Shown here: in pieces, positions 1 to 64,000 of the stretch | Position numbering within the stretch: the first letter of the stretch is position 1 | How the letters are laid out: every line of letters starts with the position of its first letter | Origin: Rhizaria sp. SCN 62-66 | Lineage: Eukaryota | Length of the DNA stretch: 64,000 nt | NCBI GenBank assembly: GCA_001724265.1 | Contig: MEDY01000017.1 | Location: 62,001 to 126,000 of the forward strand | Direction of reading: 5' to 3' | Made by a program: the position numbers and the translations under genes | Notes under the pieces: generated by a model | The model's database searches: none | What the model was told of the DNA's origin: nothing | The model's input: the letters and a program-made list of their open reading frames with translations, nothing else

Positions 1-2990
1 GTGAGAGTCGCGACCGCGTCGGCCTTGGCAGCGGCGGCAGCGGCGGCGGCGGCGGCGCCCGTGAGCGCTCCACGCGCGATCATCACTGGCACGGCCTCCT
101 CGGCGGCGGCGGCGGCGCGGCGCTTGTCGTCAAGCAGCGCCTGCGCCGCGCCGGCCTCGTTCTGCGCGCTGCTGGCGGCGCCGACGGTGCGACGCGCGTT
201 GCCAGTCGCGCTGGCGGCGCTGTTGGAGGCGGACTCATCAGCGGCGCGCTTCTGCTGGCGCGCGGCGGCGGCGCCGTCCTTGTCTTCGCCAAACGCGATC
301 GCGTCGGCGTCGTCGGCGTCGCCGTCACCGTCGCCGTCGTTCATGCTCTCGAGCATGGCCTTTGTCGTGGCGCGCTGCTTATCGGCCGCGCGCTGCATGA
401 ATGCCAGTGCCATCACGCCCTTGACCTTGGAGCCGTCGGCCGCGGTGACCGTGGCTTGCAGAGCGCTGCCCACGGTGGGGCGGCGCGGGGCACGGTCAGA
501 CATCGGCTGCTCACCGTCATCCATCGCATTGCCCTGACTAGCGTCAACGCCATACTCACGCTGGAGGGAAGCGAACCTGCGCTCGTCACGGGCGGCCTCT
601 TCGTCAGAGGAGAGCTCAGAGTCTGCACGGCGGTCACCGTCGGCGGCCGCGGCGTCGGCAGCGGCGTCGTCGTCGTCGCCGTCCTTGGCGCCTAGCTGGG
701 CCATCTTAGCGCGGAGTTCACGGGAAATCGCGATTTGATCCGCGATAGCCTTGCGGGCGATCTTGGCACCGTCAGATGACCGCGCGAGTTGGCGACGCGC
801 CCACTGCGACTTGGTGGCGTGTGCCAGTGTCGCGCGCTCCTTAGCGCGGTTCATCTCCTGCTTCAGACGCTCGATCTCGGCCATCGCGGGGTCGATCTCC
901 TCAAGCTCCTCAATCGAGAGCTGTTTCCGTTCGTTTTCCTTACGACGCAGCTTGCGTGTGCGCTTAGACTTGATCTTAGCGGCCTGCTTAAGTTTCTCCT
1001 CGTGGTAGAACATCACAGCGCGCATGCGGCGCATCTTGGCCTGGCGCTCAAGCGTCTCGTCTTCGGTGATCATGTTCTCCGCCAAGGTCTCACGCTCGCG
1101 GGCACGCATCGCCGTCTCTGACAGGCCGTATGTCTGCATCACAGACTCGAGATCGCGTTCAAGGTCAGACACGGGGTTGAACGACGCCTGCAGCGACGCC
1201 GACGTCGTGAAGCGCTTTTTGGGCTTGGACTGGGAGAAGACGAGACGAGTCGACTCGCGGTTCTTCTGCACCACCGCATCCCAGCGAGAGACCTCCTCCG
1301 CCGTGGCGTCGTGTGCGATCGCGCGCTCGAGGGCCTCCTGTTGCACGTCAGTCAACGGCGCCGCGAGGGTCTTGACTGCGTCGGAGCGGTTGAGCTTGCG
1401 GAGCTGCTTGGCAATGGTCTCGGCAGCGGCAGCAAGCTTTGACCCACTGGCACCGCGGAGATCGTCGTCGTCGGCGTCGGCGTCTTCGTCAAACGCGTCG
1501 TCGTCGTCGTTGTCGTCGTTCATGGCGTCGCCGCGGTCGGCGCGAGTGCGGGTGCGACCGGTGCCCGCGGCTTGGGAGAGAGTGGCGAGCAGAGCAGAGA
1601 CACTGAGCTTGCCACTAGCGGCGGCCTCAGCGTCCTCCTTGCTGGTAGCGCCGGCGCCGGCCTTGCCCTTCTCAGCAGCCTTGGCCTTGGCCTTGTCGCT
1701 GGCAAGCTTCTTACCCGCCTTGGTCGCGGCCGCGGCGGCCACAGCGGCCGCGGACCCGGCTTTCCCGTCGGTGATGTCAACGCCCATGCTCGCAAACAGC
1801 GCCGCGCCGCCATCGTCGTCGTCGCTGTCGCCGCCGCCGAGCCCGTCGTCAAAGGTCTTGACCGCGGCTGGCTTCATGGCGGGCACGGTGCCAAGCGCGT
1901 CTTCCTCGAGGAACTCACCGCGCTGCGCGCTGAGGGACACGAGCTCGCCGGCACGGCGGCCGACCCCGTGAAGCTTCTCCTGCTTGAGCGCCTCGACCTT
2001 CTTGTCCTGGGCTTCGAGGCCGGCGAGCATGGAGAGGAACTCGGACTGGGTCTTGCGCTGGGCGGCCGAGAGAGCGGACTGGTCGGTGGTGCCGTCAGCG
2101 GTGGCCAGGAGCAAGTCGAGGTCAGGCACCTCCGTGTCACTGTCACTGCCTTCGTCGTCAGCCTCAGCCTCATCCTCATCCTCATCCTCATCCCCATCCT
2201 CATCCTCGTCGTATTCGGCGTCCTCGTCCTCATCGTCAGCGTCAGAGTCGGCGTCCGCGTCGGCGTCAGCGGCGGAATCGTCCTCGTCGTCAGCCTCAGA
2301 GTCAGCCTCCGAGTCGGAGACCTCGGACTCAGAGGGAGTGGGGAGCTTCTTTGCAGCAGCCTTCTTGGCAGGGGCAACGGCAGCAGCGGCGGCCTTGGCG
2401 TCAGCAGCCCTCTTGGCGGCAGAAGCAGCGTCCTTTTTAGAAGCAGGCTTAGCAGCAGCAGGCTTCTTGGCGTCCTCATCATCGGACTCGATCATCTGGT
2501 CCAGATCCATGGTCGGGATGTCCTCATCAGAGTACTCGATGTTACCATCACTGTCTTCAATGCGGCCGTCGTCGCTGCTGTCTTCGTTCAACGACAGCGC
2601 AGCGGCGCCCTTGCCGTTCTTGGAGCTCTTGCCGGCCTTGGGGGCAGTCTTGGCGGCCTTGGCCTTGGCCTTCTGTTTTGCGCTCTGAGGCTTGCTCGCG
2701 AAGAGCTCGCCGAAGAGACGCTCGTCCTCAGAGTTGAACGCTTCGTCGTCGTCGATGTCTTCGTCGACGAACCCACGCGGGAGCTTCTTCTTGCCAGAAC
2801 CGCCGCCGTTGCCGTCGACGTTGTCATCGTCGTCGCCGTCGCTGTCGATGAAGTCGTCGCCCTTAGCCTTGGCGGGCTTCTTGGTCTTCGAAGCAGCGGC
2901 GGCGAGTTTGCTGTTGTCGGGCTGCTTGCCGGAGCCCTTGGCCTTCCTCGCCTCAAGACGCGCCTGGCGGCGGCCGCTGCGCAGAGACAT
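1..2990 (-). CDS. UTP14: U3 snoRNA-associated protein 14 (SSU processome), 3' end runs off the window
   Basis: ATG at 2990 (MSLRSGRRQARLEARKA). The frame stays open to base 1, so the ORF track omits it. Manual translation gives RMRAVMFYHEEKLKQAAKIKSKRTRKLRRKE and RAKERATLAHATKSQWARR, both typical Utp14 motifs, plus acidic and Lys-rich tracts. Confidence 0.88.
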   Translation of the reverse strand, partial: MSLRSGRRQARLEARKAKGSGKQPDNSKLAAAASKTKKPAKAKGDDFIDSDGDDDDNVDGNGGGSGKKKLPRGFVDEDIDDDEAFNSEDERLFGELFASKPQSAKQKAKAKAAKTAPKAGKSSKNGKGAAALSLNEDSSDDGRIEDSDGNIEYSDEDIPTMDLDQMIESDDEDAKKPAAAKPASKKDAASAAKRAADAKAAAAAVAPAKKAAAKKLPTPSESEVSDSEADSEADDEDDSAADADADADSDADDEDEDAEYDEDEDGDEDEDEDEAEADDEGSDSDTEVPDLDLLLATADGTTDQSALSAAQRKTQSEFLSMLAGLEAQDKKVEALKQEKLHGVGRRAGELVSLSAQRGEFLEEDALGTVPAMKPAAVKTFDDGLGGGDSDDDDGGAALFASMGVDITDGKAGSAAAVAAAAATKAGKKLASDKAKAKAAEKGKAGAGATSKEDAEAAASGKLSVSALLATLSQAAGTGRTRTRADRGDAMNDDNDDDDAFDEDADADDDDLRGASGSKLAAAAETIAKQLRKLNRSDAVKTLAAPLTDVQQEALERAIAHDATAEEVSRWDAVVQKNRESTRLVFSQSKPKKRFTTSASLQASFNPVSDLERDLESVMQTYGLSETAMRARERETLAENMITEDETLERQAKMRRMRAVMFYHEEKLKQAAKIKSKRTRKLRRKENERKQLSIEELEEIDPAMAEIERLKQEMNRAKERATLAHATKSQWARRQLARSSDGAKIARKAIADQIAISRELRAKMAQLGAKDGDDDDAAADAAAADGDRRADSELSSDEEAARDERRFASLQREYGVDASQGNAMDDGEQPMSDRAPRRPTVGSALQATVTAADGSKVKGVMALAFMQRAADKQRATTKAMLESMNDGDGDGDADDADAIAFGEDKDGAAAARQQKRAADESASNSAASATGNARRTVGAASSAQNEAGAAQALLDDKRRAAAAAEEAVPVMIARGALTGAAAAAAAAAAKADAVATL

Positions 2991-3460
2991 TACACTGACT
3001 GGGGGAAACCGCGAGGGCGCGAGTAGTGTAACGCGGGGGCTCTATACGAGGCGCGCGGACAAGCACAAGTGAAGGGAAAGAGACGGGCGAGAGGGATTAG
3101 AGGGACGTCTTGGAAGGGGTAAATAGAAGGCAGTAAGAAAACAATAAACGATATAACTACAAAGACGTGCATTGTATCTTGTAAATTGTCTTAAATCGTT
3201 ATATAACGATGTGGTGTCGTGCTTGAGCGCTTCTGCGCAGCACCAAGCCGAGGTCTTCTTTTACGGGCGGACTGCGGCTACTTTTTCGCGAACCGCAAAC
3301 GTGACAGTCTGCAAGTCCGTCCTCTCAACAATTCTGACAGCCACGCTCTATACCCGAACTCGATGCATGCATAATTTATGCCATATCAATTTTGACTTCA
3401 TGTGTTTTCCACAATGCTAACAATTCGTTGCTTGACGGACCCCCTGATGATTTCCAGTCC
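2991..3460. promoter_or_regulatory. Probable bidirectional promoter region (UTP14 / mitochondrion-targeted protein)
   Basis: 470 bp AT-rich spacer between divergent start codons. Inferred from position only. Confidence 0.45.
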
Positions 3461-4798
3461 ATGCTTGCGCGACTCCAGAAGAGCTCCGCGCTGCTCCCGC
3501 GGCTCCTCCCCACGGTGGCACCAAGCCTCGCCGTGTCTTCCCTAGCTCTGACTGCTGCACCCATGCCAGCGCCATCTTTCTCTGGACTCCTGACTGGCGC
3601 CCGCGTGTTCTACACCAACAGCAGCTCGTCCGGCAGCAACTACGGCAACGGCAACACCAGCAGTGGTAGCAGCAACGGGCCTCGTCGTCCCAACGCTGGT
3701 CCCGGCGGCGGCCCCCGCCGTCCCCTCGGCGCCAGCCGCATGCCCCAGCCCGTCTCCCGACACCCCAGTCAGCAGCACCACGGCGGCGGCGGCGGCGGCT
3801 ATCAGCAGCAACAGCAGCAGCGCGGTTCGTCTGCGTCTCAGTCTGCGTCGTTCCCCGGAGTCGGCAGCCGCGAGCCCCCGCGGCCTTCCGCCGCCGGCGG
3901 CCGCTCTGGCGGCGTGGCGAACCCGCAGCTCGTGGAGCGCGACTACCGCGAGATGGGCCTGGACCTCACCCAATCTCTCCCTGCGAAGAAAGAGCTCGAC
4001 ATCGCGGCGCTGTTCGCGCGGTCTCGGCTGCACTCGTCGTTCGAGGCTCCTCCCGCGGAGGAGTCTTTCTTCGCGGACATGTCGGCGCACCGGCCGCTGT
4101 ACTTCGGTGGCACGCGTCGCTTGTTGGAACCCTCTGGCCGGCTGATCTCGTCGCACGCGATCTACATGGTGCGCACAGTGGACCCTGGTATCCTGGCGAT
4201 GGTTGACACGCTCACCACGCTCGACTACCAGACGAGCCAGGCGACGCAGCAGGTCACCACAGCGATTGTTGCCGCCGACGCGGACCGCGCTCACGTCGTC
4301 GATGTCAACGAAGAGACGGGGAAGATTAACTCCCGCACGATGATCCGGCTTAAGGGTGAGCCGTGGAAGTGGACCTCGGCCGTTTCCCTCAGTCAGATCG
4401 ACCGGGCCGCGATGGACGAGGCGGAGCAGCCCGCGGCCGATGCGGATCCGGAGGATTTGACCGTGGGGTCCGTCGTCGTCGCACGTTTCCGCTTCGGGAA
4501 GGCAAACCTGCTCGCGGAGAAGTTCCTGCTTGCGAACGGCGAGAAAGTGATGGGGATTGTCGATGACTTGAAGCTGATCAACGAGGCGACGTACGACGCC
4601 AAGGTGCGGGAGATGTTTGAGGCGAACCTGACTGAGGAGCAGCGCATGCAGCTTGAATTTGAGCGCAACTTTGATGAGAATATGACTCCGGAACAGATTG
4701 AGGAGAAGCTGCATGAGATGGGCATGACGGCGCCGGAGCACGAGCAGCGCGGGCCGAAGAAGCAGACCTGGGCACCGCGCAAGAATAAGGTGCTGTGA
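3461..4798 (+). CDS. Hypothetical protein with a probable mitochondrial targeting peptide
   Basis: First ATG at 3461 in ORF 3392..4798. The N-terminus MLARLQKSSALLPRLLPTVAPSLAVSSL is R/L/S-rich and lacks acidic residues. The C-terminal half looks globular. Ends TGA before an AT-rich spacer. Confidence 0.7.
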   Translation: MLARLQKSSALLPRLLPTVAPSLAVSSLALTAAPMPAPSFSGLLTGARVFYTNSSSSGSNYGNGNTSSGSSNGPRRPNAGPGGGPRRPLGASRMPQPVSRHPSQQHHGGGGGGYQQQQQQRGSSASQSASFPGVGSREPPRPSAAGGRSGGVANPQLVERDYREMGLDLTQSLPAKKELDIAALFARSRLHSSFEAPPAEESFFADMSAHRPLYFGGTRRLLEPSGRLISSHAIYMVRTVDPGILAMVDTLTTLDYQTSQATQQVTTAIVAADADRAHVVDVNEETGKINSRTMIRLKGEPWKWTSAVSLSQIDRAAMDEAEQPAADADPEDLTVGSVVVARFRFGKANLLAEKFLLANGEKVMGIVDDLKLINEATYDAKVREMFEANLTEEQRMQLEFERNFDENMTPEQIEEKLHEMGMTAPEHEQRGPKKQTWAPRKNKVL

Positions 4799-5516
4799 AG
4801 TGTGTGCGTGTGTGTGAAAAGAATGTTAGCAAACTTTTGTTAGCAAAGTTCGAACGAGAACCACAGCTTCAGCTGCAGCTTAGTTGTATTTATGCCGGCA
4901 TGGTCGAAGGCCGGAACAATAATAACATGATAGGGCCATATGCTCCCCTGATACAGAGTTAATACATACGTTTTATAGCCATATGTCTCAATTTCAAGTC
5001 ATACATGCATGGTTTGTTCACTCGCATCGCTTTGCTCACGGTCACGGTCAGCGTTGAGGCCCTTCCGCGGGTCACAAGTGCAAACTGACCTTTGACGGAT
5101 CAGTGCGGCGTACAACGACCAGCTGTGCGTTTAATATGCTGGGTCGTTAATTTTTTATGTGCCTTGCAAATTTTCTTCTGGTTTCTATTTCTTAATCTCT
5201 TCTATGCACCGAGAACAGTTTGGGATTCGGCCGACACCCGCATCATCGGGGCTTGGTCCCTGACCGCCTTGCATGTTCGTCTCTGCACAGCCTCTCACAT
5301 TCCAGGTGTTTGATTATTGAATTTATTTCCGTGCAGTTTGTGGTATCGGCGTTCCCGATTTTTCTTGCTTATTTCACACAGACTTGATTTGATCGCGCAT
5401 CAGGCCTGACAACCCAGCTTGGGCTCACCATCGCGCTCCGTGCTGCCTCGCTGCCTTTGCTCTGAGCTGCGCGCGCCGCCCCACCCGGCGTCGTTCTGAC
5501 GACCACATCCGTCGTT

Positions 5517-8500
5517 ATGTCCGACTCTGCCCACGCGGTCCCCGCGACCGCCACGGCAGCTGTTGCCGCGAAACCGCTGACAGCGCGCTCGCTCTCGTTC
5601 TCCCCCTCTGAGTCTGCCACCTCCGCCTCTGCAGCTGCCCACCACCCAGCTGCCGCGCCCTCGAACGCCGCGGTCGAGATCAAAGTCGGTCCGATGCTTG
5701 AGTCCGTTGCGGCGTCCCTCCCCGTTGCATACGTCCCGTTCCTGCCCGACTGGAAGGTGCTCAAAAAGGTCGTGAAAAAGCACGCGACCCGCTCGTCGTA
5801 CTCTGTGGCGCTCGAACACATCAATGCCGCGCTGCGCACCGCGGCCTCGTTCGCCGTGTTTGAGTTCCCGCGCATTACGGCCGCCGTCACGCTCGCCACG
5901 GGGCCCGCGCCGCCCTCGCAGGCTGATTTACAGGCTATTTGCGAGCCCGCGCTCATCTCACATGAACGCGCATTAGAGGCTCTCACATCCGCCGCTGCCG
6001 CCGCCGCTGCCTCCGCTGCCGCTGCCGCCGCCACCGCTGCTTCGGCCTCTGCTACTGTGAGCGCGGACTCAACCGTGCTGTCGCAGAGCTCGTCCCAGCT
6101 GCCCGCAGCCAGCACGGCGGCCGCCCCCAGTAGCGGCACGCTCTCGCTTGCAGTGCCAGGCTCCGGCTCCCCGACCTCATCGCTGCACGCCGCCACCGCC
6201 GCGGGTGCCGCCGCTGCTGCTGCTGAGCCCATGGGCGCGGTTAACAGCAGTCGCAGCGGCAGCGACGCGAACACGCCCCCACTCTCCCGCCCCGCTTCTT
6301 CCCCTTCCCCCGCCACCGCCACCACCGCCAACAACAACAACAACAACAACAATGGTCTTGCGCGGGTACACACGCCCCCGCGTGTCGCTGCCACCGGCAC
6401 CGGCACCGGCGCTGGCGCGGGCGCGTCTGCGGTTTCCGCGGCTGCCGCGTCGCCCCTGCTTTCGCTGTCCACCCCGGCTCTGGCCGCCCTCGTCGACGCC
6501 AGCGTCGGCGCTCACTCGCGCTGCCTCGCCTTCGCCTCGCTCCTCACCGCGACCACGGTCTCGCTCTCCCGCGCGCTGGCCCAGCTCGGACACGGGCTGG
6601 CCGCGGAGGGCGACGCGGCGGAGGCGGATGCGTTGGTGCGGGCGGGGTGGGACGCGCTGCCGGCCGCGGCCGACCTCGAGGCCGCCGTTGCCTCTCTCCA
6701 GCAGCAGCAGCAGCAGCAGCAAAAGGGTGGGAGGAGCACGCCTGGAGGCACGCACGCTGTCCGCGTCGGGTCTTTGCCGCCCACACCGCTGCCTCCCGCT
6801 CGCTCACAGTCTCAGCCGTACTCGCGCTCGCACGCGCAGCCTCTGACTGGCGAAGAGGACGACTCCACAGCTTCTGCTGTGACCAATCCGACCGCGGCTG
6901 CGCCCGTGACCGCGATGACCGACGCTGACCACCAGAGGCACCGCGACCCTTTCTCCCGCTTGCACACTCTCCTCGCGCCGCACGCGCGCGCTGCCCTGCG
7001 CTGCGCTGATTTGCACCGGCTCGAACTGCAGTTTCGCTCCAGCCGGTCTGCTGCCGCCGCCGCTGGGCCAGCGCCTTTGCTTCCGCCCTCCGCCGCCTCC
7101 TCTGCCGCCGCCGCCGCTTCCGCCGCCTCTGCTTCTAATAGTGGCGCCAGCGCCAATGGTGCGACTGCAGGGGGGACGCCGGTGTCCGGCACCACGTCGC
7201 CGTCGTCGCTGTCAGCCGGCGGCGACCGGGACTCCCCTGGCCATGCTCTAGCGAGCAACAGCGCCCGCGGCGGCAGCGCTGGCACGGGCACTGGCACAGA
7301 GTCTCCCTCCGCCGCCGCCGCTGCCGTCGTCCGCGGGCCGAGTCAGGGCCCCGCACCGGTGACGACGCTGTCGGTGCTGCGGCTGTCTAACGCCGCCGCC
7401 GCGGTGGACCGCACACACCGCGAGATGGAGCTCACGGCGGCCGCGGTGGAGGCAGCGCTCCTGTGTTCGCCCGTCCTCCCGCTCCCGGGCGCCAATACTG
7501 CTGTTGGCGCTGTCGTGACGCCGGGGAGCCTCGTCAACAACGGCGGGGGGCTCAACAGCGACGGCGCGGGTTTCAACGCTGCCTTGACGCCGCACACTGG
7601 CGCCGCGACTACGACTGCGCCTCAGGGCGCGGGCGATGTGTCGGAAGACAGTGCCGGGGAGAGCAGCGACGGCGGTGGCGATAGTGACGGCGGGGACAAG
7701 GCGGGGAAGAAAGGGAAGAAAAAGGAAAAGAAAAAGGAAAAGAAAGCCGCCAAGAAGGCCGCTAAAGCCGCCGCCGCCGCTGCTGCCGCTGCTGCCGCCG
7801 CTACCGCTGCTGCTGGTGCGGGTGTAAGCGGTAGAGCGGATGTTGCTGTGGACGTTGATCGTGACGGTGTGGGTACCAGAGACCGTGTTGCACACAGCTT
7901 CTCGGAGACCGAGTCCTCGATCACCACCGCCGCTGACTCACTCTCCTCAGATTCTTCCTATGCTGCTGCTGCGGCGGCGGCGGCGGGGGCATCGGCGTCG
8001 ATGGCCACCCTGGTGTCGCCTGCAGAGTCGTTCGCGTCCCCTGCCCCCGCCTCGTTACTATCGGCCTCCGCCGCGACCACCGCGGCGGCCCCCGTTGCCA
8101 CGGACGGCACTGGCACTGGCAGCGACGGCGACATTGCTGTTGCTGCTGCTGATGTCGATGCCGATGCCGATGGTGACGTGAGTGAGGCTGAGGAGACTCC
8201 GGAGGAGCGGGCCGCACGCAAAGCCGCTAAACAGGCGAAGAAGGCAGCCAAGCAAGCTGCGAAGGAGGCTGAGAAGGCTGAGAAGAAGAAGGCCAAGGCT
8301 GCCGCCGCCGCCGCCGCAGCCGCCGCTGCCAATGCGACTGCAACTGAAGAGGAGGAAAGTCCTGCAAGCGGCGAACTGACTGGCGCTGAGACCGAGGCTG
8401 CGAACGTCGCCGCTGTCGCTGCTGCCGCTGCTGTGGCTTCAGTTCTAGGCGACTCTTTGACTCGCACCGCTGGCACCGCTGCTTCTCTGCCTGCTGGTGC

Positions 8501-11316
8501 TGCTTCGGCCGGACAGGAAGAGAGTGAGGATGAGGTTGACGGCGGGGGTGACGACGATGGTAAGAAGAAGAAGAAAAAGAACAAGGACAAGAAGGACAAA
8601 GAGAAGAAAAAGGACAAGAAGAAGAACAAAGACAAGGACCGTGACAGCAGCAGCGACGACGACTCTGCGTCACAAACTTCCTCCGATTCCGTCGCTGATG
8701 CTACCGCTGTCAGTGGCCGTCGTGGTGATGCAGTATCTGGCGCCCCGTTGTCTGCGCCCAGTGTCTCCGGTCCCGTTCGTCCAGCGCGTCTTCAATCCAC
8801 CGCCTCGAATGCGGCGAATAATGTGGTGACTGACGAGCGCGCGCCTCTGCTGCGTGGGTCCGCGTCCTCTCTCTCGCTGTCACGCCGTGTGCCCGCGGCG
8901 AACGGCGGTGTCGGCGCCGGCGCAGGCGGTGGCTACGGGAGCAGCAGTCCTGACGACAGCGCGCTACATGACTCGCACGACCACCTCCACGACCTCCACC
9001 ATCACGACGACGACGATGACGACGGTGGGCTCGCGGCACACAGGCTCGGTTTGACTGGCGGTGCGGTGGTAGCGTCGCGTTCAGCCCGCGCCTCGCCGCT
9101 GCTTGCGCCCGGCAGCAACCGCGCCCGCCACGGGCCCGGCGTTCCCATGGCCTCCTCCACCGTTTCAGCCTACGCAGGCAGTGCGGCGCGCGCGGCGCTG
9201 GCGGGCACCAACGCGTGCGCCGCCGCGGCCGCGGGCCCCACGCGCTCGCTGGCGGCGATGACGTCCGCGGCCGTGACGTCCTCCTACGCGCGCGTGCGCA
9301 GTCTGCTGTCCGGCCCGCGGCTGTGGTTCCTGGTGCCGAATCTCGAGCACATGGCGCTGCAGACTGGGACGTCGTTCTCCGACCTGGCGTCGCGCGAGTC
9401 GGATATCGTCTTCGCTCTGTCCTCCTACGCCTCGCCGCTGACTCTCCTGGTCGCACAGGCCGCGGCGTTCCTCTGCGCTCTCAACGTCTTCGCTCTCCTC
9501 CCGTCCGCGGCGTTCGACGCCGTGGAGCGCGGGGCGGACCCTTTTTTCGGTCCTGTCGCCATCGCGCTGCTCTTCGCCGCGGCCGCGGCGGCGGTGCCTG
9601 CGACGCTCGCGGGCCTCGCGAAGGTCGGATACCGCGCCACGCTGCTCGCCGCGTGCGCTGTGGCGCTGCTGGCCAACGTGCTCTTCGTCGCCACGTCCGC
9701 CTCGGCAGTCACCGCAGCGGCCGAGTTCGAGGCTGACTTACTCACAACCTCCGCCGCCGCCGCTGCTGCGCCGCCTGTTGTGGAGCCGTCTGCAATGGCG
9801 CTGCCGCTTATGCTCACCGCGCTCGCTCTGCTAGGCCTGGCCTCCGGCGCGCTGCCACTGCTAGCGCACCGGTTGACCGTCGACCACCTACCGATCCACA
9901 CGCGCGGTGGCAAGGCTGTAGCGCTACAGCTGCTGCGGCGCGTGGCGCTGGCTGCGGCGCCCGTGCTGCTGGCCGTGCTGCTCATCACGCAGTGGGGCGT
10001 TGCGGGCGCGGGCGTCGAGGGCGCCATCACGCCTGCGGTCGCGCTGCCCGCCGCCGCCGCCGCCGCTACTGCGTCGCTCGCTGCGGGCGGAGCCGCGACG
10101 GTCGGCTCGGCGGTCACCAGTGTGGGCAGCGCGGTGCAGGGCGCGGTGTCGGGGCTGGAGCACGCGCTCATGCCGCCGCCGCCGGGGCTGACTGCGCCTG
10201 CTGCCGCTGCTGCTGCGCCTGCTGTCGATGCGGCGGCGGCGACGGTGACGGCTGCGGCGGTACTGACCGGCTCTGGCCCCGTGGCCGCAGCTTCTGTGGC
10301 GACGACGGCCGCGCCGGTGATGCTGGGCGGCGGCGGCGCGCTGAGCTGCGCGCTCATGGCGTTGCTGTGGCTGATTCTGCTGCTGGTGAGCGCATTTGCG
10401 TTCACGGAGCCCCCCGAGCAGGCGACTGGCGCTGAGGCCGCGCGGCTGCTGCTGTTGCCGGGCGCGGGGTCGCTCGGCGGCCGCGGCGGCGCCAGTGACG
10501 ACGGCGACAGCGGCGACGATAAGAAGGGCAAGAAGAAGCTTAAGAAGAAGAAGGAGAAGGAAGAGAAGAAGAAGCGCAAGCAAGAGGAGAAGCGCCGCCA
10601 GCAGCTCGAGCTTGAGCAACAACAACAACAGCAGCATGCGGCCAAGAGCGGCAAGGGTAAGGCTGATGCGGTGGATGCTTATGACGCGGACGCGGACCGT
10701 GACATTGAGGCCGGTTTGCCGTCGCGCACCGCCACCAGCACCACCGCCGCGCCCGCAGGCCACTCGAGCGACAGTGACAGCGACGACGACAATGATCACA
10801 ACACTCCTCTCGCGGTCGCCGGCTGTGCCGTCGAAGGACGGAACCAGGCAGGCGGCGAGCGGCGCCGCAGCAGCGCTAGCGGCAGCGGCAACACCGCTGC
10901 CACCGCGCCCGCTGCCATCACCACCACTGCGGCCGCGAACGGCAACGGCAATGGTGCGCACGGTGGGGGCGGCCGCGCCGGCACGCCTGTCGTGGGCGTC
11001 GATTCCCCGCTGGCGCCTCACGGACTCCCCAGTCTGCTCTACGGGGTGCGCGCGGCCGACATGCCGCTGTCGATCGCGCCCACGGGCTCCGTCGCCGGCG
11101 ACATTGCCCACGGCGGCGGTCGCTACGGTGCGTTGTCTGCCGCGTCATCGCACCAGTCATCGGCGCACTCGTCTGCGCATTCGTCGACGCACCCCGCGGC
11201 GGCCACGGCGGCGGCGGCGAGCGGCACCGTGCTGCTGTTGGGCAAGGACAGCAACTCGAACGCGCCGACGCACGCGCCCGGCGCGCCGCTGCTCATGTCC
11301 AGCGCTGTCATCACCG

Positions 11317-11376
<60 letters not shown>

Positions 11377-12272
11377 GCAGCGCGAGCGGTGCGGCGGCGG
11401 ACGCGGAGACCGCGCTGGGAACGGCGTACCTCGAGTTCCGTCCCGCCGCGCCGCTCCCGCCGCTGCCGCAGACACAGACGGCGGCGGCGCTGGCGACCGT
11501 GTTGCTGGGCCTCACACTGGGGTCCGCGGCGCTGACGCTGACGCTGCTGTCGGTGCCCGTGCTCGCCGTCGTGCACTTCGGCTGGACGCTGGTGGTCTCG
11601 GCGGGCGTGCTGGCACTGCTGGCCGTGGTGCAACTGCCGCAACCGTCGCTGCTCGCGTGGGCCGTCACCTCGGGCCGTCTATCGGACACGGCGGCGTTCC
11701 TCCTCGCGCAGCTCACGCTCGCGGGCGCGGCCGCCGTGCTCGCGCTGGCGCCCTTCGGCACGGCCGTCCCGCTCGCGCTCTACTCCGACGCCGCGGCCGC
11801 CGCGGGGCAGACAGTCGACGCGGGCGACCTTCTGACGCTCACACCGGACTTCGGCATTGGCCCGATCGTGTTCGTCAGCGCCGCGGCCGTGCTCGTCGGC
11901 GCGGCGGCCGTGCTGCGGGCCGTGGCGCGCACGTTCCTGGCGCAGCGCGATCACCCCGCGACGGCGGGCACGTGGCGCCGCGCGGATGTGATGTCCGCCG
12001 TGTTCACCTCGCTGGGCGCTGTTGTGGGCGCCTCCATTGCGGCGGCTGTCATGGCCAGCATCGAGGTGCCGTGGTCAGCGCTGGGCGTGATGAACGGCAA
12101 TCCTGCGGCGATCGTCGCTGCGGCGGGCTCGGATGTCGGCCCCGCGTGGCTGCTGCTCGCGACGTTCGCGCCGCTGCTTGCGCTCTCGGTGGTTATGCTG
12201 CTTGTCTCGCTTGTCACGCATGAGAAGCTTGCGACGCCGCCTGTGCACTCGATCATCCCGCACCAGCATTAA
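5517..12272 (+). CDS. SPX-MFS (PHT5/VPT-like) phosphate transporter-like protein with a degenerate SPX domain and large low-complexity insertions
   Basis: IKVGPMLE...VPFLPDWKVLKKVVKK resembles the SPX start (MKFGK...Y/F-xxYKxLKKxIK). Two bundles of hydrophobic helices follow. AFLCALNVFALLPSA, GYRATLL...LLANVLF and LAHRLTVDHLPIHTR resemble SPX-MFS transmembrane motifs. Ends TAA. Confidence 0.7.
11316..11372 (+). repeat. (GGC)n coding microsatellite, about 19 Gly
   Basis: GGC trinucleotide run with one GGT interruption, inside the SPX-MFS ORF. Confidence 0.9.
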
Positions 12273-12905
12273 GCGTCTTGGTGCACCAATCAATGGCGCG
12301 TTTTTAGCACGCGTTGTTGAAGTAATTTATTATTTTGATTCATTTTTAAACAACACATTATAACACTCAGAGTAACATTTCCAATCTCTGCGCTTAACTT
12401 AGAATAAATAGCGTTGGCTGATTACGTTGACGGATCATCAATAAATATTTTTGTTTAGACACACTACAGAGAAACCGCACCGATCTTTAGCATTGAACTT
12501 GCGACTGTATCACACATAAATGAACTGATTTCCGCTTATGCAGTCCGTGATGCGCTTTAGGTCACCAGTGGTCGTCAACCCACCATGTCAAACAACTATT
12601 TATGAACATTAACAAGACCCGGAAACTTTGATTTTGCTCGAATCTGTTATTACAGCTGTTACAACACAGCACAATACTTGTTGGTTTGCCCCTCTGTCTC
12701 ACTTTGGTGTCACAACAACGTACTCGCTGTAGGGAGCGAGAGGCTTTTAACTGAAGAGCGATACATAAATCAGATTGTATATTATGTCAATGTATTTTGC
12801 ACTGATGTCATAGAGCTTAATAAACAAACGATTGACCCGTTTTTAATTTCCCTGCTGGCCTTCATATCAAACCATTTTCGCCACGCTTAACGTCGGTGTC
12901 CCACT

Positions 12906-14309
12906 TCAATCGATGTCGTCCGCAGCGCACGCCGCCTTGCCGCGCGCGCGCAACTCGTCCTCGGGACCCGCAGAAGCCGCAACGCCATCTGACTCCGGTC
13001 CAGACTCATCCTCCGAGTCCGAGACGATCGGCAGCGCCTTAGCTGGCGATTTGGCCGCCGCCGCCGCCGCAGCAGCAGCAGTCACCGAGGGCGGGGCGGT
13101 GGCGGGCGGCGCAGGGGACTTCGCTGGCGTCCCATTCACGCTCGCAGTCGAATGCGCGGGCTTGGCGGGCGTGCCGGTCTTCTTAGCCACCGCCGCCGCC
13201 GCCGCTGCTGTTCCAGTCTTGCCGGCAGCGCTCTTGTGGGCGGGCGAGGGCGGGGCGGCAGCGACGGCGAAGGCAGCTCCGGCCACGGGCGGCTGCTGCG
13301 GCTGCAGCGCGGCGGCAGGGATCTGCGCTCCCATAGCCGCATCTGCCGCGACGGCTGCGACGAGCGTCTCGGCCGCGGCGGCGCTGAGCCCCGTGGCGAG
13401 CGCGTTGAGCCGCGGGTAATGGGCCTCGCGGTCCTCACCCAGCGCGCGGACACAGAGCACGAGTCCCATCGCAGCGCGGGAAGCGCCAGGGCGGAGCTCG
13501 AGCGCGGTAGCGTAGTAGGCCAACGCGGCGGCAACGTTGCCTGCGCCCCCGAGCGAGTAGAGCACGTCGGCGTAGCGAATGTGCGTCGTCCAGGCCTCAG
13601 GGCGGAGCAGAAGCAGCTCCTCAAGCGACGTTTTGGCCTCGGGAAGCGCGTGGGCCATGATGTACAGGTCTGCGAGCTCGCTCCATGCCGCCGCGTCCTC
13701 GCCGTAGAGCGAGACGTGCGCGCTGAGCGCGGCGACGGCGTCGGAGAAGCGGCCCTGCATGCGGAGGTGCGCGGCGCGGCGGCGGCGGGCGGCCATGGCG
13801 GTGGCATCACGACGTGCAGAGCGGTCGTACCATTGAGCGGCCTCGGTCCACCGGTCCGCGGAGTCGTACACCAAAGCGCGCAGAGAGGCGACGCGCGCGG
13901 AAGAGCTAAAGCGGTGCTCGAGGGCCATGATGCACTCGTTGCGGAGCACGGGGAGCGCGGCGTCGATGGCGGCGACGCAGACTTGCTCGTATACGGACCA
14001 GATGTCGCGCGTCAGCAGAGTGACTGCGGAGGAGAAGAATGAGGACAAGTAGCGCGCCAGAGCCGGACGCGCCTGCTGGGCCTTGTACTCGGCAATGAGC
14101 GCAGTGCCGTGCTCGATCACTAGCAGAGGCTCGCGCAGGTGGCGCTTGCGGATGAGCTGGAGGAAGGTGAGTCGCGTCTGGATCGTGGCAGAAGAGTTCG
14201 GCTGCGAGACCAAGGGCGCGAGGCGCTCTGTGAGGACAGAGACGATGCTCGCATCGCTCACGTCGTCAAACTCCTCAGCCATTGACCTCTCGGAGCTGAG
14301 CAGTGCCAT
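12906..14309 (-). CDS. EMC2: ER membrane protein complex subunit 2 (TPR protein)
   Basis: DIWSVYEQVCVAAIDA...RFSSSARVASLRALVY...D, AWSELADLY, LEELLLLRP and RYADVLYSLGG match EMC2/TTC35. Ala/Pro-rich C-terminal tail. Ends TGA. Confidence 0.9.
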   Translation of the reverse strand: MALLSSERSMAEEFDDVSDASIVSVLTERLAPLVSQPNSSATIQTRLTFLQLIRKRHLREPLLVIEHGTALIAEYKAQQARPALARYLSSFFSSAVTLLTRDIWSVYEQVCVAAIDAALPVLRNECIMALEHRFSSSARVASLRALVYDSADRWTEAAQWYDRSARRDATAMAARRRRAAHLRMQGRFSDAVAALSAHVSLYGEDAAAWSELADLYIMAHALPEAKTSLEELLLLRPEAWTTHIRYADVLYSLGGAGNVAAALAYYATALELRPGASRAAMGLVLCVRALGEDREAHYPRLNALATGLSAAAAETLVAAVAADAAMGAQIPAAALQPQQPPVAGAAFAVAAAPPSPAHKSAAGKTGTAAAAAAVAKKTGTPAKPAHSTASVNGTPAKSPAPPATAPPSVTAAAAAAAAAKSPAKALPIVSDSEDESGPESDGVAASAGPEDELRARGKAACAADDID

Positions 14310-14655
14310 AGCGTGATCCGGGGAGACAGCAAGGGGGTTGAATACGGATTGGTGGTGCGAAGAGGAGGTGGCAAGTGGGGAAAAAGAGAAGGAGTGATAG
14401 GAGAAAATTCAACAAAATCGCGGGATACTCTAAATATATAATATGTAGTCCACTGTTAAAACTATATCTTCTTAATTACATTCCTATACAATGATGGGGT
14501 AATGAAGATCTCGTCTTCTTAAGATGCGGCCTCCTGATGCCGGCTCGTACTGCGAAGGACGAGACTCTGCCAGCACTCATTCGTCGAAGCAGATGTCACA
14601 AAGTCTCACAACAAGCCTTGTTTCACCCACATTCATATAGTGCCGCACTTCCGCT
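14310..14655. promoter_or_regulatory. Probable bidirectional promoter region (EMC2 / SMYD)
   Basis: 346 bp spacer with an AT-rich core between divergent ATGs. Inferred from position only. Confidence 0.45.
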
Positions 14656-16977
14656 ATGTCGCAGAAGAAAGCCGGTGCGACCCCTGTCGCCTGTCCGGTG
14701 AATCCATACGCGTCGATGCGTCTCGGCCCTGTTGCGACCTTCGACGCCCCCGTGCTCGTCCCGGCCGACGTCGACGACTCGACAGCTCTGCTGCGCGACA
14801 AAGTCAACGCACGCGCGACGCAGCTTGTGTTCGGCGTTACTGACATCGCCAATGACCCCTGTGGTCGCCGCACCGTCGCACGCCAGGCTCTGGCGCCAGG
14901 CACGATTGTGCTCCAGGAGAAGCCAATGATCTGGACTCCGTTCTGGGACGAGCGCGCGGCAACCTGCCGCGGCTGCACCAAGCCCCTGCCGACGCCCGCG
15001 ACTGAGCGCGACGGCAGCGAGGCCATGTGGGCTTTCTGCTCCGCCGCCTGCAAGGACGCCACGGCCTGGCTAGTCGCCCTCGAGGCACCTCTGACCCCTA
15101 AGTACGCCGAGATCTGCTCAACGGTTCCCATGGATCCATGTCTGCTGCGCGTCGCTGTGCAGCTCATTCTCACGCAGGCCCACGCGCGGCTTGCTCCCGA
15201 GTCGGCCGTGGCGCAGCAGGCGCGTGGCGAGCGGTTCGCGGTCGGCGCGCAAGGTTTCGTCGAGTCGTCACTCGCGGACGTCCAAGGCCTCGCGTCGCAC
15301 GAAGGCCTGCTGTCCCCCGAGAGCGCCGCTGTCGTCGCCGAGGCCGCGCGGCTGTGCTGGCCGCACGTGCCCGCGCAGGTCAAAACCACTCTGTCACTCA
15401 CTCTGCCTGCCTTCACCACGGCGATCGTCGCCATGTCGTCCCGCATCAACGCCAACGCGCACGCCCTTCACCAGCCTGACGCCGGCAACCCTTTCGGCCT
15501 CGGCCTTTTCCCCACGGCCGCTTTCTTCAACCACTCGTGCTACCCCAACTGCGTGTTCGTCAACGCAGGCGCCAGTCTCGTCGTGCGCGCCATCCGCCCC
15601 GTGCGCGCTGGCGAGGAGCTCTGCGTCAACTACACTTCGCTCGACGCCGACCGTCTCGCGCGCCGCACCGCGCTGCTGCGCGAGAAAAGCTTCTTCTGTC
15701 ACTGCCGCCGCTGCGAGCTCGCCCCCGCGGACGAGGACGAGCGCCGCCACTTCGCCGCAGACGCCGCGCTGGCGGGAGTGCGCGCGGTCCCGCTGTCAGA
15801 GCGCGACGCTGCGGCGCTCAGCCTCGTCGACACGACTGAAGCGTTCTTACCGGCTGCGCCCGGCGCGGCGCTGCTCGGCAACGGCACGGCCACGGCGCCG
15901 GCGGCCGCGGGCGTGGTGATCAACATGGCCGCGATCCCCGGCGGCATCTATATCGAGGATAACCTGCCCTTTTACGCACCGCCGCCCACTGCTGCTGCCA
16001 CAGCTGCTGCTGCTGCTGCTGATGCTGCTGCTGCTGATGCTGCTGCTGCTGATGCGACTGCGAGCAGTGAGACTGCTTCACAGACGCAGGCTGCCAAGAC
16101 CAAGGGCGGCAAGAGCAAGGGTGGTAAGGGCGGCAACAAGAAGAAGGGCGGCAAGAAGGGCGGAGACAGCGACAGTGACTTCGATTTTAGCGACGACGAC
16201 AACGACTCCTCCGCTGCCGCCGCTGGCGCCTGCGCTGGTCTCGCCGCCGCTGCCGCCGCTGCATGCGCCGGCGCTGACTCCTCTCCGTCCAGCCCTGTCG
16301 TTGATGACGTTGCCGACGATGCTGCGGTGGCGGCGCAAAAGGGCCCGCGCGAGTATGTCTTCGCGAGCTACCCTGACGAGCCTTCCCCCGGCTCCACCGA
16401 CGCCGACGAGTGGCAGAAGTCTTACCTCGACAGCCACACTGCGCGCTCCTCCGCCGCCCCCGCCGACGCGCCTGCGATCTCCCTCCGCGCCGCCACGCTC
16501 GAGCGCGCGCGCGCGGCGCACACTGCCGTCGCGCGCGCCAGCGAGATCTATCAGGCTGACGGGGGCACCATGGCCGGCCGCCGCGCCGCGCTCGATGCGG
16601 CTCTGTTGCAGTGCAAGATGCATCTCGTGCCCGGACACGAGCTCTTCTTCACCGTGCTCCCACTGCTGGTCAACGTGGCGACCAAGCAGCGCGATTTCAC
16701 CGCGAAGCTCGAGTTCGCGCGCGCCTACGCCGCCATGGCCGAGCGCGTGTTCCCTGCCGCGTTCCCGCCGTTGAGCAACGTCTTCGTCGGGCTGGAGCAG
16801 GCGGCCGCGCGCGTGGAGGAGGCCGCTGCGGGCGCGCCAGGGAAGAAGCTGCTTGCGGGCCGTATGCGTGCGCTGCGCAAGACGGCCTATGCGCGGCAGA
16901 TTGAGGTCACCGCAACGTGCTATGGCAAGGATGACGCGCGCGTCAAGGCGCTTCAGGACAAGCTCAGCAAGCTCTAA
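14656..16977 (+). CDS. SET and MYND domain (SMYD-like) protein lysine methyltransferase
   Basis: Split SET domain: GRRTVARQALAPG, MYND-like CRGC...FCSAAC, FFNHSCYPNC, GEELCVNY and post-SET FFCHCRRC. Helical TPR-like C-terminus. Ends TAA. Confidence 0.88.
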   Translation: MSQKKAGATPVACPVNPYASMRLGPVATFDAPVLVPADVDDSTALLRDKVNARATQLVFGVTDIANDPCGRRTVARQALAPGTIVLQEKPMIWTPFWDERAATCRGCTKPLPTPATERDGSEAMWAFCSAACKDATAWLVALEAPLTPKYAEICSTVPMDPCLLRVAVQLILTQAHARLAPESAVAQQARGERFAVGAQGFVESSLADVQGLASHEGLLSPESAAVVAEAARLCWPHVPAQVKTTLSLTLPAFTTAIVAMSSRINANAHALHQPDAGNPFGLGLFPTAAFFNHSCYPNCVFVNAGASLVVRAIRPVRAGEELCVNYTSLDADRLARRTALLREKSFFCHCRRCELAPADEDERRHFAADAALAGVRAVPLSERDAAALSLVDTTEAFLPAAPGAALLGNGTATAPAAAGVVINMAAIPGGIYIEDNLPFYAPPPTAAATAAAAAADAAAADAAAADATASSETASQTQAAKTKGGKSKGGKGGNKKKGGKKGGDSDSDFDFSDDDNDSSAAAAGACAGLAAAAAAACAGADSSPSSPVVDDVADDAAVAAQKGPREYVFASYPDEPSPGSTDADEWQKSYLDSHTARSSAAPADAPAISLRAATLERARAAHTAVARASEIYQADGGTMAGRRAALDAALLQCKMHLVPGHELFFTVLPLLVNVATKQRDFTAKLEFARAYAAMAERVFPAAFPPLSNVFVGLEQAAARVEEAAAGAPGKKLLAGRMRALRKTAYARQIEVTATCYGKDDARVKALQDKLSKL

Positions 16978-17207
16978 GCCAACAAACTGCTAACTACAAA
17001 CTAACAACAAACCATCATCATTTCATTTACTTAGTCTCCGTGTCAACATTCGTAAATAACGATTATATTATTTACAATAAACTTCCTTTGAAAAATCGAG
17101 TCAAATATTGGTTGTATTGTGTTTTGTCGAAAAGGATGGCCATCTTATGATGCCTATCGCCAATCAAACCGTCTCATATTATTCGATCAAAGCGACGACT
17201 TAGTTGC

Positions 17208-18860
17208 TCAGATCCAGCCGCGAAGCTTGGGCTTGTTCTTGCCACGACGCGCCTTGTTGCGCTGCTTGTGCTTCTTCTTCTTCTCCCGCTCCTCCTCGGC
17301 CGCCTTCAGTTTCTTCGGATCAAGCTCGCCGTCGGCATCGAGACCGAGCGAGAAATCGCGCTGCCCCGGCGCGGCGCGGGCAAAGACAAACGTGCGCGCC
17401 GTGTTATCTGCGAGTACGTTATCCAGCTCGTTGCGGTAGCCGCGCGTGCGCCGGTGCTCGTAGCCGTCGTACAGCAGCGGCGAGAACGGCGTGCACCGGT
17501 TCAGCGCGAGGCGGGGGAAGCGCGCCCACAGTGTGCCTTCAGCGGCCTCAGTCTCCGTCTCGCGCTGCGCCTGCGCCTGGCTCTGCATCTCGTTGAGCTG
17601 CTTGGCGAGCAGCGTGGGACGCCAGCGGTCGTACGGGTGACCAGTCTTAAGCGTGATGTGGATCTCGCCGCCGCGGTCCTCGTCGCGCGCGCGCTGCTCC
17701 ATCGCGCGGACGATGCTCTTCTCGAGCTTCGTCTCGTTGAACGTCACCTGCTTGTGGCGGCCAACGCGTGAGAGCACCTGGGAGACGAGAGCGGGGTCGC
17801 GCGCGTCGAGCGTCTCCGCGGGGAGCCCGGTCTCGTAGTTGGCGGAAAACGCGCCTGACGCGGCCAGCGACGCGGACTTGGCGGCCTGCAACGCAATCTC
17901 AGCGGCCTCGGCAGCGGCGTCGCGGTCGAGCCGCGGCTTGCGCATGAGCGGGATGGCCTGCGAGAGGAACTTGATGATGAGCGCCTGGTTCTCGGCCACA
18001 GCGCGGTCCTTGTCGGACTCACCGGAGCCTGCGTGGGGGAAGTTGAACACGATGCGGTCAAAGCGGTTGGCTGGGACGAGCTTGGAGGCCGTGAGGAGCG
18101 AGTGCATGGCAGTGGCGTCGACGTCGAAGACGACGCGAGCGCCCGCGGCGTGGAGTTCAGCGAGGACGTCGGGCAAGTCGGGATACTTTTCCAGCGTCTC
18201 CTCCAGAGAGTCGTAGCATGTCACCAGGAGATTGGCGCCAATAGTCGCGGCCTTGGCCTCCTTAGCGGCCAGCTCGCGGCGCGCGACGGCCTCGGGACTC
18301 ATATCCTCCTCCTCTTCCTCAAAGTCCTCGTCAGCATCTTCCTCAGCGTCTTCGTCCTCGTCGTCATCGGCATCGCCTTCGTCGGAGCCGTCCTCGTCCT
18401 CGTCCTCGATGGCGTCAACGCCGTCCTCATCCTCGTCCTCCATCTCGTCGCCCTCGAAATCGCCCTCGAAGCCGTCGTCCTCGTCCTCGTCCGCGTCGTC
18501 GACCTCCTCATCGTCGTCGTCATTATCGTTGTTCATTGTCTTGCCCTTGCCGGACTTGCCGGCAAGCGAGGGCGGCACCGCAGGCAGGCCCTGACGCGTG
18601 CGGAACAGACGCACAAGTGCGCGCGCAAAGCTGCAGTTGGCCTCACCGACGAGCAGGATCTGCTGCCACTCCTCGTAAGGGTGCTTGAAGTTGCGGAGCT
18701 TGGCACGGGCGGTACGCACTTTGTCTTCGTCCTCGCGGCGCTTCAGTTTGTACTTGCGGAAGGACGCATCGGCCTGCATCTCCTTGAACTGGCGCGACAG
18801 GTTCATCATCTTCGGCCGACGGTGGCCGTGGTTGCCAATTTTGGTCGTGAAGCGACCCAT
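17208..18860 (-). CDS. BMT5: 25S rRNA (uridine-N3)-methyltransferase BMT5-like (DUF2431 family)
   Basis: ILLVGEANCSFARAL, TCYDS...EKYP, VVFDVDAT, FDRIVFNFPHAG, GEIHITLK...PYDRW and YDGYEHRRT. Ends TGA. Confidence 0.85.
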   Translation of the reverse strand: MGRFTTKIGNHGHRRPKMMNLSRQFKEMQADASFRKYKLKRREDEDKVRTARAKLRNFKHPYEEWQQILLVGEANCSFARALVRLFRTRQGLPAVPPSLAGKSGKGKTMNNDNDDDDEEVDDADEDEDDGFEGDFEGDEMEDEDEDGVDAIEDEDEDGSDEGDADDDEDEDAEEDADEDFEEEEEDMSPEAVARRELAAKEAKAATIGANLLVTCYDSLEETLEKYPDLPDVLAELHAAGARVVFDVDATAMHSLLTASKLVPANRFDRIVFNFPHAGSGESDKDRAVAENQALIIKFLSQAIPLMRKPRLDRDAAAEAAEIALQAAKSASLAASGAFSANYETGLPAETLDARDPALVSQVLSRVGRHKQVTFNETKLEKSIVRAMEQRARDEDRGGEIHITLKTGHPYDRWRPTLLAKQLNEMQSQAQAQRETETEAAEGTLWARFPRLALNRCTPFSPLLYDGYEHRRTRGYRNELDNVLADNTARTFVFARAAPGQRDFSLGLDADGELDPKKLKAAEEEREKKKKHKQRNKARRGKNKPKLRGWI

Positions 18861-19272
18861 TGGACTCTAAAGCGGAACGAAAAGAAGCGGGCAATTGGGA
18901 AGGACGGGGTGAGCTTTAATGACCTGGCTTAGCGACAGCATAGTCGACTAAAGAGATAAATTACTATTTCTAATTAAATTTATGCGCATATAGTCTTAAA
19001 CACATGTCCACATAATCATATGACGATGTGAAATTGGCGTAACTACTACTCGCCGTAGCCGCATTGAGGAGCTCTTCCGATCGAATACAGCCGAGCCAGC
19101 TTCCAGACCGCACCAGAAATATCATGTGTGGCCAGGACGAAATATCGCGGATACGGCGGCTGAACCAATGGACTTACTAATAAAAATGCAATTTATTCAA
19201 TCTTCTAAGTATTGACTATTCAATTTTTAAGTAACCGCGTAAATATAAATCAATTTGAAGCGCGTATCTCTT

Positions 19273-22200
19273 TCAAAAGAAGCGTCGCCAGAGCGAATCG
19301 AAGATTCCCTTAAGCACGACGCCAGCCAGACGAGGCAGGTTCTCGACCGCGTCCGCCACATAATGCGCCACTAACAGCTCACCCACTGTGCGCGAGTCCA
19401 CGCGCACTGCGCCGCAAGTCTGCTGCGAGTCTCCACCGACGACTGTACTCGTGTTCACGATAGTGGTGCTTGTGCTTGCACTTGCGCTCGATGCTGGCAC
19501 GGCTGCCGTGCTCGCGGTGGCCCGCCCTGCAGCAGTTGCTGCGGCAGAGGGTGGCGCTGCCACCGTTCCTAGCGGGACGGCGCGGAGATGCAGTGCAGTT
19601 GTGGTCACGTCAAGCCTGTCACACTGCAAGTCAAGCGGCACTGCGCGTCGCATCGCGGCTACTGCCACAGCAGCTGTCGCAGCAACATCAAGCGTACTGC
19701 CCTCTGTCTCAGCAACGTTCCTGTCTGAGGAGTTGGAAGTGCCTGCGGGGGTAAGCAATCCCGTTTCACGGACGGCAGAAGCAAGTGTCGCAAGTGAGAG
19801 TGATGGAATGGTGGCATTTGCTGTTGCTGCCGCTGCAGCAGCAAGCATCGGTGTGGCGTTCACAGCGGTCGTGGCAGATGCAGCAGTCCCAGCGTTCCGG
19901 CGCCCACGCAGTTTCAAAGACAGACGTGCTGTAATAGCAGGGGCACGCAGCAGCGCCAGGGGCAGCAGCGTTGACGGAGATGCGGCATCGGTGGGTGTCA
20001 ACAGCGTTTCAGCTAAGGCAGGCATCGCAGTTGCCATAGCGGCGACGCGTGAGACTGTCTCAGTTCCTGAAAGCACAAGCGCAGTGATTGCGGGCGCCAA
20101 GGCGGTGACTGTCGCCTCTGCGTCGCGAACATTGACACGAATAAGAGGCTGTGTTGCGCGTGCAACAGGCAATGCACTCGTGCCTGGCGCCGCCTTTGCG
20201 TTGCTGGGTAGTGTAGTCATATCCTCATCTTGTGTGGATGAGTCGAATGCGAGCAGACTCGCTGCGGTGAGATCAACTGACGATGCTGAACTAGGCGGGA
20301 AATCAAGTCGCCAGTGTTGCGCACCCGGCGGTGCAGTATCATTCGCAAGCGTAAGCGCGCGAGAGCCAACTGTGAGCATGCACAGTGCAGGTCCTGAACT
20401 TAATGCGTTATCCGTCGCGTCAACGCCGACGCGCGTGGAGACTAAACCCAACTCAACAAGCGGCTCAACACTTCCGTTCGTATCGGAAACTGCTGCAGCG
20501 GTGAGAGATGCAAGAGATGTGACCGTGAACATCGCCTGTGTGGGAACGCATCCCGTAGCAGCGCTACCCAGGCACGCCGGCGGCAACAGTGCGAGCTCAT
20601 TCTCCAACTGCGGAGCAAACGCTGATGGGATTGAAAGTGGTAACACGGCAGACACGAGCGCGCGTGCGGCTGTTGAAGTGTGGAACAATGTTAACGGCAA
20701 TAGTACGCTGCGATGCGTTAGTCCCGTGAGTGAAATAGTAGCCAGAGGCTTTGCAGAGTGCGTCGAATCAGCTTGACTCAGAAGAGTGGCGGTCAGTGCA
20801 GCAACAGAAATGTCAATCGAGCCTTGCGCACGGATTAAGTGCAATGGACGAGGGACACCCTGTGTCATCAACGACTTCGGTGCGGGTGTGTCAGGCAGCT
20901 TGATGATTGCGTACGTTGTTCCGTTGTCAGAAACAGTAACTGTAAGCACCAATGTCTGTGTCGCCCCGCTTGCACCTTCGCCGGACGTTGATAGTCTATC
21001 GTCAGCATGGGATTGTGAGGAGACATCAGAGTGGGAAGAAGTCGAATCCGCATTTGAATACGGCTGATGGTTATGTTGTGTTCTATGATGCGCAAATTTA
21101 ACAACGATGGGTTGTCCCTTGCCTTGGTTGCTCAGGTCTGTGGATATTTGGACTGGATGCGATGGTGCAGACCAAGGGCCCCAGGTCGCGGGTCGCGTCA
21201 GCGGCCGGCGGCAAGATACGCTCAACGACACAGCCTCTTGAACTCTGTCTTGCGAATTAGCGTTTGCGTCAACTTCTATTTTTTGACGTGCGGAGCCGGA
21301 GTCAAGCACGGCAATGCTGCCGGGTTGTCCCAGCCAAACGGGATCTAGCGCAAGCTCCACTGCTGCATGCGCGGGCAGCGAGTGTGGCGCGTGCGTGGGG
21401 AATGCTACTGCCGCCGAGACTAGCGCGGGCTGCCCTGCAACGCCGGCTGCACCGCCAGAGAAGCCCATCGACGATAGTAATGAAGAGGAGCGCGCGCGAC
21501 CGCGGCTGGCAGCGGCTGCAGCAGCAGCGTCGAGACTTTGCTTGTCAAACCCGCCTGCGCCTCTGCGAGGAAGCTTCTGGCCTTTGGCTGCAGCGCCAGG
21601 TGCAGTCGCTGCAAACGGCAGAAACGGTAAAGGTGTGACGCGCAGCTCAAGAGGCGTTGCGTTCACCAATACAACGCTGTTGACGACACGGCCAACAGCA
21701 GCGGCAGCCGACGCAGCTGCTGTAGATGACGAATGTGCATTGACGACCCCCTTACCAGATGAAGAAAATAGCGCCTGCGCCAACAGTCCGCTGTCATCAT
21801 CTATATCAATCACCGTTGAGACACAGTTTCCACGTGTGCGCCGTTTCGTGTCGCTCTTTTCTGAGACTTGCAACGTCGTGTTGGATAGCGCGTCAGCGTT
21901 AGCGGCCGCAGTAACGCGCGCCGCAACTGTTGAGCCTACTGTAGCCGCAGTACCAGTGCGCTTGCTCGCAGGCACCATAGTTGCCGTAGGCCCCGGCGCA
22001 GTACGTGCGCCCAGTGCAGGCGCGGGTAACACTGTTGCCACAAACAGTTGGGGCAGCGCTGCAGCGGCGCGTGGTGCCGGGCTCCATAGCGTTGCGCCCA
22101 CGTCTGATTCAACGGTAGGAAAACTGGGCAGCGTAGTTGCGGTAGCGACTGACGGCCGCTGACGCCCTCCATTGGCACTAACGGCGCCGCAACTCGGGCC

Positions 22201-25200
22201 CGCAGTGACGCTGGTGTTTATGCGCGGAGTGAGATCATGCAATAAAAATAGTGCGTTACACCAACGAAGTCCTGCATTTTTCTCAGCAGCACTGGAGTCG
22301 AAAATCGGAATCGACGCGAGCAGGTGCGCAACAGACACGTTAACTTGAGTCAAGACACGTAGCCTATCAACATCACCTTTACGTTGGAGCGCAGATACAC
22401 CAGTCACGGGGTGTAAGTTTGCCGAAACAAGGGCGCTGTCGGGCATCAAAGCAACGCCCGCGACAGGGCTCACAACGCCCAGAGCGGCGAGGCCTGCCAG
22501 CGCAGTCGACGCACCTCGCTGGCGCGCATTAGTTTGCAAGGTTGCGGCGACGGTCGGTGTGAGCGCATCCGCGGCATCTGGTAACGACAATAGCAGGTGA
22601 GCAATTGCGCCCACTGTCATACCGCTGCACAGTGCCGCAGCGTCGCTTTGCGTCTGACCCGGCAAAGCGATGTCGGAGTGCGGTGGCGACAGAGCCACAG
22701 TTGTGTGATGTGGCGTGATTAGTGCAAACAGCGCCAGATCTGATGGTGAAGGGTCGGTCCAGCACAGCTCAGTAGGGGGTTTCGCAGCTGTATCTGTGCT
22801 GACGTGCTCATCACTGCGCACGCGCTCAAGCGCAAACTGTGTGCCAACACCCAGATGTACAAGCAGCGATGCCGCGCCTCCAGCGCGCGCCAACTGTGTG
22901 AAACATGGCAACGATACTGTCAACGCCTCTGCTGCGTGTTTACCTGTCATAGCATTAAGCTGCGCCAATGGAGACAGGAGACGTGGAAGACCTGGCACTG
23001 TTGTACGCGCACACACAGCAGCTTCTGCGGGGTCTTGCGACAAAGATAAAGTCATGCCTGCGCTCGCAACCACGCCTGGCGCGCCCATGCCTGAGACTGT
23101 GGGGGAAAATAACGCTGACCGCGTCACAGCTGCAGCATCTAACACTGTAACGCGCGTCACCGTGCGCGTCCAAAGACGCAACGGCCGACGTACTGAGCCC
23201 AGTGACTGTGATGTTATGGCTGAGAGTGCAAGCGGGGCCACTGCAGAGATGGCCGGCGTAACAGTAAGCACAAGGCGACGTACAAGCCGACGCTCAGACA
23301 AAGATGTGCTGTCGTTGGAAACTCCGGTGGGACTCGTCGAAAGCGATGGCGTCGCAAGTTCAGATACGGGTGACGGCACTGCAGCAGTCGGTGCAGAGCC
23401 AAACGGATGAGCCGCCCACTGCCACCAAGTACGGCCACCAGGGCTCAACACAGACGCAGATGAATTGGTCGCGGAAGACATACTCGCACGAGCAGCCTCG
23501 AGCGCGCAGTCCTCGCAGTCAGGGATGCGGGGCGGTTCACAGAGCTCTGCAGTCACAGTGAGCACTAATGGCATCACGGTTGCGCCATTACTGTCACTCG
23601 CGGTTGTCAACTGTGGCGGTGCCCCAGTAAAACCGCCAGTCGCCGTCGCCCAAACCACAGTCCGCACAAGCACGCCCAGTGGCAGCTCTTCCCCATTGGC
23701 AACTTGTACGCTACTCTCGGGCTTAGAAGTGGTCGTCGTCTCCGCTGCAGTCGGTGCCGCAGCGCACTTTGTGCGCGACTGCGTGCGAGAGAGTGATCGT
23801 GACGTCGATCGCGAATTGGCGCGCGATAAAGAAGGCGCGGGCGTTGTCGGCGTCCCACCAGAAGCAGCTGGTGTTAAAGCGCCATCGCGGAGCACTCGGC
23901 TTTGCGAGCGGCTGATGGCTGGTGTTCCCGGCTTAGATGAAGCAGGTGTGCGCGCAGGTGACAATAACGTGGGGTCAAATAAACTCATCACGCTCTCTGT
24001 GTCACTGTAGTCATCATGTGCGTCGTCGCAACCACTGCTATAATCGCTTCTATAGTCATTACCTTGGTCGCCACCATGCTCATTGTCAACATCGCTTGAC
24101 TCAAAGTCGCCGCGGGCGTCAATGCTATCATAGACACCCATGGGCGCACTGGTGAACATTGACACCTCTGCTCTCGCGATGCTCGAAGGTACGTGTGAGG
24201 CGTGGTGGCGGTGTTTGCTCTTTGGTGCAAGTAATGTCGGATATAGCGCTGTGACAATGGCTGCAGGTAATACCGTCCTGTAAACAGTACCTGTTCCCTC
24301 TGATAGCGACAATGCAACATGTGGTGCAAAGCCAGTCTTTTTCTGTCTCTCTGGTGTCACCAGCAGTGCAGTCTGTGTTCGCGCCAACGAGCCTCCAAGC
24401 CAGTGCATACTATTGCATGTCGTCGTTGCAGCTTCACCGCCGTCATCCACTGTGAGTTTCACTGTGAGTGGTGTTACGTTGCGCAGCACGCGCAATGGTG
24501 TCACTGAAACTGATACAGTTGCACCAACACTCGCAGCATCACCTGCTGTGGTCGCGCTACAAATATGCCGAGGCAAAACTGTAAGTAAAGCAGTGGAAAC
24601 TGCAGTTGATGGTGTAATCGTCAGCGCACCAGCAGGCCCTACAGGTCCTACAAGCCACTGGGACGCGCGGTCAACTGAGCGGCGCAGCTGCTGCGCCAGC
24701 CTCTGCAGCTGATCTGGAGCAGCGGCCGCCAATGCGAGTGCAGTCGCGGCACCACGGGAGCCCGCTGGGTGTGTAGAGTGAGGCAAAATAGGCTCACTGT
24801 CCGTGTCGCCCGTGAATATGTGCGCCACTGCGGCCGTCTCTGCGCAAGGAGCAACGGATAACATCAACGGTATTGTTGGCACTGGAAGTGCAAGGTCCGA
24901 GGACCCATCGCGCGGGGCAGTCGTAAGATCAAACGACAAGTTGAATTTTGTCTCATCTGCAGTTGAAGTTGGCGTAACCCTAAGCGTTGACTCCCACGGC
25001 AGGCTTGCTCCACTTGCCCAGTCAGCCAGTCCACCAGCAAGCGTACTGCTCGCCTCAATGCGTGGAGTTTCTTCCGTATGCGCCGAAGTCACAAGCGCAG
25101 GAGTAGTAAACCGTCGCTGTGCCGAAGTCGTTGTGGTTGCAATCTTTGCCGCAGCCTCGACCTCTGCACAAGCAGTGGCAAGTAGTGGAAGCAGAGGCAC

Positions 25201-28200
25201 AATAGATGAGCGCACAGAGCCAGTAGTCGTAGTTGTAGATGTGAAACGAAGTGCAGACGGGATTGTGATAGTAACTGGTGCCACGCGCACAACAAGGTGG
25301 CCACCAAACGGGGGAGCAAGCGTGGGACCTTGAGAGGGCAAAATTGAGACTGAGACGCGTGCTGGTTCGATGACAGTGTGCGCTGCGCAATGTGTCGTGT
25401 TGGTGCGCAGAGCAGGTACTGAGACTGAAAGTGCAAAGCCAACAGCTGCCAGCTGCAAGGGTCCGTTATCAAGGCCCATTAGGGCAATGCGGGGAGTAAG
25501 TGTGCGGATTAAGTTGGGTGCAACAAACTTAAGTGCTTCTGCATAAATTGCCGGCTGGCCTGACTTGTACAAACGCTGCAGTTCGGTTAAAGCCAAATGT
25601 GAGGAGTTGAGATTTGTTACTGTGCAAAATAAGACCGGAGACTCCGTGCAAATCAAACTGGGTGGTTGAGCTGTAGATGATACACGTGCGGTGCCAGTCT
25701 CATGCTGAGCAACAGTAATAGCCACATCAATCGGCGCCGTCGCCGTGAGAGCATATGATGTACGCAGTGTGTCAACTGCAAAAGCAGCACCAGATGTAGT
25801 GGATGCACCCGTGAGTAGCAGTCCGCGGCATGCTGTTGCAAACAAACTGCATACAGCGTCCTCAGCAGACTTCGTTGTAGCTAATGCCGCAGTGGCTCTA
25901 TCGTAGTCGGTAGCATCTTGCTGTACGCATGATCCCATGTGTGGCAACAACACTGCTGCATCAATCGTTACAATCCATGCACGCGCGCACACAGGTGTTG
26001 ATCCGTCGCGTGAGACAGCATTATCAAGATCACGCCTGTCCGCGTCAGCTGCCTCATTAAGCGCCTCGTCATCATCTGGCAGAAACGAAACTCCCGCGCT
26101 ATGCGTGCTAAATAATGCATTTGCATCAATAGTCATTGAAAACCCCTTTTCAAGTTCACAGGCCCCATCTTCAGCTTCAGTAGAACCAGTGTTTGCGTTC
26201 GTAATAGCTAGCATGGACTCAATGGGTGCATCCGCAAGGGAACACGGAACTGGCAGTGCGGTCACCGTGATTTGCGGCCCGTGGGTGCTAGTGATTGGAA
26301 GCAAGGTTGCAATCATTGCTGCACATGCTTCTGCCTCTTCAACAGCAGCGGCATCAGCCACACTCACAATAGCCGTGGGCATAGTTGTTGTTGAAGCGGG
26401 CGCCAAGCGTGTAAGGCACACAGGGGCAGGAAATCGCATGAGCGCCGTATACCGCACACGAGGATGCATAGCAGCAGCCGCAATGATTGGTGAGGTGGCG
26501 CCATCGTCAGCAAGAGGTGTAGGATGAACGGCAATCGTAGACTCTGTCGTCGCAAGCGACAGGAGTGGCGCAACGAGAGTGTCCTGGAATGAGCTTGGCG
26601 CTACGCTGGGAGATGTTTGTGCTGGGACATTCGGCTTGGGCTATGTGAACGATCGACTTGTGCGTGGAGCAACTGTACCGAAAAATGCAATTGCCGGAAC
26701 GATTTGCGCCGCAGCTAGTGGAACGGATGTGATAAGACCAGTAATAGCGCCAAACAGTCGTGAAGGAATCGAGAGCGAAATGCGAGACCTGAGTCCAGAT
26801 GCTGCTGACGCGGGACAGAGAGTCAACCGCAACGAGTGTGAGCTGTCGACGCATGCGCTGTTGTCCGACATAATGCGAGCGGAGCGCAATGAACGCAGAG
26901 CAACGGTGACGGGTGACAATAAAGGAGTGATGCGAGGTTGCTGCGCCGCGACGTCAGGTGCATCAATCAGTGCGATAGTGAGCACTGGGCCCTCTGTCAA
27001 AGCGCTTGGTCCCGAGCCAGTTACAGACAGATTCATCGTGTCTTCCCATATTAGTCCGAACAGTCCACGCACTTCGGGTTCAGCTGAAGGTGATGATTGT
27101 TCTGACTGAGGATGAGATGGAGGATGAGAAGATGGAGACACACTCGCAGACGGTGCATCAGCAGTTCTCACGGCATCGGTTGGGCGGCTGCGCCAGGGTG
27201 AGCGTGCAGTGTCAAACCGTACAGTTCCAGCGCCAACAGTCAGCTGCATAACAGAGCCTGGCAACCGTGCACGCCGTTGCGGATCCGACAATACGTTTGC
27301 GATTGGCAGCGGGCCAAGCGCAACGCTTAGACCACCAAAGACAACGCGTGCTTTAACCTCTTGATCGAGCAGCTGCTGCAATACAGCTGCAGCAGGAGCT
27401 GAGGCGGTACTTGGTGACGCTGGTGAGCTCGTCGAGAGCACAGGGGTCTCACCCCACAATGCCGCTGCAGCAGCAGTCAACGCCGTAAGCGCGTTTGCTA
27501 CAGTGGGCGCAACCGCGGCAAGCGTGGAGGTTGCTGCGAAGATATCAGCTGTGGCAGCCACCGCACCAAGGCGCGCGCCCACATCGAGGTGTGCCAGCAG
27601 GGGCGACACAGACGTTGCTGCTCTAGATGGGAGGCGTGCCACAGGTTGAAAACGGCACAATGCGCGAAACACGGTGGGTGGAGATGGTGGTGATGCCGCA
27701 GCGTCGGTCAGTGCTGGCACTTGAATCGGCTTCCAAGTGAGTGAAAACAAGGCACGCGAGCTGCTTGCAGGTGCGCATCGTGTGCTGCTATAAGTAACCG
27801 CGGCATTGGAGCTCTTCGTTGGTAAAGACTTCTCTTCGTTTTTAGTCTGAGGTTCTGCGTGTGTCTCTGCCGGAACGCGTGCAGCCTTCGTGGTTTGAGA
27901 TATAGGAGAGACTGTTGACAGAGTTGCAGCAAGCGGCAGAGACTCAATAACAGCAGTAAATGCGCTGCTGTACACAGGTACCTGGCGAGAAAAGTTCAAT
28001 CGGCCACCTTGCCACCGCAGGCGCGCCTCGACAACGGGAGATGTTTTGAGATAAAGTGCTGCATCAAGACCGAGACACGTGATCGTCAGAGCCGAAACGC
28101 CATCCAGCGCGTGGTGAGCGCCGGTCTGCTGAGGCAGCATTGGCGACGCATCTTCATGTGTTGCTGTTGTTGAAATACACGCCGTGTTGCCCTTCGATAG

Positions 28201-31200
28201 CATCGAGCGGACCATGTTGGCAGCCCCTGTTGATACAGCAGCAATTGCATGTTGAATCATCAGCATCACAGCAAGCCCCGACGATAGCAAGAATAGCGCG
28301 TTCGCAGGGAGCACGTCAGCGCTGACTTTCACACCAGCCGCGTCTACTGCAGCGCCAAGTGACAGAGTCTCAACTGTGGCAGCAACGGCAACCGCAACAG
28401 GTGCCGGGCCAGAAGCAGTCAGTGCAGGTGCGGGCGTAAGAGTAAATTTGACGCCGGGCAGCACCAGTCGCACGTTATCACCACTCAGTCCTGTAGATGC
28501 GGTACTCAATGTCAGGGTTGGCGGCAAAAGTGTAAGAGCCAGATGACTGTGAGCGCAGCCAACACCTGCAGCGCCTGAACCACCGGCCGCCATTGCAACA
28601 GCGGCCGCAGCCGCTGACACAGCTGCCGCGTGCGCTTGGCGCCGTTGCTGTTCTAGCTACAACTGCAGCTGGTGCTGCTCGGGGCTCTGTGAGAGCGTGA
28701 GTGAGCGCGGAAAAACTGGCGGCGGTCCATGAAGCAACGCCGCGTTATGCTGAAAGAAGGCAACATGGCGCAGCACCGCACCGACAGGAGGTACTGCACC
28801 TGCTGCAGCGGTGGCCTCAGGTGCTGTAGGTGGCGGGCGCGGGAAAGGAAGCGTCTGCAACGCGCGAGACAGCATTGGTGCGAGTGATGTGATGCATGCA
28901 GATGAAGCAGCTGATGCGGCTACAATCACGGCCGCTGGAACCGGCCCCTGGGGTGTCTGGATGTGATGTGTGGCTGGTGATGGCAAAAGCAACGGCAAAG
29001 AGACCACATGCGCGCCGGGAATAGATAGAGCGGCTGCGTGTGCGCCTGTGCCGGCAGAAATAGGCGCAAGCCCAACGTTGATGCTCGAAGGCGCTAGTAC
29101 CCAGAAGGCATCGCTTGCGGCCATATCGACCAAAGGAGGAACAGTGGTGTGAGTGGGCGCTGATGTTGAAGCTGTGGAAACGTTTTGCGGAGGGATCAGC
29201 GCAGGAGGTAATAGCGGCAGCGATGCTGCAACGGCGAATAGTGATGCAATCAAGGGTGCAAACTCCATCGGTGATACGTGCATGCTAATGCCCGCAACAG
29301 CGCCCAGAGTAACTAAGCGTGGCAATGCAACCACAGTGCCGCGCAATCGCGGAGCTGCCGAGAAAGACGAGACTGCGGTCATACCTCCCCAGTCAAGAAC
29401 GCGTGGAAACGCCATGCGTCGTGCAGTCACAGACATAAGCGTGTCAGCATACGATGTTGGCTCGCGTGACGTGGGTGATACGACAAACGGTGGCACGGTC
29501 GTTGTTAGCGCAACCCAGCCTGCAGACAGTGGTCCAACAGAGAGGGCCGTCACGTTGTGTGACGCGGAGCTGTCCAATGCGCTCGCCATTGCAAGGCTCG
29601 AGGGCTGGGGAAACTGACGCAAAGACACGAAAGATAGCCGTAGCAGCAGCGCACGCGTCGACACGGTAGTAGATGTGGCAGCCATCTTGGTGCTTGAGTT
29701 AGCGGGCTCCGCAGCACGTGGCATCCTAACCGCAAGAGTAAGCTCTGACACGGTGATGGCAATGGGAGTTGCAACAGACACCAGCGCGTCGGTCATCGCA
29801 GCGGGTGCTGGTGCAAACGGGGATGTAAACGGACTCGGTGTTGCAGGAGCGACAGCCGCCGCAGTAGTTGTAGCAGCTGCGCCCGCATCAACTGGCGTCG
29901 GGCGAGCAGCCTTGGCAGTAGCAGCGGAGCTCGCAAACGCCGTAAACGCCGGTGTGCTCAAAGTCGCTGCGATGCTGCGCAGCGCGCGTAGCAGCACAGG
30001 TTCCTCGCCGTCGGAGGCTCCGCATGGCCCAGCAAGGTCGAGAAACACTCGACCGGTACCAACGGTGACCGTAGTACTCACAGTCGCACCCTGCGCAACG
30101 CCTGACCCGGCCCCCACCCCCGCCGCCGCGGCAGCGGTGGCGGAGGCGGCGGCGGCGGGGCTTGTAGCGCCAGCTGCTGCTGCAGCTGCATAGGGCGCTG
30201 AAGCCGTGCGTGAAATCCGAAGCGCGCATGCGTGTGGCAGCGGATAAATCACCGCTGCGCCCGTCGCGGGGTGCGGTGGCGCAAGCGGCGGGGTCAGTGC
30301 GGCCCAGAGATCTTCGAGCGCGACACGCACGCGGCGTGAACCGAGGCGAGTCGCGACAGAGTGACACGCGAAGAGCGACAGCGGCAAAGTCGCGGGAAGT
30401 GGTGTCATAGCACCAGCAGCCAAAGGCAGCGCGGGCGAAGCATCGAGTGGTAAAAGTGGTTGCACAATGTGCTCAGGTCCCCACACTGCAACTACAGTAG
30501 TAGACAGCGTGTTGTCAAGACTATCCCTCTCCAATGCAACCACGTCAATCGAAGCGCGAGCGTGTTGCTAATGCGTTAGCAATGCGAGGGCACCGAATGA
30601 TAGCGTGAACAGCGGACCAGGGTGTGCCAACGCGCGCAGTGGCGTGCGAGACGAACGCGGGTCGGCGCGGTGCGTACATAGCGGTAATAACACCGCACGT
30701 GAACGCGCGTGTGCGGGAGCACCTCGCGCGCGACGGCCACCAAGAGGGGGCAGACCGCCGCACGCGCCGTTGTCGCCGTCGTTGTTGTCGTCGTCTTCGT
30801 CCTCGTCATCGTAGTCCTCGTCGTCCTCGTCATCAACAGCAGCGTTGCTTGAGGCGCCGGGACGGCATGTGTCATACGGCATCAGGAGCGGCAGCGGGAC
30901 GCGTGGCAAGCGCAGCGGCAGAGGCAACAGTACCCCGCCGTCGCCCGCAATCGCGGCGTCGTGCCAGGGCTGGTGCGTAAGCGTTGTGCCCGCGGGGACC
31001 ACATCGAGCACATTAGCCACCGCTGCTGCACCGCTCGCGTATACACTGCGCGCGCGTTGCCGCCCAGCACTCGTCGCAGCGGCGTCGCCACCGTCGTCGT
31101 CGAGGAGTCCGCTGACGGAAAGCATAGCGTCGTTCAGAGAAGCGGCCGCAGCCGTCGCTGCAGCTGCTGTTTCCGCAGCATCCGCAGGAACCAACGCTGC

Positions 31201-34200
31201 CGCAACAGGACACGGCAGTGGTGCAGTCAGTGCTAAAGATATCAAAGACAGTCGCAGAGTCAACATCGGAGTCGCGTGTTGTGCGGAAAGTACACGCGGC
31301 TTTTGTGTGTGATTGGTGCGTGAACTAAGTGCTACGCATGCAGGCAGTGAAATAAGCTCCCACAGAAACGCCGCCAACGACGGCGACACAGAAGCAATCG
31401 CGCGAGTAACCGCACTCATCGGGCCGTCGTCGCTCGCTTTCACCGAGGCAGGTGCAGTCGACAAAGAGCTCGCCTGCTCATGCATACTCGCGCGAGTGCG
31501 GCTCTCAGAACCAGTACTGCCCGCAGAGTTGCGGCGCGCAGCAACAGCAGCAGCGTAAGCGGCGGCAAAAGGCAACGGCGCGCGGCGCACAGTCACATGT
31601 ACTGCAACAGGCACGCGGGCTGCCGTTGAATTCTTTGCTTCAGCGGCTGTGGTAGGAGCAGGCATGTCACGGCACCAAACAACGGCAGCACCGGGAGCGT
31701 TTGCACTCACAGTCACGATATGGACAGGAGCAAATGGCAGGACGCGCCGCGCAAGCTCCGCGCGCTGAGCGCTTACGTCGCGCTCTAAGGCTGCGTAGGC
31801 TGCGTTGTTGCCGCGCGCGCCACGCGGCGCGGCTGCGCGCGGCGGGGACTGTGGCTCATCCTCAGACAGGCTCATCAGCGTGAGCGCGCTGATCGAAGAC
31901 GTGATGCCGCTGAGAAACCCCGACGCGGCGCCAGGTCGCTGCCGCACGGGCGGGGTCGCCAACACAGAGCGCGGCACGGCAGGGCCTGAGCCCGCGCCGC
32001 TGTCAGGCGCAAACGAGCAGGCTGACGCAACTGCGGCCGCGGCCAGCATAGCCGCTTCGGAGTCCAAATCAGTTAGCACGTCGGGTCGCTGTGGCAATGT
32101 GGAAGGTGCGGGAGCGAATGGTACGCTGTTGCTATCAGGCAATGGAGATGCGACAGACGAAGGTCCAGCTGCAAGAGAAGACAGCAGCTCAATCAGGTGT
32201 GACTCGGTGAACGCACGTAACTGCTGCGGGCGCAGCGCCACTGCAAGTGTGGTTTCAGCCGCAAGCGCAATCGCCACGGCAGGTCCTGCGGGCGCTGACG
32301 GTAGCTGTGATGTGTCCCTGTCAAGCTCAAACCCCAACCAAGGATGCACTGCGGTGCCACACGCCGCTGCCGCCACACCGGGGTCGTTATCAATGCTTCC
32401 GCTGTCAGCGCTTCTAGGCGTTCCAGATTGCGTTGGGGAGAGACATGCGGCGGCCCAGGAAGCAACGCAGGCTAAATGCGCAGTTACACGGATGCGCACG
32501 TTGAACGGGCTTAACACACAGTCCGTCCCATAAAACCCACGCATTGCAGGCCTCGAAACTGGCGCCTTCTTAGCAGTTGTGCTCGACGATGTGGTTGCAC
32601 GCGATGCGGCGTTAGTTGCGCGTTGCGTGCGTGCTTTCCGCGGTGGACATGTCGAGATGTAAATCGCTAGCCCACGGACGCGAATCTCGCGGTGCACACG
32701 CAGCCAGGGGCCCGCAGGCACTGCAAACGCCTCGGTCCACTCGGGTGCATCCGCAAACACGCCACGCTGCGCAGCGCTGACGGGGCCACGTGGCGGTTGG
32801 GTGGAGTGCGCTGCCGACTGAGGGGCAGCACTCTGAGGAGGTGCAAGAGGAGCAGAACGCGATGATGCCGAAGAATGGTTTGGCGCTGAAGCTGAAGCAA
32901 ATGCTGTGGTCTGCAGCCCAGGTCCCGGCAGCAGTGGTGGAGGAGGCAGCGGGCCGTGCTGTCGGCCAGCGTCAGCGCTGTTCACATTCGAGTTTGAGTC
33001 AGCAGGTAGCATAGTGAGTGGGTCGTCCAGTTCAGAAGGCAACTCACCACGTATCGCACTCAGAAACGAGCCAAAATACGATGCCACCTGCGCAGCAGAC
33101 TGCGCGGCGCTGGTTGCAAGACCGGGGCCAGTGGCGGCGCGCCGGACCGTGGGTTGGGGCGGCGCCGCGGCAATTGCTGCAGTCGCCGTGGCGCTAATTG
33201 CAGCGGTTGTGGCGGTATCTGGGTCAATCAGAGCAGACAGGCTCTCTGCGTTTGTGGTAGTGCGGGATAGGGTGTTTAAGCCGGTGGCAGTAGCCGTAAA
33301 GCCAGTATTGCCTACACCCACGGGATGAGTGTGAGTGGAAGAGCCGGGAACAAAGCCAGTATTCTGTACTGAACCGGTTCCTGGTGTGCCTGGTTCACAG
33401 TCGCCGTCGGTGTCAGTCTCCTGCTCAGAGTCGCAGTCGGAAAGGCCCTCGTGCGGTGTCGTCACTACAGAGTCGATGTCGCCATCGTCGTTGGCAATTA
33501 CAGCGGATTTAGTCGCGCTAACGCCAGCGGGTGGCGACTGCGACTGCGTCACAGGTGCAGGCTGGGTGGCAGACGCAGAGGCGCCAGCGGCAGCTGTCGC
33601 GGGGGCAAAAGTAGCACCAACAGGAGCGGCAGTGGGCGGCGTAACAATAGCACGCGGGCGCGCAAGAGAGAACAAACGCTCACGCGTGGACTTACCGGAG
33701 GTTGCAGTCGACGCGGCGGTCTTGCTTCCATCATGAGAGACAGCAGAGTCTGTAGACACAGCGCTAGGAACAGTCTGCGTTGCAGCGGCACCAGTGCGGG
33801 CGCCCTTCGTGGGTCCAGTAGAGGGGAATGTGCGTAACTGCGCAAGCTCGAGAGTGGCTTCAAGTCCGGTCGCTGGCTCAACGTAGCGGAGCCGCACGTT
33901 GGTTAGGCGAGCAACGACGTTTGCCGCAATGTCGCGCGCCGCGTGCTAGAGCATCGCGCTCGCCGCCGCTGCGGTTGTCACGTGCGCCGCGCCACCGCCA
34001 ATGTCCGGCGCGGGCGACGCTGGCGTTGGCAGGGGAGTGGGGGGCAGCACGGGCGGCGAGAGTGGTGAGGCAGCGGTGGCAGATGCGGCAGAGCCGTTGG
34101 GCGGGGTGGCAAGCTAGAGCGTGATCTCAAGCCCGTCGACGTGCACAACGGTTGACGATGAGAAAAGACGTGACCATGGTACGTCGACGTTCAACGCCTT

Positions 34201-34482
34201 GATCGAGGCGTTTGTGATGCGGAGCCCAGGGGGCAACGGGAGGACATCGGCGAGAGCTGCAAAGCGTGCGACACAGGTGACAAACAGTGAGATGAGCAAA
34301 GATATTGAAGGGTACGTAGAGACAGTTGAGATAAATTCAAAGAACTGGGGCGTACCTTCTGTTTTTACGCGAAGATTCTCAAGGGAGATCTTGCCTGACC
34401 AAAGGGAGAGCTTGGTATCGACGTCGTAAAAGTACTTGTGTGTGTACTTTTGCCAGAGCCCCGAGAGGAAACCCTGCAACAT
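19273..34482 (-). CDS. VPS13: VPS13-like (chorein-N) bridge-like lipid transfer protein, about 5036 aa if one intron is removed and five in-frame TAG codons are read as sense
   Basis: After splicing 34257..34355 the N-terminus reads MLQGFLSGLWQKYTHKYFYDVDTKLSLWSGKISLENLRVKTEALADVLPLPPGLRITNASIKALNVDVPWSRLFSSSTVVHVDGLEITL (chorein-N), later DIAANVVARLTNVRLRYVE. ORF pieces 34114..34482, 30568..33897, 28657..30543, 26641..28620 and 19273..26469 share one frame and are separated only by TAG. VAB-like repeats (RVLRNVTPLTV, VVLVNATPLELRV) occur. Ends TGA. Confidence 0.8.
34257..34355 (-). other. Spliceosomal intron in the VPS13-like gene (99 nt, phase 1)
   Basis: GTACGC...TTTGCAG and pyrimidine-rich. 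Removing it restores the chorein-N spacing (LRVKTE-ALADVL). Confidence 0.8.
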
Positions 34483-34801
34483 CTGTACCGAACGACCCTT
34501 GAGCTTGACAGAACTGCTAAAAAGTGGAAATAAGTGTCGCTATTGTAAGTTTTGCGGGAGGTGTGTGGAATCTAATTTGACGGATGCTGGAGCGAACGCA
34601 AAAGGTCTTCAATCAGCTGACCACGAACGGCTCTTTGGGCTCCCTCACTCGTCGCACGCTGACTGAGCATCGAACAAAATCATGTCTCGCCACTTGAAAC
34701 CAATAATAAAAGGAACAGTTCTGTATTTTTTTAGTTGTTTCGTACGTTATTGTATAATAAATTCAAATAATGATCTTCCAGACACCCTCAATCGAGTTCG
34801 C

Positions 34802-37800
34802 TTATGTAAGGTGGAATCCGGTCGTCTGCATCGCAATGCGCAGCTTGTGCTCAAGCACTTCCTTGCTGCGATACCGCGGCAACTTAATCAAGTTAAAGCA
34901 CGTCGACGCCGACGGCAGCGCGCTGCGGTCATCCGCCGCCGCCCCGCCCACACCAAACATCCCGCCCAGCGCCCCCAAGATCCCCCCAGAGTCGTTGTTA
35001 TCGCCTCCGTAGTCGGAGAGGTTGTGCACACGGACCGCGAACGGCGGCGTCATGTGCCGGAACCCTCCCAGCGGCGGCCGCGAGCACGCCGTAGCAAACC
35101 GCAGCAGCGCGGACCGCTCCGCCGGCGTGAACTTGGCCACAACCTCCCAGAACCAGCGCACGATATCGTCCCCCGGCGCCGCAGTGCCGTTGTACACTGT
35201 GTGCGCGCGCCAGTCGGCGACGTCGATGTCCTGCCGCGAGCCGGCGACGAGGACGCCCAACTCGGCGGCGTCGAACAGCCGCGTCCAGTGCGCAGGCACG
35301 ACGGAGTGGAACCCGTCGAGGAACGCGTCGGTGGCGCCCGCGGTGGCGCGAGTGAGGTAGTAATCGCTCAGCAGGAGCAAGTACTCGGACACGTTGTCAC
35401 GCGTTACCGCAACGTCTGCGCCACCAGGACGCAGCGCGCGCGTAATATGCCGCCCCAACACGTCCTCGGTGACCGAAAACGTGAGGCCGAGGTCCGCGAA
35501 GTCGCCCTCAAAGCCCGCGAGCAGCTGCAGCGACCGGTACAGAGCCGGGTCGAGCACGCGCAAGTCCGCGATGGTCGGCCGCTGACCCGTGAGACGCGCG
35601 AGGAAGAAGGGCGCGAACGGCACTTCGATCAGAATCCCTTCGTACAGTGCCTTGCCGACGACCTGACCGGCGAGGCGCATCAACGCGCGGTTTTCTGGCA
35701 AGATGCGTCCGGCCGGATTGGGCACGTAGAAAGTCTCGCCGGCGTCAAGCGCAGGCACGGCGGCCTCCACGGCGACTGCGGACGAGTCGGCGGCCGACGC
35801 GGCGGCGGCAGCGGCGGCGGCGGCGGCTGCAGCGGCGGCGGCGGCGGCGGCTTCGGAGGCAGCGTCCGCTTGGGCGCCACTGCTGCGCGCGGCCGCCGCC
35901 GCAGCGGCCGCGGTCGCCGTCGCCGCGGTGGCGGTGGCGGCCGCGACGGCGGCGGTGGTGTTCGCGTGCGCTGACGCCGCGGAGACCGTGGCAAACTCCA
36001 GCGGCACTGGCGCGGTGACCGTGAACAGCCCGGCCTCAGCGCGGAACAACGCCTTGAGCAGCAGCTCGAGAAACTCCTGGAACGGGCCTCCGGAGTCGAT
36101 GCCTGCCTCGGCCTCACCAGTCACGGGGTCGACGAACGTCACCGCAACGCGCCCGTTCCACCGGTGGCCGATCTGCTTCAGCGCATCGAGCGCGTCTGCG
36201 ACAACGCGATCGCGGCGAATCGTGATATGCGCGGCGGGCGCCGTGCCCCAGCCCTGGGCTGTCTGCAGCGCGATCTTGTCCTTGGCGACGGACCGGCGCA
36301 GCGCGTCGACGCGTTCGGGAAACGGCAGCAGAAAGGGCGTCGCCGCGAGCACGCCCGCAAGCCAGGACGGGGCGCGCGTGGGGTACGCCAGCACGAGGTC
36401 ATCCGCGCTCACGGGGGCCGTCGCGGCCGCGGACAGCGCGGCGGCGGAGCCCGCGGCGGGGGCGGCGGTCGGCAATGGGATGCCTGAGGCGGCGACGGCG
36501 CGGACGAGCTCGGCGTGTGCGCGGCGCGAATCGCGGGCCAGGGCACGGCGCGCCTGCTCCGCGGTCACTACCGCACTCGAACTCGAACTCGAGCTCGCAG
36601 TTGTTGTAGAGGCCGCTGCACTAGCGTTATTGAGATCTGCGGACTCGTCCTCCGCGCCGTCGGCGTCGCTGTCACTGGCGGCGGCGTCTGCGTCCGCGTC
36701 CTCGTCGTCGTCCAGCGCAGCTGCACGGCGCAACAGGTAGAAAGCGCGCGCCTCCTTGCCAACCACGCCCGCGGCGGTATCGGCGACGTCGTTCTCGTCG
36801 CTGCCGCCGTCGTCGCCGTCGTCGCCGCCCGTCCCACGCAGCGCCCACGCGTGGTCGCGCATGCGCAGGCGTGTCGTGCGCGGCAACAGCGCAAAATGCC
36901 GGCCGAGAACAGCCTCCGCGGCCAAGTCAGGCCCGCCGTCGTCCCCAGCGACAGTGGCAGCGCCGGTGCGCGAGGGCGCTAACACTGCCCAGGAGAAGGG
37001 ATCCGCGCCCGTGGCCGCACTGGCGGGCGCGGCGGCGAGCCCCATCCCGCGCGCGTGCGCGGCCTCGGGCTGCGCAGCGCGGAGGTCGATCATGAACGGC
37101 ACGCGCGCGTCACGCTGGTGCAGCTCGCGGACGAGCCGGGCGAGCACAGGCAGCGAGCGCAAAGCGCCGGCGCGGACCAGCGGCTCGCGCGCGCGGGCGT
37201 GGGCGGAGACGCGCAACACGGCGGCCGCGGCGGCGCGGGCGGCGGCGGGGCCCCTGCGCAGCGCACGGTGCGACGCGATCATCGCTGCCAGTCCGCGGCC
37301 GCGCGCGCCGCCGCCGCCGGGACCCGCGGCAGCGCCCGCGACGACGGCGACCTTACGGGCGAGCGCGGCCTCTGCGGCAGACATCGACCTGACGGCCGCG
37401 ACGGACAGCCGCGCGAGCTGGCGGGTCATCGCGGGCGAGCCGGACGGCAGCGCGAGCGAGGCGGCAGCGGCGTCGGGCAGCGTCTGCAGTGCGGAGATAA
37501 AGCTCGACGACAGCGCGGCCAGCAGCGCGTGTGCGGCGGCCAGCGCAGCGGGCGGCAGCGGTGCGCCGGCGGCGTGCCTGCCCATTGCATGCGCCTGCGC
37601 CAGTAACCAGTCGGGCTGCGCGGCGTTGCCGCGACGCGAGCCGTTGCCCCCGTTGCCGCTGTTGGCGCCATTGCCGCTGTCTGCGCCGCGGGAGAACCCC
37701 CAGAAGGCGTCGCGCGCGGCGTTCGGCTCCGCAGCGGCGGCGGCGGCCGCGACGGCAGCGGGATCGTCTTGGTCGTCGTCGTCCACCTCATCGAAGTCGC

Positions 37801-40800
37801 CGTCACCGGCGGCAGCGTGATGTCCGTTGTCGCCGTCATCGTCCCGCATCGCATGCGCGGCCGCGAAGTCGTCGTCGAGCATCACGTCCACGCGACGGCG
37901 CCGCGCGCGCGCCTGCGCCTGCGCCAGACCGGCGCGGGCCTCCCGCGCGCGCCACGCCTGCCGCCAGCGCGCACCGGCCTCGCGGGCCTCGCGCCGCGCG
38001 GCTGCAATCTCGGCCTGCTCCGCACCGGCGCGCGCGCGCGCTGCGGCGGCTTCGGCGTCGTTAGCGTCCTCTCCGTCGCCGCGCGCGGGCGCGAGCGCGA
38101 GCCGGACGAGCCAGAACCCGAGAGCATACGCCTCGCGCAGAGCCGCGGCGCGGGAAGCGGCCAGCGGAGAGGATAGCAGAGCGGCCGGCTCGAGGCTGCC
38201 TTCAGCGGAGCCGAGCGGGGGCAGCGCGGCCGGCGGCCGCGGCGGCGGGTCGAGCTCCTCACGCGAGCCAGAGAACCCTGCGGCAACGGCGCGGAAGTAC
38301 GGGTTGTCGGGGGAGTCGAGCCGCGCATTGTAAAAGGCCAGGCGGCGGCGGAAGCCTGCATCGAGGCGGCGGTGCTTCCGCGCTACACCGGCCTCGTGCG
38401 CTGACTTGAGCGCTGTGAGCGTAGTCACGCGCGCGGTGAACAGCGCCGCGCCCCCGGTCACCCCGGCGGCGGGCGCTTTGGGCGCTGCGAGGGCGGGGGC
38501 CGCGGTGGTTGCGGCGCCCAGCGCGTCGAGGTGCGCGGTGAACGCCGGCAGCGACGGACACAGCGGCATGCCCACCGCAGTCTGCAGCTGCGCGGCCGTG
38601 AGCGGCAGCAGAGGCGTGCCCAGCGCAAGTGCCGTGTCCGCCGCGGCGACAGCCTCGGCGCCGCTCTCGTCGGCGGCCATGGCGTTCGCGGCGGCGGTGT
38701 TGGCGCCCGCGGCCGCCGCGGACAGGAGGCGCACCTGTGCCAGGAGAGTGGCGAGGGCGCCGGCGAGCGCGCCAGGCAGCGCGGCCGCGTCGGTCGAGAG
38801 CCCCGCGGCGGGCGGCGCAGCCACGGGCGGAGGCTGCATGCAGGTAGCGGCCGCGGTCAGCAGCCAGAGAGTGCCGGGAGGGGCGCGTGCCAGAGGCGCA
38901 GACCCGCCGGTACTCATGGGGGTACCTGTGGGACCTGCGACTGCGAAGACCGTGGATGTCTGCGCGATCAGCGGGCCGAGCTGTGCGAGGCGCGCCTTTG
39001 CGGCCGCGGGGGCGGCGGGGAGGCGGCGCAGCGCGGGGAAAGGCAGGCGCGGCATCGCAGGCGCGAGCAAGGGCGACGCCAGTGTATGCACGCCACGCGG
39101 TGACGCCAGCACACCAGCAGCACCGGCAGCAGAAGCGCCGGTGGCAGCAGCAATGACCGCAGTAACAGCTGAGGAATCTGAGTCTGGAGCGACCGCGGCG
39201 GACGCAGCGGCGAGGATGATCGCATACGGCGCTGCAATGAGAGCCTTGATCAACGGTGAGTTGAGCGACAGCCACGGCGCCACCGCAGAGGCTAACGCGC
39301 GCAGCGGGGACGCGCCCCCGGTGCTGTGGCCGTTGCCACAGAGTGCGGAGACGGGGAGTAGCGCCGGGGCGACCGGCCAGCACACGGCCGGCACGGGCCC
39401 GCGCGCGGCAGCGGCGGCCGCGGTGGCGGACTCCAGCGCCAGAGGCAGGCCGGCGCCGGCGCCCGCGGCCGGGTTGGCAATGGAGCTGGGCCGCGCGCTG
39501 TGTGCGAGCATGCCGCCCGCAGCGGTCCCACCAGTCGCAGCGGTCGCGCCAGAAGCGGCAGTCGCGGCAGAAGAACCGGCGGTTGCATTAGCCGCGCGGC
39601 GGCGGCGCAGCGGCAGGGGCACGAGCGCGGCTGCAGACGGGAAAGCGGGGCGCAGGAGCGTCGCCGGCAGCGGCAGCGGGGACGGAGGCGCAGGCACGGC
39701 CAGCAGAGCCACTGTGGCCGAAAGCACGCGCGCACTGACCGCGAGCGCCGCGGCGTCGCCGTCCGCGCCCGCTGCGGCCGCTGCGGCGAGCACGGCCAGC
39801 GCGCGCGCAGTGAGGGTCACCGCGCCCGCCGAGGCCTCGGCGGCCGCGCCGACAGCGGCCGCGCCCGCGGGGGCGGCTGCGGCGACGGAGCCGACCGAGG
39901 TGGCGACAACGCGTTCCGACAGAGCGCAGAAGAAAAGCAACAGTGCGGCCGCGGCCGAGGCGCGCGCGGCGGCCGCAGCGGCCGCGGCGGCGGCCTGCGC
40001 GCCCACAGTGCCAGCGAGGGCGCCAGTGGCGCCGTGGGCAGGCGCGGCGACCAGCAAAGACGCCAGCACGGGCGCACGCAGCGCTGAAGTGATACTACCT
40101 CCTCCAGCACTGCCGCCAAGACTACTGCTACTGCTGCTGCTGCCGCCAGCGGTAGTGACTGTAGCTCCAAAGGACGCGGATGAAGCGCCGGTGGGACGGA
40201 AGGCGGGTGTAAGCGCGACTGCTGGGCACGCGGCGTAGACTGCGCGCTGCCAGGAAGTTAGGCCGCCATGCACGCGCGCAAGGGAAAACGCCACCGGAGA
40301 CAGCGGCGACTGCGAACCTGAAGACTGCGCAAACAATGACGACGACGACGACGACGGCGAGGACAAATATGGCGATGAAGAGTGTGGCGAGAAGAGCGCC
40401 ACGGCCGCGGCGGCGAGCGGGCCCCAAATCGCTAAAACGGCACTGGCGGTCGATGTTGCAGTCGCGCCCGCTGAAGCAGTCGGAAGTGCAGAGAGCGCGG
40501 CCGCAGCGGGCGCCAGTGCGACGAAGTGCAGCAAGTAACTCCGCAGCAGCAGGGACAGCAGTGGAGATAGCAGCGACGGGGCCCTCGCAGCCACCGCAGC
40601 GGCGGCGGTGGCGTTGGCACTGCTCGCGGCGCTATCAGTGTTGGTGGCGTCAGCGCAGAGGGAAGGCACATATGCGCACAGAGTAGGCACCGCGGTGCCG
40701 CCGAGGAGAGACGCAGATTGAGGGCCAGAAAAAATAAGCAACCTTGGGACGCTCCCAGTCCCAGTGCCAGCGCCAGCGCCAGACGCTGATGAGACGCTCC

Positions 40801-42448
40801 CAGCGCTCGATACCGCTGCTGCTGCTGTTGTTGATGATGGCAGAGAAGAAGACAGTGCTTCCGCGAGCAGGAGCGGGTGCCGCGCGGCCGCAGCGACTGC
40901 GCGCGATAGGACGAGTCGCGCGGGCGCCGCGGGTACCCGCGGCAGCACGAGCGGCAGCACACCTGAGGTGGGCAGCGCGGTGCCCGCGGCCGCGCGGACC
41001 GCCGCGGAGGCGGTGGGCGACGGCTGGGGCAGTAGCGCGTGCGTCGCGACGGCGAGCAGCGCGGGTAACGGCGCGACAGCGGCGACGGCTGGCGCCGCCA
41101 CAGCTAGGGCCACTGCGGCCGAGCTGTCGTCGCTGCCGTCGGTCAGTGCGGCGGCGGTTGCTGCGGTGGCGGAGAGAGGGGCGAGCAAATGCACGGCATG
41201 CGCGACCGCAAACGCGGCAGGCAGCGCAGCGTTCGCCACAGAAGCAGAGGCAGAGGCTGACGTAAACGCAGACGCAGTGGCAGCGGCAGAGGCCGCAGAG
41301 GCAAATGCGCCGCGGAGTGAGCGGGCGGTCGGCGCGGTCATCGCAGTGAGCGCGAGCGCAAGCGGGGCGGCGACCGCGGCCGTAGCCGCTGCGACCGCGG
41401 CGGTGGCGGCGGATGGGTCGGCTGCGCCGGCCGCGGCGGCGGCGGCGGCGTCGGCGTGCGCTAAGACGGCCGGCAGCGCGAGCGCGAGAGTGACCGTGAG
41501 GCGGCGCGCGAGGGACCAGAGCGATGACGGGTTTGCCAGGGAAACCAACGGCGACACGGAGGCGTTACTGCGAGAGGAAGCTACTGCAGTTGTTGTTGTT
41601 GTTGCAGTGTATGATGCAGGGGCAGCGACCGAGCGGGCAGCGGCGGGCGCGGAAAGCCAGGCAAACGCGCGCGGCAGCGGGGCCAGCGGGGCCGTCGCGT
41701 CAACAACAGCAGCGTCACTGCCACCGCCACTGTTACGGTCAGATGCAGTTGATGTTGCGAGGCCAGTGTGAGGGAAGTGGGCGAAGAGGCTGGGCAAGGG
41801 CTCGGTCGGACGCAGGTGCAGCGCAGACACTGCGGCTGCAAGCGTTGCAAAGGAGTGCGCCTGTTCGCGAGTCAGACGCGATGCTGCGGGCTCGGCGACA
41901 GCGGTGGAGTCGGCGTCCGTCGCTGCTGCTGCAGCTGATGTTGATGCCGTCGCAGCGGACGCGGAGGCAGCGATGGTCTCAAGCGTGGCGGCAACAGCGT
42001 CAGTGCGCGGGGGCGCCGGGGAGCCGCTAAGCAGGCTAGCGACGACGACGAGCGCCCGGAACGTGACTGGCGCGCGCGGGCGCAGTGCAAAGAGACGCAA
42101 TGCAGCGATAGCGAGAGGGGCCACCGACGCCTGGTCACAAGCGCCAGCGCCAGCGCCAGTGCCAGTTGAGTCCGAGGTGGTGCTCCGGCCACGCAGCGCC
42201 GCTAGGAGCGCGTCGAAGCGCTCAGCGACGGCGTCCGCAGCGGCGCGGCGCGCACGGAAGGCGCGCCAGGTGCGCTGGATGGAGATTGCGGGCTGGACTT
42301 TACGGGCCTGGCGCTGACGCTGCTCGCGCTCGGCCTTGGCGATGGCGAGGATCTCTTCGCGCGACTGCCCCCGGGCGCCAGCGACGCGCGCCTCGATGGC
42401 GCTCTGGCGCTGGCGGTTGCCGCGAGCGTCACCGTCAAAGGGGAACAT
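34802..42448 (-). CDS. IQ-motif HECT E3 ubiquitin ligase (UBE3B/UBE3C/UPL6-7/Hul5-like)
   Basis: Start MFPFDGD at ATG 42448. IQ motif AISIQRTWRAFRARR. HECT motifs PFLLPFPERV, ITIRRDRVVADA, EAGIDSGGPFQEF, ALLRFATACSRPPLGGF and the catalytic LPSASTCFNLIKLPRY...GFHLT. Ends TAA. Confidence 0.92.
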   Translation of the reverse strand: MFPFDGDARGNRQRQSAIEARVAGARGQSREEILAIAKAEREQRQRQARKVQPAISIQRTWRAFRARRAAADAVAERFDALLAALRGRSTTSDSTGTGAGAGACDQASVAPLAIAALRLFALRPRAPVTFRALVVVASLLSGSPAPPRTDAVAATLETIAASASAATASTSAAAAATDADSTAVAEPAASRLTREQAHSFATLAAAVSALHLRPTEPLPSLFAHFPHTGLATSTASDRNSGGGSDAAVVDATAPLAPLPRAFAWLSAPAAARSVAAPASYTATTTTTAVASSRSNASVSPLVSLANPSSLWSLARRLTVTLALALPAVLAHADAAAAAAAGAADPSAATAAVAAATAAVAAPLALALTAMTAPTARSLRGAFASAASAAATASAFTSASASASVANAALPAAFAVAHAVHLLAPLSATAATAAALTDGSDDSSAAVALAVAAPAVAAVAPLPALLAVATHALLPQPSPTASAAVRAAAGTALPTSGVLPLVLPRVPAAPARLVLSRAVAAAARHPLLLAEALSSSLPSSTTAAAAVSSAGSVSSASGAGAGTGTGSVPRLLIFSGPQSASLLGGTAVPTLCAYVPSLCADATNTDSAASSANATAAAAVAARAPSLLSPLLSLLLRSYLLHFVALAPAAAALSALPTASAGATATSTASAVLAIWGPLAAAAVALFSPHSSSPYLSSPSSSSSSLFAQSSGSQSPLSPVAFSLARVHGGLTSWQRAVYAACPAVALTPAFRPTGASSASFGATVTTAGGSSSSSSSLGGSAGGGSITSALRAPVLASLLVAAPAHGATGALAGTVGAQAAAAAAAAAARASAAAALLLFFCALSERVVATSVGSVAAAAPAGAAAVGAAAEASAGAVTLTARALAVLAAAAAAGADGDAAALAVSARVLSATVALLAVPAPPSPLPLPATLLRPAFPSAAALVPLPLRRRRAANATAGSSAATAASGATAATGGTAAGGMLAHSARPSSIANPAAGAGAGLPLALESATAAAAAARGPVPAVCWPVAPALLPVSALCGNGHSTGGASPLRALASAVAPWLSLNSPLIKALIAAPYAIILAAASAAVAPDSDSSAVTAVIAAATGASAAGAAGVLASPRGVHTLASPLLAPAMPRLPFPALRRLPAAPAAAKARLAQLGPLIAQTSTVFAVAGPTGTPMSTGGSAPLARAPPGTLWLLTAAATCMQPPPVAAPPAAGLSTDAAALPGALAGALATLLAQVRLLSAAAAGANTAAANAMAADESGAEAVAAADTALALGTPLLPLTAAQLQTAVGMPLCPSLPAFTAHLDALGAATTAAPALAAPKAPAAGVTGGAALFTARVTTLTALKSAHEAGVARKHRRLDAGFRRRLAFYNARLDSPDNPYFRAVAAGFSGSREELDPPPRPPAALPPLGSAEGSLEPAALLSSPLAASRAAALREAYALGFWLVRLALAPARGDGEDANDAEAAAARARAGAEQAEIAAARREAREAGARWRQAWRAREARAGLAQAQARARRRRVDVMLDDDFAAAHAMRDDDGDNGHHAAAGDGDFDEVDDDDQDDPAAVAAAAAAAEPNAARDAFWGFSRGADSGNGANSGNGGNGSRRGNAAQPDWLLAQAHAMGRHAAGAPLPPAALAAAHALLAALSSSFISALQTLPDAAAASLALPSGSPAMTRQLARLSVAAVRSMSAAEAALARKVAVVAGAAAGPGGGGARGRGLAAMIASHRALRRGPAAARAAAAAVLRVSAHARAREPLVRAGALRSLPVLARLVRELHQRDARVPFMIDLRAAQPEAAHARGMGLAAAPASAATGADPFSWAVLAPSRTGAATVAGDDGGPDLAAEAVLGRHFALLPRTTRLRMRDHAWALRGTGGDDGDDGGSDENDVADTAAGVVGKEARAFYLLRRAAALDDDEDADADAAASDSDADGAEDESADLNNASAAASTTTASSSSSSSAVVTAEQARRALARDSRRAHAELVRAVAASGIPLPTAAPAAGSAAALSAAATAPVSADDLVLAYPTRAPSWLAGVLAATPFLLPFPERVDALRRSVAKDKIALQTAQGWGTAPAAHITIRRDRVVADALDALKQIGHRWNGRVAVTFVDPVTGEAEAGIDSGGPFQEFLELLLKALFRAEAGLFTVTAPVPLEFATVSAASAHANTTAAVAAATATAATATAAAAAAAARSSGAQADAASEAAAAAAAAAAAAAAAAAASAADSSAVAVEAAVPALDAGETFYVPNPAGRILPENRALMRLAGQVVGKALYEGILIEVPFAPFFLARLTGQRPTIADLRVLDPALYRSLQLLAGFEGDFADLGLTFSVTEDVLGRHITRALRPGGADVAVTRDNVSEYLLLLSDYYLTRATAGATDAFLDGFHSVVPAHWTRLFDAAELGVLVAGSRQDIDVADWRAHTVYNGTAAPGDDIVRWFWEVVAKFTPAERSALLRFATACSRPPLGGFRHMTPPFAVRVHNLSDYGGDNNDSGGILGALGGMFGVGGAAADDRSALPSASTCFNLIKLPRYRSKEVLEHKLRIAMQTTGFHLT

Positions 42449-42954
42449 GCGCAAGCACGGTTGGAAGCCGGGCGATCGGACCGAAGAAGATCTAGAACAA
42501 GGAGAAAAGCTCGCAGCTAGTTACAGGGGAAAGGTCTACAAGAATCAATGTCAAAATGTGTGAGCTAAAACAGAAAAACTTAAAAAAATTGTTCTGCGCG
42601 TGGTGTTTCGAGATGTCGAGCGGGACGTGAGATATGCTTGCTGAAGTTAGAGTGGGCATGATTTGTGGCCAGACTGAGCGGGAGGTCGGCCGAGGTGGGC
42701 TCAACGGATCTTCCTTTTTCCTTTTTTCCGCGCCTCTGCATGGTTTTTACAGCCACGATTAATGTATTATGTCAGTGTAACTGGTGAACTTGCGCTCTGA
42801 ATTAAGTTTTGCATAATAATAATCTGACTTTGTTCACGTCTTTGTAGTATAAATCTACTAACTGCATCTCGGCATTCTAACGGCTCGAACTCGCGCTCAA
42901 ACCTTGGCCTTTTACCCGCACTCTGCCCATTGTCTGAACAGAAAAAGAGTCACA
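42449..42954. promoter_or_regulatory. Probable bidirectional promoter region (HECT E3 / CFAP36)
   Basis: 506 bp AT-rich spacer between divergent ATGs. Inferred from position only. Confidence 0.45.
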
Positions 42955-44520
42955 ATGTCTACGGCGTCCCTTGATAAGGAGGGTTTTCTGTATGACTTTA
43001 TCTCCGAGTTCCTTCGGTGCCCGCTGTGGACGACCCCGGTGAACAACTTCATCGACAAGCACTCAGTCATCTTCACCAACGCAAGCGAGAACAAGCTCGA
43101 GTACACGCAGGTGCACCGCGAATTCATGCAACTCATCGAGGACCTGCTCGAGTACCACCTGGCCGAGCTCGGCGTTAGCGCTGAACAGTTCGCAGCCGCA
43201 TGCGCCAACGGCAAGCACACCCGCAAGGTCGTCTTCAACCACTTTCTCGCTGCCGACGACTTCCTTATCTTCAAGCGTATCATGGTCCGCCGCGCACAGG
43301 AGCTCGAGCTAGAGGCGCTCAAAGAGATTAAGGACGGCGACTCCGACTCCGAGACGCCTACCTCATCTCCCACGAAATCCGCGTCCGCGTCCGGCGCCAC
43401 CGCCGACGCCCCCGTTGACTTATCGAAGCTCTCCGAGGCCGAGCTAGAAGCTCTCGAAGAGCGCCAGCTCAAGCTCGCGCTCGCGCTCTCCGAAAAGCAG
43501 GCGCAACGCGAGGCTCGAAGCGCTGACCGCGTAGAGCAGCGCGAGTTACGCCGTGCGATTGCGGCTTCGCTGGCCGCTGCCGAGCTTGTCGACGCTGAGC
43601 TGCGCCGCGAGCAAGCCGAGCTCGAGGAAGCCATTGCGCTCTCGCTCGCGGCCGAGGCCGAGCGCGTTGAGCAACGCGCTGCGGCAGCGGCGGCACCTGC
43701 GCCTGCTGCTGCTGCCACTGTGCCCGCGCCCGCCGTCACCGCGTCTGTGTCGAAGCCTGTTCCCGCTGGCAAGCTGCCTCCGCTGTCGCTGCCTCCCATC
43801 CGCCCGCGCCCGCTCCCTGCCTCCATTGCCGCGGCCGGCGCCGCCTCCTCCTCCTCACCGGCGCCCGCGGACACTGCAGCACTGTCATCGTCTCTGTCCT
43901 CGCTGACTCTGTCCGACGCCGGCTCCGCCGCGTCTCTGCAGACTTTCTCCAAAGCTATGGACCAGCAGGCTGCCGCCTTCGCGCAGCTCATGGCACCGCG
44001 CCCGCCCGCCGGCCCATCCCCTGCCGAGGCCGCCGTCGCCGCCGCCGCGGCCAGCGCCGCCGCAGCCGCAGCCGGCTCCGGGCTGACCCCCGCGCAGCGC
44101 GCCGAGCGCGAGGCGTTCGTGCAGCGCCACAAGGCCGCGTTGATCGCGCGCCGGTCCGCGCAGCGCGACGGCGAGCTGGCGGCGTACCACCGCGCGATGG
44201 GTACTACGCCGGGCAGCAGCGCCGCTGTCACCGCGCCGATCAGCAGCAGCAGCAGTGCGCCGCCGCTGACGGGCGCGGAGGCGCTGAAGGAGCGACTGCG
44301 GAAGGATATGGACACCACGCTCGCGCGCAAAGAAGCCACTGCTGCTGCCGCGGCCGATGCTGCTGCGGCGGCTCCCGCGGCGAAGAAGCCTGCGATTGTC
44401 AATGAGGCGACTGTGGAGGAGGGGCCAGGTTTTGAGGTGTTGGCCGCGAATATCGAGCGCCTTAACCAGGTCCGCAAGGAGCTCTACGCCAACGCCTTCG
44501 CGCGCGGGGACGTGCAGTGA
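42955..44520 (+). CDS. CFAP36: Cilia- and flagella-associated protein 36 (CCDC104/BARTL1; BART domain)
   Basis: FLRCPLWTTPVNNFIDKHSVIF...ENKLEYTQVHREFMQLIEDLLE...LAADDFLIFKRIMVRRAQELELEAL. UIM-like helices (QLKLALALS, ELEEAIALS). ATG at 42955, ends TGA. Confidence 0.87.
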   Translation: MSTASLDKEGFLYDFISEFLRCPLWTTPVNNFIDKHSVIFTNASENKLEYTQVHREFMQLIEDLLEYHLAELGVSAEQFAAACANGKHTRKVVFNHFLAADDFLIFKRIMVRRAQELELEALKEIKDGDSDSETPTSSPTKSASASGATADAPVDLSKLSEAELEALEERQLKLALALSEKQAQREARSADRVEQRELRRAIAASLAAAELVDAELRREQAELEEAIALSLAAEAERVEQRAAAAAAPAPAAAATVPAPAVTASVSKPVPAGKLPPLSLPPIRPRPLPASIAAAGAASSSSPAPADTAALSSSLSSLTLSDAGSAASLQTFSKAMDQQAAAFAQLMAPRPPAGPSPAEAAVAAAAASAAAAAAGSGLTPAQRAEREAFVQRHKAALIARRSAQRDGELAAYHRAMGTTPGSSAAVTAPISSSSSAPPLTGAEALKERLRKDMDTTLARKEATAAAAADAAAAAPAAKKPAIVNEATVEEGPGFEVLAANIERLNQVRKELYANAFARGDVQ

Positions 44521-45945
44521 GATGTTCTCTGGCGGAAAACGAGCATGCTGTTACAACGTGCATGACTGTAAGAATGGCTGCAACGCAGTAATATTGGGCC
44601 ATGAGCGGCTCAAATGGGTGAATTAACATGTGCATGTGGATAGATATGCAACCTGTGCGTGCATATGATGCATGGAAGAGAATGAACCTCTAGCAACGAC
44701 TCAGCGGCCGCGATGTCAGTCAGATTTGGCCACCATTTTTCACGTTGACGAGTGTGTGCGATTTACGGATGGATTTCACTATTATGTATTCAAGTTAAAA
44801 TGGAGATTGGTTGCGATCTAATTCAATAGTAGTTGTAAATTTACAACTGTACTTGCGGTTAATAAACATCAGACCCTCAGCCTTGTCAAGAAGATCATGA
44901 ACCTTTGTATTACCTGGGTCTTCAAGAAATGAAACTTCGTACAATTTCTCCCGGCAGCGAACCATAGCCGTTCGTTGTTCGGCTACCGTGGTAATGAATA
45001 AGATAAAAGTCCAGATCCATATTATCTGTACGCAAAATAATTTCATAAATCTTGTTTTTGAAGATTTATTGTTTTTAAAATATGCAAATGATTTTGTACC
45101 GATGTGATTTTGTATCGCCAGAAATCGTGTTTCATTTTTATCAAAATGACACGAACACGATGAGAATTAATGAATACATGTACTGTACATATGAAATCGT
45201 ATTATTAATAGGGTTAATTCAAAGTAGATATATTAAACGCAAGACATTATATTTAAATGTTGTTGTTGAAGCACATCAAATGACGCGGTGTATTAGTTGA
45301 AATCCAAGTATCGCTTCGGACATTGATTCGCAGTGCAAATTACATGTACAGGCGCTGCGTCAAGAGGACGGGTGTCCACGGGTTTAGAAAGGATGAATTT
45401 AATGATGTAATATGAAGGATTACTTTGTAGATTCGGGGGTGTGTTGTCACGAGAGGAGAAGAAAAGAAAACACTGCAACTGCATCTGCAACGCGCTGAGC
45501 GATGATGAGCAACAACGGAAGCACAATGCGTTGCTGCCGCGCATACACTCACAAGCTCGCATAAATTGCGTATTTCCAAACAATGGATCGCTCGGGCGTG
45601 CAGTGATGTGGAAGAAATGAACGAGTAAGAGTTGATATGAAATATTATATTCACTCGTGTGAGACTACAAAACAAGTGGAGCAGGGACAGGCAGTAGTTG
45701 AGATTGAGCCAGCGATAACGGTCGCAAGCGATAAAAAAAACATGTTTGAACAGTATAGGTAGAGAAAGCATGAAGCGTGGTGTTATTTGCTTGAGAATAC
45801 AGACTAAATGGACTTCGCTTCAAAAAAGGGGAGATACAAACACACAGGTGAAGAGCTGTGACTTCACTAGTCACGTCACAATGCGTGAAATTGCATGTAA
45901 CAGCGTTGCATGCAACAATGCAGAGCTAACTGTATACACGCGTAC

Positions 45946-46848
45946 TTAGAGACCGAGGGACTTGGCAAGCTCCTCGTTGCTCATCTCAATGTTGGCAGCG
46001 ACGGCAGAGGCAGAGGCAGAGTCAGAGCGCTGGATGCGGCGGAGGCAGTCAGGGGTCATGTCAGAGAAGCCGGCAAAGTTATCCCCGAGAACGTTGATGA
46101 CGAGCTTGTCCATGGCGTCCTCACCCTCGAAGACCTCGCCGTTCATGCCGACGAAAGACTTCGGCGTGTACTCACCGACGAGCGCGAAAATGCGCCAGCC
46201 GACGACGTCTTGGGAGTGCGAGTAGACCGTGCGCGAGACGCCGGGGTCCATGGCCTGGAGGGCGTCGGGGGCATCGGCGTTCCAGCCGACGATGCGGACG
46301 AAATGGCCGCCCTTCTTGACGTTGGCGAGAACGGTGACGTAGTTCTTGAGGAAAGCCTGCACCTGCTTGACGGTGAGGTCGTTGGTGCGGTGCATCTCAG
46401 CGAACTTCGCAGAGCAGCGCTTCTCCGGAAAAGCCTTGCAGAGACCGGAGACGGAGTCAGAGATGAAGTTGTCGTCGGTGTAGCCACCGTTGCGGCGCAG
46501 CCAGTCGTTGAAAGTGCCCGGGTTGGAAGTGACGGGGAGTTCGCCGAAAGCCGGGAGCTTGAACTTAATGCCGTGGTCGCGGACACCCGAAGCAACGGAG
46601 GACATGAAGCAGCCGACCTTGCAGATCGTCTGCTTGGTCATAATATGGCTGCCCCACTGGGCGTCGCACTGCTGGTACTGGCGGAACTCGCCCATCGGGG
46701 TCACCCAGGTCGCGGTGGCGCCGAAGTCAACGCCCGAGTAGAAGCTCTCGAGGTACTGGGCGTCGGGGTTCACCACGTTCGCCGCGGGGTCCAGGGCCAG
46801 CACAGCAAGGGGCACACATAAGGCAATGAGGAAGGCCAGGAACTTCAT
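45946..46848 (-). CDS. Secreted papain-fold peptidase, C39-like family
   Basis: Signal peptide MKFLAFLIALCVPLAVLA. YQQCDAQWG...TICKVGCFMSSVA (Cys), NPGTFNDWLRRNGGY, GGHFVRIVG (His) and AMDPG (Asp). Ends TAA. Confidence 0.8.
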   Translation of the reverse strand: MKFLAFLIALCVPLAVLALDPAANVVNPDAQYLESFYSGVDFGATATWVTPMGEFRQYQQCDAQWGSHIMTKQTICKVGCFMSSVASGVRDHGIKFKLPAFGELPVTSNPGTFNDWLRRNGGYTDDNFISDSVSGLCKAFPEKRCSAKFAEMHRTNDLTVKQVQAFLKNYVTVLANVKKGGHFVRIVGWNADAPDALQAMDPGVSRTVYSHSQDVVGWRIFALVGEYTPKSFVGMNGEVFEGEDAMDKLVINVLGDNFAGFSDMTPDCLRRIQRSDSASASAVAANIEMSNEELAKSLGL

Positions 46849-47527
46849 CACAGACACACTGGGAGATGTTAAGATGCGCAAACGTCGGAAACGGAAGACA
46901 TCGGTTGGGTGAGTTGAAGAGCATGCATTTGATAAAGAGCTGTTCATTGTGGTTTTACCACACTCATAGATAAAAAAATAAACTTGTCAGAAAATTAACT
47001 CAATAATGCAGTCAAACACAGAACCAATTTTACGAAGCAGGGACTGTGCACTTAGAAAGCTAGTCTGCAAAAAAGGAGCATCTCGCGACTTGGCTACGTC
47101 ACAACCCACAACCCTCTCGTCGCCTCACCGCTCGGTCGCTATTTTCAAGTTTAATCTCCTTTGGATCACTTAAGACACGAAATCAATCCTGATGGCTTGC
47201 GCCAAGGTTTACTATTCCTGCACAAAATGACTGAATGATCTTGCTGTATTCATTTCCCCCAGAAGATGCGCTGTATGACATAACTGGATCGATATAACTC
47301 CAATTTAACAGTGGATCACAGATCACGCTCCTGTCGTGCGCGTCGGCCATGTCCGGCAAAGTACCAACATGCGCACTGCATTTAGCGCACACATGCATAT
47401 TTCCCCTTAAATTAAGTCAGCACAAACTCATCATCCATAGGTATACACAATTCAATTCAAGATCAGCCGCGTATACATTTGATCTTCACGCTTGTTCGAA
47501 AAAGAGAGCAAGAGGCTCTTCATCTGT

Positions 47528-49308
47528 TCATTTCTCGCGGTACGCAAGGGGGAACTCGTCGTCCTCATCATCATCACCAGTGCCACCCCGGCCAGTGCGC
47601 ACCTCCCACGGCGGCTTGCGGTACGATTCCACCACAAGCTGCTCCGCGCCAGCGACACCGCGCGCGAGCAAGAGATAGCTCGACTCGCGCAGGTTATGCG
47701 GGTGGAACTCGCACGCTTCGGGTGCGAACTGCGCCAAGAGAGTCGCGATAGCAGCCGTGTCAATCTCCTTGTGTTGCAGCTGAGAGGGCGCAGAAGCAGA
47801 CGCAGCGGCAGTGGCAGTGGCCGCGTCGCTGGAGATGGGTTTGATCGGCAGCGCAGCGGGGAAAGCGCTCTCAAAGGCCGCTTTGTTCCACTTAGTCTCA
47901 GTCACCGCGGGCGCGGGCGTGGGGAGGACGCCGAGCGTCTGCAGCGCCACAGCGGCAAGCTGCGCGTCGCGGAATAACGGGTTCGCCAGAGGGGACGTCA
48001 GAGGGTCCAGGGCGGAGGGGGCGAGGAGGCGGCGCGCGGTCAGGGCGCGGTACTTCGTGTACAGCGTAGCAACCTGCGAGATATTAAAAAAACAAACACA
48101 AGAAGGCAGGAAAACAATGAGTTATTTCATGAGAACAAATGAATTATGAGTCAAATTAAAAATACAGTTGATTAAATTGAGCAAACCGATAAAAGTCCGA
48201 TGAATTTCAATGGGTTTTAAGAGATAGTGGTAAGAATGGAAACGTACTGAGTTAGCGAGGAACTTGCGCCTCTTGAGCACCAGCAGCAGCCTCTCGCTAT
48301 CCGCCTCACTCAGCCCAGCAACGGTACCATAATTGCCCTTGCCATCACGCTGCGCCAACAGCGCTGCGGCCTCCATCTCAGCCCCCCGCAGCTGCTTCGC
48401 GAGCGCGCCGAGTTCCCCGGCCAGCGCGACGCGGTTCGCGACATGCGGCGCGTCACCGGCAGCGGCGACCTTGGTGCCAGACCCGTCGTGCGCGAACGTG
48501 GCCCCGTCGGCGCCGCCCATCGCGGTAGCCATGCCGTCCGCGCTGGCGCCGCTGCTGGCGAGCGCGGCGAGCTCGTCCATGTCGACGACCCGGCGCACCG
48601 GCGGCGCCGCGCGCGGGAGAGAGCCCAGCGCCAGAGAGGCGAAGGCGAGCGCGGTGACGTCGCGGAACCACTGCGCAACAAGGCGCAGCGGCGCGGCCCG
48701 CAGCGCGCGCTGCTCGGCGAGTTCACGGGCCACGAGGGCCTGCGCGTCGACCTCCTGGTCAGCGGAGCGCAGGAAGTGGAAGGAGCGAACCATGATGTCG
48801 GAGGAGCTCGAGTGTAGAACACGGTCCTCGAAGGTCGTCAGGGCCGGGCCGCGCCAGGTGCGCTCAAGCACGTACGGGTAGTGATGGGTTGGGTGGCGGA
48901 CGATGACGCCGACGTGCTCTAAGTCGCCGCCGTTGGCGCGCTTGGCGAGGTGGGTGAGGAGGAACGAGAGAGGGTCGCGGGACGCGCGTGTGCGCGAGAA
49001 AAACACGAGGTCACCTATATTCAAAGAAAGAAAGCAGTAATAAACAGCAATGTCAAAAGAAAAACGTTAGTCTTAGTCATTGGGTATTCAGTAAGACAGA
49101 GATATAGGCTTAAATAAGCAAACAGCGTGCTTTTTTCTGCTGCTGTACCTGTTTGGAGTGAGGAGAGGTAGGCCTCGCCGATAGATTGAGAGCGGAAGCC
49201 AAGACTAGGCTCAGCATCCTTGTTGGGCTTCGACGCAGCGTAGTACATCGAACCGAAGGAACCGGCGGCCACTGCTGCGGCCGCAGAGGCGATGCGACCG
49301 AAGGACAT
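47528..49308 (-). CDS. Three-exon permuted NlpC/P60 (YiiX/YebB-like) papain-fold protein, possibly catalytically inactive
   Basis: Exons 49308-49149, 49014-48248 and 48073-47528 join in frame. Motifs LQTGDLVFFSR, EHVGVIV and PYVLE, with a later LFRDAQLAAVALQTLGVL segment. Ends TGA. Confidence 0.65.
48074..48247 (-). other. Spliceosomal intron (174 nt, phase 0)
   Basis: GTACGT...CTCGCAG, AT-rich, joins ORF 48122..49024 to the frame of 47528..47950. Confidence 0.82.
49015..49148 (-). other. Spliceosomal intron (134 nt, phase 1)
   Basis: GTACAG...ATATAG, T-rich. Splicing creates LQTG-DLVFF. Confidence 0.82.
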
Positions 49309-49796
49309 TTGTGCTCACACAACTCAGTCAAAGCTGCTTGGATCGCAAGGTTTGCCCTGAAGCGAGGAGAGGAAGTACGAACAAATAAGATCGATATTTT
49401 ATATGAGATTAACATTGATTTCCATTATACATACTGTTATGTCTATTGACGGACATATGACAGCACACACTCAGCTCTTAAATCTTTCTTTACACGAGAC
49501 ACGACTGTGCGTTGACTGCACAGAAGATCACGAAAGTGGCAATTTGATCACAATATGTGTATAAATATATATTAACGGCACCAAGCCTCACTCACACACC
49601 TTCGCACCAAGCTCGCAAAAACACAACAAATACCTGCACAGTCATCTGCTGTCAGTTGTTGTGGCAATATCCTCGGCGCAAATCCAACATGCATCACTTT
49701 GTTACTGCGCGGCGGCGGCATCACTCCGCCTGCCTCAGTTATATATTATTCAATTCCGACGAGCTCTAAAAATTACGTTCTTTTTCTTTTGGAGCG

Positions 49797-51246
49797 TTAG
49801 AGCGCAGTCGCCTTGGCCTTGGCAGCCTCGGCCTCCTCCTTGCGCTTCTCCAGCACGTTCTTGATGAAGAACTCACCAGCGCGGTACGAAGAGCGGACGA
49901 GGGGGCCCGAGGCGACGTAGAGGAACCCCATTGACTCGGCCTCCTCCTGCCAGCCCTTGAACGCCTCGGGAGTGATGAACTCCTCCACGCGCAAGTGGCG
50001 CGGCGACGGGCGCAAATACTGTCCGAACGTCACGACGTTGACGTCGACGTCACGCAGCGCGCGGAGACAGGCACGGATCTCCTCGGGCTTCTCGCCGCAG
50101 CCGAGCATGAGCGACGTCTTGGTGATCACATCCGGGCGCGTCTTGCGCGCGTGCTCCAGCACCGACATCGTCTGCGCGAAGCTCGTGCGGCGGTCGCGCA
50201 CGACATGTTGCAGAGACTCGACCGTCTCGACGTTGTGTGCGAAAACGTCGAGTCCCGCGTTGACGACGGTGGCGACGGACTCGAGGCGGCCGCGGAAGTC
50301 CGGTGTGAGCGCCTCGACGAGCGGCGAGGGCGTGTGCTGCTTTAGGAGGCGGATCGTCTGCGCGATGTGCTCCGCGCCGCCGTCGGGCAGGTCGTCGCGC
50401 GTCACCGATGTGAACACCACATAATCGAGCCCCCAGCGGAGAATGGCGTCGGAAACGTTGGCGGGCTCGTTGGGGTCGAGCGCGGGCGGGGTGCGGGACG
50501 TCTTGACGGCGCAGAAGCGGCAGGCGCGGGTGCATGTGTCGCCCATGAGCATAACGGTGGCAGTGGACTGGCCCTTCTTGCCGCCCCAGCACTCGCCGAT
50601 GTTGGGGCAGTTCGCCTCCTCGCAGACAGTGGCGAGCTTGAGCTCGCGGACGGTGGAGCGCATGTGCTCGAACTGCTCGCCGCGCGGAGGGGACATGCGC
50701 AGCCACTCGGGCTTCGGGGACTTCTCCTTCTGCCGCGGGCGGGTAGATGCGGTGGAGGAGACGATGGGGATGCCAGCTGCGGCGGCCTCTTCGGCGGCGG
50801 CGGCGATGTCTTCGGGGCTTAGCGCGGTGGGGATACACTGAGTGCGCAAATAGGAAGAAAAACATACGAAACGGCAATATAGCAACAAATACGTACAATA
50901 CAGACAGACAAGTATCGAACGTGAGTTGATCGAGTGAGTGAGAATTTAGGTGAAGCAAAACAAGGGCGGTGAGAGAGGTCAAAGACAGTGTGCTTCGCAC
51001 GAGAGCAGAGAGAACGCGTTGAGATTGTGATTGTTTGTTGTTGAGACGTACACCAACGGTGGAGACCGCGGGGTTGTGCTTAGGAGTGGAGTCGGGCTTG
51101 CTCATGAAGTCCTGCAGAGAGAGGCCGTCATCCGGCAAACGCGAGGAGCCAGCAGCGTTAGCAGAGGGGTTGCCGGCCACGGTGGTGATCGAGCGGCACA
51201 GCGCGGCGGAAACCGCGCGAGCGCCGCTAAGGCGCGAGACGAGCAT
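49797..51246 (-). CDS. LIAS: Mitochondrial lipoyl synthase (radical SAM), two exons
   Basis: Targeting peptide [19 protein letters not shown]. Motifs [37 protein letters not shown] and [12 protein letters not shown]. Exons 51246-51052 and 50837-49797. Ends TAA. Confidence 0.95.
50838..51051 (-). other. Spliceosomal intron in lipoyl synthase (214 nt, phase 0)
   Basis: GTACGT...ACTCAG, C/T-rich, restores the frame between the targeting peptide and the catalytic domain. Confidence 0.78.
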
Positions 51247-51644
51247 GGGGTGGCAACAGAAGCGGAGTCAGCGGCACCAAGGTTAGGTGAAGCTGGCGGG
51301 AGCTGCTGAAGCTGGTGCGGTCGATGGTGTACGACACATAGGGCCGGGGAAAGATGAAAAAGGTGGGTTAGACAGCCGTATGAGGAGATTTAATTAAGAG
51401 AGGTTATAGTAAAGAAGTAATTGTTGCATTATATCTGCGCCGGGTCGTCTCATACGGTTGAAATCGCGCCATGGATGTCCGCGCAAACTCGCCATCTTTG
51501 CCCGTCGTCCGGACTCGAGAGCTGACCGTTGACCGAGGATGGATATTCATAGCGAAGCATTTTAACGAATGTATTTTGTCAAAATCAATCAAGTGAAATC
51601 TCGGGGACGCCGGGGGTATGACTAAAAAGAAACAGTATTTTGGG

Positions 51645-53843
51645 TTATTTAGATGGTTTCGCTGCACGCAATGAACGCGTCGTTAAATTGACAAGCTGGT
51701 CCCGGATAGAGCTTGACAATGAGGCGCTTTCATTCGCGTTTCCTAACGACTGGAGGACTGGCTGAATATCGTTCGTCACCGCAGCCGTCGCAGCGAAATC
51801 GTACACCCGACTGCCGAAGAAGTTCACCTCAATATCAAGAAGATACGCCGCAACTGCCTGCTCCGGCGAGCCTGTCCCCATCTTCAGCAGCGCCAGCACT
51901 TGGCCGCCGCCGCGCAGCAGCGCCGGAACGTCTTTGTGTTCCGCGGCGAGAAGCTGCCGCAGCACCCAGTAGAGCGCGGCGACGAGGTCCAGCTCGCCGG
52001 CGTCGACCGCGGCCGCGACGTCCGCCTCGGAGCGCGGCAGCAGCTTCTGCAGCAGCGCCACCACGGCCGCGACGTCGGCCTCTTTGAGCGCGCCGCGCTG
52101 TCGCGGCAGGAGCAGGCCTAGGAAGGACAGCGCGTGCAGCAGCGCGCCGCCGTCGGCCGCCGTGGCAACCACGCGCAGCGCCAGCGCGGCGGCCTCGGCC
52201 GCGCCGGGCGCCGAGGCCAGGTCGTCGCGCGCGGCCTCGGCGGCGGCCCACGGCATGCCCGCCGCGCCCGGGTCCAGCTGCCCCAGCGTCTGCAGCAGCA
52301 CGTACACGAATACGCGGTGCGCGCGCGCCGCGGCGGCGTTCACGGCGCCGTCCGCCGCGGGCGCAGGCGGCTTGTGCGCGAGCGCGAGCAGCGCGGGCAG
52401 CACGGCCACCAAGGGCTTGCTGGCGAAGCAGCCGAGCGGGCGGTCGGGCGCGCGCTCCGTGCTCATCGAGACGACGCCGCTGCAGGCGTTGCTGCGCATC
52501 GCCGCGCGGCGCCCGGCCACGCGCAGCGCGTTAAAGCGCAGCAGCACGGCCGCGGCGACGGCGTGCGGCCACGCGCGCGGCTCGGCGTCGCTGCCGCCTA
52601 GCGCACGCTCGAGCCACGCGGAGGCCAGGACCTCGCCGTCGCCGCCGGCGTGACCCAGCGCGGCGCCGGAGTGCGCGAGGAAGGCGGCGCAGAAGGCGTC
52701 GCAGCTGCACCACAGCAACGCGTCGTCCGGGTGCGGAAACAGGGGCGCTGCGGCCGGCGCCGTGGCGGCCGCGCTACCTGATTTGGCCGCGACGGCTGCC
52801 GCTGCAGTGAGCGGGCGGTGTGGCAGCGGAGCGAAGCGCACGAGCGCGGCCATAGCAGCGGGGCGCGGCGTGCCATTGCGGGTGTCCGCAGGGAGGGCGC
52901 TGCCGCGAATAGGTACAACGGGCCGCGCGCCGGGGCCGGCGATAATGCGCTGCGTCTCCTGTATGTTGATCAGACCGCTTCCGATAGCGCGGTTGAAGCG
53001 GTTTGGCACAGTGACGTCCTGGAACCGCCCTAGGCCGGGGAAAGCCCCGCGGTTGACGGGGACGAGTGGGCCGACGTTGCTAAGCATCTGGGGCACGGGG
53101 ACGGCGCAGGATTGCTTGAGGCGCACGGGGGCGGCGTCCACGGGGACGGCGGTGGCGGTGTCGTCATTGTCATCAGCTTCGGTCTCGGTGTCAGCAGCCG
53201 CCGTCAGCGCCGCACCATCGGCCGCGGCGACTGCGGCCGCGGCATCTGGCGTGACGGCGACCGCGGCGGCGGCGGCGGGCGTGATCAGGTAGCGAGCATC
53301 GTCGCCGGTCATGAGCGCGTCGGCCAGCTGCGCCAGGCGCGCGAATACGAAGCCCGCCGCCGGCCGCGTCAGGTCGAGCCGCGACGGCGTGGGCCGCGTT
53401 GGTGTGGGCCGCGTTGGCGCTGTGTCGGTGTAGGTGTCGGTTTCGGCGACCTGGGTAGGGGAAAAGAAGCGCGAGAGATGGGCTGCGAGGGGCTTGACAA
53501 CGCGCATAAGTTGGCAGTGCACGGTGAGAACCAGGCGAAAACGCGCGAGCTGGAACAGCGCCTCGGCTGCAGCCACGCGCGTCAGGTCGTCGTCACTCTC
53601 GAGGAACGGGAGCACGGCCGCGGCCACGTCGTGCGCGGCGAAGAAGCAGCTGATGTCCTTGTCGAGAGCCGCAGTTGCGTCGGAAACGCGGCCATCACGC
53701 GCAGTGGTGTCAAGACTAACACGGTACCGGCCGAGCTTGCGCAGCGCAGCGGGCAACAACCCAAGCGGGGTGAGGGCAGCGGTGCTTTCAGCAGCAGTGA
53801 GCGCAGACACAGCAGCTTCGAGGTTCAGCAACGACTTCGTCAT
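51645..53843 (-). CDS. Hypothetical protein, probably alpha-helical (ARM/HEAT-like) repeats
   Basis: Long GC-rich ORF between AT-rich spacers. ATG at 53843 (MTKSLLNLE). Amphipathic helices such as VLPFLESDDDLTRVAAAEALFQLAR. Ends TAA. Confidence 0.6.
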   Translation of the reverse strand: MTKSLLNLEAAVSALTAAESTAALTPLGLLPAALRKLGRYRVSLDTTARDGRVSDATAALDKDISCFFAAHDVAAAVLPFLESDDDLTRVAAAEALFQLARFRLVLTVHCQLMRVVKPLAAHLSRFFSPTQVAETDTYTDTAPTRPTPTRPTPSRLDLTRPAAGFVFARLAQLADALMTGDDARYLITPAAAAAVAVTPDAAAAVAAADGAALTAAADTETEADDNDDTATAVPVDAAPVRLKQSCAVPVPQMLSNVGPLVPVNRGAFPGLGRFQDVTVPNRFNRAIGSGLINIQETQRIIAGPGARPVVPIRGSALPADTRNGTPRPAAMAALVRFAPLPHRPLTAAAAVAAKSGSAAATAPAAAPLFPHPDDALLWCSCDAFCAAFLAHSGAALGHAGGDGEVLASAWLERALGGSDAEPRAWPHAVAAAVLLRFNALRVAGRRAAMRSNACSGVVSMSTERAPDRPLGCFASKPLVAVLPALLALAHKPPAPAADGAVNAAAARAHRVFVYVLLQTLGQLDPGAAGMPWAAAEAARDDLASAPGAAEAAALALRVVATAADGGALLHALSFLGLLLPRQRGALKEADVAAVVALLQKLLPRSEADVAAAVDAGELDLVAALYWVLRQLLAAEHKDVPALLRGGGQVLALLKMGTGSPEQAVAAYLLDIEVNFFGSRVYDFAATAAVTNDIQPVLQSLGNANESASLSSSIRDQLVNLTTRSLRAAKPSK

Positions 53844-54658
53844 GGTGTGGTGGTGCAGTGTTTCTGGGATCACTGAAGCTCCGACAAATAAAAGACCTGG
53901 TTTTATACTAAGGATACGCGACAAATCCTCAGTCTTTTAAGTCTTCACTGAGTTGTGCGCGACCGAAAACGTGATTCCGCCAAAGCAGGACTCCGATAAC
54001 ATCAGGGGTTTGAGAGGGGTTGTTGTTCGCGACGATTTCGAGCGGAATACGCACAAATGAAAGATGAAATTACAAAATAAACAGAGGAAATTGTTGGAAA
54101 ATATAGGAAACAAATCACGAGTCGCGATTTACGAACAAATCTAGCGTACAATGCCTAGAAAGTTTGCCGAAGATACATGCCGGCCCGGCCACGAAGAGAA
54201 GAAACAAATGCTGTATTAATACACCAGCCTTCCGTCACGACAGCTAAACACTATACTTTGTACATTTTGTACATATATGTACACGTATATATATAATAAG
54301 CTTACAAAAATATATGGACCTGTATAATATTAAATTCTGGAATTTAAGAACGTGTTGAATATGATAGGTTTAAACGTCTAGATATTGTGTATTGTATACG
54401 ATGATGCGCAAGTGCAAGTGTACTGGCGGCATTGTGCGACCCAAAGAAGCGAGATTAATGTACGGCGTGGAAAAGTAGGTAACTTATTTTGATATCACGA
54501 GAGCAATCGTGGCCCGGATAGTTTAAACATAGACTAGTTTGCTTTCTTGCTTTGTGTTTGCGTTTAGTTAGTAGATAACGGTCTAAATATTGTTGCTGCA
54601 GTTCGCTCTGTTTGCGCGATGAAGTGTCACTGTGTGAGGCGTAGGCATGGCATAACAT

Positions 54659-57600
54659 TCATTGCGAAAGCCAAGGCTGCGGCTGCTGATGACGGCGGTG
54701 GTGAAGCTCGCTCCCACTTCCCGACGGCACTGACGACGACACCACCGACACTGCAGAGTCCCCCGAGCCAGCGCCCGCGCCGGCGCCATGGCTCGCACCC
54801 GCACTCGACACAGAGCCAGCGCCCGTAGTACCCACGCCCGCAGTACCAGCGCCCACGCCCGTGCCCGCGCCCACGCTCGTGTTCGAGATGAAGCAAGCAC
54901 TCGGCCTCGCGGCAGCGTTGGAGACAAGCACGGGAGCAGTGGGAACCGAGATGGGGGCAGCGACCGAGCCGACTGTGGGGAGAGATGACAGGATCGCGGC
55001 TGACGAAAGCGGCGCGGGCGGCGTCGCAGGCGCGCGCTGCAGCGGCGACGGCGGCCGTTTCGCGCGCACACTCCACTGCCCCAGCCCCGTCCCCAGTCCG
55101 AGTCCGTGTCCGTGCTGCGGCGACTGAGTGTTAGAGTGCGGGTTCGACTGCGATGGCGCCTGGAGCAGCGACTGCGCGCGGCCGAGAACGAGCGCGCCCG
55201 AGGTGTCAGCGACGGGCGGCAACTGCACAAGGTCCGGGATGACGAACCTGCGCTCGCGGTCACCAGGCACCATAGCTTCGCTACATTCGCTGTCGCTGCC
55301 GCCATCGCTGTCGTTGTCGCGTTCGCAGTCGGCGGCGTCGCCGTCGCTGTCGCCGCGGTGTGACACGACCCCACTGCCGCCACTGCTGCGGCGTGCACTT
55401 GCGCTTTTACTCATGCTAGCGCACGCACGGGCGCCGCGGGCAGAGGCGCGGCAGGGCGTTGCAGCTGCGCCGGGGAGCGTGCGGGCGCCGCCGATGCTCG
55501 TGGAGTGAGCCGCGGAGTTGCTGTTGCAGCTGTTTGCGGCGGCGGTGAACACAGGACGCGGCGGCGTGCAGACACCGAGGAAACCACCCGCACCCGCAGT
55601 ACCTGTGGTACCCGCGACCCCATGAGTACCAGCGACGGGGGGCGTGCCCTTAGTCGTGGGTACCGCAGGAGCGACCTTCGGCGTGCCACCTGTCCCGGTG
55701 ACCGTGGGTGCGCCACTCTTGGCCTTGGGCACAGCAGCGGAGGCGGCGACGGCGGCGGCAAAGGCGGGCGGAGCGATCAGAGTCGGCAGCGGCAAAGCAA
55801 CGTCTTCATACCCACTTACCATGCTGGCGCGGCCCCGACCGAGATTGGGGGAGCTGCCCGCAGACACAGAGCCGACACCCGCCCCAGCTCCAGCGCTGGT
55901 GCCGGAGCTCAGGCTCGTGTTTGTGGCGAAAAGCAGAGGCACGGGCAGGGGCCGCGCGCGCTTGCTGGCGCTGGCTTCCTCGACACCGCCCGCAGCGGTG
56001 GCCACACCGCCCTTGCTCACGGTCACTGCAGTGAGGGCGGCGGCCAGAGCGCGGTCTTCCTTGGCGTCCGCGTCGTCCTCATCTTCGTCACTATTATCGG
56101 TTTTGTTGTCGTTCTTGTCATCGCCAGCTGTGCTGCCGCGGGAGAGACGGCGTTGCTGGCGCTGGCGCTGCTGCAACAGCTGCTGCTGCTCCGCAAAGAG
56201 TTGCCCCAGTGACAGTGTCGGCGAGTGGCGACGCTTCAACCCACTCGCGTTCGCGCTCACGCTCGCACTTGCAGGCGCACTGGCACTGGCAGTCGCAGTC
56301 GACTTAGCGCCGGCGCCGGTGCCAATGGGCGTGCTCATGTTGCTCGCGCTCGCCGCGGCGCGCTGGCAGTGGGCGCGGTAGGCAGAGTTGGCGGCGTTGA
56401 TGTGCAGCAAAGCGGCCATGGCGGCGGCAACGCTCTCAACGCCGTCTTTGGCGTCGCCGCTGTCACTGTGGTCGCTCGAGACTGAGTCCTCGTCGACGGC
56501 GCTCTTGTTGCGGAGAGTGGTGTTGTCGTCGTCGCTGTCGAGGTCGTTGAGCCCAGAGCCAGAGCCTGAGACCGCGCGAGCAGTGCCAATCTGACTGCTC
56601 TTGCTCTTAGCCTTGCCTTGGCCCTTGTCTTTGCCAGTGGCAGAGGCGGCGGCTGCGTTGGTAAAGGGGGCCTGAGCACGGGCAGAGAGCAGAGAGCGCG
56701 CGTCTTCAGGAAGCTGCAGCGTCATCATCGACTTGTTGGTCGACTTGCTGCTTTTAGGCGCAGTTACGGCGTCAGAGGCAGCGGCTGGGGACGAGGCAGG
56801 AGTCACCTTGACAGTCAGCCCACTGCGGCTGCCGGTGTTGTTGTTGTTCTCATCGTCGTCTTCACTGTCGCAGAGCTCGATGATCGTCCCACTCGAAGGC
56901 CTCGCACCACCTTCATTGTGACGCCTCGCGCCCTCACTGTGACCGTAGGCGTGGCCGTGCGCGTAACCGTGAGCAGTAGCGTCGTCGTCGTCGCAGTGCG
57001 TCAGAGCAGCGCGCACGACAGACTGCACGCCGTGCAAAGGGCACCACGCGCGGGCCGGAACCCAGGCCGAGCAGCACCGCGTCTGCGCAGACGAAGTGGT
57101 GAAGCGCTCATGCAGAGTGTTGTTTCTAACGCCGCCCGCGGTGGAGTCGTGGGTGAGCAGAGGAGGCGCATACGTCAGCGCTGGAATCTCATAGGTCAGC
57201 GCGGGCACGCTTCCGGGGGCGTGCTTGTCACCGCTCCCTTTGCCGCGAGTGACGAGTGCGGAGCTCAAGTCGAGCGCAAAATCGGCGTCAGAGTCGGAGG
57301 GCGCGTAGGTGAGTGCGGGGATTTCGTAAGTAAGCGCGGGCAGCGAGTTGTCGGCCGCGGCCGGGACGGAGGTAACGAACGCGGAGTGTGTGGCGTTCCA
57401 ACGGGGCGCCGCGTCCTCCGTGTCGGCGTTAAGGCCGTTGGTGCGGTGCGCGGCGGCGGCGTGGGGGTCGTACGTTGTCAAGTAGCGCGACTGCAATGAT
57501 AAGCTGCTGTCGGTCTAAGCGACGGTCATGGGAAAGCTCTGTGTGCTGGGGACGACGCCGGCGCCGGCTGGGCTGTGGTGGAGTGCCGCAGCAGAGTTGT

Positions 57601-57991
57601 GCCGAGTCGTGGAGAAGGCGTAGTCATCGCTGTCAAGCATGGAGGCGCAGGACAGCGGAGCGGGCGCGGCAGCACGCGGGAACGACTGCAACGACGCTGA
57701 CACAGGTGCATGCATTGGCGCGGGCACATGAGCAGGCCACGAGGATGACGCAGAGAAGGAGGAAGCTGCAGTGACGGGAGCGGCGTGACGGACGAGGTCA
57801 GATGCGGCAGCGACGCTGCGGGACGTGAGCTCGTGCCACTGGTGGGGCGGGAAGCGAGCGCTGGCAGCAGCGTGTGGACCGTGGTAGGCGGTGGACGCGT
57901 TGGCGGCGTTGGGGATGGCGGAGGCTGCGGCGGCGGCGGACTTGGTAGTGCCGCTCTGCTGGGGGACAGACCAGAACCCCGGCGCGCTCAT
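54659..57991 (-). CDS. Low-complexity hypothetical protein (about 1110 aa) with one in-frame TAG at 57515-57517
   Basis: ORFs 57515..58237 and 54659..57496 share a frame and are separated by a single TAG. Likely ATG at 57991 (MSAPGFWSVPQQ). Contains a duplicated PALTYEIPALTYAP, a Cys/His cluster and a SIM-like IIELCDSEDDDE. Ends TGA. Confidence 0.62.
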
Positions 57992-58334
57992 GGGCAGACC
58001 GTGGGAAATAGTCTGTCGCGGATTGTGATTAAAACTGAAACAAGAAACAGACATGCGTGGTGCACCTGTTGTGAGCAAAAATTGGTTCAATTGACGTTGG
58101 TGGCGATCACGGGACTTCGAACTTCTTAGGGCGCGAGAGGACACGTTTTCCAGTCGACTCTCGTCGATTCGAGAATGCAGCACCCAAAAACGATTTGTGG
58201 TGGAAACTAATCCGAGACATGCACGGTACTTTTTCACTCTATTGCATAATAATAATAACTGATTCTATGTATTCAAGTTTCATACTATCTATTTCTATGT
58301 GTTAAGTATGAATGTGAGCTATTTTCAGGCTTCA

Positions 58335-60231
58335 TTAAATGACATTGCTGTGGCCGAGGGTACAGTTGGCTGTTGCTGGACGCACAAAGACCTGCTGCAG
58401 GATCAACCCTTCCCCACCGACCACACTTGCACTCGCAGTCGCAGCTGCTTTAGTAAGCGGTGCAACCACGCCTGCGGAGGCAAGCACCCACTCAGGCAGC
58501 ACGTGCTTCGTAGCCACAAATCCTTCCTTCCGCGCGCACTCCGCAATGAGCGTTTCCACAGTTGCACTCCGCGGCGGATGCGTCAACACGAAGACATCCC
58601 ACCGCTGAGCCTCTGAATCGTCGCTATCGTCACTGTAAACGCGCAACTCTTCAGCACGCGCTGCTTGGTTGTTGTGTGGCAAAGTGAACAGCGCCGAGAC
58701 CGTGGCGAAAAGGGACCCGACTGCGGCAGCATCGTACACAACATCCGACGCTACAACCAAATCCGGACGGGAGAAGCGAGTGAGAATGGCTCCCGCAGAT
58801 GCTGTGCCGTTGACAGAAATAGGGGCGGAGCCCACGGCCGTTGCACCGCTCGCAAGACGATGTTGCAGCTGTCGGACACCCCTGTGGTCGGTACTACTTT
58901 CACAGATGCCGTTGTCTGCGCAATCGTCGGCGTCAGTGCGGTTGCAACGGCACTGCGTCAATGCCGCCGGTGAGATCAGCGTGTTTCCGCCTAGATATCC
59001 CGGTTCAGGGTCACTGCGCGAAGCCGGAGTGGTCCACGTGAGCGGAAACGCAAAGTAGTCGATACTCACATTCGTGCCCCTTTTAGCGTTCGCATTAGCG
59101 CTGAGAATGCGCTGTTGCAACACTGCCGCATTGCGTGCTGCTAAGGCAAGCGCCTGTGCGTTTTTGTCAGTAACAGCCAACACGTGCCTCGGATTTGTGA
59201 CACTCACACTTGCATTTGCATCCGCTGAATCTGTGGTAGCTGATGCTGTCAAGAGCTCCGCAACAGCGGCAGAAAGCAGACCTGCGCCGGCGCCAAGCTC
59301 CACACAGCGCAGCCCGCGGCGACGCAGCAGCGGCCCGTTCAGCGGCAGCGGTGACCGAGGCACGCTACTGTCGTTATTGAAGGTGGTATTGGAGGATATG
59401 AGAGGAGCGAGCGCACATAGCAGCCAATGAGCACCAGCACGCGCGGGCTGCCATAGTGCGAGCCCGGACGACTCGGTCGTGAATACGCCCGCGGGCAGGT
59501 GCTGAAGCTGCACAGTCACGCTTGTGATGGCCGCGCTCGAGCCACTGAGCGCGTGAGACGCGACCGTGGCAGTGTTAGTGTTGCTTTGAGGGCTCTGAGC
59601 AGAACTATGCACGGACAGTGGGGGCGCAAAGCCGGGGAGCGGGCGTAGCGGGAATGTGTGCGCATGCAGTGCCAGTGGTAGTCCTGCAAAGACATCGGTC
59701 TCACCTGTGCCAAGACTCGATGCTTCTGTTGCTGCTGCAGTTGCAGTTGCATTCGTCGTTGTTGTATTGGCGGCGGCCGGAGTCCAATACAGTAACGCAC
59801 CGTGAGACAGACCGAGCTCAGCAAGCGACTGCATGTAGGAAGAGGCGGGAAATAACGGTGGCATTAACCCCACGGGAGCGGAGAGCGCGCGCAAAGCAGC
59901 GGGCACGTGCGCAGGTGCGCGCGTTGAGAGATGAGAGTTCGTGAGATGACCAGCAGAGACGTCGACACTTACGGCTGCAGGGTCGACGAAGTCGTCGCCT
60001 CCTGGAGGCACACGCCACAGGGTCGCGCCGGGCGACACATGGGCAATCTTTTCAAGAAGCTATACAAGCAAGATAGGTGATCTGGTGAGGTAGGCGCGCA
60101 GAAAATAACAATAGTGCAAGCTGATATTAGATAGTGTGACGTCGTACCTTTGTCCGGAGTTCCCCGAGTGTGATCTCAGGTGTCACGTCAAACCTAAAAG
60201 TGCCAGTTTGACCTTGAATTCGAATAATCAT
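58335..60231 (-). CDS. Npl4-type ubiquitin-like domain fused to a METTL21/family-16 class I lysine methyltransferase, two exons
   Basis: Exon 1 (60231-60148) encodes MIIRIQGQTGTFRFDVTPEITLGELRTK. Exon 2 has SLAELGLSHGALLY, then SGLALWQPARAGAHWL, CVELGAGAGLLS, VTD, NA, LTW and DLVVASDVVYD. Ends TAA. Confidence 0.78.
60060..60147 (-). other. Spliceosomal intron (88 nt, phase 0)
   Basis: GTACGA...GTATAG, joins an ATG-bearing exon to ORF 58335..60038, which lacks an ATG start. Confidence 0.78.
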
Positions 60232-60467
60232 TGAAACAATGAATAACTCGCGTTTGACGATCAAATCACGCCACAAAAACAGGTTTTGTTTTCGCGCTAA
60301 GCCAGCTGATCAGCGACTCCGCGCCACCACAAAAACGAGCGCGCTTCCAAACGAGTCCAGATACCGGCTTAAAATCACAATGAAGCACAGCGAAAAGACA
60401 ATATCAAAAGCATATGTATTCGTTCTATCTAATTATAACAATGAATGACATGAATAAGCAAGTTGGC

Positions 60468-63400
60468 TCAGACGAGAGGGCGCTGGCGAGAGCCGGGCCG
60501 CGAGTCGAGTGGCGTGTTACCGCCGCTGGCACCGGCGCTCTTGGGAGGCGAGCCGGCGTTGGAGCCGCCCGCTGAGCCCACTACAGAGCCAGCCATCGAC
60601 CACTGTGCGGACCCACCAGCTGAGGCCGCACCGCGGTTGAGCTTACCACGGTTTACGGCGCGCATGTTGCGCATGAAGCCGCGTTTGCTTCCGCCGGGAG
60701 TCGTCGTGCCATCGCCGCCACTCCCCGCGCTGCCGGGGCCGCCTGCGGGATGTCCCAAGTGCGCATAAGGCCCCGGACTTGTACCGCGCTCAAGCGCCAG
60801 CGCAGCGGCGCCCGCGACGGGTACGCCGACAGCCGCAAAAAGCGCCGCCATCGCCGGCCCCGCGCCTGCGCCCGCGACGGCTTGCTCAGCCATGGCCGAC
60901 ACGCCCGCGCGCAACTGTGCCAGCGCAGCCTCTGCCGCGTCCGCGCGCGAGCGCTCCGCCTCAGCCTTCCCGCGCAGCCCCGCGCACGCGACTTCAAGCG
61001 CGTCCGCGCGCGCGCCGAGTGCGGCCTCGCGCGCGCGCGCTTCGGCGACGACTGACTCGGCCGTTGTGAGCTCGCGCTGTAACGCGCTTGTATGCTCGCC
61101 AGCGCGCGCTGCGGCCGCGGAGTGGCGCTCATGCAGTCGCTGTTCCGCGCCGCGCTGCGCGTCGAGCGTTGCGACAAGCCGCAGCCGTAGCTCCGAGGCC
61201 TCACGAGCAAGCTCGCCGCAGCCTTCGTGCACTGCAACAGCTTCCGCTAAGTCCAACGTCGCAGTGTCCAGCCGTGCGAGCGCATCAGCGCGCTCGGCCT
61301 CGGCCTTCTCCAGCGCGCGCTGCTGCAGCCGCCGCGCCGCCGCCGCCGCCGCGAGATCGCGCTCGAGCCCCGCAGCCGTGGCCGTGGCTTGTGCCGCCGC
61401 CGAGCGCACCGCGGCAGCCTCTGCTTCGATGCTCTCCAACCGCGCCGCTGCGGCCTCCGCAACGACGCGCGCGGCGACGGCGGCGTCGCGCTCTTCCTCC
61501 GCCGCGCGCTGCCGGGCCTGCGCCTCCGCAACCGCCGCGCGCAGCTCCTCAGCGGCCGCCTCGGACGCCGCGGCCGCCGCGCGCGCGCGATCCGCTGTCT
61601 GCTCGTGTTTCCGGGCCTCCGCCTCGAGGGCGAGCACTTGCGCGCCGCCGGTGGACTGGGAGAGCTTCGCCAGACGTGCCTTGGCGGCGCGCGTGGTGCG
61701 CTGCTCTTCGGCAAGCGTCTCAGCCAGTGCAGAGCCTTCAGCACGTAAAGCAGACTGCGCTTGTGCGAAGATAGCGAGGTCGCGACGAAGAGTCTCTGCC
61801 TCAGCCTCGGTCTGTTTCGCGCGGGTCATCGCCCGCGCAAGCTCAGCGCTATACAGAGCAAGAAAAAAAAAGGGAAACAAATACATATTAGGACATTAGT
61901 AAAATACATTGTCAATACTCAATTTTGTGATCACCAATACCGAAAATTAAGCGGAAGTTGCAGAATTGAATTGAGTAATAGATAAACGTACCTGAGATGC
62001 GAGCGTGCGTCTTCAGTGCGCGCAACACGGTCCTTAAGCGCTGCAGTCTCGCGCATCAGTTCCGCGCGCTCACGGCCCCACGCCGCTGCAGCAAACGCGT
62101 GCGCTTGTGCGCTGCCGCCCCCAGCAGCTGCTGCCGCCGCAGCAGCAGCGGCAGAGGGGGATGTCAGTCCGCTCATCGTCGCACGGCTCGACCGTGCAGA
62201 GGCACCGGCCCCGCTAAACCCCGCGGCGCCGTACGCGGCGGCCTCGGCGAGCGCGGCCTCGAGCGACAGCGCGGAGGGACTGAGGCTGGCCAGCGGCGCT
62301 GCGCGTTCGCGGAGGTCGACGGAGCCCTGCCGCCGGTACGCCGCGGCGGCGGCCACGGCGCGGGGGCTGATCGCGCGCGTCAGACCGCTGTTGGAGCCTG
62401 CGCCCGAGCCGGAGCCGGAGGAGGCACTGGTGGCGCTGCCGGCCGCGGCAGCGGCGGCGGCGGCGGCGGCTAGAGTGAGGCGCTCGCTTGCTGTGGGCAT
62501 GAGGTTGTGACCGTTGCCGTGGCCATGGCCGTGGCCGTGGGCAGTAGAGTGAGTGTGCGAAGGGGCCGACACGGTTGAAGCGCGCGCGAGAGAGCGGTTC
62601 TGACCAAAATATCCCTGCTGCTGTGTCTGTTGCTGCTGTTGCTGCTGCGGGTGCGCATGAAAGGCATGTGTGCTGACACCCGCTCTGCCAGCATTACTAC
62701 CATTGCGCACGGCGGTGTTGTCGTCCTCCTCTCCTTCGCCACCGCCGCCGCCGCCACCACCACCGCCGGCACCGATCATACGTGTCGCCGGCGCCGCAGT
62801 GTGCGAAATTGTCGCCTGCCCTTTCACCACCGCGTTTCCGCCGTGCGTCTGCGTGTACGCGTACAGCGGGGGTTGGGTTTGGGCGCCGAGCGCGGCCGTA
62901 ACTGGCGGGGATGCGGTCAGCGGGGAGCGGGCTTGAGTCTGGGCGAGTAGCAGCGCTTGGGGCTGGGTTTGCGAGAGCGCTTGTGCTTGCAGCTCGTCTT
63001 GCCCCTGCATTTGCCCTTGAGACGGAGACTGATACTGCGACTGCGCTTGAGTCTGGGGCTGCTCTTGTGGCTGCCCCTGCGAGTGCAGGTGCAAGTGGCC
63101 CTGTCCCGGGGATGTCGCAACAGCTCCTGCAGCAGCAGCAGCGGCAGGATCGCGAGTCGGCTCACCAGTGGCCGTGGCAGTCGCAGGGTTATCGGCCGCG
63201 GTTGTCCCAGTGGCTGCGTCAGAGTCTGATAGCGACGACACTGCCAGCGCTGCCAATCCCTGAGGAGACACAAGCATCGGCCCAGGCACCGCAGAGGCCA
63301 TGACGCTCACATTCACGTTCACATTCGCCTTCGTACTTGTGCTGGGGACAGTGGCGCTGCTAGTATTAGCGGTCGCGTTTGAGGCGTCAGTGACGGGCCT

Positions 63401-64000
63401 TGACGGCGCAGTCGTGCGAGGAGCAGCGGGGATTGTTGCGACGGAGACCGAGACAGCAGCAGTGTTGTCCGTTAGAGCCGCACTTGTCGCAGAGGACGTT
63501 GCGTTTGCCTCAGCAGCGGAAGGCTCGCCCTGCTGCTGCTGTTGTTGTTGCTGCACCCGCGGTTGGGTTTGTTGCTGTTGTTGCATCTGTTGTTGTTGCT
63601 GTTGTTCACGGTGTTCGCGCAACTGAGACGCCCGGAGCACCCTCTCGGCTGCCGTGCGCGCCAGCAGCTCCGGCGGCAGCGGCGCCGCACCCCCGCGCTC
63701 GGTCACTGTGCCGTAGGGCCCCACGCGCATCACACCGGCCAGGTTCGCCACTGCGCCTGGTAGCGGGCACACGCCGGCAGAAACAGGGGGTGCATTAGCG
63801 TCCGCGGCAGCGGCATCATCACTGGCGACGGTCGACACGGCAGGAGAAGGCGAGGGCGCACCGGAGGCGCGTGTGGGCGGCCGGCGCATCGGCTGCGTGA
63901 CGGCGAAGGAGTCGCCAGAGCTCGTGTAGTGCTGTTGCGTAAGCTGTAACTGTTGCTGCATCTGTTGCTGTTGTTGTTGCTGTTGAGGAAGGTGTGTCGG
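60468..64000 (-). CDS. Coiled-coil protein with a Gln/Ala-rich N-terminal region; 5' end may lie outside the window
   Basis: The frame is open from 64000 through 61992. After the intron, exon 61848-60468 encodes a long A/E/R heptad coiled coil. Ends TGA. Confidence 0.7.
61849..61991 (-). other. Spliceosomal intron (143 nt, phase 2)
   Basis: GTACGT...GTATAG, AT-rich with a poly-T tract. Splicing gives RSHL-S-AELARA, a continuous coiled coil. Confidence 0.85.

Follow-up and report, generated by a model that had tools for sequence, protein, structure and literature searches.

Genetic codes that separate UAG from UAA have been reported from just a few eukaryotic lineages. In the nuclear code of Iotanema spirale, UAG encodes glutamine, leaving UAA and UGA to terminate (Panek et al. 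2017, PMC5304391). According to the same report, a UAG-sense layout of this kind was once listed as NCBI code 15 (PMC5304391). The rhizarian exLh (Sainouroidea) is described as reading UAG as leucine, again with UAA and UGA as stops (PMC5304391). UAG-only changes are also recorded in ciliates, namely the phyllopharyngeans (leucine, and glutamine twice) and Protocruzia tuzeti (glutamine) (PMC11687900), and in Scotinosphaera, where UAG is serine (PMC11687900). Codes that split the two codons demonstrate an eRF1 and a tRNA pool able to distinguish them. In the context-dependent codes described for Condylostoma, the karyorelicts and Blastocrithidia, the codon that is read as sense also ends genes.

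Here we analyse a window, by which we mean the whole stretch of 64,000 nucleotides. Judged from its reading frames, the window very probably comes from a GC-rich, compact, intron-poor nuclear genome in which UAG alone is a sense codon, most likely for glutamine, and UAA and UGA are the only stops. UAG as sense is the most likely reading because no gene ends in TAG and because TAG lies inside two long frames. A code in which UAG is sense and UAA and UGA are stops is rare and of a kind already described.

No visible gene ends in TAG

The gene ends visible in the window are as follows.

4796..4798, plus strand: TGA stop of gene 3461..4798, which matches no family; GC 0.56 before, 0.45 after
12270..12272, plus strand: TAA stop of gene 5517..12272, a low-complexity membrane-like protein of 2,251 aa; GC 0.67 before, 0.36 after
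12906..12908, minus strand: TGA stop of EMC2/TPR-like gene 12906..14309
16975..16977, plus strand: TAA stop of SET-domain gene 14656..16977
17208..17210, minus strand: TGA stop of BMT5-like methyltransferase gene 17208..18860
19273-19275, minus strand: TGA stop of VPS13-like gene 19273..34482 (5,069 codons plus the stop, one intron, five in-frame TAGs)
34802..34804, minus strand: TAA stop of HECT E3 ligase gene 34802..42448, immediately past the final residue of the HECT domain
44518..44520, plus strand: TGA stop of BART-domain gene 42955..44520
45946..45948, minus strand: TAA stop of gene 45946..46947, whose product looks secreted and matches no family
47528..47530, minus strand: TGA stop of two-exon gene 47528..48793
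49797..49799, minus strand: TAA stop of lipoyl synthase
51645..51647, minus strand: TAA stop of gene 51645..53843, which matches no family
54659..54661, minus strand: TGA stop of gene 54659..58054, which encodes a low-complexity protein
58335..58337, minus strand: TAA stop of Methyltransf_16-like gene, 58335..60059 plus an upstream exon that was not located
60468..60470, minus strand: TGA stop of coiled-coil gene 60468..61886
61931..61933, minus strand: TGA stop of gene 61931..64000, 5' end off the window

An earlier sequence-only reading had listed 15 of these ends (8 TGA, 7 TAA), giving the last base for plus-strand stops and the lowest base of the reverse-complement codon for minus-strand stops; all 15 proved correct in codon and type. 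Its statement that no gene ends in TAG was borne out and now covers 0/16, the TGA at 61931-61933 (-) being an end absent from its list. The window total is 0 TAG, 9 TGA and 7 TAA (n = 16). A 17th gene, Utp14 (3..2990, -), lies outside the tally; its end is not visible because the gene runs off the window.

Every listed stop closes a long ORF with coding-type GC periodicity, and GC drops across all 16, from 0.52-0.73 in the 150 nt before the stop to 0.30-0.47 in the 150 nt after it. The ORF ends are identical whether TAG is taken as stop or as sense, and the list is therefore free of the hypothesis. No TAG occurs near the C-terminus at any visible gene end. Screening of the intergenic gaps yielded no further convincing genes, and gap ORFs with TAG ends were either AT-rich or antisense to true exons.

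In intergenic DNA (9,073 nt, both strands) TAG makes up 158 of 820 stop triplets (19.3%), a share at which the chance of no TAG end is P = 0.033 for 0/16 and 0.040 for 0/15. A control within the window looked at the first in-frame stop triplet 3' of each true stop: it is TAG in 3/15, one end having none within 150 nt. Were the TAG share assumed to be 10%, simple arithmetic would give 0/16 a chance of about 19%. The lack of a terminal TAG is thus only marginally more than chance. The sequence-only reading had taken it as support for reassignment of UAG alone: that conclusion holds, but the tally by itself is weak (p ~0.03-0.04). The same reading rightly cautioned that the sample was small, at 16 gene ends even now, and was also right that the evidence from in-frame TAGs is separate from the gene ends. 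Where the tally truly helps is in speaking against a dual role for UAG as sense codon and terminator.

Six in-frame TAGs lie in two genes

All in-frame TAGs are on the minus strand, five in the VPS13-like gene and one in gene 54659..58054.

34114..34116, minus strand: TAG 1, residue 123 of P0001, in the chorein-N domain; next base C
33946..33948, minus strand: TAG 2, residue 179, aligned to VPS13 homologues
30568..30570, minus strand: TAG 3, residue 1305
28657..28659, minus strand: TAG 4, residue 1942, third unit of CAGCTG-CAGTTG-TAGCTA
26641..26643, minus strand: TAG 5, residue 2614
57515..57517, minus strand: TAG 6, ~540 nt into the GC-rich coding block that belongs to gene 54659..58054; next base A

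These six codons stand in sequence that is GC-rich and has coding periodicity. With TAG read through, the ORF 19273..34608 (-) runs uninterrupted for 5,111 codons up to a TGA; the standard code splits it into abutting same-frame pieces of 2,455, 671, 636 and 1,125 aa. Its N-terminus is a chorein/VPS13 domain, scoring 27 bits against Pfam VPS13_N (curated cut-off 80) and also matching ATG2_CAD. A profile of this chorein-N domain matches VPS13 6cbc_A (E=3.7e-4) and ATG2A (E=0.0026), and both TAG 1 and TAG 2 fall inside the domain alignment. In the second gene, GC climbs from 0.43 to 0.72 near position 58000, and GC3 in the same frame around TAG 6 is 0.72 before the codon and 0.76 after it.

The codon-position profile of the VPS13-like gene is odd, with a GC3 of 0.52 against ~0.77 in its neighbours.

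Sense UAG is rare and mostly followed by C

Base composition predicts 154 in-frame TAGs where six were observed, making the codon ~26 times rarer than expected. It occurs about once in 3,000 codons, and mostly in a gene with weak bias; two of 17 genes carry it (five TAGs in one of them) and 15 do not. The following base is C at 5/6 sense TAGs (P = 0.005 given a C frequency of 0.25 at codon position 1, in a test chosen after the data were seen), and a purine at 12/16 real stops. A stop codon followed by C is the leakiest context for termination, the one in which eRF1 competes worst, and read-through therefore fits this pattern too. The rarity and C bias of UAG may reflect a reassignment that is young or contested by eRF1.

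The same rarity and C bias, together with the purine that follows most real stops, would also suit an ambiguous code, in which UAG is sense within genes, perhaps restricted to permissive surroundings (UAG-C, for example), and a terminator elsewhere in the genome; nor does 0/16 rule out a terminal share of 19% other than at p = 0.033, and a low share would be compatible with a sample of this size. Against this, TAG does not end a single one of the 16 genes whose ends are visible, and the VPS13-like protein needs efficient reading of five consecutive TAGs. Since all five have to be read, appreciable termination at UAG is hard to reconcile with this gene, and we consider an ambiguous code improbable.

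The in-frame TAGs are not intronic

Four introns were recognised.

34257-34355, minus strand: intron of the VPS13-like gene, 99 nt
48074..48247, minus strand: intron of gene 47528..48793, 174 nt, GTACGT...CGCAG, GC 0.31, holding an in-frame TAA
50838..51051, minus strand: lipoyl synthase intron, between exon 1 (51052..51246) and exon 2 (49797..50837)
60060..60147, minus strand: intron of the Methyltransf_16-like gene, 88 nt, GTACGA...TATAG

Two candidates were set aside. The TAG at 60060-60062 (-) was rejected as a sense codon, being the 3' splice site of the 88-nt intron. An intron around TAG 3 was rejected as well: a GTACG lies 107 nt upstream and would delimit a 110-nt segment that breaks the frame and is GC-rich.

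One standard-code reading is that the TAGs lie in missed introns or are edited in the RNA, and that 0/16 is due to chance. Chance alone is not demanding here, at P of only 0.03-0.19 by assumed TAG share, and a TAG within an ORF extension did prove to be the end of an intron. The 99-nt intron of the VPS13-like gene has a length divisible by three and contains no stop codon, and in-frame introns therefore do occur in this DNA. However, all four recognised introns begin with GTACG, whereas a frame-compatible GTACG upstream was found for none of the six sense TAGs. Each of the six is flanked on both sides by GC-rich, periodic coding sequence; GC within ±60 nt of them is 0.53-0.71, and that of three measured introns is 0.31-0.45. 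TAGs 1 and 2, moreover, stand within aligned chorein columns. None of the six in-frame TAGs is intronic. Six separate special events would be required, all at TAG and never at TAA or TGA, which leaves missed introns or editing very hard to credit.

The VPS13-like gene has no frameshift and no in-frame TAA or TGA

A decaying pseudogene, or assembly errors, read under the standard code might be suspected in the VPS13-like ORF from its low GC3 relative to its neighbours and from the fact that most of the protein matched no family. This is countered by 5,069 codons without TAA, TGA or frameshift, none of the latter occurring over 15 kb. Random nonsense mutations would be TAG in 42-45% of cases, so that five out of five has a probability of 0.013-0.019. 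An in-frame TAG is found in the second gene too, and we regard decay or misassembly as highly implausible.

UAA and UGA are working stops

The window supports continued termination at both UAA and UGA. That UAA is a working stop, as the sequence-only reading had proposed, is confirmed at two recognisable C-termini. The HECT match covers profile positions 22-305 of 306, corresponding to residues 2262-2571 of 2572, with TAA directly after; the TAA of lipoyl synthase follows the same '...TAL' end as in its closest relative, P0008 (83% identical). Exons contain no in-frame TAA and no in-frame TGA in 18,164 codons, and the sole in-frame TAA of the window, at 48122-48124 (-), sits in the AT-rich 174-nt intron. 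UGA terminates nine genes, each at a drop in GC. Reassignment of UAG alone can be told apart from a UAR=Gln code because of the TAA ends, the HECT and lipoyl synthase C-termini and the intronic TAA. The latter code (NCBI table 6 type, with UAA and UAG both reassigned and UGA the sole stop) accounts for the in-frame TAGs, with nothing else in the window in its favour, and is already contradicted by TAA at 7/16 gene ends with a GC drop right after each, by TAA falling exactly where the HECT domain and lipoyl synthase end, and by a lone in-frame TAA that is intronic rather than exonic.

Glutamine is the favoured meaning of UAG

The amino acid was approached through the two alignable sites only, TAG 1 and TAG 2. 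At TAG 2, three homologues (P0004, P0005 and Chaetomium VPS13) carry Q, the two human proteins VPS13A and VPS13C carry E, and L is found in 0/5. The TAG 1 column varies (N, E, S, Q, L, L, V), with L in 2/7 homologues. In the repeat around TAG 4, TAG occupies the place of CAG. From these alignments and this repeat glutamine is favoured, and glutamate or leucine is possible; nothing in the window favours serine.

A possible mechanism and comparison with known codes

In the reading we prefer, the cytoplasmic code of a GC-rich, compact, intron-poor nuclear genome would have lost UAG as a terminator, and UAG would stand for an amino acid, most likely glutamine. By analogy with the known cases (Panek et al. 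2017, PMC5304391), UAG but not UAA would be read by a tRNA whose anticodon is CUA, and recognition of a third-position G by eRF1 would be weakened (PMC5304391). The rarity and C context suggest that the reassignment is recent, or that eRF1 still contests UAG. The window holds no tRNA gene detectable with ARAGORN or Rfam, and there is no eRF1 gene among its 17 genes.

Compared with the reported Iotanema set, the ends are 104 UAA, 15 UGA and 0 UAG (n = 119) there and 7 TAA, 9 TGA and 0 TAG here (PMC5304391), the commonest stop being TAA in Iotanema and TGA in the window (PMC5304391). UAG is read as glutamine in Iotanema; in the window glutamine is the favoured meaning. UAG is a minor codon in both, at ~8% of glutamine codons in Iotanema and ~1% (6/562) in the window if it is glutamine (PMC5304391), although with 204 UAGs in 126 Iotanema genes and six in 17 here it is much rarer in the window (PMC5304391). 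Iotanema is an anaerobic fornicate known from a transcriptome only, whereas the window is genomic, has a GC content of 0.62 and carries a mitochondrial-type lipoyl synthase gene (PMC5304391).

The reassignment is confined to UAG in exLh as well, where UAG ends 0/71 of the genes reported, against 0/16 in the window (PMC5304391), and in both UAG is scarcer in strongly biased genes (PMC5304391). UAG is used heavily in exLh, however, with 384 in 71 genes and the rank of commonest leucine codon in proteasome genes, as opposed to six in 17 genes here (PMC5304391). Its meaning in exLh is leucine, whereas the homologues at TAG 2 have Q or E and never L.

The ciliates named above and Scotinosphaera share with the window the uncoupling of UAG from UAA (PMC11687900), but in our judgement the window does not look ciliate-like in gene structure and composition, with 62% GC, GTACG introns of 99-214 nt and long alanine-rich proteins. 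With the Condylostoma, karyorelict and Blastocrithidia codes, as described, the window has in common a stop codon read as sense within genes and perhaps a context effect, given C after 5/6 sense TAGs. Unlike those codes, it has TAG at 0/16 gene ends and never has UAA or UGA in frame in exons.

More tentatively, the window may represent a lineage with an unrecognised variant code, possibly rhizarian, that is perhaps seen here at an early stage of capturing UAG. In a quick tree of lipoyl synthase, a single gene, the clade of the window lies beside chlorarachniophyte (rhizarian) sequences. On the early-capture view, UAG would have gone from gene ends and re-entered coding sequence at ~1 per 3,000 codons, almost only before C; if true, this would be a snapshot of the stage over which the codon-capture and ambiguous-intermediate models disagree. 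One more independent case, from a genome rich in GC and with rare and context-biased UAG, would be a data point on the origin of such codes. In practical terms, gene prediction under the standard code truncates or splits the proteins of this organism, and public ORF calls for the same contig already do so, cutting the VPS13-like gene at TAGs (P0003, P0002).

In-frame TAGs in two genes

When TAG is read through, a single ORF terminated by TGA runs over 5,111 open codons (19273..34608, minus strand), which the standard code splits into abutting pieces in the same frame. The VPS13-like gene within it (19273..34482, minus strand; 5,069 codons) carries five TAGs downstream of the first Met, and a sixth lies in a second gene (54659..58054, minus strand), roughly 540 nt into a GC-rich block whose GC3 is 0.72-0.76 in one frame on both sides of the triplet. 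Residues refer to P0001, the VPS13-like protein.

In-frame TAG codons
34114-34116, minus strand: TAG 1, residue 123, next base C
33946-33948, minus strand: TAG 2, residue 179, next base C
30568-30570, minus strand: TAG 3, residue 1305, next base C
28657-28659, minus strand: TAG 4, residue 1942, next base C
26641-26643, minus strand: TAG 5, residue 2614, next base C
57515-57517, minus strand: TAG 6, second gene, next base A

The other TAGs of the ORF extensions fall in AT-richer leaders 5' of the likely start (7 in 408 leader codons), one of them marking an intron's 3' splice site. The N-terminus of the VPS13-like protein is a chorein/VPS13-type domain, matching Pfam VPS13_N at 27 bits (below the cut-off of 80) as well as ATG2_CAD. 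A profile of this domain, including three remote homologues, matches Chaetomium VPS13 (6cbc_A, E=3.7e-4) and human ATG2A (E=0.0026), and also VPS13C and VPS13A; TAGs 1 and 2 lie within the aligned domain. Beyond the N-terminal ~200 residues, the 5,069-residue protein has no Pfam family match. The composition of the gene is distinct from that of its neighbours (GC1/2/3 of 0.64/0.60/0.52 vs ~0.68/0.5/0.77), with CAA, TTG and GAA used much more. Comparison of the TAG flanks with the rest of the window for paralogous copies gave chance matches of 10-18 nt only.

Two public ORF calls from the same contig are fragments of the VPS13-like gene that end at TAGs: P0003 (122 residues) stops at TAG 1, and P0002 runs from a GTG start to TAG 3. 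Hence a standard or bacterial table underlies these calls, and public proteins from this organism are probably truncated at every TAG.

UAA and UGA are stops, and none of 16 gene ends is TAG

The refined gene models hold 18,164 exon codons, among them six TAGs and no internal TAA or TGA, a pattern that excludes the common UAR=Gln code. The sole in-frame TAA (48122) is inside a 174-nt intron with a GC of 0.31. The sequence-only reading had pointed to TAA codons directly following recognisable C-termini, and both of its examples hold. The HECT profile aligns from position 22 to 305 of 306 with residues 2262-2571 of a 2572-residue protein, after which comes TAA; the lipoyl synthase ends ...KATAL before its TAA, just as its closest relative, P0008 (83% identity), ends ...TATAL.

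The same reading listed 15 gene ends, none of them TAG. All 15 positions were verified as stop codons of the type given, each terminating an ORF with coding-type GC periodicity, and a sixteenth end, absent from that list, was added (TGA at 61931-61933, minus strand), bringing the tally to nine TGA, seven TAA and no TAG. The Utp14 gene runs out of the window ahead of its stop. Gene-end positions are the same whether TAG is read as stop or as sense, and therefore the list is not circular. At every one of the 16 ends GC drops: the final 150 nt of the ORF have values of 0.52-0.73, and the following 150 nt 0.30-0.47. No credible further genes were found in the spacers, where TAG-terminated ORFs are either AT-rich without periodicity or antisense to real exons. 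One end is a tandem stop (58332-58337, minus strand), in which the TAA ending the gene at 58335 is immediately followed by an in-frame TGA.

TAG makes up 158 of the 820 intergenic stop triplets (19.3%, in 9,073 nt), and at this share the chance of no TAG end is 0.033 for 16 genes or 0.040 for 15. As a control at the same loci, TAG is the next downstream in-frame stop triplet after 3 of 15 real stops. TAG shares of about 10% occur in some standard-code genomes, and at that share 0/16 is expected about one time in five. The tally alone is therefore barely beyond chance: it is consistent with the loss of UAG as a terminator and insufficient to establish it.

Rarity and context of the sense TAGs, and rival explanations

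In-frame TAG is 26-fold rarer than expected from position-specific base frequencies (6 observed vs 154 expected). Five of the six occur in the VPS13-like gene, where GC3 is 0.52 vs ~0.77 elsewhere (Fisher p = 0.008). The base that follows is C in five of six cases, against a frequency of C at codon position 1 of 0.25 (binomial P = 0.005, tested post hoc); after real stops it is a purine in 12 of 16 and C in 2 of 16. In eukaryotes, termination is weakest when C follows the stop codon, and the bias may reflect a context effect on UAG decoding. Rarity and context together would fit a young reassignment, or one in which eRF1 still competes. They would also fit the main rival to a clean reassignment, an ambiguous code.

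Inefficient read-through was considered, but five leaky stops in series would leave nearly no full-length protein, and therefore UAG decoding must be efficient. Were the VPS13-like gene instead a pseudogene with nonsense changes, single-base nonsense changes of its own codons would give TAG in 42-45% of cases, so that five TAGs out of five has a probability of 0.013-0.019; moreover, 15 kb run without a frameshift.

The reading of the TAGs as lying in introns is rejected. Introns are sparse, with four recognised in the window, all starting with GTACG and measuring 88-214 nt.

Introns recognised in the window
34257-34355, minus strand: 99 nt, stop-free, reads through in frame
48074-48247, minus strand: 174 nt, the intron that holds the in-frame TAA
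50838-51051, minus strand: 214 nt
60060-60147, minus strand: 88 nt, ends in TAG

The three introns measured have a GC of 0.31-0.45, below that of exons, whereas GC within 60 nt either side of the six TAGs is 0.53-0.71. Only TAG 3 has an unexplained GTACG within 400 nt upstream, at 107 nt, with CTAAC just 5' of the TAG; the implied segment is nevertheless GC-rich, and its length of 110 nt is not divisible by 3 and so breaks the frame, which no downstream AG restores.

The amino acid encoded by UAG

A full HMMER search with the N-terminal 400 residues of the VPS13-like protein for close orthologues returned its own two fragments and three remote matches only. A word-index search of residues 78-480 against shorter proteins, in which 8,000 candidates were scored and alanine-rich words may have displaced true relatives, returned the fragments alone. 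Evidence on the amino acid therefore comes from remote homologues only. The column of TAG 2 is Q in P0004 and P0005 (two of these homologues) and in Chaetomium VPS13, and E in human VPS13A and VPS13C, while that of TAG 1 varies (N, E, S, Q, L, L, V). TAG 4 lies in the third unit of CAGCTG-CAGTTG-TAGCTA, a repeat context which suggests that a Gln codon was altered there by a C-to-T change. Glutamine is our best guess from these alignments and this repeat; Glu, Leu and Ser are also possible.

Comparison with known UAG-only codes

Reassignment of UAG alone was first demonstrated (PMC5304391) in the rhizarian exLh (UAG = Leu; 71 ends, comprising 56 UAA, 15 UGA and 0 UAG) and in Iotanema spirale (UAG = Gln; 119 ends, comprising 104 UAA, 15 UGA and 0 UAG). 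PMC11687900 adds Scotinosphaera (Ser), phyllopharyngean ciliates (Leu, and Gln twice) and Protocruzia tuzeti (Gln). Our literature search retrieved these known cases and none linked to this organism. The window fits a UAG-only code on all defining features tested (in-frame UAG, no gene end at UAG, and UAA and UGA as terminators absent from exons), and the view that it is a further case of this known type is supported. The proposal of the sequence-only reading that UAG alone is reassigned, rather than UAR=Gln, thereby stands, because of evidence mainly outside the gene-end tally. There is a hint that the reassignment is at an early or contested stage.

Gene content and affinities of the window

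The window is eukaryotic nuclear genome, with a mean G+C of 62% over 64 kb and 17 tightly packed genes that occupy both strands and have AT-richer spacers between them (GC ~0.65 coding vs 0.45 intergenic). Pfam families matched are Utp14, an EMC2-like TPR protein, a SET-domain protein, a BMT5-like methyltransferase, a HECT E3 ligase, a BART-domain protein, lipoyl synthase, a Methyltransf_16 protein and the very long protein with a VPS13/ATG2-type N-terminus; the remaining genes encode alanine-rich, low-complexity proteins without a Pfam match. Neither tRNA genes nor Rfam families at gathering score were found in the 64 kb. Genes 54659-58054 and 61931-64000 (both minus strand) contain long low-complexity tracts, namely a duplicated PALTYEIPALTYAP motif, poly-Q, His-Gly runs and poly-Gly, and in the latter CAA accounts for 35 of 76 Gln codons, a usage from which its neighbours differ. 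In the Methyltransf_16-like gene (58335-60182, minus strand), coding-like sequence 5' of the first ATG starts directly past the 3' TAG of the intron; no first exon or start codon was located for this gene.

No taxonomic signal came from the protein Atlas, and the top HECT matches were just 40% identical and taxonomically scattered. A scan of the genome_contigs collection for lipoyl synthase DNA of relatives yielded bacterial and archaeal lipA loci only (≤58% identity). Among the protein matches listed for lipoyl synthase, unnamed relatives reach 79-83% identity and named ones at most 64-67%. A quick single-gene tree, midpoint-rooted for drawing only, was built from 44 hand-picked rows of the 120 listed matches: 28 rows with a name or source label plus the 16 best unnamed, of which 15 are matches and one is the ORF call of the window itself. 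The window groups with 10 unnamed rows (SH-aLRT 98), within a 21-row set (SH-aLRT 96) that includes three named chlorarachniophytes, with which one unnamed MMETSP row clusters. As a lead rather than a placement, this tree points towards Rhizaria.

Follow-up and report, generated by a model that had tools for sequence, protein, structure and literature searches.

In-frame UAG codons in a long VPS13-like gene of an uncultured, GC-rich eukaryote hint at a rare UAG-only change of the genetic code

Few genetic codes have been described that split UAG from UAA. In published accounts, UAG encodes glutamine while UAA still terminates in Iotanema spirale (Fornicata), in Protocruzia tuzeti and in two phyllopharyngean ciliate lineages, and the mechanism proposed for this group is a tRNA(CUA) one step removed from tRNA-Gln(CUG). 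UAG is reported as leucine in the rhizarian exLh and in a TARA ciliate lineage, and as serine in Scotinosphaera. For exLh, 384 in-frame UAGs in 71 genes are described, mostly at conserved leucine positions, and the bona fide stops are UAA (56) and UGA (15) only. In the ambiguous codes of Condylostoma, karyorelicts and Blastocrithidia, a tRNA is described as competing with eRF1. The literature searched yielded no paper in which a GC-rich eukaryote, or one from wastewater, has reassigned UAG.

The DNA considered here is a single window of 64 kb from an uncultured, GC-rich (∼62%), intron-poor eukaryote sampled in wastewater and bioreactor metagenomes. Assemblies of runs X1–X4 contain this DNA, and its parent contig is 144 kb long. 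As described for the glutamine group, UAG is the only stop codon found in frame, UAA and UGA terminate, and Gln fits the two columns that can be aligned; unlike in that group, the host is a GC-rich, intron-poor wastewater lineage, UAG is very rare and nearly confined to one gene, and Gln is putative. As reported for exLh, UAG appears uncoupled from UAA and the gene ends are comparable (7 TAA, 9 TGA and 0 TAG among 16), whereas in-frame UAGs number only 6 in 16 genes. With the ambiguous codes, and with tRNA-Gln readthrough in yeast, the locus shares a codon that is both tolerated in frame and disfavoured. However, the ambiguous codes are described as involving UAA and/or UGA as well, with abundant reassigned codons, and no evidence of termination at UAG was seen in this window.

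Retranslation of the long frame (Table 1) exactly reproduced the extent and the five in-frame TAGs given in the preliminary description, including the peptide contexts quoted for them. All five internal stops are TAG, with no TAA and no TGA (codon listing, 19273–34482), while the remaining five frames over the same interval contain 12–58 TAA and 43–139 TGA apiece. Position-specific base frequencies predict ∼25 TAA, ∼34 TAG (33.6) and ∼25–26 TGA. The frame is therefore open far beyond chance, and its five TAGs amount to ∼15% of compositional expectation. There is no fixed frameshift or indel across the 15.2 kb, and selection keeps the frame open. It had been described as interrupted only by the five TAGs, but it is probably not pure exon: the 33-residue insertion encoded by 34257–34355 is exactly missing from both homologues P0003 and P0004 (BLASTP, MAFFT), so this segment is most likely a spliceosomal intron hidden in the frame. 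Its 5′ splice motif matches those of three frame-switching introns in neighbouring genes.

Table 1. Positions of the genes, in-frame TAGs and introns discussed in the text; upstream composition refers to the sequence before each TAG, and X3 and X4 are runs from two further studies.
Feature	Position	Strand	Description	Composition	Contigs with the same TAG
VPS13-like (chorein-N) gene	19273..34482	-	ATG 34482 to TGA 19273–19275 (translation and codon listing); 5069 codons, five in-frame TAGs, one probable 99-nt in-frame intron		
TAG1, codon 123	34114..34116	-	directly after conserved strand GLEITL	GC 0.55 in 60 nt upstream, 0.72 downstream	X3 record 8, X4 record 16 (base for base)
TAG2, codon 179	33946..33948	-	immediately precedes conserved helix DIAANVVARLTNVRLRY	upstream GC 0.75	X3 record 8, X4 record 15, polyA-RNA contig X6 record 31
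TAG3, codon 1305	30568..30570	-	codon listing	upstream GC 0.57, T 0.28 (unlike introns)	X3 record 7, X4 record 12
TAG4, codon 1942	28657..28659	-	within Gln/Leu-rich QHQLQL–TAG–LEQQ	upstream GC 0.62	X3 record 6, X4 record 11
TAG5, codon 2614	26641..26643	-	codon listing	upstream GC 0.48, T 0.30	X3 record 4, X4 record 11
Probable spliceosomal intron	34257..34355	-	99 nt, phase 1, 3n, stop-free, GTACGC...TTTGCAG	GC 0.45	
Two adjoining multi-exon genes	47528..51246	-	introns 50838–51051, 49015–49148, 48074–48247		
Gene M, second gene with in-frame TAG	54659..58276	-	TAG 57515–57517 (codon 254 of open frame), TGA end		

All five TAGs recur without difference in contigs of X3 and X4. They are therefore not assembly errors, an explanation that the preliminary description had raised, and are real and fixed codons. 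Six contigs are on record with the 122-residue fragment terminated by TAG1. A polyA-RNA contig (X6 record 31, 33767–34056) crosses TAG2 with zero differences, and TAG2 is thus unspliced and unedited in this contig, for which DNA carry-over is possible. Among the eight X6 RNA contigs listed, TAG2 is the one TAG of five that is covered and the 99-nt intron is uncovered; the X5 contigs listed span no TAG. RNA contigs lie scattered along the entire gene. One low-depth RNA contig has a 2-nt deletion at 33975, within a GCC repeat, and contig joints at 30130–30830 stem from a low-complexity acidic/GC-repeat stretch common to other organisms.

The gene had been labelled VPS13. Comparison of the N-terminus with known families upholds that label only as far as the chorein-N superfamily, and the product is predicted from profile and fold comparisons to carry an N-terminal chorein-N domain. 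A three-sequence profile matched VPS13 (6cbc, E=3.4e-14), VPS13C (3e-12), VPS13A (7e-12) and ATG2A (2.9e-11) in the PDB. The top Foldseek matches of the N-terminal AlphaFold model were 6cbc (E=3.5e-6) and the Atg2 N-domain (1.9e-4), with 204–230 columns of the 250-residue model aligned to Vps13/Atg2 N-domains; because this model is of low confidence (mean pLDDT 53), these matches are supportive only. Pfam places VPS13_N at residues 1–42 with 29.7 bits, under the cut-off of 80, and ATG2_CAD at 76–137. No Pfam family was matched in residues 1001–5069 at E≤0.1, and none of the other VPS13/ATG2 domains (VAB, SHR-BD, ATG_C) was found by Pfam in the remaining ∼4800 residues. An Atlas search with the last 1000 residues led to VPS13_VAB/VPS13_M clusters with a score of 0.83, below the bar of 0.9. 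Since VPS13_N is sub-threshold, residues 1001–5069 are without a family and the Atlas score is 0.83, we refer to the gene as VPS13-like rather than as VPS13. It resembles the VPS13/ATG2 bridge-like lipid-transfer proteins in its chorein-N profile and fold, its great length and its C-terminal Atlas lead, and is unlike them in its weak VPS13_N match and in having only two distant homologues of its N-terminus among 1.84 billion representatives.

These two relatives, at ∼30% identity and from contigs 2170 and 1311 nt long, were returned by HMMER together with two fragments of the gene itself, four matches in all. A word-index search with residues 1–2700 against proteins of near length gave no match, the N-terminal fragment P0001 as query found only itself, and neither a scan of metagenome contigs with the N-terminus nor a scan of genome contigs gave a match. 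The adjacent HECT domain, as query against metagenome contigs, found only three loci (33–36% identity), which were left aside; the best named relatives of Utp14 are fungi and green algae (31–39% identity), which gives no placement; and the Atlas clusters of a BMT5-like protein are all fungus-dominated.

TAG1 and TAG2 lie within the chorein-N fold, and homology to P0003, P0004, VPS13 and ATG2 flanks both in the same frame, in agreement with the earlier claim that the motifs continue past the first two TAGs; this continuity is seen in the alignments, the profile and the fold. Next to TAG1 the homologues read GVEITV (P0003) and TIECVL (P0004; BLASTP, MAFFT). In the column aligned to TAG1, human ATG2A has Q, P0003 has A and P0004 has S; in the one aligned to TAG2, C. 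thermophilum VPS13 has Q, human VPS13A and VPS13C both have E, and P0003 has A. These two columns, both poorly conserved, are the only TAG columns that can be aligned.

A second gene in the window, gene M, also contains an in-frame TAG. Its coding score is positive in a single frame on either side of the TAG (0.28 and 0.43), the other frames being filled with stops, and the 262 coding-like codons beyond the TAG contain no ATG. The flanks have a GC content of 0.70 and 0.60, with no AT-rich spacer. Gene M matched no Pfam family and has no known domain. In-frame TAGs thus occur at six sites in 2 of 16 genes (∼17,500 codons). The 14 other genes together hold one TAG in 12,432 codons as against 5 in 5069 in the VPS13-like gene (Fisher p=0.009), and there are none in neighbouring genes of 2251 and 2548 codons. 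Genes ending in TAG, which would speak against a sense reading, were looked for among the 16 gene ends of the window and none was found. TAG makes up 20.6% of the stop trinucleotides in the window, which gives P∼0.025 for its absence from this small sample, or only ∼0.03–0.07 if TAG terminators are rare by nature. No tRNA gene and no Rfam match was found within the 64-kb window.

On balance, we lean towards the reading that UAG is translated while UAA and UGA terminate, with UAG occupying rare sense positions in the VPS13-like gene and in gene M. The proposal of a UAG sense code is partly borne out, in that all testable evidence in the window points to translation; it is weakened by the rarity of TAG and by the fact that five of the six sites fall in one atypical gene.

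The alternative that survives best, although we consider it unlikely, is that UAG is a weak stop and that low-level near-cognate readthrough, with no dedicated suppressor tRNA, supplies the VPS13-like protein and protein M. UAG might, for example, be read by tRNA-Gln(CUG), leaky TAG being avoided as a terminator and tolerated where a low yield is harmless. In yeast, premature stops are reported to receive Gln by near-cognate decoding, and TAG is indeed rare here, clustering in a single long gene whose codon bias is weak. The base after the TAG is C at 5 of 5 sites in the VPS13-like gene, while a purine comes next at 11 of 15 true stops. C after a stop is the weakest termination context. However, 39–46% of the TAG trinucleotides and NNG codons in this DNA are followed by C (p∼0.013 for five of five) and the TAG of gene M is followed by A, so the following C was dropped as weak evidence. 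The Q-stop-Q readthrough context described in a preprint is missing at all six TAG sites. By simple arithmetic, 30% readthrough at each of five TAGs would leave 0.2% full-length product; because five leaky stops multiply, low-level readthrough is hard to square with a selected 15 kb frame.

A shade less likely again is that the VPS13-like gene (gene M perhaps as well) was recently inactivated or is seen as a null allele, the TAGs being true premature stops that yield short N-terminal peptides or nothing. The gene is an outlier in codon usage, with a GC3 of 0.52 against 0.73–0.84 in 12 of the 14 other genes, and its coding score of 0.136 is the lowest found in the window's larger genes (mostly 0.22–0.54; gene N has 0.124). 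Its polymorphisms are six non-synonymous and three synonymous, and one X3 contig has a one-base deletion at 28371 that may be a frameshift allele (one such deletion per nine substitutions); both are compatible with weak or relaxed constraint. TAG is moreover the commonest outcome of nonsense mutation (42–59%), and other genes are nearly free of TAGs. Against this, five nonsense codons are fixed with no TAA, TGA or fixed indel. Under the codon usage of this gene 42–45% of nonsense substitutions give TAG, so that five of five has a probability of 0.013–0.019. Since nonsense changes are 2.0–2.6% of substitutions, five of them imply ∼200–250 substitutions under neutral decay, and the joint probability is ∼0.015 multiplied by that of no frameshift among ∼20 expected indels. 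To bring GC3 to 0.52 about one-quarter of third positions must have changed, and in a dead gene such changes would have created TAA, TAG and TGA codons by the dozen. The same type of lesion is present in gene M, RNA contigs are found all along the gene, and relatives in X4, two related organisms with differences at 34381–34441, differ from its N-terminus at third codon positions in 13 of 15 sites. A decaying pseudogene fits badly with the TAG-only stops and with a frame kept over the whole length. RIP was rejected: it is marked by TpA/ApT above 0.89 and (CpA+TpG)/(ApC+GpT) below 1.03, whereas the gene has 0.73 and 1.30, with CpA and TpG over-represented.

The genome does contain introns. Those of the neighbouring genes are 214, 134 and 174 nt long, with a GC content of 0.31–0.44, 5′ splice sites of GTACG/GTACAG, pyrimidines at 0.74 of the last 27 nt and frame switches across AT-rich dips; one ends in ATATAG. 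Together with the 99-nt intron, the four reference introns have a GC content of 0.31–0.45, a T content of 0.36–0.45 and 3′ ends rich in pyrimidines. The six TAG contexts, with a GC content of 0.48–0.75 and a T content of 0.10–0.30, are neither AT-rich nor preceded by a pyrimidine tract, and because they differ in composition from the real introns the TAGs are exonic. Candidate introns drawn by eye for TAG3 (192 nt), TAG5 (78 nt) and the TAG of gene M (33 nt) were rejected on composition; the 78-nt candidate, the only one for TAG5 that keeps the frame, has no pyrimidine tract. That the TAGs never reach the ribosome, whether through short in-frame introns with the TAG at or before a YAG 3′ splice site or through RNA editing, is thus very improbable, despite the 3n, stop-free intron in the same frame, the hexamers GTACGC 110 nt before TAG3 and GTACAG 36 nt before TAG5, CTAAC 7 nt before TAG3 and a coding score of ∼0 over the 60 codons preceding TAG3–5, since TAG1 and TAG2 adjoin conserved residues in sequence of GC 0.55–0.75, the RNA contig runs unchanged through TAG2, the gene holds 17 splice-like hexamers by chance, and each intron assumed in this way would need a length of 3n with no TAA or TGA inside.

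If UAG is translated, ribosomes that reach a UAG would add an amino acid and go on, and UAG would terminate inefficiently. The likeliest agent would be a tRNA-Gln derivative whose anticodon is CUA, which would make UAG a glutamine codon. The residues at the two aligned columns (Q/E/A/S) and the position of TAG4 in a QLQL–TAG–LEQQ run weakly indicate that the amino acid is possibly Gln; polar or small residues such as these do not favour Leu. TAG is sparse enough to suggest that the reassignment is young, or ambiguous to this day, and was not settled long ago. As TAG is much rarer than in known UAG-sense organisms and five of six sites are in one gene, a clean reassignment explains the pattern no better than one that is incomplete or ambiguous, or than readthrough that is tolerated. 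More tentatively, and with clearly less confidence than in translation as such, we suggest that the organism may be a deep, unplaced wastewater lineage early in a UAG-only reassignment, its GC-rich genome caught at an ambiguous intermediate, probably with Gln, and unrelated to the ciliate, fornicate, rhizarian and green-algal cases. UAG would then already have gone from gene ends and so far entered only a small number of genes that are long or have weak bias.

The prediction that ORF callers would fragment such genes agrees with the public protein collections, which carry the VPS13-like gene as pieces of 122 and 1109 residues; because standard gene callers cut this gene, the annotation of the organism's contigs is corrupted. 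Codes that split UAG from UAA bear on how one stop codon can be captured without wobble pulling in UAA. If the reading of UAG as a sense codon is true, a UAG that is off gene ends and still rare inside genes would represent an early phase of capture, unlike the known cases in which UAG is abundant.

On the minus strand, the frame that opens at 34482 and closes at 19273 comprises 5069 codons and a terminal TGA, with five TAGs as the only internal stops, each exactly where the preliminary description had placed it; its statement that internal TAA and TGA are absent was confirmed by scanning all 5069 codons. The remaining five frames of the same stretch each contain 12–58 TAA and 43–139 TGA, and the position-specific base frequencies of the frame itself predict ∼25 TAA, 34 TAG and 26 TGA. 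Since its stops are far below both the other frames and this prediction, the frame is genuine coding sequence rather than a product of chance. TAG itself occurs at ∼15% of compositional expectation (5 versus 33.6). TAG1 and TAG2 share one octamer, GCTCTAGC (34114–34121 and 33946–33953), 168 nt apart, which is probably a coincidence.

The TAGs recur in metagenome contigs from two further studies, which cover all five without any difference (X3, records 8, 7, 6 and 4) or unchanged (X4, records 16, 15, 12 and 11). A contig from a polyA-RNA run (X6, record 31, 33767–34056) spans TAG2 unspliced with its T kept, and among the contigs listed those from X6 are scattered over 19278–34639. As the X3, X4 and X6 evidence consists of contigs, it shows neither expression level nor strand, and DNA carry-over into the RNA library is possible; TAG2 may be retained in transcripts. 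One low-depth X6 contig has a two-base deletion at 33975, in a GCC repeat 27 nt before TAG2, and one X3 DNA contig has a one-base deletion at 28371 (a frameshift at ∼codon 2038, not in a homopolymer, 67 nt from the contig end); these could be true alleles or assembly errors. An acidic, GC-repeat low-complexity region (DDEDDED..., 30120–30840) draws foreign contigs by the hundred and gives rise to false joints, with depth reaching 1944 in the RNA run.

When the first 250 residues were searched against 1.84 billion representative proteins, four matches were obtained. Two are the gene's own pieces, P0001 (122 aa, ATG to TAG1; one identical sequence on six contigs) and P0002 (1109 aa, terminating at TAG3), in line with the expectation that standard callers would fragment the gene; the other two, P0003 and P0004, are remote homologues of ∼30% identity. 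A profile built from three sequences and run against solved structures matched VPS13 (C. thermophilum, 6cbc; E=3.4e-14), VPS13C (E=3e-12), VPS13A (E=7e-12) and ATG2A (E=2.9e-11), and the top Foldseek matches of a low-confidence AlphaFold model of the N terminus (pLDDT 53) were Vps13 and Atg2 N-domains over 204–230 columns. Pfam places ATG2_CAD at residues 76–137 and VPS13_N at residues 1–42, the latter below threshold (29.7 bits, cut-off 80), and finds no family in the other 4000+ residues; for the final 1000 residues there is an Atlas lead only, to VPS13_VAB/VPS13_M clusters (score 0.83). From profile and modelled fold the product is called a putative VPS13-like chorein-N bridge-like lipid-transfer protein. 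The earlier label of VPS13 thus holds for a chorein-N N terminus, while VPS13 itself is not proven given the sub-threshold VPS13_N score.

Residues 43–75 of the frame are missing exactly from both P0003 and P0004, and correspond to a probable 99-nt intron that splits the conserved chorein-N motif and, if read through, would add 33 hydrophobic residues. Three further introns were defined from frame switches over AT-rich dips in neighbouring genes (47528–51246, minus strand). All four begin with GTACG or GTACAG and have a GC content of 0.31–0.45, a T content of 0.36–0.45 and a pyrimidine fraction of 0.67–0.74 in their 3′ terminal 27 nt. This shared start motif and composition indicate that the organism splices and that the frame, described earlier as a single ORF, is open throughout but is not an uninterrupted exon. 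The region 47528–51246 contains two multi-exon genes; one of their introns has a branch-like ACTAAC motif and one ends in ATATAG. An ORF called there by a plain finder (50050–51246) was rejected as an artefact in which exon 1 is continued through the intron and exon 2 is then read out of frame.

Features of the window (positions are window-based)
Feature	Position	Strand	Details
VPS13-like gene	19273–34482	-	
TAG1	34114–34116	-	codon 123
TAG2	33946–33948	-	codon 179
TAG3	30568–30570	-	codon 1305
TAG4	28657–28659	-	codon 1942
TAG5	26641–26643	-	codon 2614
Probable intron in VPS13-like gene	34257–34355	-	99 nt, phase 1, 3n, stop-free, GTACGC...TTTGCAG, GC 0.45
Intron	50838–51051	-	214 nt
Intron	49015–49148	-	134 nt
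Intron	48074–48247	-	174 nt
Gene M	54659–58276	-	no domain
In-frame TAG of gene M	57515–57517	-	
Utp14	3–2990 and beyond	-	
EMC2-like TPR protein			
SET-domain protein			
BMT5-like methyltransferase			
HECT ligase			2548 residues
BART-domain protein			

In the window, which has a GC content of ∼62%, both strands bear eukaryotic genes, and neither a tRNA nor a match to an Rfam family was found within its 64 kb. The stretch occurs in public metagenome runs from bioreactors, wastewater and activated sludge, produced by several studies, and in one polyA metatranscriptome. The closest named relatives of its Utp14 are from fungi and green algae, at just 31–39% identity; this protein (P0005, 1519 residues, same 144-kb contig) exceeds the fungal homologues found by ∼500 residues, most of them in an N-terminal extension. 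In twelve genes GC3 is 0.73–0.84 and CpG odds are 1.08–1.32, with CpA odds of ∼1.0 in most of the twelve; the VPS13-like gene and genes N and P (58335–59864 and 61931–63961) have GC3 of 0.52–0.67, CpG odds of 1.05–1.08 and CpA/TpG odds of 1.3–1.4. Expression level, methylation-linked CpG decay or regional effects are possible origins of these two classes.

Gene M is a second gene with an in-frame TAG. One frame has a positive coding score from ∼58140 to 54900, the other two frames are packed with stops, and the TAG is flanked by coding scores of 0.28 and 0.43; the 262 codons that follow lack an ATG, and there is no AT-rich spacer. The 16 definable genes end in TGA (9) or TAA (7), never in TAG (p∼0.025 at the 20.6% share of TAG among the window's stop trinucleotides; 0.07 at 15%), which agrees, in a small sample, with a code that does not terminate at TAG. 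Apart from two antisense shadows, the only coding-like ORF tails ending in TAG are the N-terminal piece of the VPS13-like gene and the portion of gene M ahead of its TAG. Each of the five TAGs of the VPS13-like gene is followed by C, and 11 of 15 true stops by a purine, but C already follows 39–46% of comparable positions.

Outside the VPS13-like gene, 14 genes with 12,432 codons contain a single TAG (Fisher p=0.009; versus Gln codons p=0.005). We hold it somewhat probable that UAG is translated through a dedicated tRNA, and consider tolerated near-cognate readthrough improbable. The scarcity and unevenness of TAG, which lies below expectation even in the VPS13-like gene, suit a recent or ambiguous reassignment, or a stop that leaks, more than an established code.

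Recent inactivation of the VPS13-like gene is quite improbable. Several features point to relaxed constraint: its polymorphisms are non-synonymous in six cases and synonymous in three, one X3 contig carries the one-base deletion, its coding score (0.136) is the lowest among the larger genes of the window, and its GC3 is 0.52 versus 0.73–0.84 in 12 of 14 others (N 0.59, P 0.67). However, TAG would make up 42–45% of nonsense substitutions at the gene's own codon usage, so that five TAGs out of five are unlikely by neutral mutation (p=0.013–0.019), or 59% at pooled neighbour usage (p=0.07). As nonsense changes are 2.0–2.6% of substitutions, five imply ∼200–250 substitutions and, from one deletion per 9 substitutions in the whole polymorphism set, ∼20 indels would be expected versus zero fixed. 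RIP-like C-to-T mutation favours TAG and makes no indels; it was rejected, as the indices are opposite (TpA/ApT 0.73; (CpA+TpG)/(ApC+GpT) 1.30). In two lower-identity X4 contigs over the N terminus (34381–34441), 13 of 15 differing sites are third codon positions, and 15 of the 18 changes listed are synonymous and 3 non-synonymous, indicating purifying selection on the N terminus in relatives. These contigs also place related organisms in the X4 plant. A dead gene with third positions so drifted should contain dozens of stops of every kind, and we take the low GC3 to be an old trait of a gene still kept open.

That the TAGs are spliced out or edited is very improbable, and introns were rejected as their general cause: splice-like hexamers lie 110 nt before TAG3 and 36 nt before TAG5, but 17 occur in the gene by chance, the sole frame-keeping solutions lack intron composition, the 60 nt preceding each of the six TAGs (GC 0.48–0.75, T 0.10–0.30) are unlike the introns here, the X6 contig crosses TAG2 unspliced, and, as described earlier, conserved chorein-N motifs continue in frame beside TAG1, directly after the strand GLEITL (GVEITV in P0003, TIECVL in P0004), and TAG2, just before a helix alignable to VPS13 and P0003.

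Just two TAG columns are alignable, with Q (ATG2A), A (P0003) and S (P0004) at TAG1 and Q (C. thermophilum VPS13), E (VPS13A and VPS13C) and A (P0003) at TAG2. TAG4 lies between QLQL and LEQQ, CAG (Gln) is a single-transition neighbour of TAG, and Gln is the commonest outcome of UAG reassignment elsewhere in the account of McGowan et al. 2024; from sequence comparison, Gln is a weak best guess. The codes listed there with UAG alone reassigned or split from UAA include those of the rhizarian exLh (Leu), Iotanema spirale (Gln), Scotinosphaera (Ser), Protocruzia tuzeti (Gln), phyllopharyngean ciliates (Leu, and Gln twice) and a ciliate with UAA=Lys and UAG=Glu. Panek et al. 2017 predict a tRNA(CUA), discuss eRF1 and report 384 in-frame UAGs across 71 genes of exLh, an abundance unlike the near absence of TAG outside the VPS13-like gene here. 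No wastewater or GC-rich eukaryote with a UAG-split code was found in the literature searched. The uncoupled UAG-sense code proposed in the preliminary description is thus partly supported, by the open frame, the exonic TAGs, gene M and the gene ends, and is weakened by the rarity of TAG. If true, it would be a new case of a UAG-split code, of an already-known type, possibly caught unusually early.

What the first reader, a model, noticed from the sequence alone, without database searches (positions are those of the whole stretch)
26638..34116. Internal TAGs are followed by C, real stops mostly by a purine: possible context-dependent decoding
Seen: all five VPS13 TAGs have +4 C (TAG-CTT, -CAC, -CAA, -CTAG, -CCC) and the sixth (57515) has A. 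Of the 15 true stops, 12 have +4 A or G. Known: +4 C weakens eukaryotic termination, and CUAG and CAR-YYA are established readthrough contexts. Inference: UAG may still be partly recognised by eRF1, so sense UAGs would be tolerated mainly in leaky contexts. That would be an ambiguous-intermediate stage of code change. It fits the rarity of TAG, which is absent from the 2251 aa and ~2548 aa neighbouring genes. Only six sites support this.
Basis: partly seen in the sequence, partly recalled or inferred. Interest (0 to 1): 0.7.

Follow-up and report, generated by a model that had tools for sequence, protein, structure and literature searches.

The report
Protist reads UAG stop as sense
This single-celled eukaryote uses the stop codon UAG, rarely, as an amino-acid codon and has a matching tRNA gene; such UAGs are followed by C more often than expected, which may mean that it still half-reads them as stop, but that part is only weakly supported.

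Summary
The window observation holds: 5 of 5 TAGs in the VPS13-like gene have +4 C. In 851 kb of the genome (157 gene models) 32 of 50 internal TAGs have +4 C, against 16 of 155 true stops. TAG is a real sense codon: 46 internal TAG against 3 TGA and 1 TAA in a symmetric model, 0-2 of 160 genes end in TAG, and one CUA-anticodon tRNA gene exists. Much of the C bias is neighbourhood: TAG flanks are indistinguishable from Gln (CAG) flanks, where +4 C is 49%. Outside the window's contig the excess is 27 of 44 against 20.4 expected (p 0.02; about 0.05 with one site per gene), and it comes only from Pro and His codons. CAR-YYA is absent. For residual stop reading: TAG is the rarest codon (0.6% of CAG), eRF1 keeps E55/Y125/N129, and the eRF1 gene itself carries an in-frame TAG. 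The amino acid is unresolved: flanks say Gln; the tRNA body and the eRF1 column say Glu. Verdict: a UAG-only code change, new for this lineage as far as my searches show; context-dependent decoding is plausible, not shown.

The parts
19273..34482 (-). VPS13/ATG2-superfamily (chorein-N) gene, about 5036 aa, five in-frame TAG, ends TGA-A
   Evidence: Pfam VPS13_N E 6.7e-9 on residues 1-42 and ATG2_CAD E 1e-5, both below the curated cut-offs
34257..34355 (-). predicted 99-nt in-frame GT-AG intron with consensus donor; holds no TAG
   Evidence: gene model; not bridged by an RNA contig
34114..34116 (-). in-frame TAG, next codon CTT; aligns with Gln of human ATG2A in a weak alignment (E 1.1)
   Evidence: unchanged in X4 contig 34012-34471
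33946..33948 (-). in-frame TAG, next codon CAC
   Evidence: unchanged in poly(A) RNA contig X1 33767-34056
30568..30570 (-). in-frame TAG, next codon CAA
   Evidence: X4 contig 30340-31188 with 0 differences
28657..28659 (-). in-frame TAG, next bases CTAG, inside a Gln-rich stretch
   Evidence: X4 contig 23401-29556
26641..26643 (-). in-frame TAG, next codon CCC
   Evidence: X4 contig 23401-29556
57515..57517 (-). sixth in-frame TAG, +4 A, in a low-complexity gene (model 57991->54659) with no Pfam family
5517..12272 (+). 2251 aa neighbour without TAG (expected 0.48, so uninformative); stop TAA-G
34802..42448 (-). 2548 aa HECT E3 ligase without TAG (expected 0.55, so uninformative); stop TAA-G

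Best explanation
UAG has been reassigned from stop to sense, with UAA and UGA kept as stops, but it is still a costly codon. A single-copy tRNA with a CUA anticodon decodes it in competition with an eRF1 that has not fully lost UAG recognition. Selection therefore keeps TAG very rare and removes it more readily from strong-stop contexts (+4 G, A), leaving a modest excess of +4 C on top of a larger excess that only reflects Gln-like surroundings. Shown: sense use, loss of terminal use, tRNA gene, rarity, raw bias. Inferred: residual eRF1 recognition and selection on context. Amino acid unresolved: Gln about 45%, Glu about 35%, both about 20%.
For: Internal TAG 46 v TGA 3, TAA 1 when all three are allowed at equal price; 9 of 142 kinase-domain matches hold exactly one TAG and no other stop, 1 a lone TAA, 0 a lone TGA. 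Of 11 genes that a permissive model ends at TAG, 9 run on in coding-like sequence (at most 3% of 149 control 3' ends score as high) and 2 are ambiguous. One CUA tRNA at G000:C84:76008-76080, followed by a T run. TAG is the rarest codon, 50 of 233,361: 0.64% of CAG while TTG is 23% of CTG; in Gln-rich flanks TAG (5) is rarer than the non-synonymous GAG (23), AAG (29), CGG (23). +4 C 27 of 44 v 20.4, +4 G 5 v 9.7 expected outside the window's contig (p 0.023, 0.049); stable over four model penalties (p 0.02-0.04). True stops: +4 G 83, A 41, C 16, T 15 of 155. eRF1 keeps E55, Y125, N129, which read the G of UAG in human eRF1 (PMC3632111 section 19); its T32S change was reported as largely neutral at all three stops (passage). 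The eRF1 gene has one in-frame TAG followed by the only AAA among its 32 Lys codons, identical in a public metagenome contig; UPF1 is present.
Against: The context excess is small and post hoc choices matter: one site per gene gives median p 0.048 (CAG model) and 0.083 (any G-ending codon); adding 8 further sites (C4 A2 G2) to the 44 gives 31 of 52, p 0.08 against the unadjusted CAG rate. The excess is confined to Pro and His next codons and to low-GC3 genes. The fall of TAG with GC3 (8-fold) is matched by CAA (6-fold) and TTG (7-fold), so it is no sign of a special cost. eRF1 also carries G57S, T58K, K130Q, L124M, absent or nearly absent in 117 homologs, which may have abolished UAG reading. 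Rarity could equally reflect a young reassignment.
Confidence: 0.5

Rival explanations
1. Complete reassignment with no context dependence: eRF1 no longer reads UAG, TAG arises by C-to-T change of CAG in poorly constrained Gln/Pro/His-rich stretches, and the +4 C bias is a by-product of those neighbours plus small numbers.
For: TAG flanks (excluding the next codon) match CAG (KS p 0.77) and not GAG (p 7e-11); Gln-like share 0.99, interval 0.73-1.0. Excess only from Pro and His codons and only in low-GC3 genes. Terminal TAG practically gone. Several eRF1 N-domain substitutions. In Blastocrithidia the flank effects reported for reassigned UAR are at -1 (PMC12153298 section 7).
Against: Flank-matched models still leave p 0.0001-0.0065 for all 50 sites and 0.002-0.036 for the 44 new ones; the C share peaks at the next codon (0.64) against 0.46 and 0.44 at the codons on either side, while CAG is flat. 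It does not explain why TAG is rarer than missense interruptions of Gln tracts, unless the change is young.
Confidence: 0.36
2. The CUA tRNA gene is inactive or minor; internal UAG is read through by near-cognate tRNA-Gln(CUG) with a weakened eRF1, so TAG survives only where Gln-rich surroundings and +4 C help (closest to the first reader's idea).
For: Gln-like flanks; several identical tRNA-Gln(CTG) genes; in yeast, flanking Gln codons and +4 C raise readthrough and Gln is inserted (PMC13192750 abstract and section 6). No Gln-type CUA tRNA was found.
Against: Yeast values are a few per cent, too low for five TAGs in one gene or one in eRF1; the CUA tRNA has an intact acceptor, D, anticodon and T arm and a terminator; 18 of 50 TAGs lack +4 C.
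Confidence: 0.1
3. The TAGs are artefacts or are removed from the mRNA (errors, pseudogenes, splice acceptors, RNA editing).
For: 53 of 161 predicted acceptors are TAG, so some could be mis-called; RNA cover is thin (one TAG bridged).
Against: No matching excess of internal TAA/TGA; TAG inside the single eRF1 gene without alignment gap, identical in an independent contig; unchanged in an RNA contig; a cognate tRNA exists.
Confidence: 0.04

Closest known systems
UAG-only nuclear reassignments: Iotanema spirale (Gln), rhizarian exLh (Leu) (PMC5304391); phyllopharyngean ciliates (Leu, Gln) (PMC11687900)
   Same: UAG sense, UAA and UGA stop; CUA tRNA (predicted in PMC5304391, found for the Leu ciliates); eRF1 change at T32 as in Iotanema
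   Different: T32S rather than T32G, L69 kept; TAG is extremely rare (2.1 per 10,000 codons); the CUA tRNA has a Glu-type body; a +4 bias and a TAG inside eRF1 were not in the passages I read
UAG = Glu codes: Oligohymenophorea sp. PL0344 (UAA Lys, UAG Glu; PMC10553269), peritrichs, Blastocrithidia (UAR Glu; PMC12153298)
   Same: Glu-derived CUA tRNA; reduced use of reassigned codons
   Different: There UAA is reassigned too; here UAA is the commonest stop (84 of 155). PL0344 has ten CUA tRNA genes, this genome one; UAG is 1.4-1.7% of codons in Blastocrithidia, 0.02% here; flanks here look like Gln
Context-dependent stop/sense codes (Condylostoma, karyorelicts, Blastocrithidia UAA; passages in PMC11687900, PMC12153298)
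   Same: A stop triplet is read as sense inside genes
   Different: There the codon also ends genes and position near the 3' end decides; here TAG practically never ends a gene and is not depleted near the stop
Gln-context readthrough in yeast (PMC13192750) and the plant eRF1 readthrough/NMD loop (PMC5397192, abstract only)
   Same: Gln-rich flanks and +4 C; a recoding site in the eRF1 mRNA that could sense termination strength
   Different: Those are standard-code organisms with low readthrough; the plant site is the terminal stop, here it is internal (codon 111 of 442) and upstream of two introns

Membership tests
UAG-only stop-to-sense nuclear codes | in-frame UAG inside intact genes, not matched by UAA/UGA | tested here: met
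   46 TAG v 3 TGA, 1 TAA; 9 of 142 kinase matches; eRF1
UAG-only stop-to-sense nuclear codes | UAA and UGA are the stops, UAG is not | tested here: met
   84 TAA and 71 TGA ends; 0-2 of 160 possible TAG ends
UAG-only stop-to-sense nuclear codes | tRNA with CUA anticodon, none with UUA | tested here: met
   one CUA gene; the UUA-type match is the Lys(TTT) gene; intron-bearing genes only partly covered
UAG-only stop-to-sense nuclear codes | one amino acid dominates conserved columns at UAG | tested here: inconclusive
   eRF1 column E 108, D 8, V 1 of 117, Q in 1 related locus; ATG2A Q at E 1.1; zf-PARP and PTEN columns uninformative; flanks Gln-like; the nine kinase sites were not read
tRNA-Glu isotype (for the CUA tRNA) | U11-A24, U13-G22:A46, no residue 47, A37; Glu-type acceptor | tested here: met
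   alignment against the set in PMC9976931 (passage); 47 of 73 identical to own Glu(CTC), 33 of 73 to Gln(CTG); C36, a GluRS determinant, is lost
tRNA-Glu isotype (for the CUA tRNA) | is charged with Glu | not testable with these tools
   amber tRNAs can become GlnRS substrates (passage)
Context-dependent stop/sense codes (Condylostoma type) | same codon used as terminal stop and as sense | tested here: not met
Context-dependent stop/sense codes (Condylostoma type) | sense use depleted just before the true stop | tested here: not met
   5 of 50 TAGs lie within 32 codons of the stop
Programmed UAG readthrough (CAR-YYA, CUAG) | extended 3' motif | tested here: not met
Ambiguous-intermediate stage of stop reassignment | suppressor tRNA competes with a release factor that still reads the codon | not testable with these tools
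   tRNA present; eRF1 residues suggestive only

The most novel reading that the evidence does not exclude
A living ambiguous intermediate: UAG is contested by an eRF1 that still terminates there depending on the next base, by a single Glu-type CUA tRNA whose core looks bacterial, and by near-cognate tRNA-Gln, so UAG gives Glu, Gln or stop; and the in-frame UAG-A in the eRF1 gene is a feedback sensor that cuts eRF1 output (with NMD) when termination at UAG gets too strong. If the residue is Glu, UAG = Glu with UAA kept as stop is a code I did not find in print.
Probability: 0.15. Interest if true: 0.9.

Novelty: new variant of a known kind. Interest (0 to 1): 0.64.

Why it matters
The ambiguous-intermediate model of stop-codon reassignment is usually argued from end states. 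A genome where UAG is sense, very rare, served by one tRNA gene and apparently still sensitive to its 3' base would make it directly testable by ribosome profiling, release assays and proteomics. The clash between a Glu-type tRNA and Gln-like codon positions tests how far tRNA body or codon neighbourhood can be trusted to call a code. In practice, standard annotation cuts genes of this wastewater protist (VPS13-like, eRF1, kinases) at TAG.

Tried and rejected
A first tRNA pattern found nothing because it was too strict. No Gln-type CUA tRNA by the short-arm pattern; the long-arm/intron pattern gave one unconvincing match against 4 control matches and, needing TGGY in the D loop, would miss an intron-bearing copy of this genome's Gln(CTG) type. 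The nine kinase TAG codons, the best conserved columns available, could not be read, so Glu v Gln stays open. Homolog searches for TAG columns failed: VPS13 N-terminus no hit, PTEN-C2 piece two spurious hits, zf-PARP column variable, 39 of 43 TAG-bearing pieces without Pfam family. Sequence-level or methylation explanation rejected: out-of-frame, antisense and non-coding TAG show no C excess over CAG. TAG-G sites hidden as false introns: of 161 introns 17 are open in frame, 5 hold TAG, +4 there C2 T3 A2 G2, no large hidden G class. Fall of TAG with GC3 rejected as evidence of cost. TAG = Leu rejected by flank likelihood. Lineage not settled: best-scoring named LipA relatives are Paulinella and Lotharella but the quick tree leaves the organism in a clade of 11 unnamed sequences with open deep forks (65 of 120 hits used); a polyubiquitin-junction pattern found nothing. 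No Glu-type CUA tRNA in viral contigs. No RNA contig bridges the intron or four of the five TAGs, which shows nothing. Earlier-findings look-ups were empty.
Full report
Setting. The window is G000:C17:62001-126000 of a 34.9 Mb, 714-contig eukaryote assembly with GT-AG introns. Its lineage is not settled: the best-scoring named relatives of the lipoyl synthase are the cercozoans Paulinella and Lotharella, but a quick tree leaves it among unnamed environmental sequences. Near-identical pieces occur in activated-sludge and wastewater runs.

Observation. Confirmed: five TAGs with +4 C in the VPS13-like gene, one with +4 A at 57515, and 12 of 16 window stops with a purine. The absence of TAG from the two long neighbours is expected by chance (probability about 0.6 each).

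TAG is a sense codon. I built a gene model on 851 kb (contigs C1, C2, C3, C5 and the window with 10 kb flanks, about 2.4% of the genome) in which the bases after TAG were given no weight. With all three stops allowed inside genes at the same price it placed 46 TAG, 3 TGA and 1 TAA. Of 142 kinase-domain matches genome-wide, 9 hold exactly one TAG and no other stop. The single eRF1 gene has an in-frame TAG that aligns without a gap and is identical in a public metagenome contig. An RNA contig covers the TAG at 33946 unchanged. TAG has almost vanished as a gene end: of 11 candidates, 9 run on as coding and 2 are ambiguous, beside 149 TAA/TGA ends. One tRNA gene with a CUA anticodon lies at G000:C84:76008-76080 behind a protein gene, followed by a T run.

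The +4 test. Main set: 50 internal TAGs in 157 genes and 233,361 codons, +4 C32 A9 G5 T4; C follows 25% of all codons, 29% of GAG, 49% of CAG. True stops: G83 A41 C16 T15 of 155. The baseline decides the strength. TAG flanks, leaving out the next codon, cannot be told from CAG flanks (KS p 0.77) and differ from GAG flanks (p 7e-11), so CAG is the fair control. Against it p is 0.022 raw, 0.02-0.04 over four penalties giving 46-57 sites and 0.003 in a flank-matched model (32 v 22.4). Dropping the window's contig: 27 of 44 v 20.4 (p 0.023), G 5 v 9.7 (p 0.049); one site per gene, median p 0.048 and 0.17. Eight more sites from other loci gave C4 A2 G2. Against a simple +4 rule: among the 32 C sites Pro and His codons are over and Gln, Leu, Arg under expectation (p 0.004), and the excess is in low-GC3 genes only (18 of 22 v 14 of 28). 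CAR-YYA does not occur (0 of 10). No TAG-C excess is seen out of frame, antisense or in non-coding DNA. So the bias is real as a count, about half explained by neighbourhood, and the remainder is borderline.

Is UAG still partly a stop? Indirect signs only. TAG is the rarest codon, 0.64% of CAG where TTG is 23% of CTG, and in Gln-rich flanks it is rarer than missense interruptions (5 v 23-83); this means cost or youth. eRF1 differs from 117 homologs at T32S, G57S, T58K, L124M and K130Q but keeps E55, Y125 and N129; in human eRF1 T32S was largely neutral and 55, 125, 129 read the G of UAG (PMC3632111, passages and section 19). The TAG in eRF1 sits in a gene with GC3 0.90 (chance 0.03-0.09) and is followed by the only AAA of 32 Lys codons; UPF1 is present. 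A feedback role, like the plant eRF1 loop (PMC5397192, abstract only), is my inference from one site, noticed after the fact.

Which amino acid? For Glu: the CUA tRNA is closest to the genome's Glu(CTC) (47 of 73 v 33 for Gln(CTG)), shares the first five acceptor pairs with both Glu tRNAs and carries the GluRS core set (PMC9976931 passages); the eRF1 column is E in 108 and D in 8 of 117. For Gln: Gln-like share of flanks 0.99 (0.73-1.0); the 34114 site faces Gln in a weak ATG2A alignment; the eRF1 column is V in the closest relative and Q in one other locus; amber tRNAs can be taken by GlnRS. They can be reconciled if most TAGs are recent C-to-T changes of CAG now read as Glu, if the tRNA is charged with Gln, if a Gln-type CUA gene is missing from the assembly, or if both residues go in. 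I could not read the kinase columns that would decide it.

Origin of the tRNA (lead). Its core (positions 8-66) matches bacterial tRNA-Glu better than the host's: 46 of 59 to a Paenarthrobacter plasmid Glu(TTC), 44 to Nocardia Glu(CTC), 36 to own Glu(CTC). A pattern scan found three bacterial CUA tRNAs of the same type, two at 49 of 59 where one was counted, but the pattern fixed part of those positions. No other eukaryotic or mitochondrial tRNA-Glu was compared, so retention of an ancestral form is not excluded.

Comparison and novelty. It works like the UAG-only codes of Iotanema and exLh (PMC5304391: abstract, section 9, passages; PMC9161772: passages) and phyllopharyngean ciliates (PMC11687900: passages), and meets their tested features except the amino-acid call. 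It is not a Condylostoma-type dual code nor a motif-driven readthrough. UAG = Glu is known only together with a reassigned UAA (PMC10553269: passages; PMC12153298: passages, section 7). Searches listed no paper with UAG = Glu and UAA stop, nor this organism; the library lacks most subscription papers and I read no supplements, where context logos could bear on the +4 claim. The yeast preprint PMC13192750 (abstract, section 6) gives a mechanism for Gln-context readthrough at a few per cent.

Verdict. The code change is solid (about 0.95). Interest 0.64; new variant of a known kind.

Noticed in passing
L001 1594-1596 minus (G000:C63, eRF1 exon 2): In-frame TAG in the eRF1 gene at the column of human E107, followed by the gene's only AAA codon, upstream of two introns; possible feedback site.
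   Followed up: partly
L034 1489-1561 minus (G000:C84:76008-76080): Single CUA tRNA whose D and T arms match bacterial tRNA-Glu better than the host's own Glu tRNAs while the acceptor stem matches the host's.
   Followed up: partly
L179, L180, L181 (Clostridia and Anaerolineae assemblies): Bacterial tRNA genes with a Glu-type body and CUA anticodon; ARAGORN labels them Pyl by anticodon only. Whether these bacteria or their mobile elements recode TAG was not checked.
   Followed up: no
L163, L165, L166 (metagenome contigs): eRF1-like sequences with TAA straight after the NIKSRV motif and the protein going on in another frame; resembles the Euplotes eRF1 frameshift (recalled).
   Followed up: no
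L158, L159: eRF1-like sequences with in-frame TAA at Gln-like positions, probably ciliates with the UAR = Gln code.
   Followed up: no
L144 (G000:C706:4459-8903): Very divergent, AT-rich 18S rRNA gene spread over 4.4 kb by several long insertions that look like group I introns.
   Followed up: no
window 19273-34482: The VPS13-like gene has GC3 0.53 against 0.72-0.85 in most neighbours, and five TAGs where 1.1 is expected at the mean rate (about 2 at the rate of low-GC3 genes).
   Followed up: partly
G000:C3, minus strand, about 167020-167220: A Gln/Pro-rich gene with four TAGs within 66 codons, two of them three codons apart; missed by the main model and recovered at a lower penalty.
   Followed up: partly
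L011 2709-2793 minus: tRNA-Tyr with a short intron and an irregular T arm.
   Followed up: no
window 34381-34441: Two other contigs in run X4 align to the first VPS13 exon with many third-position changes: paralogs or related organisms in that sample.
   Followed up: no
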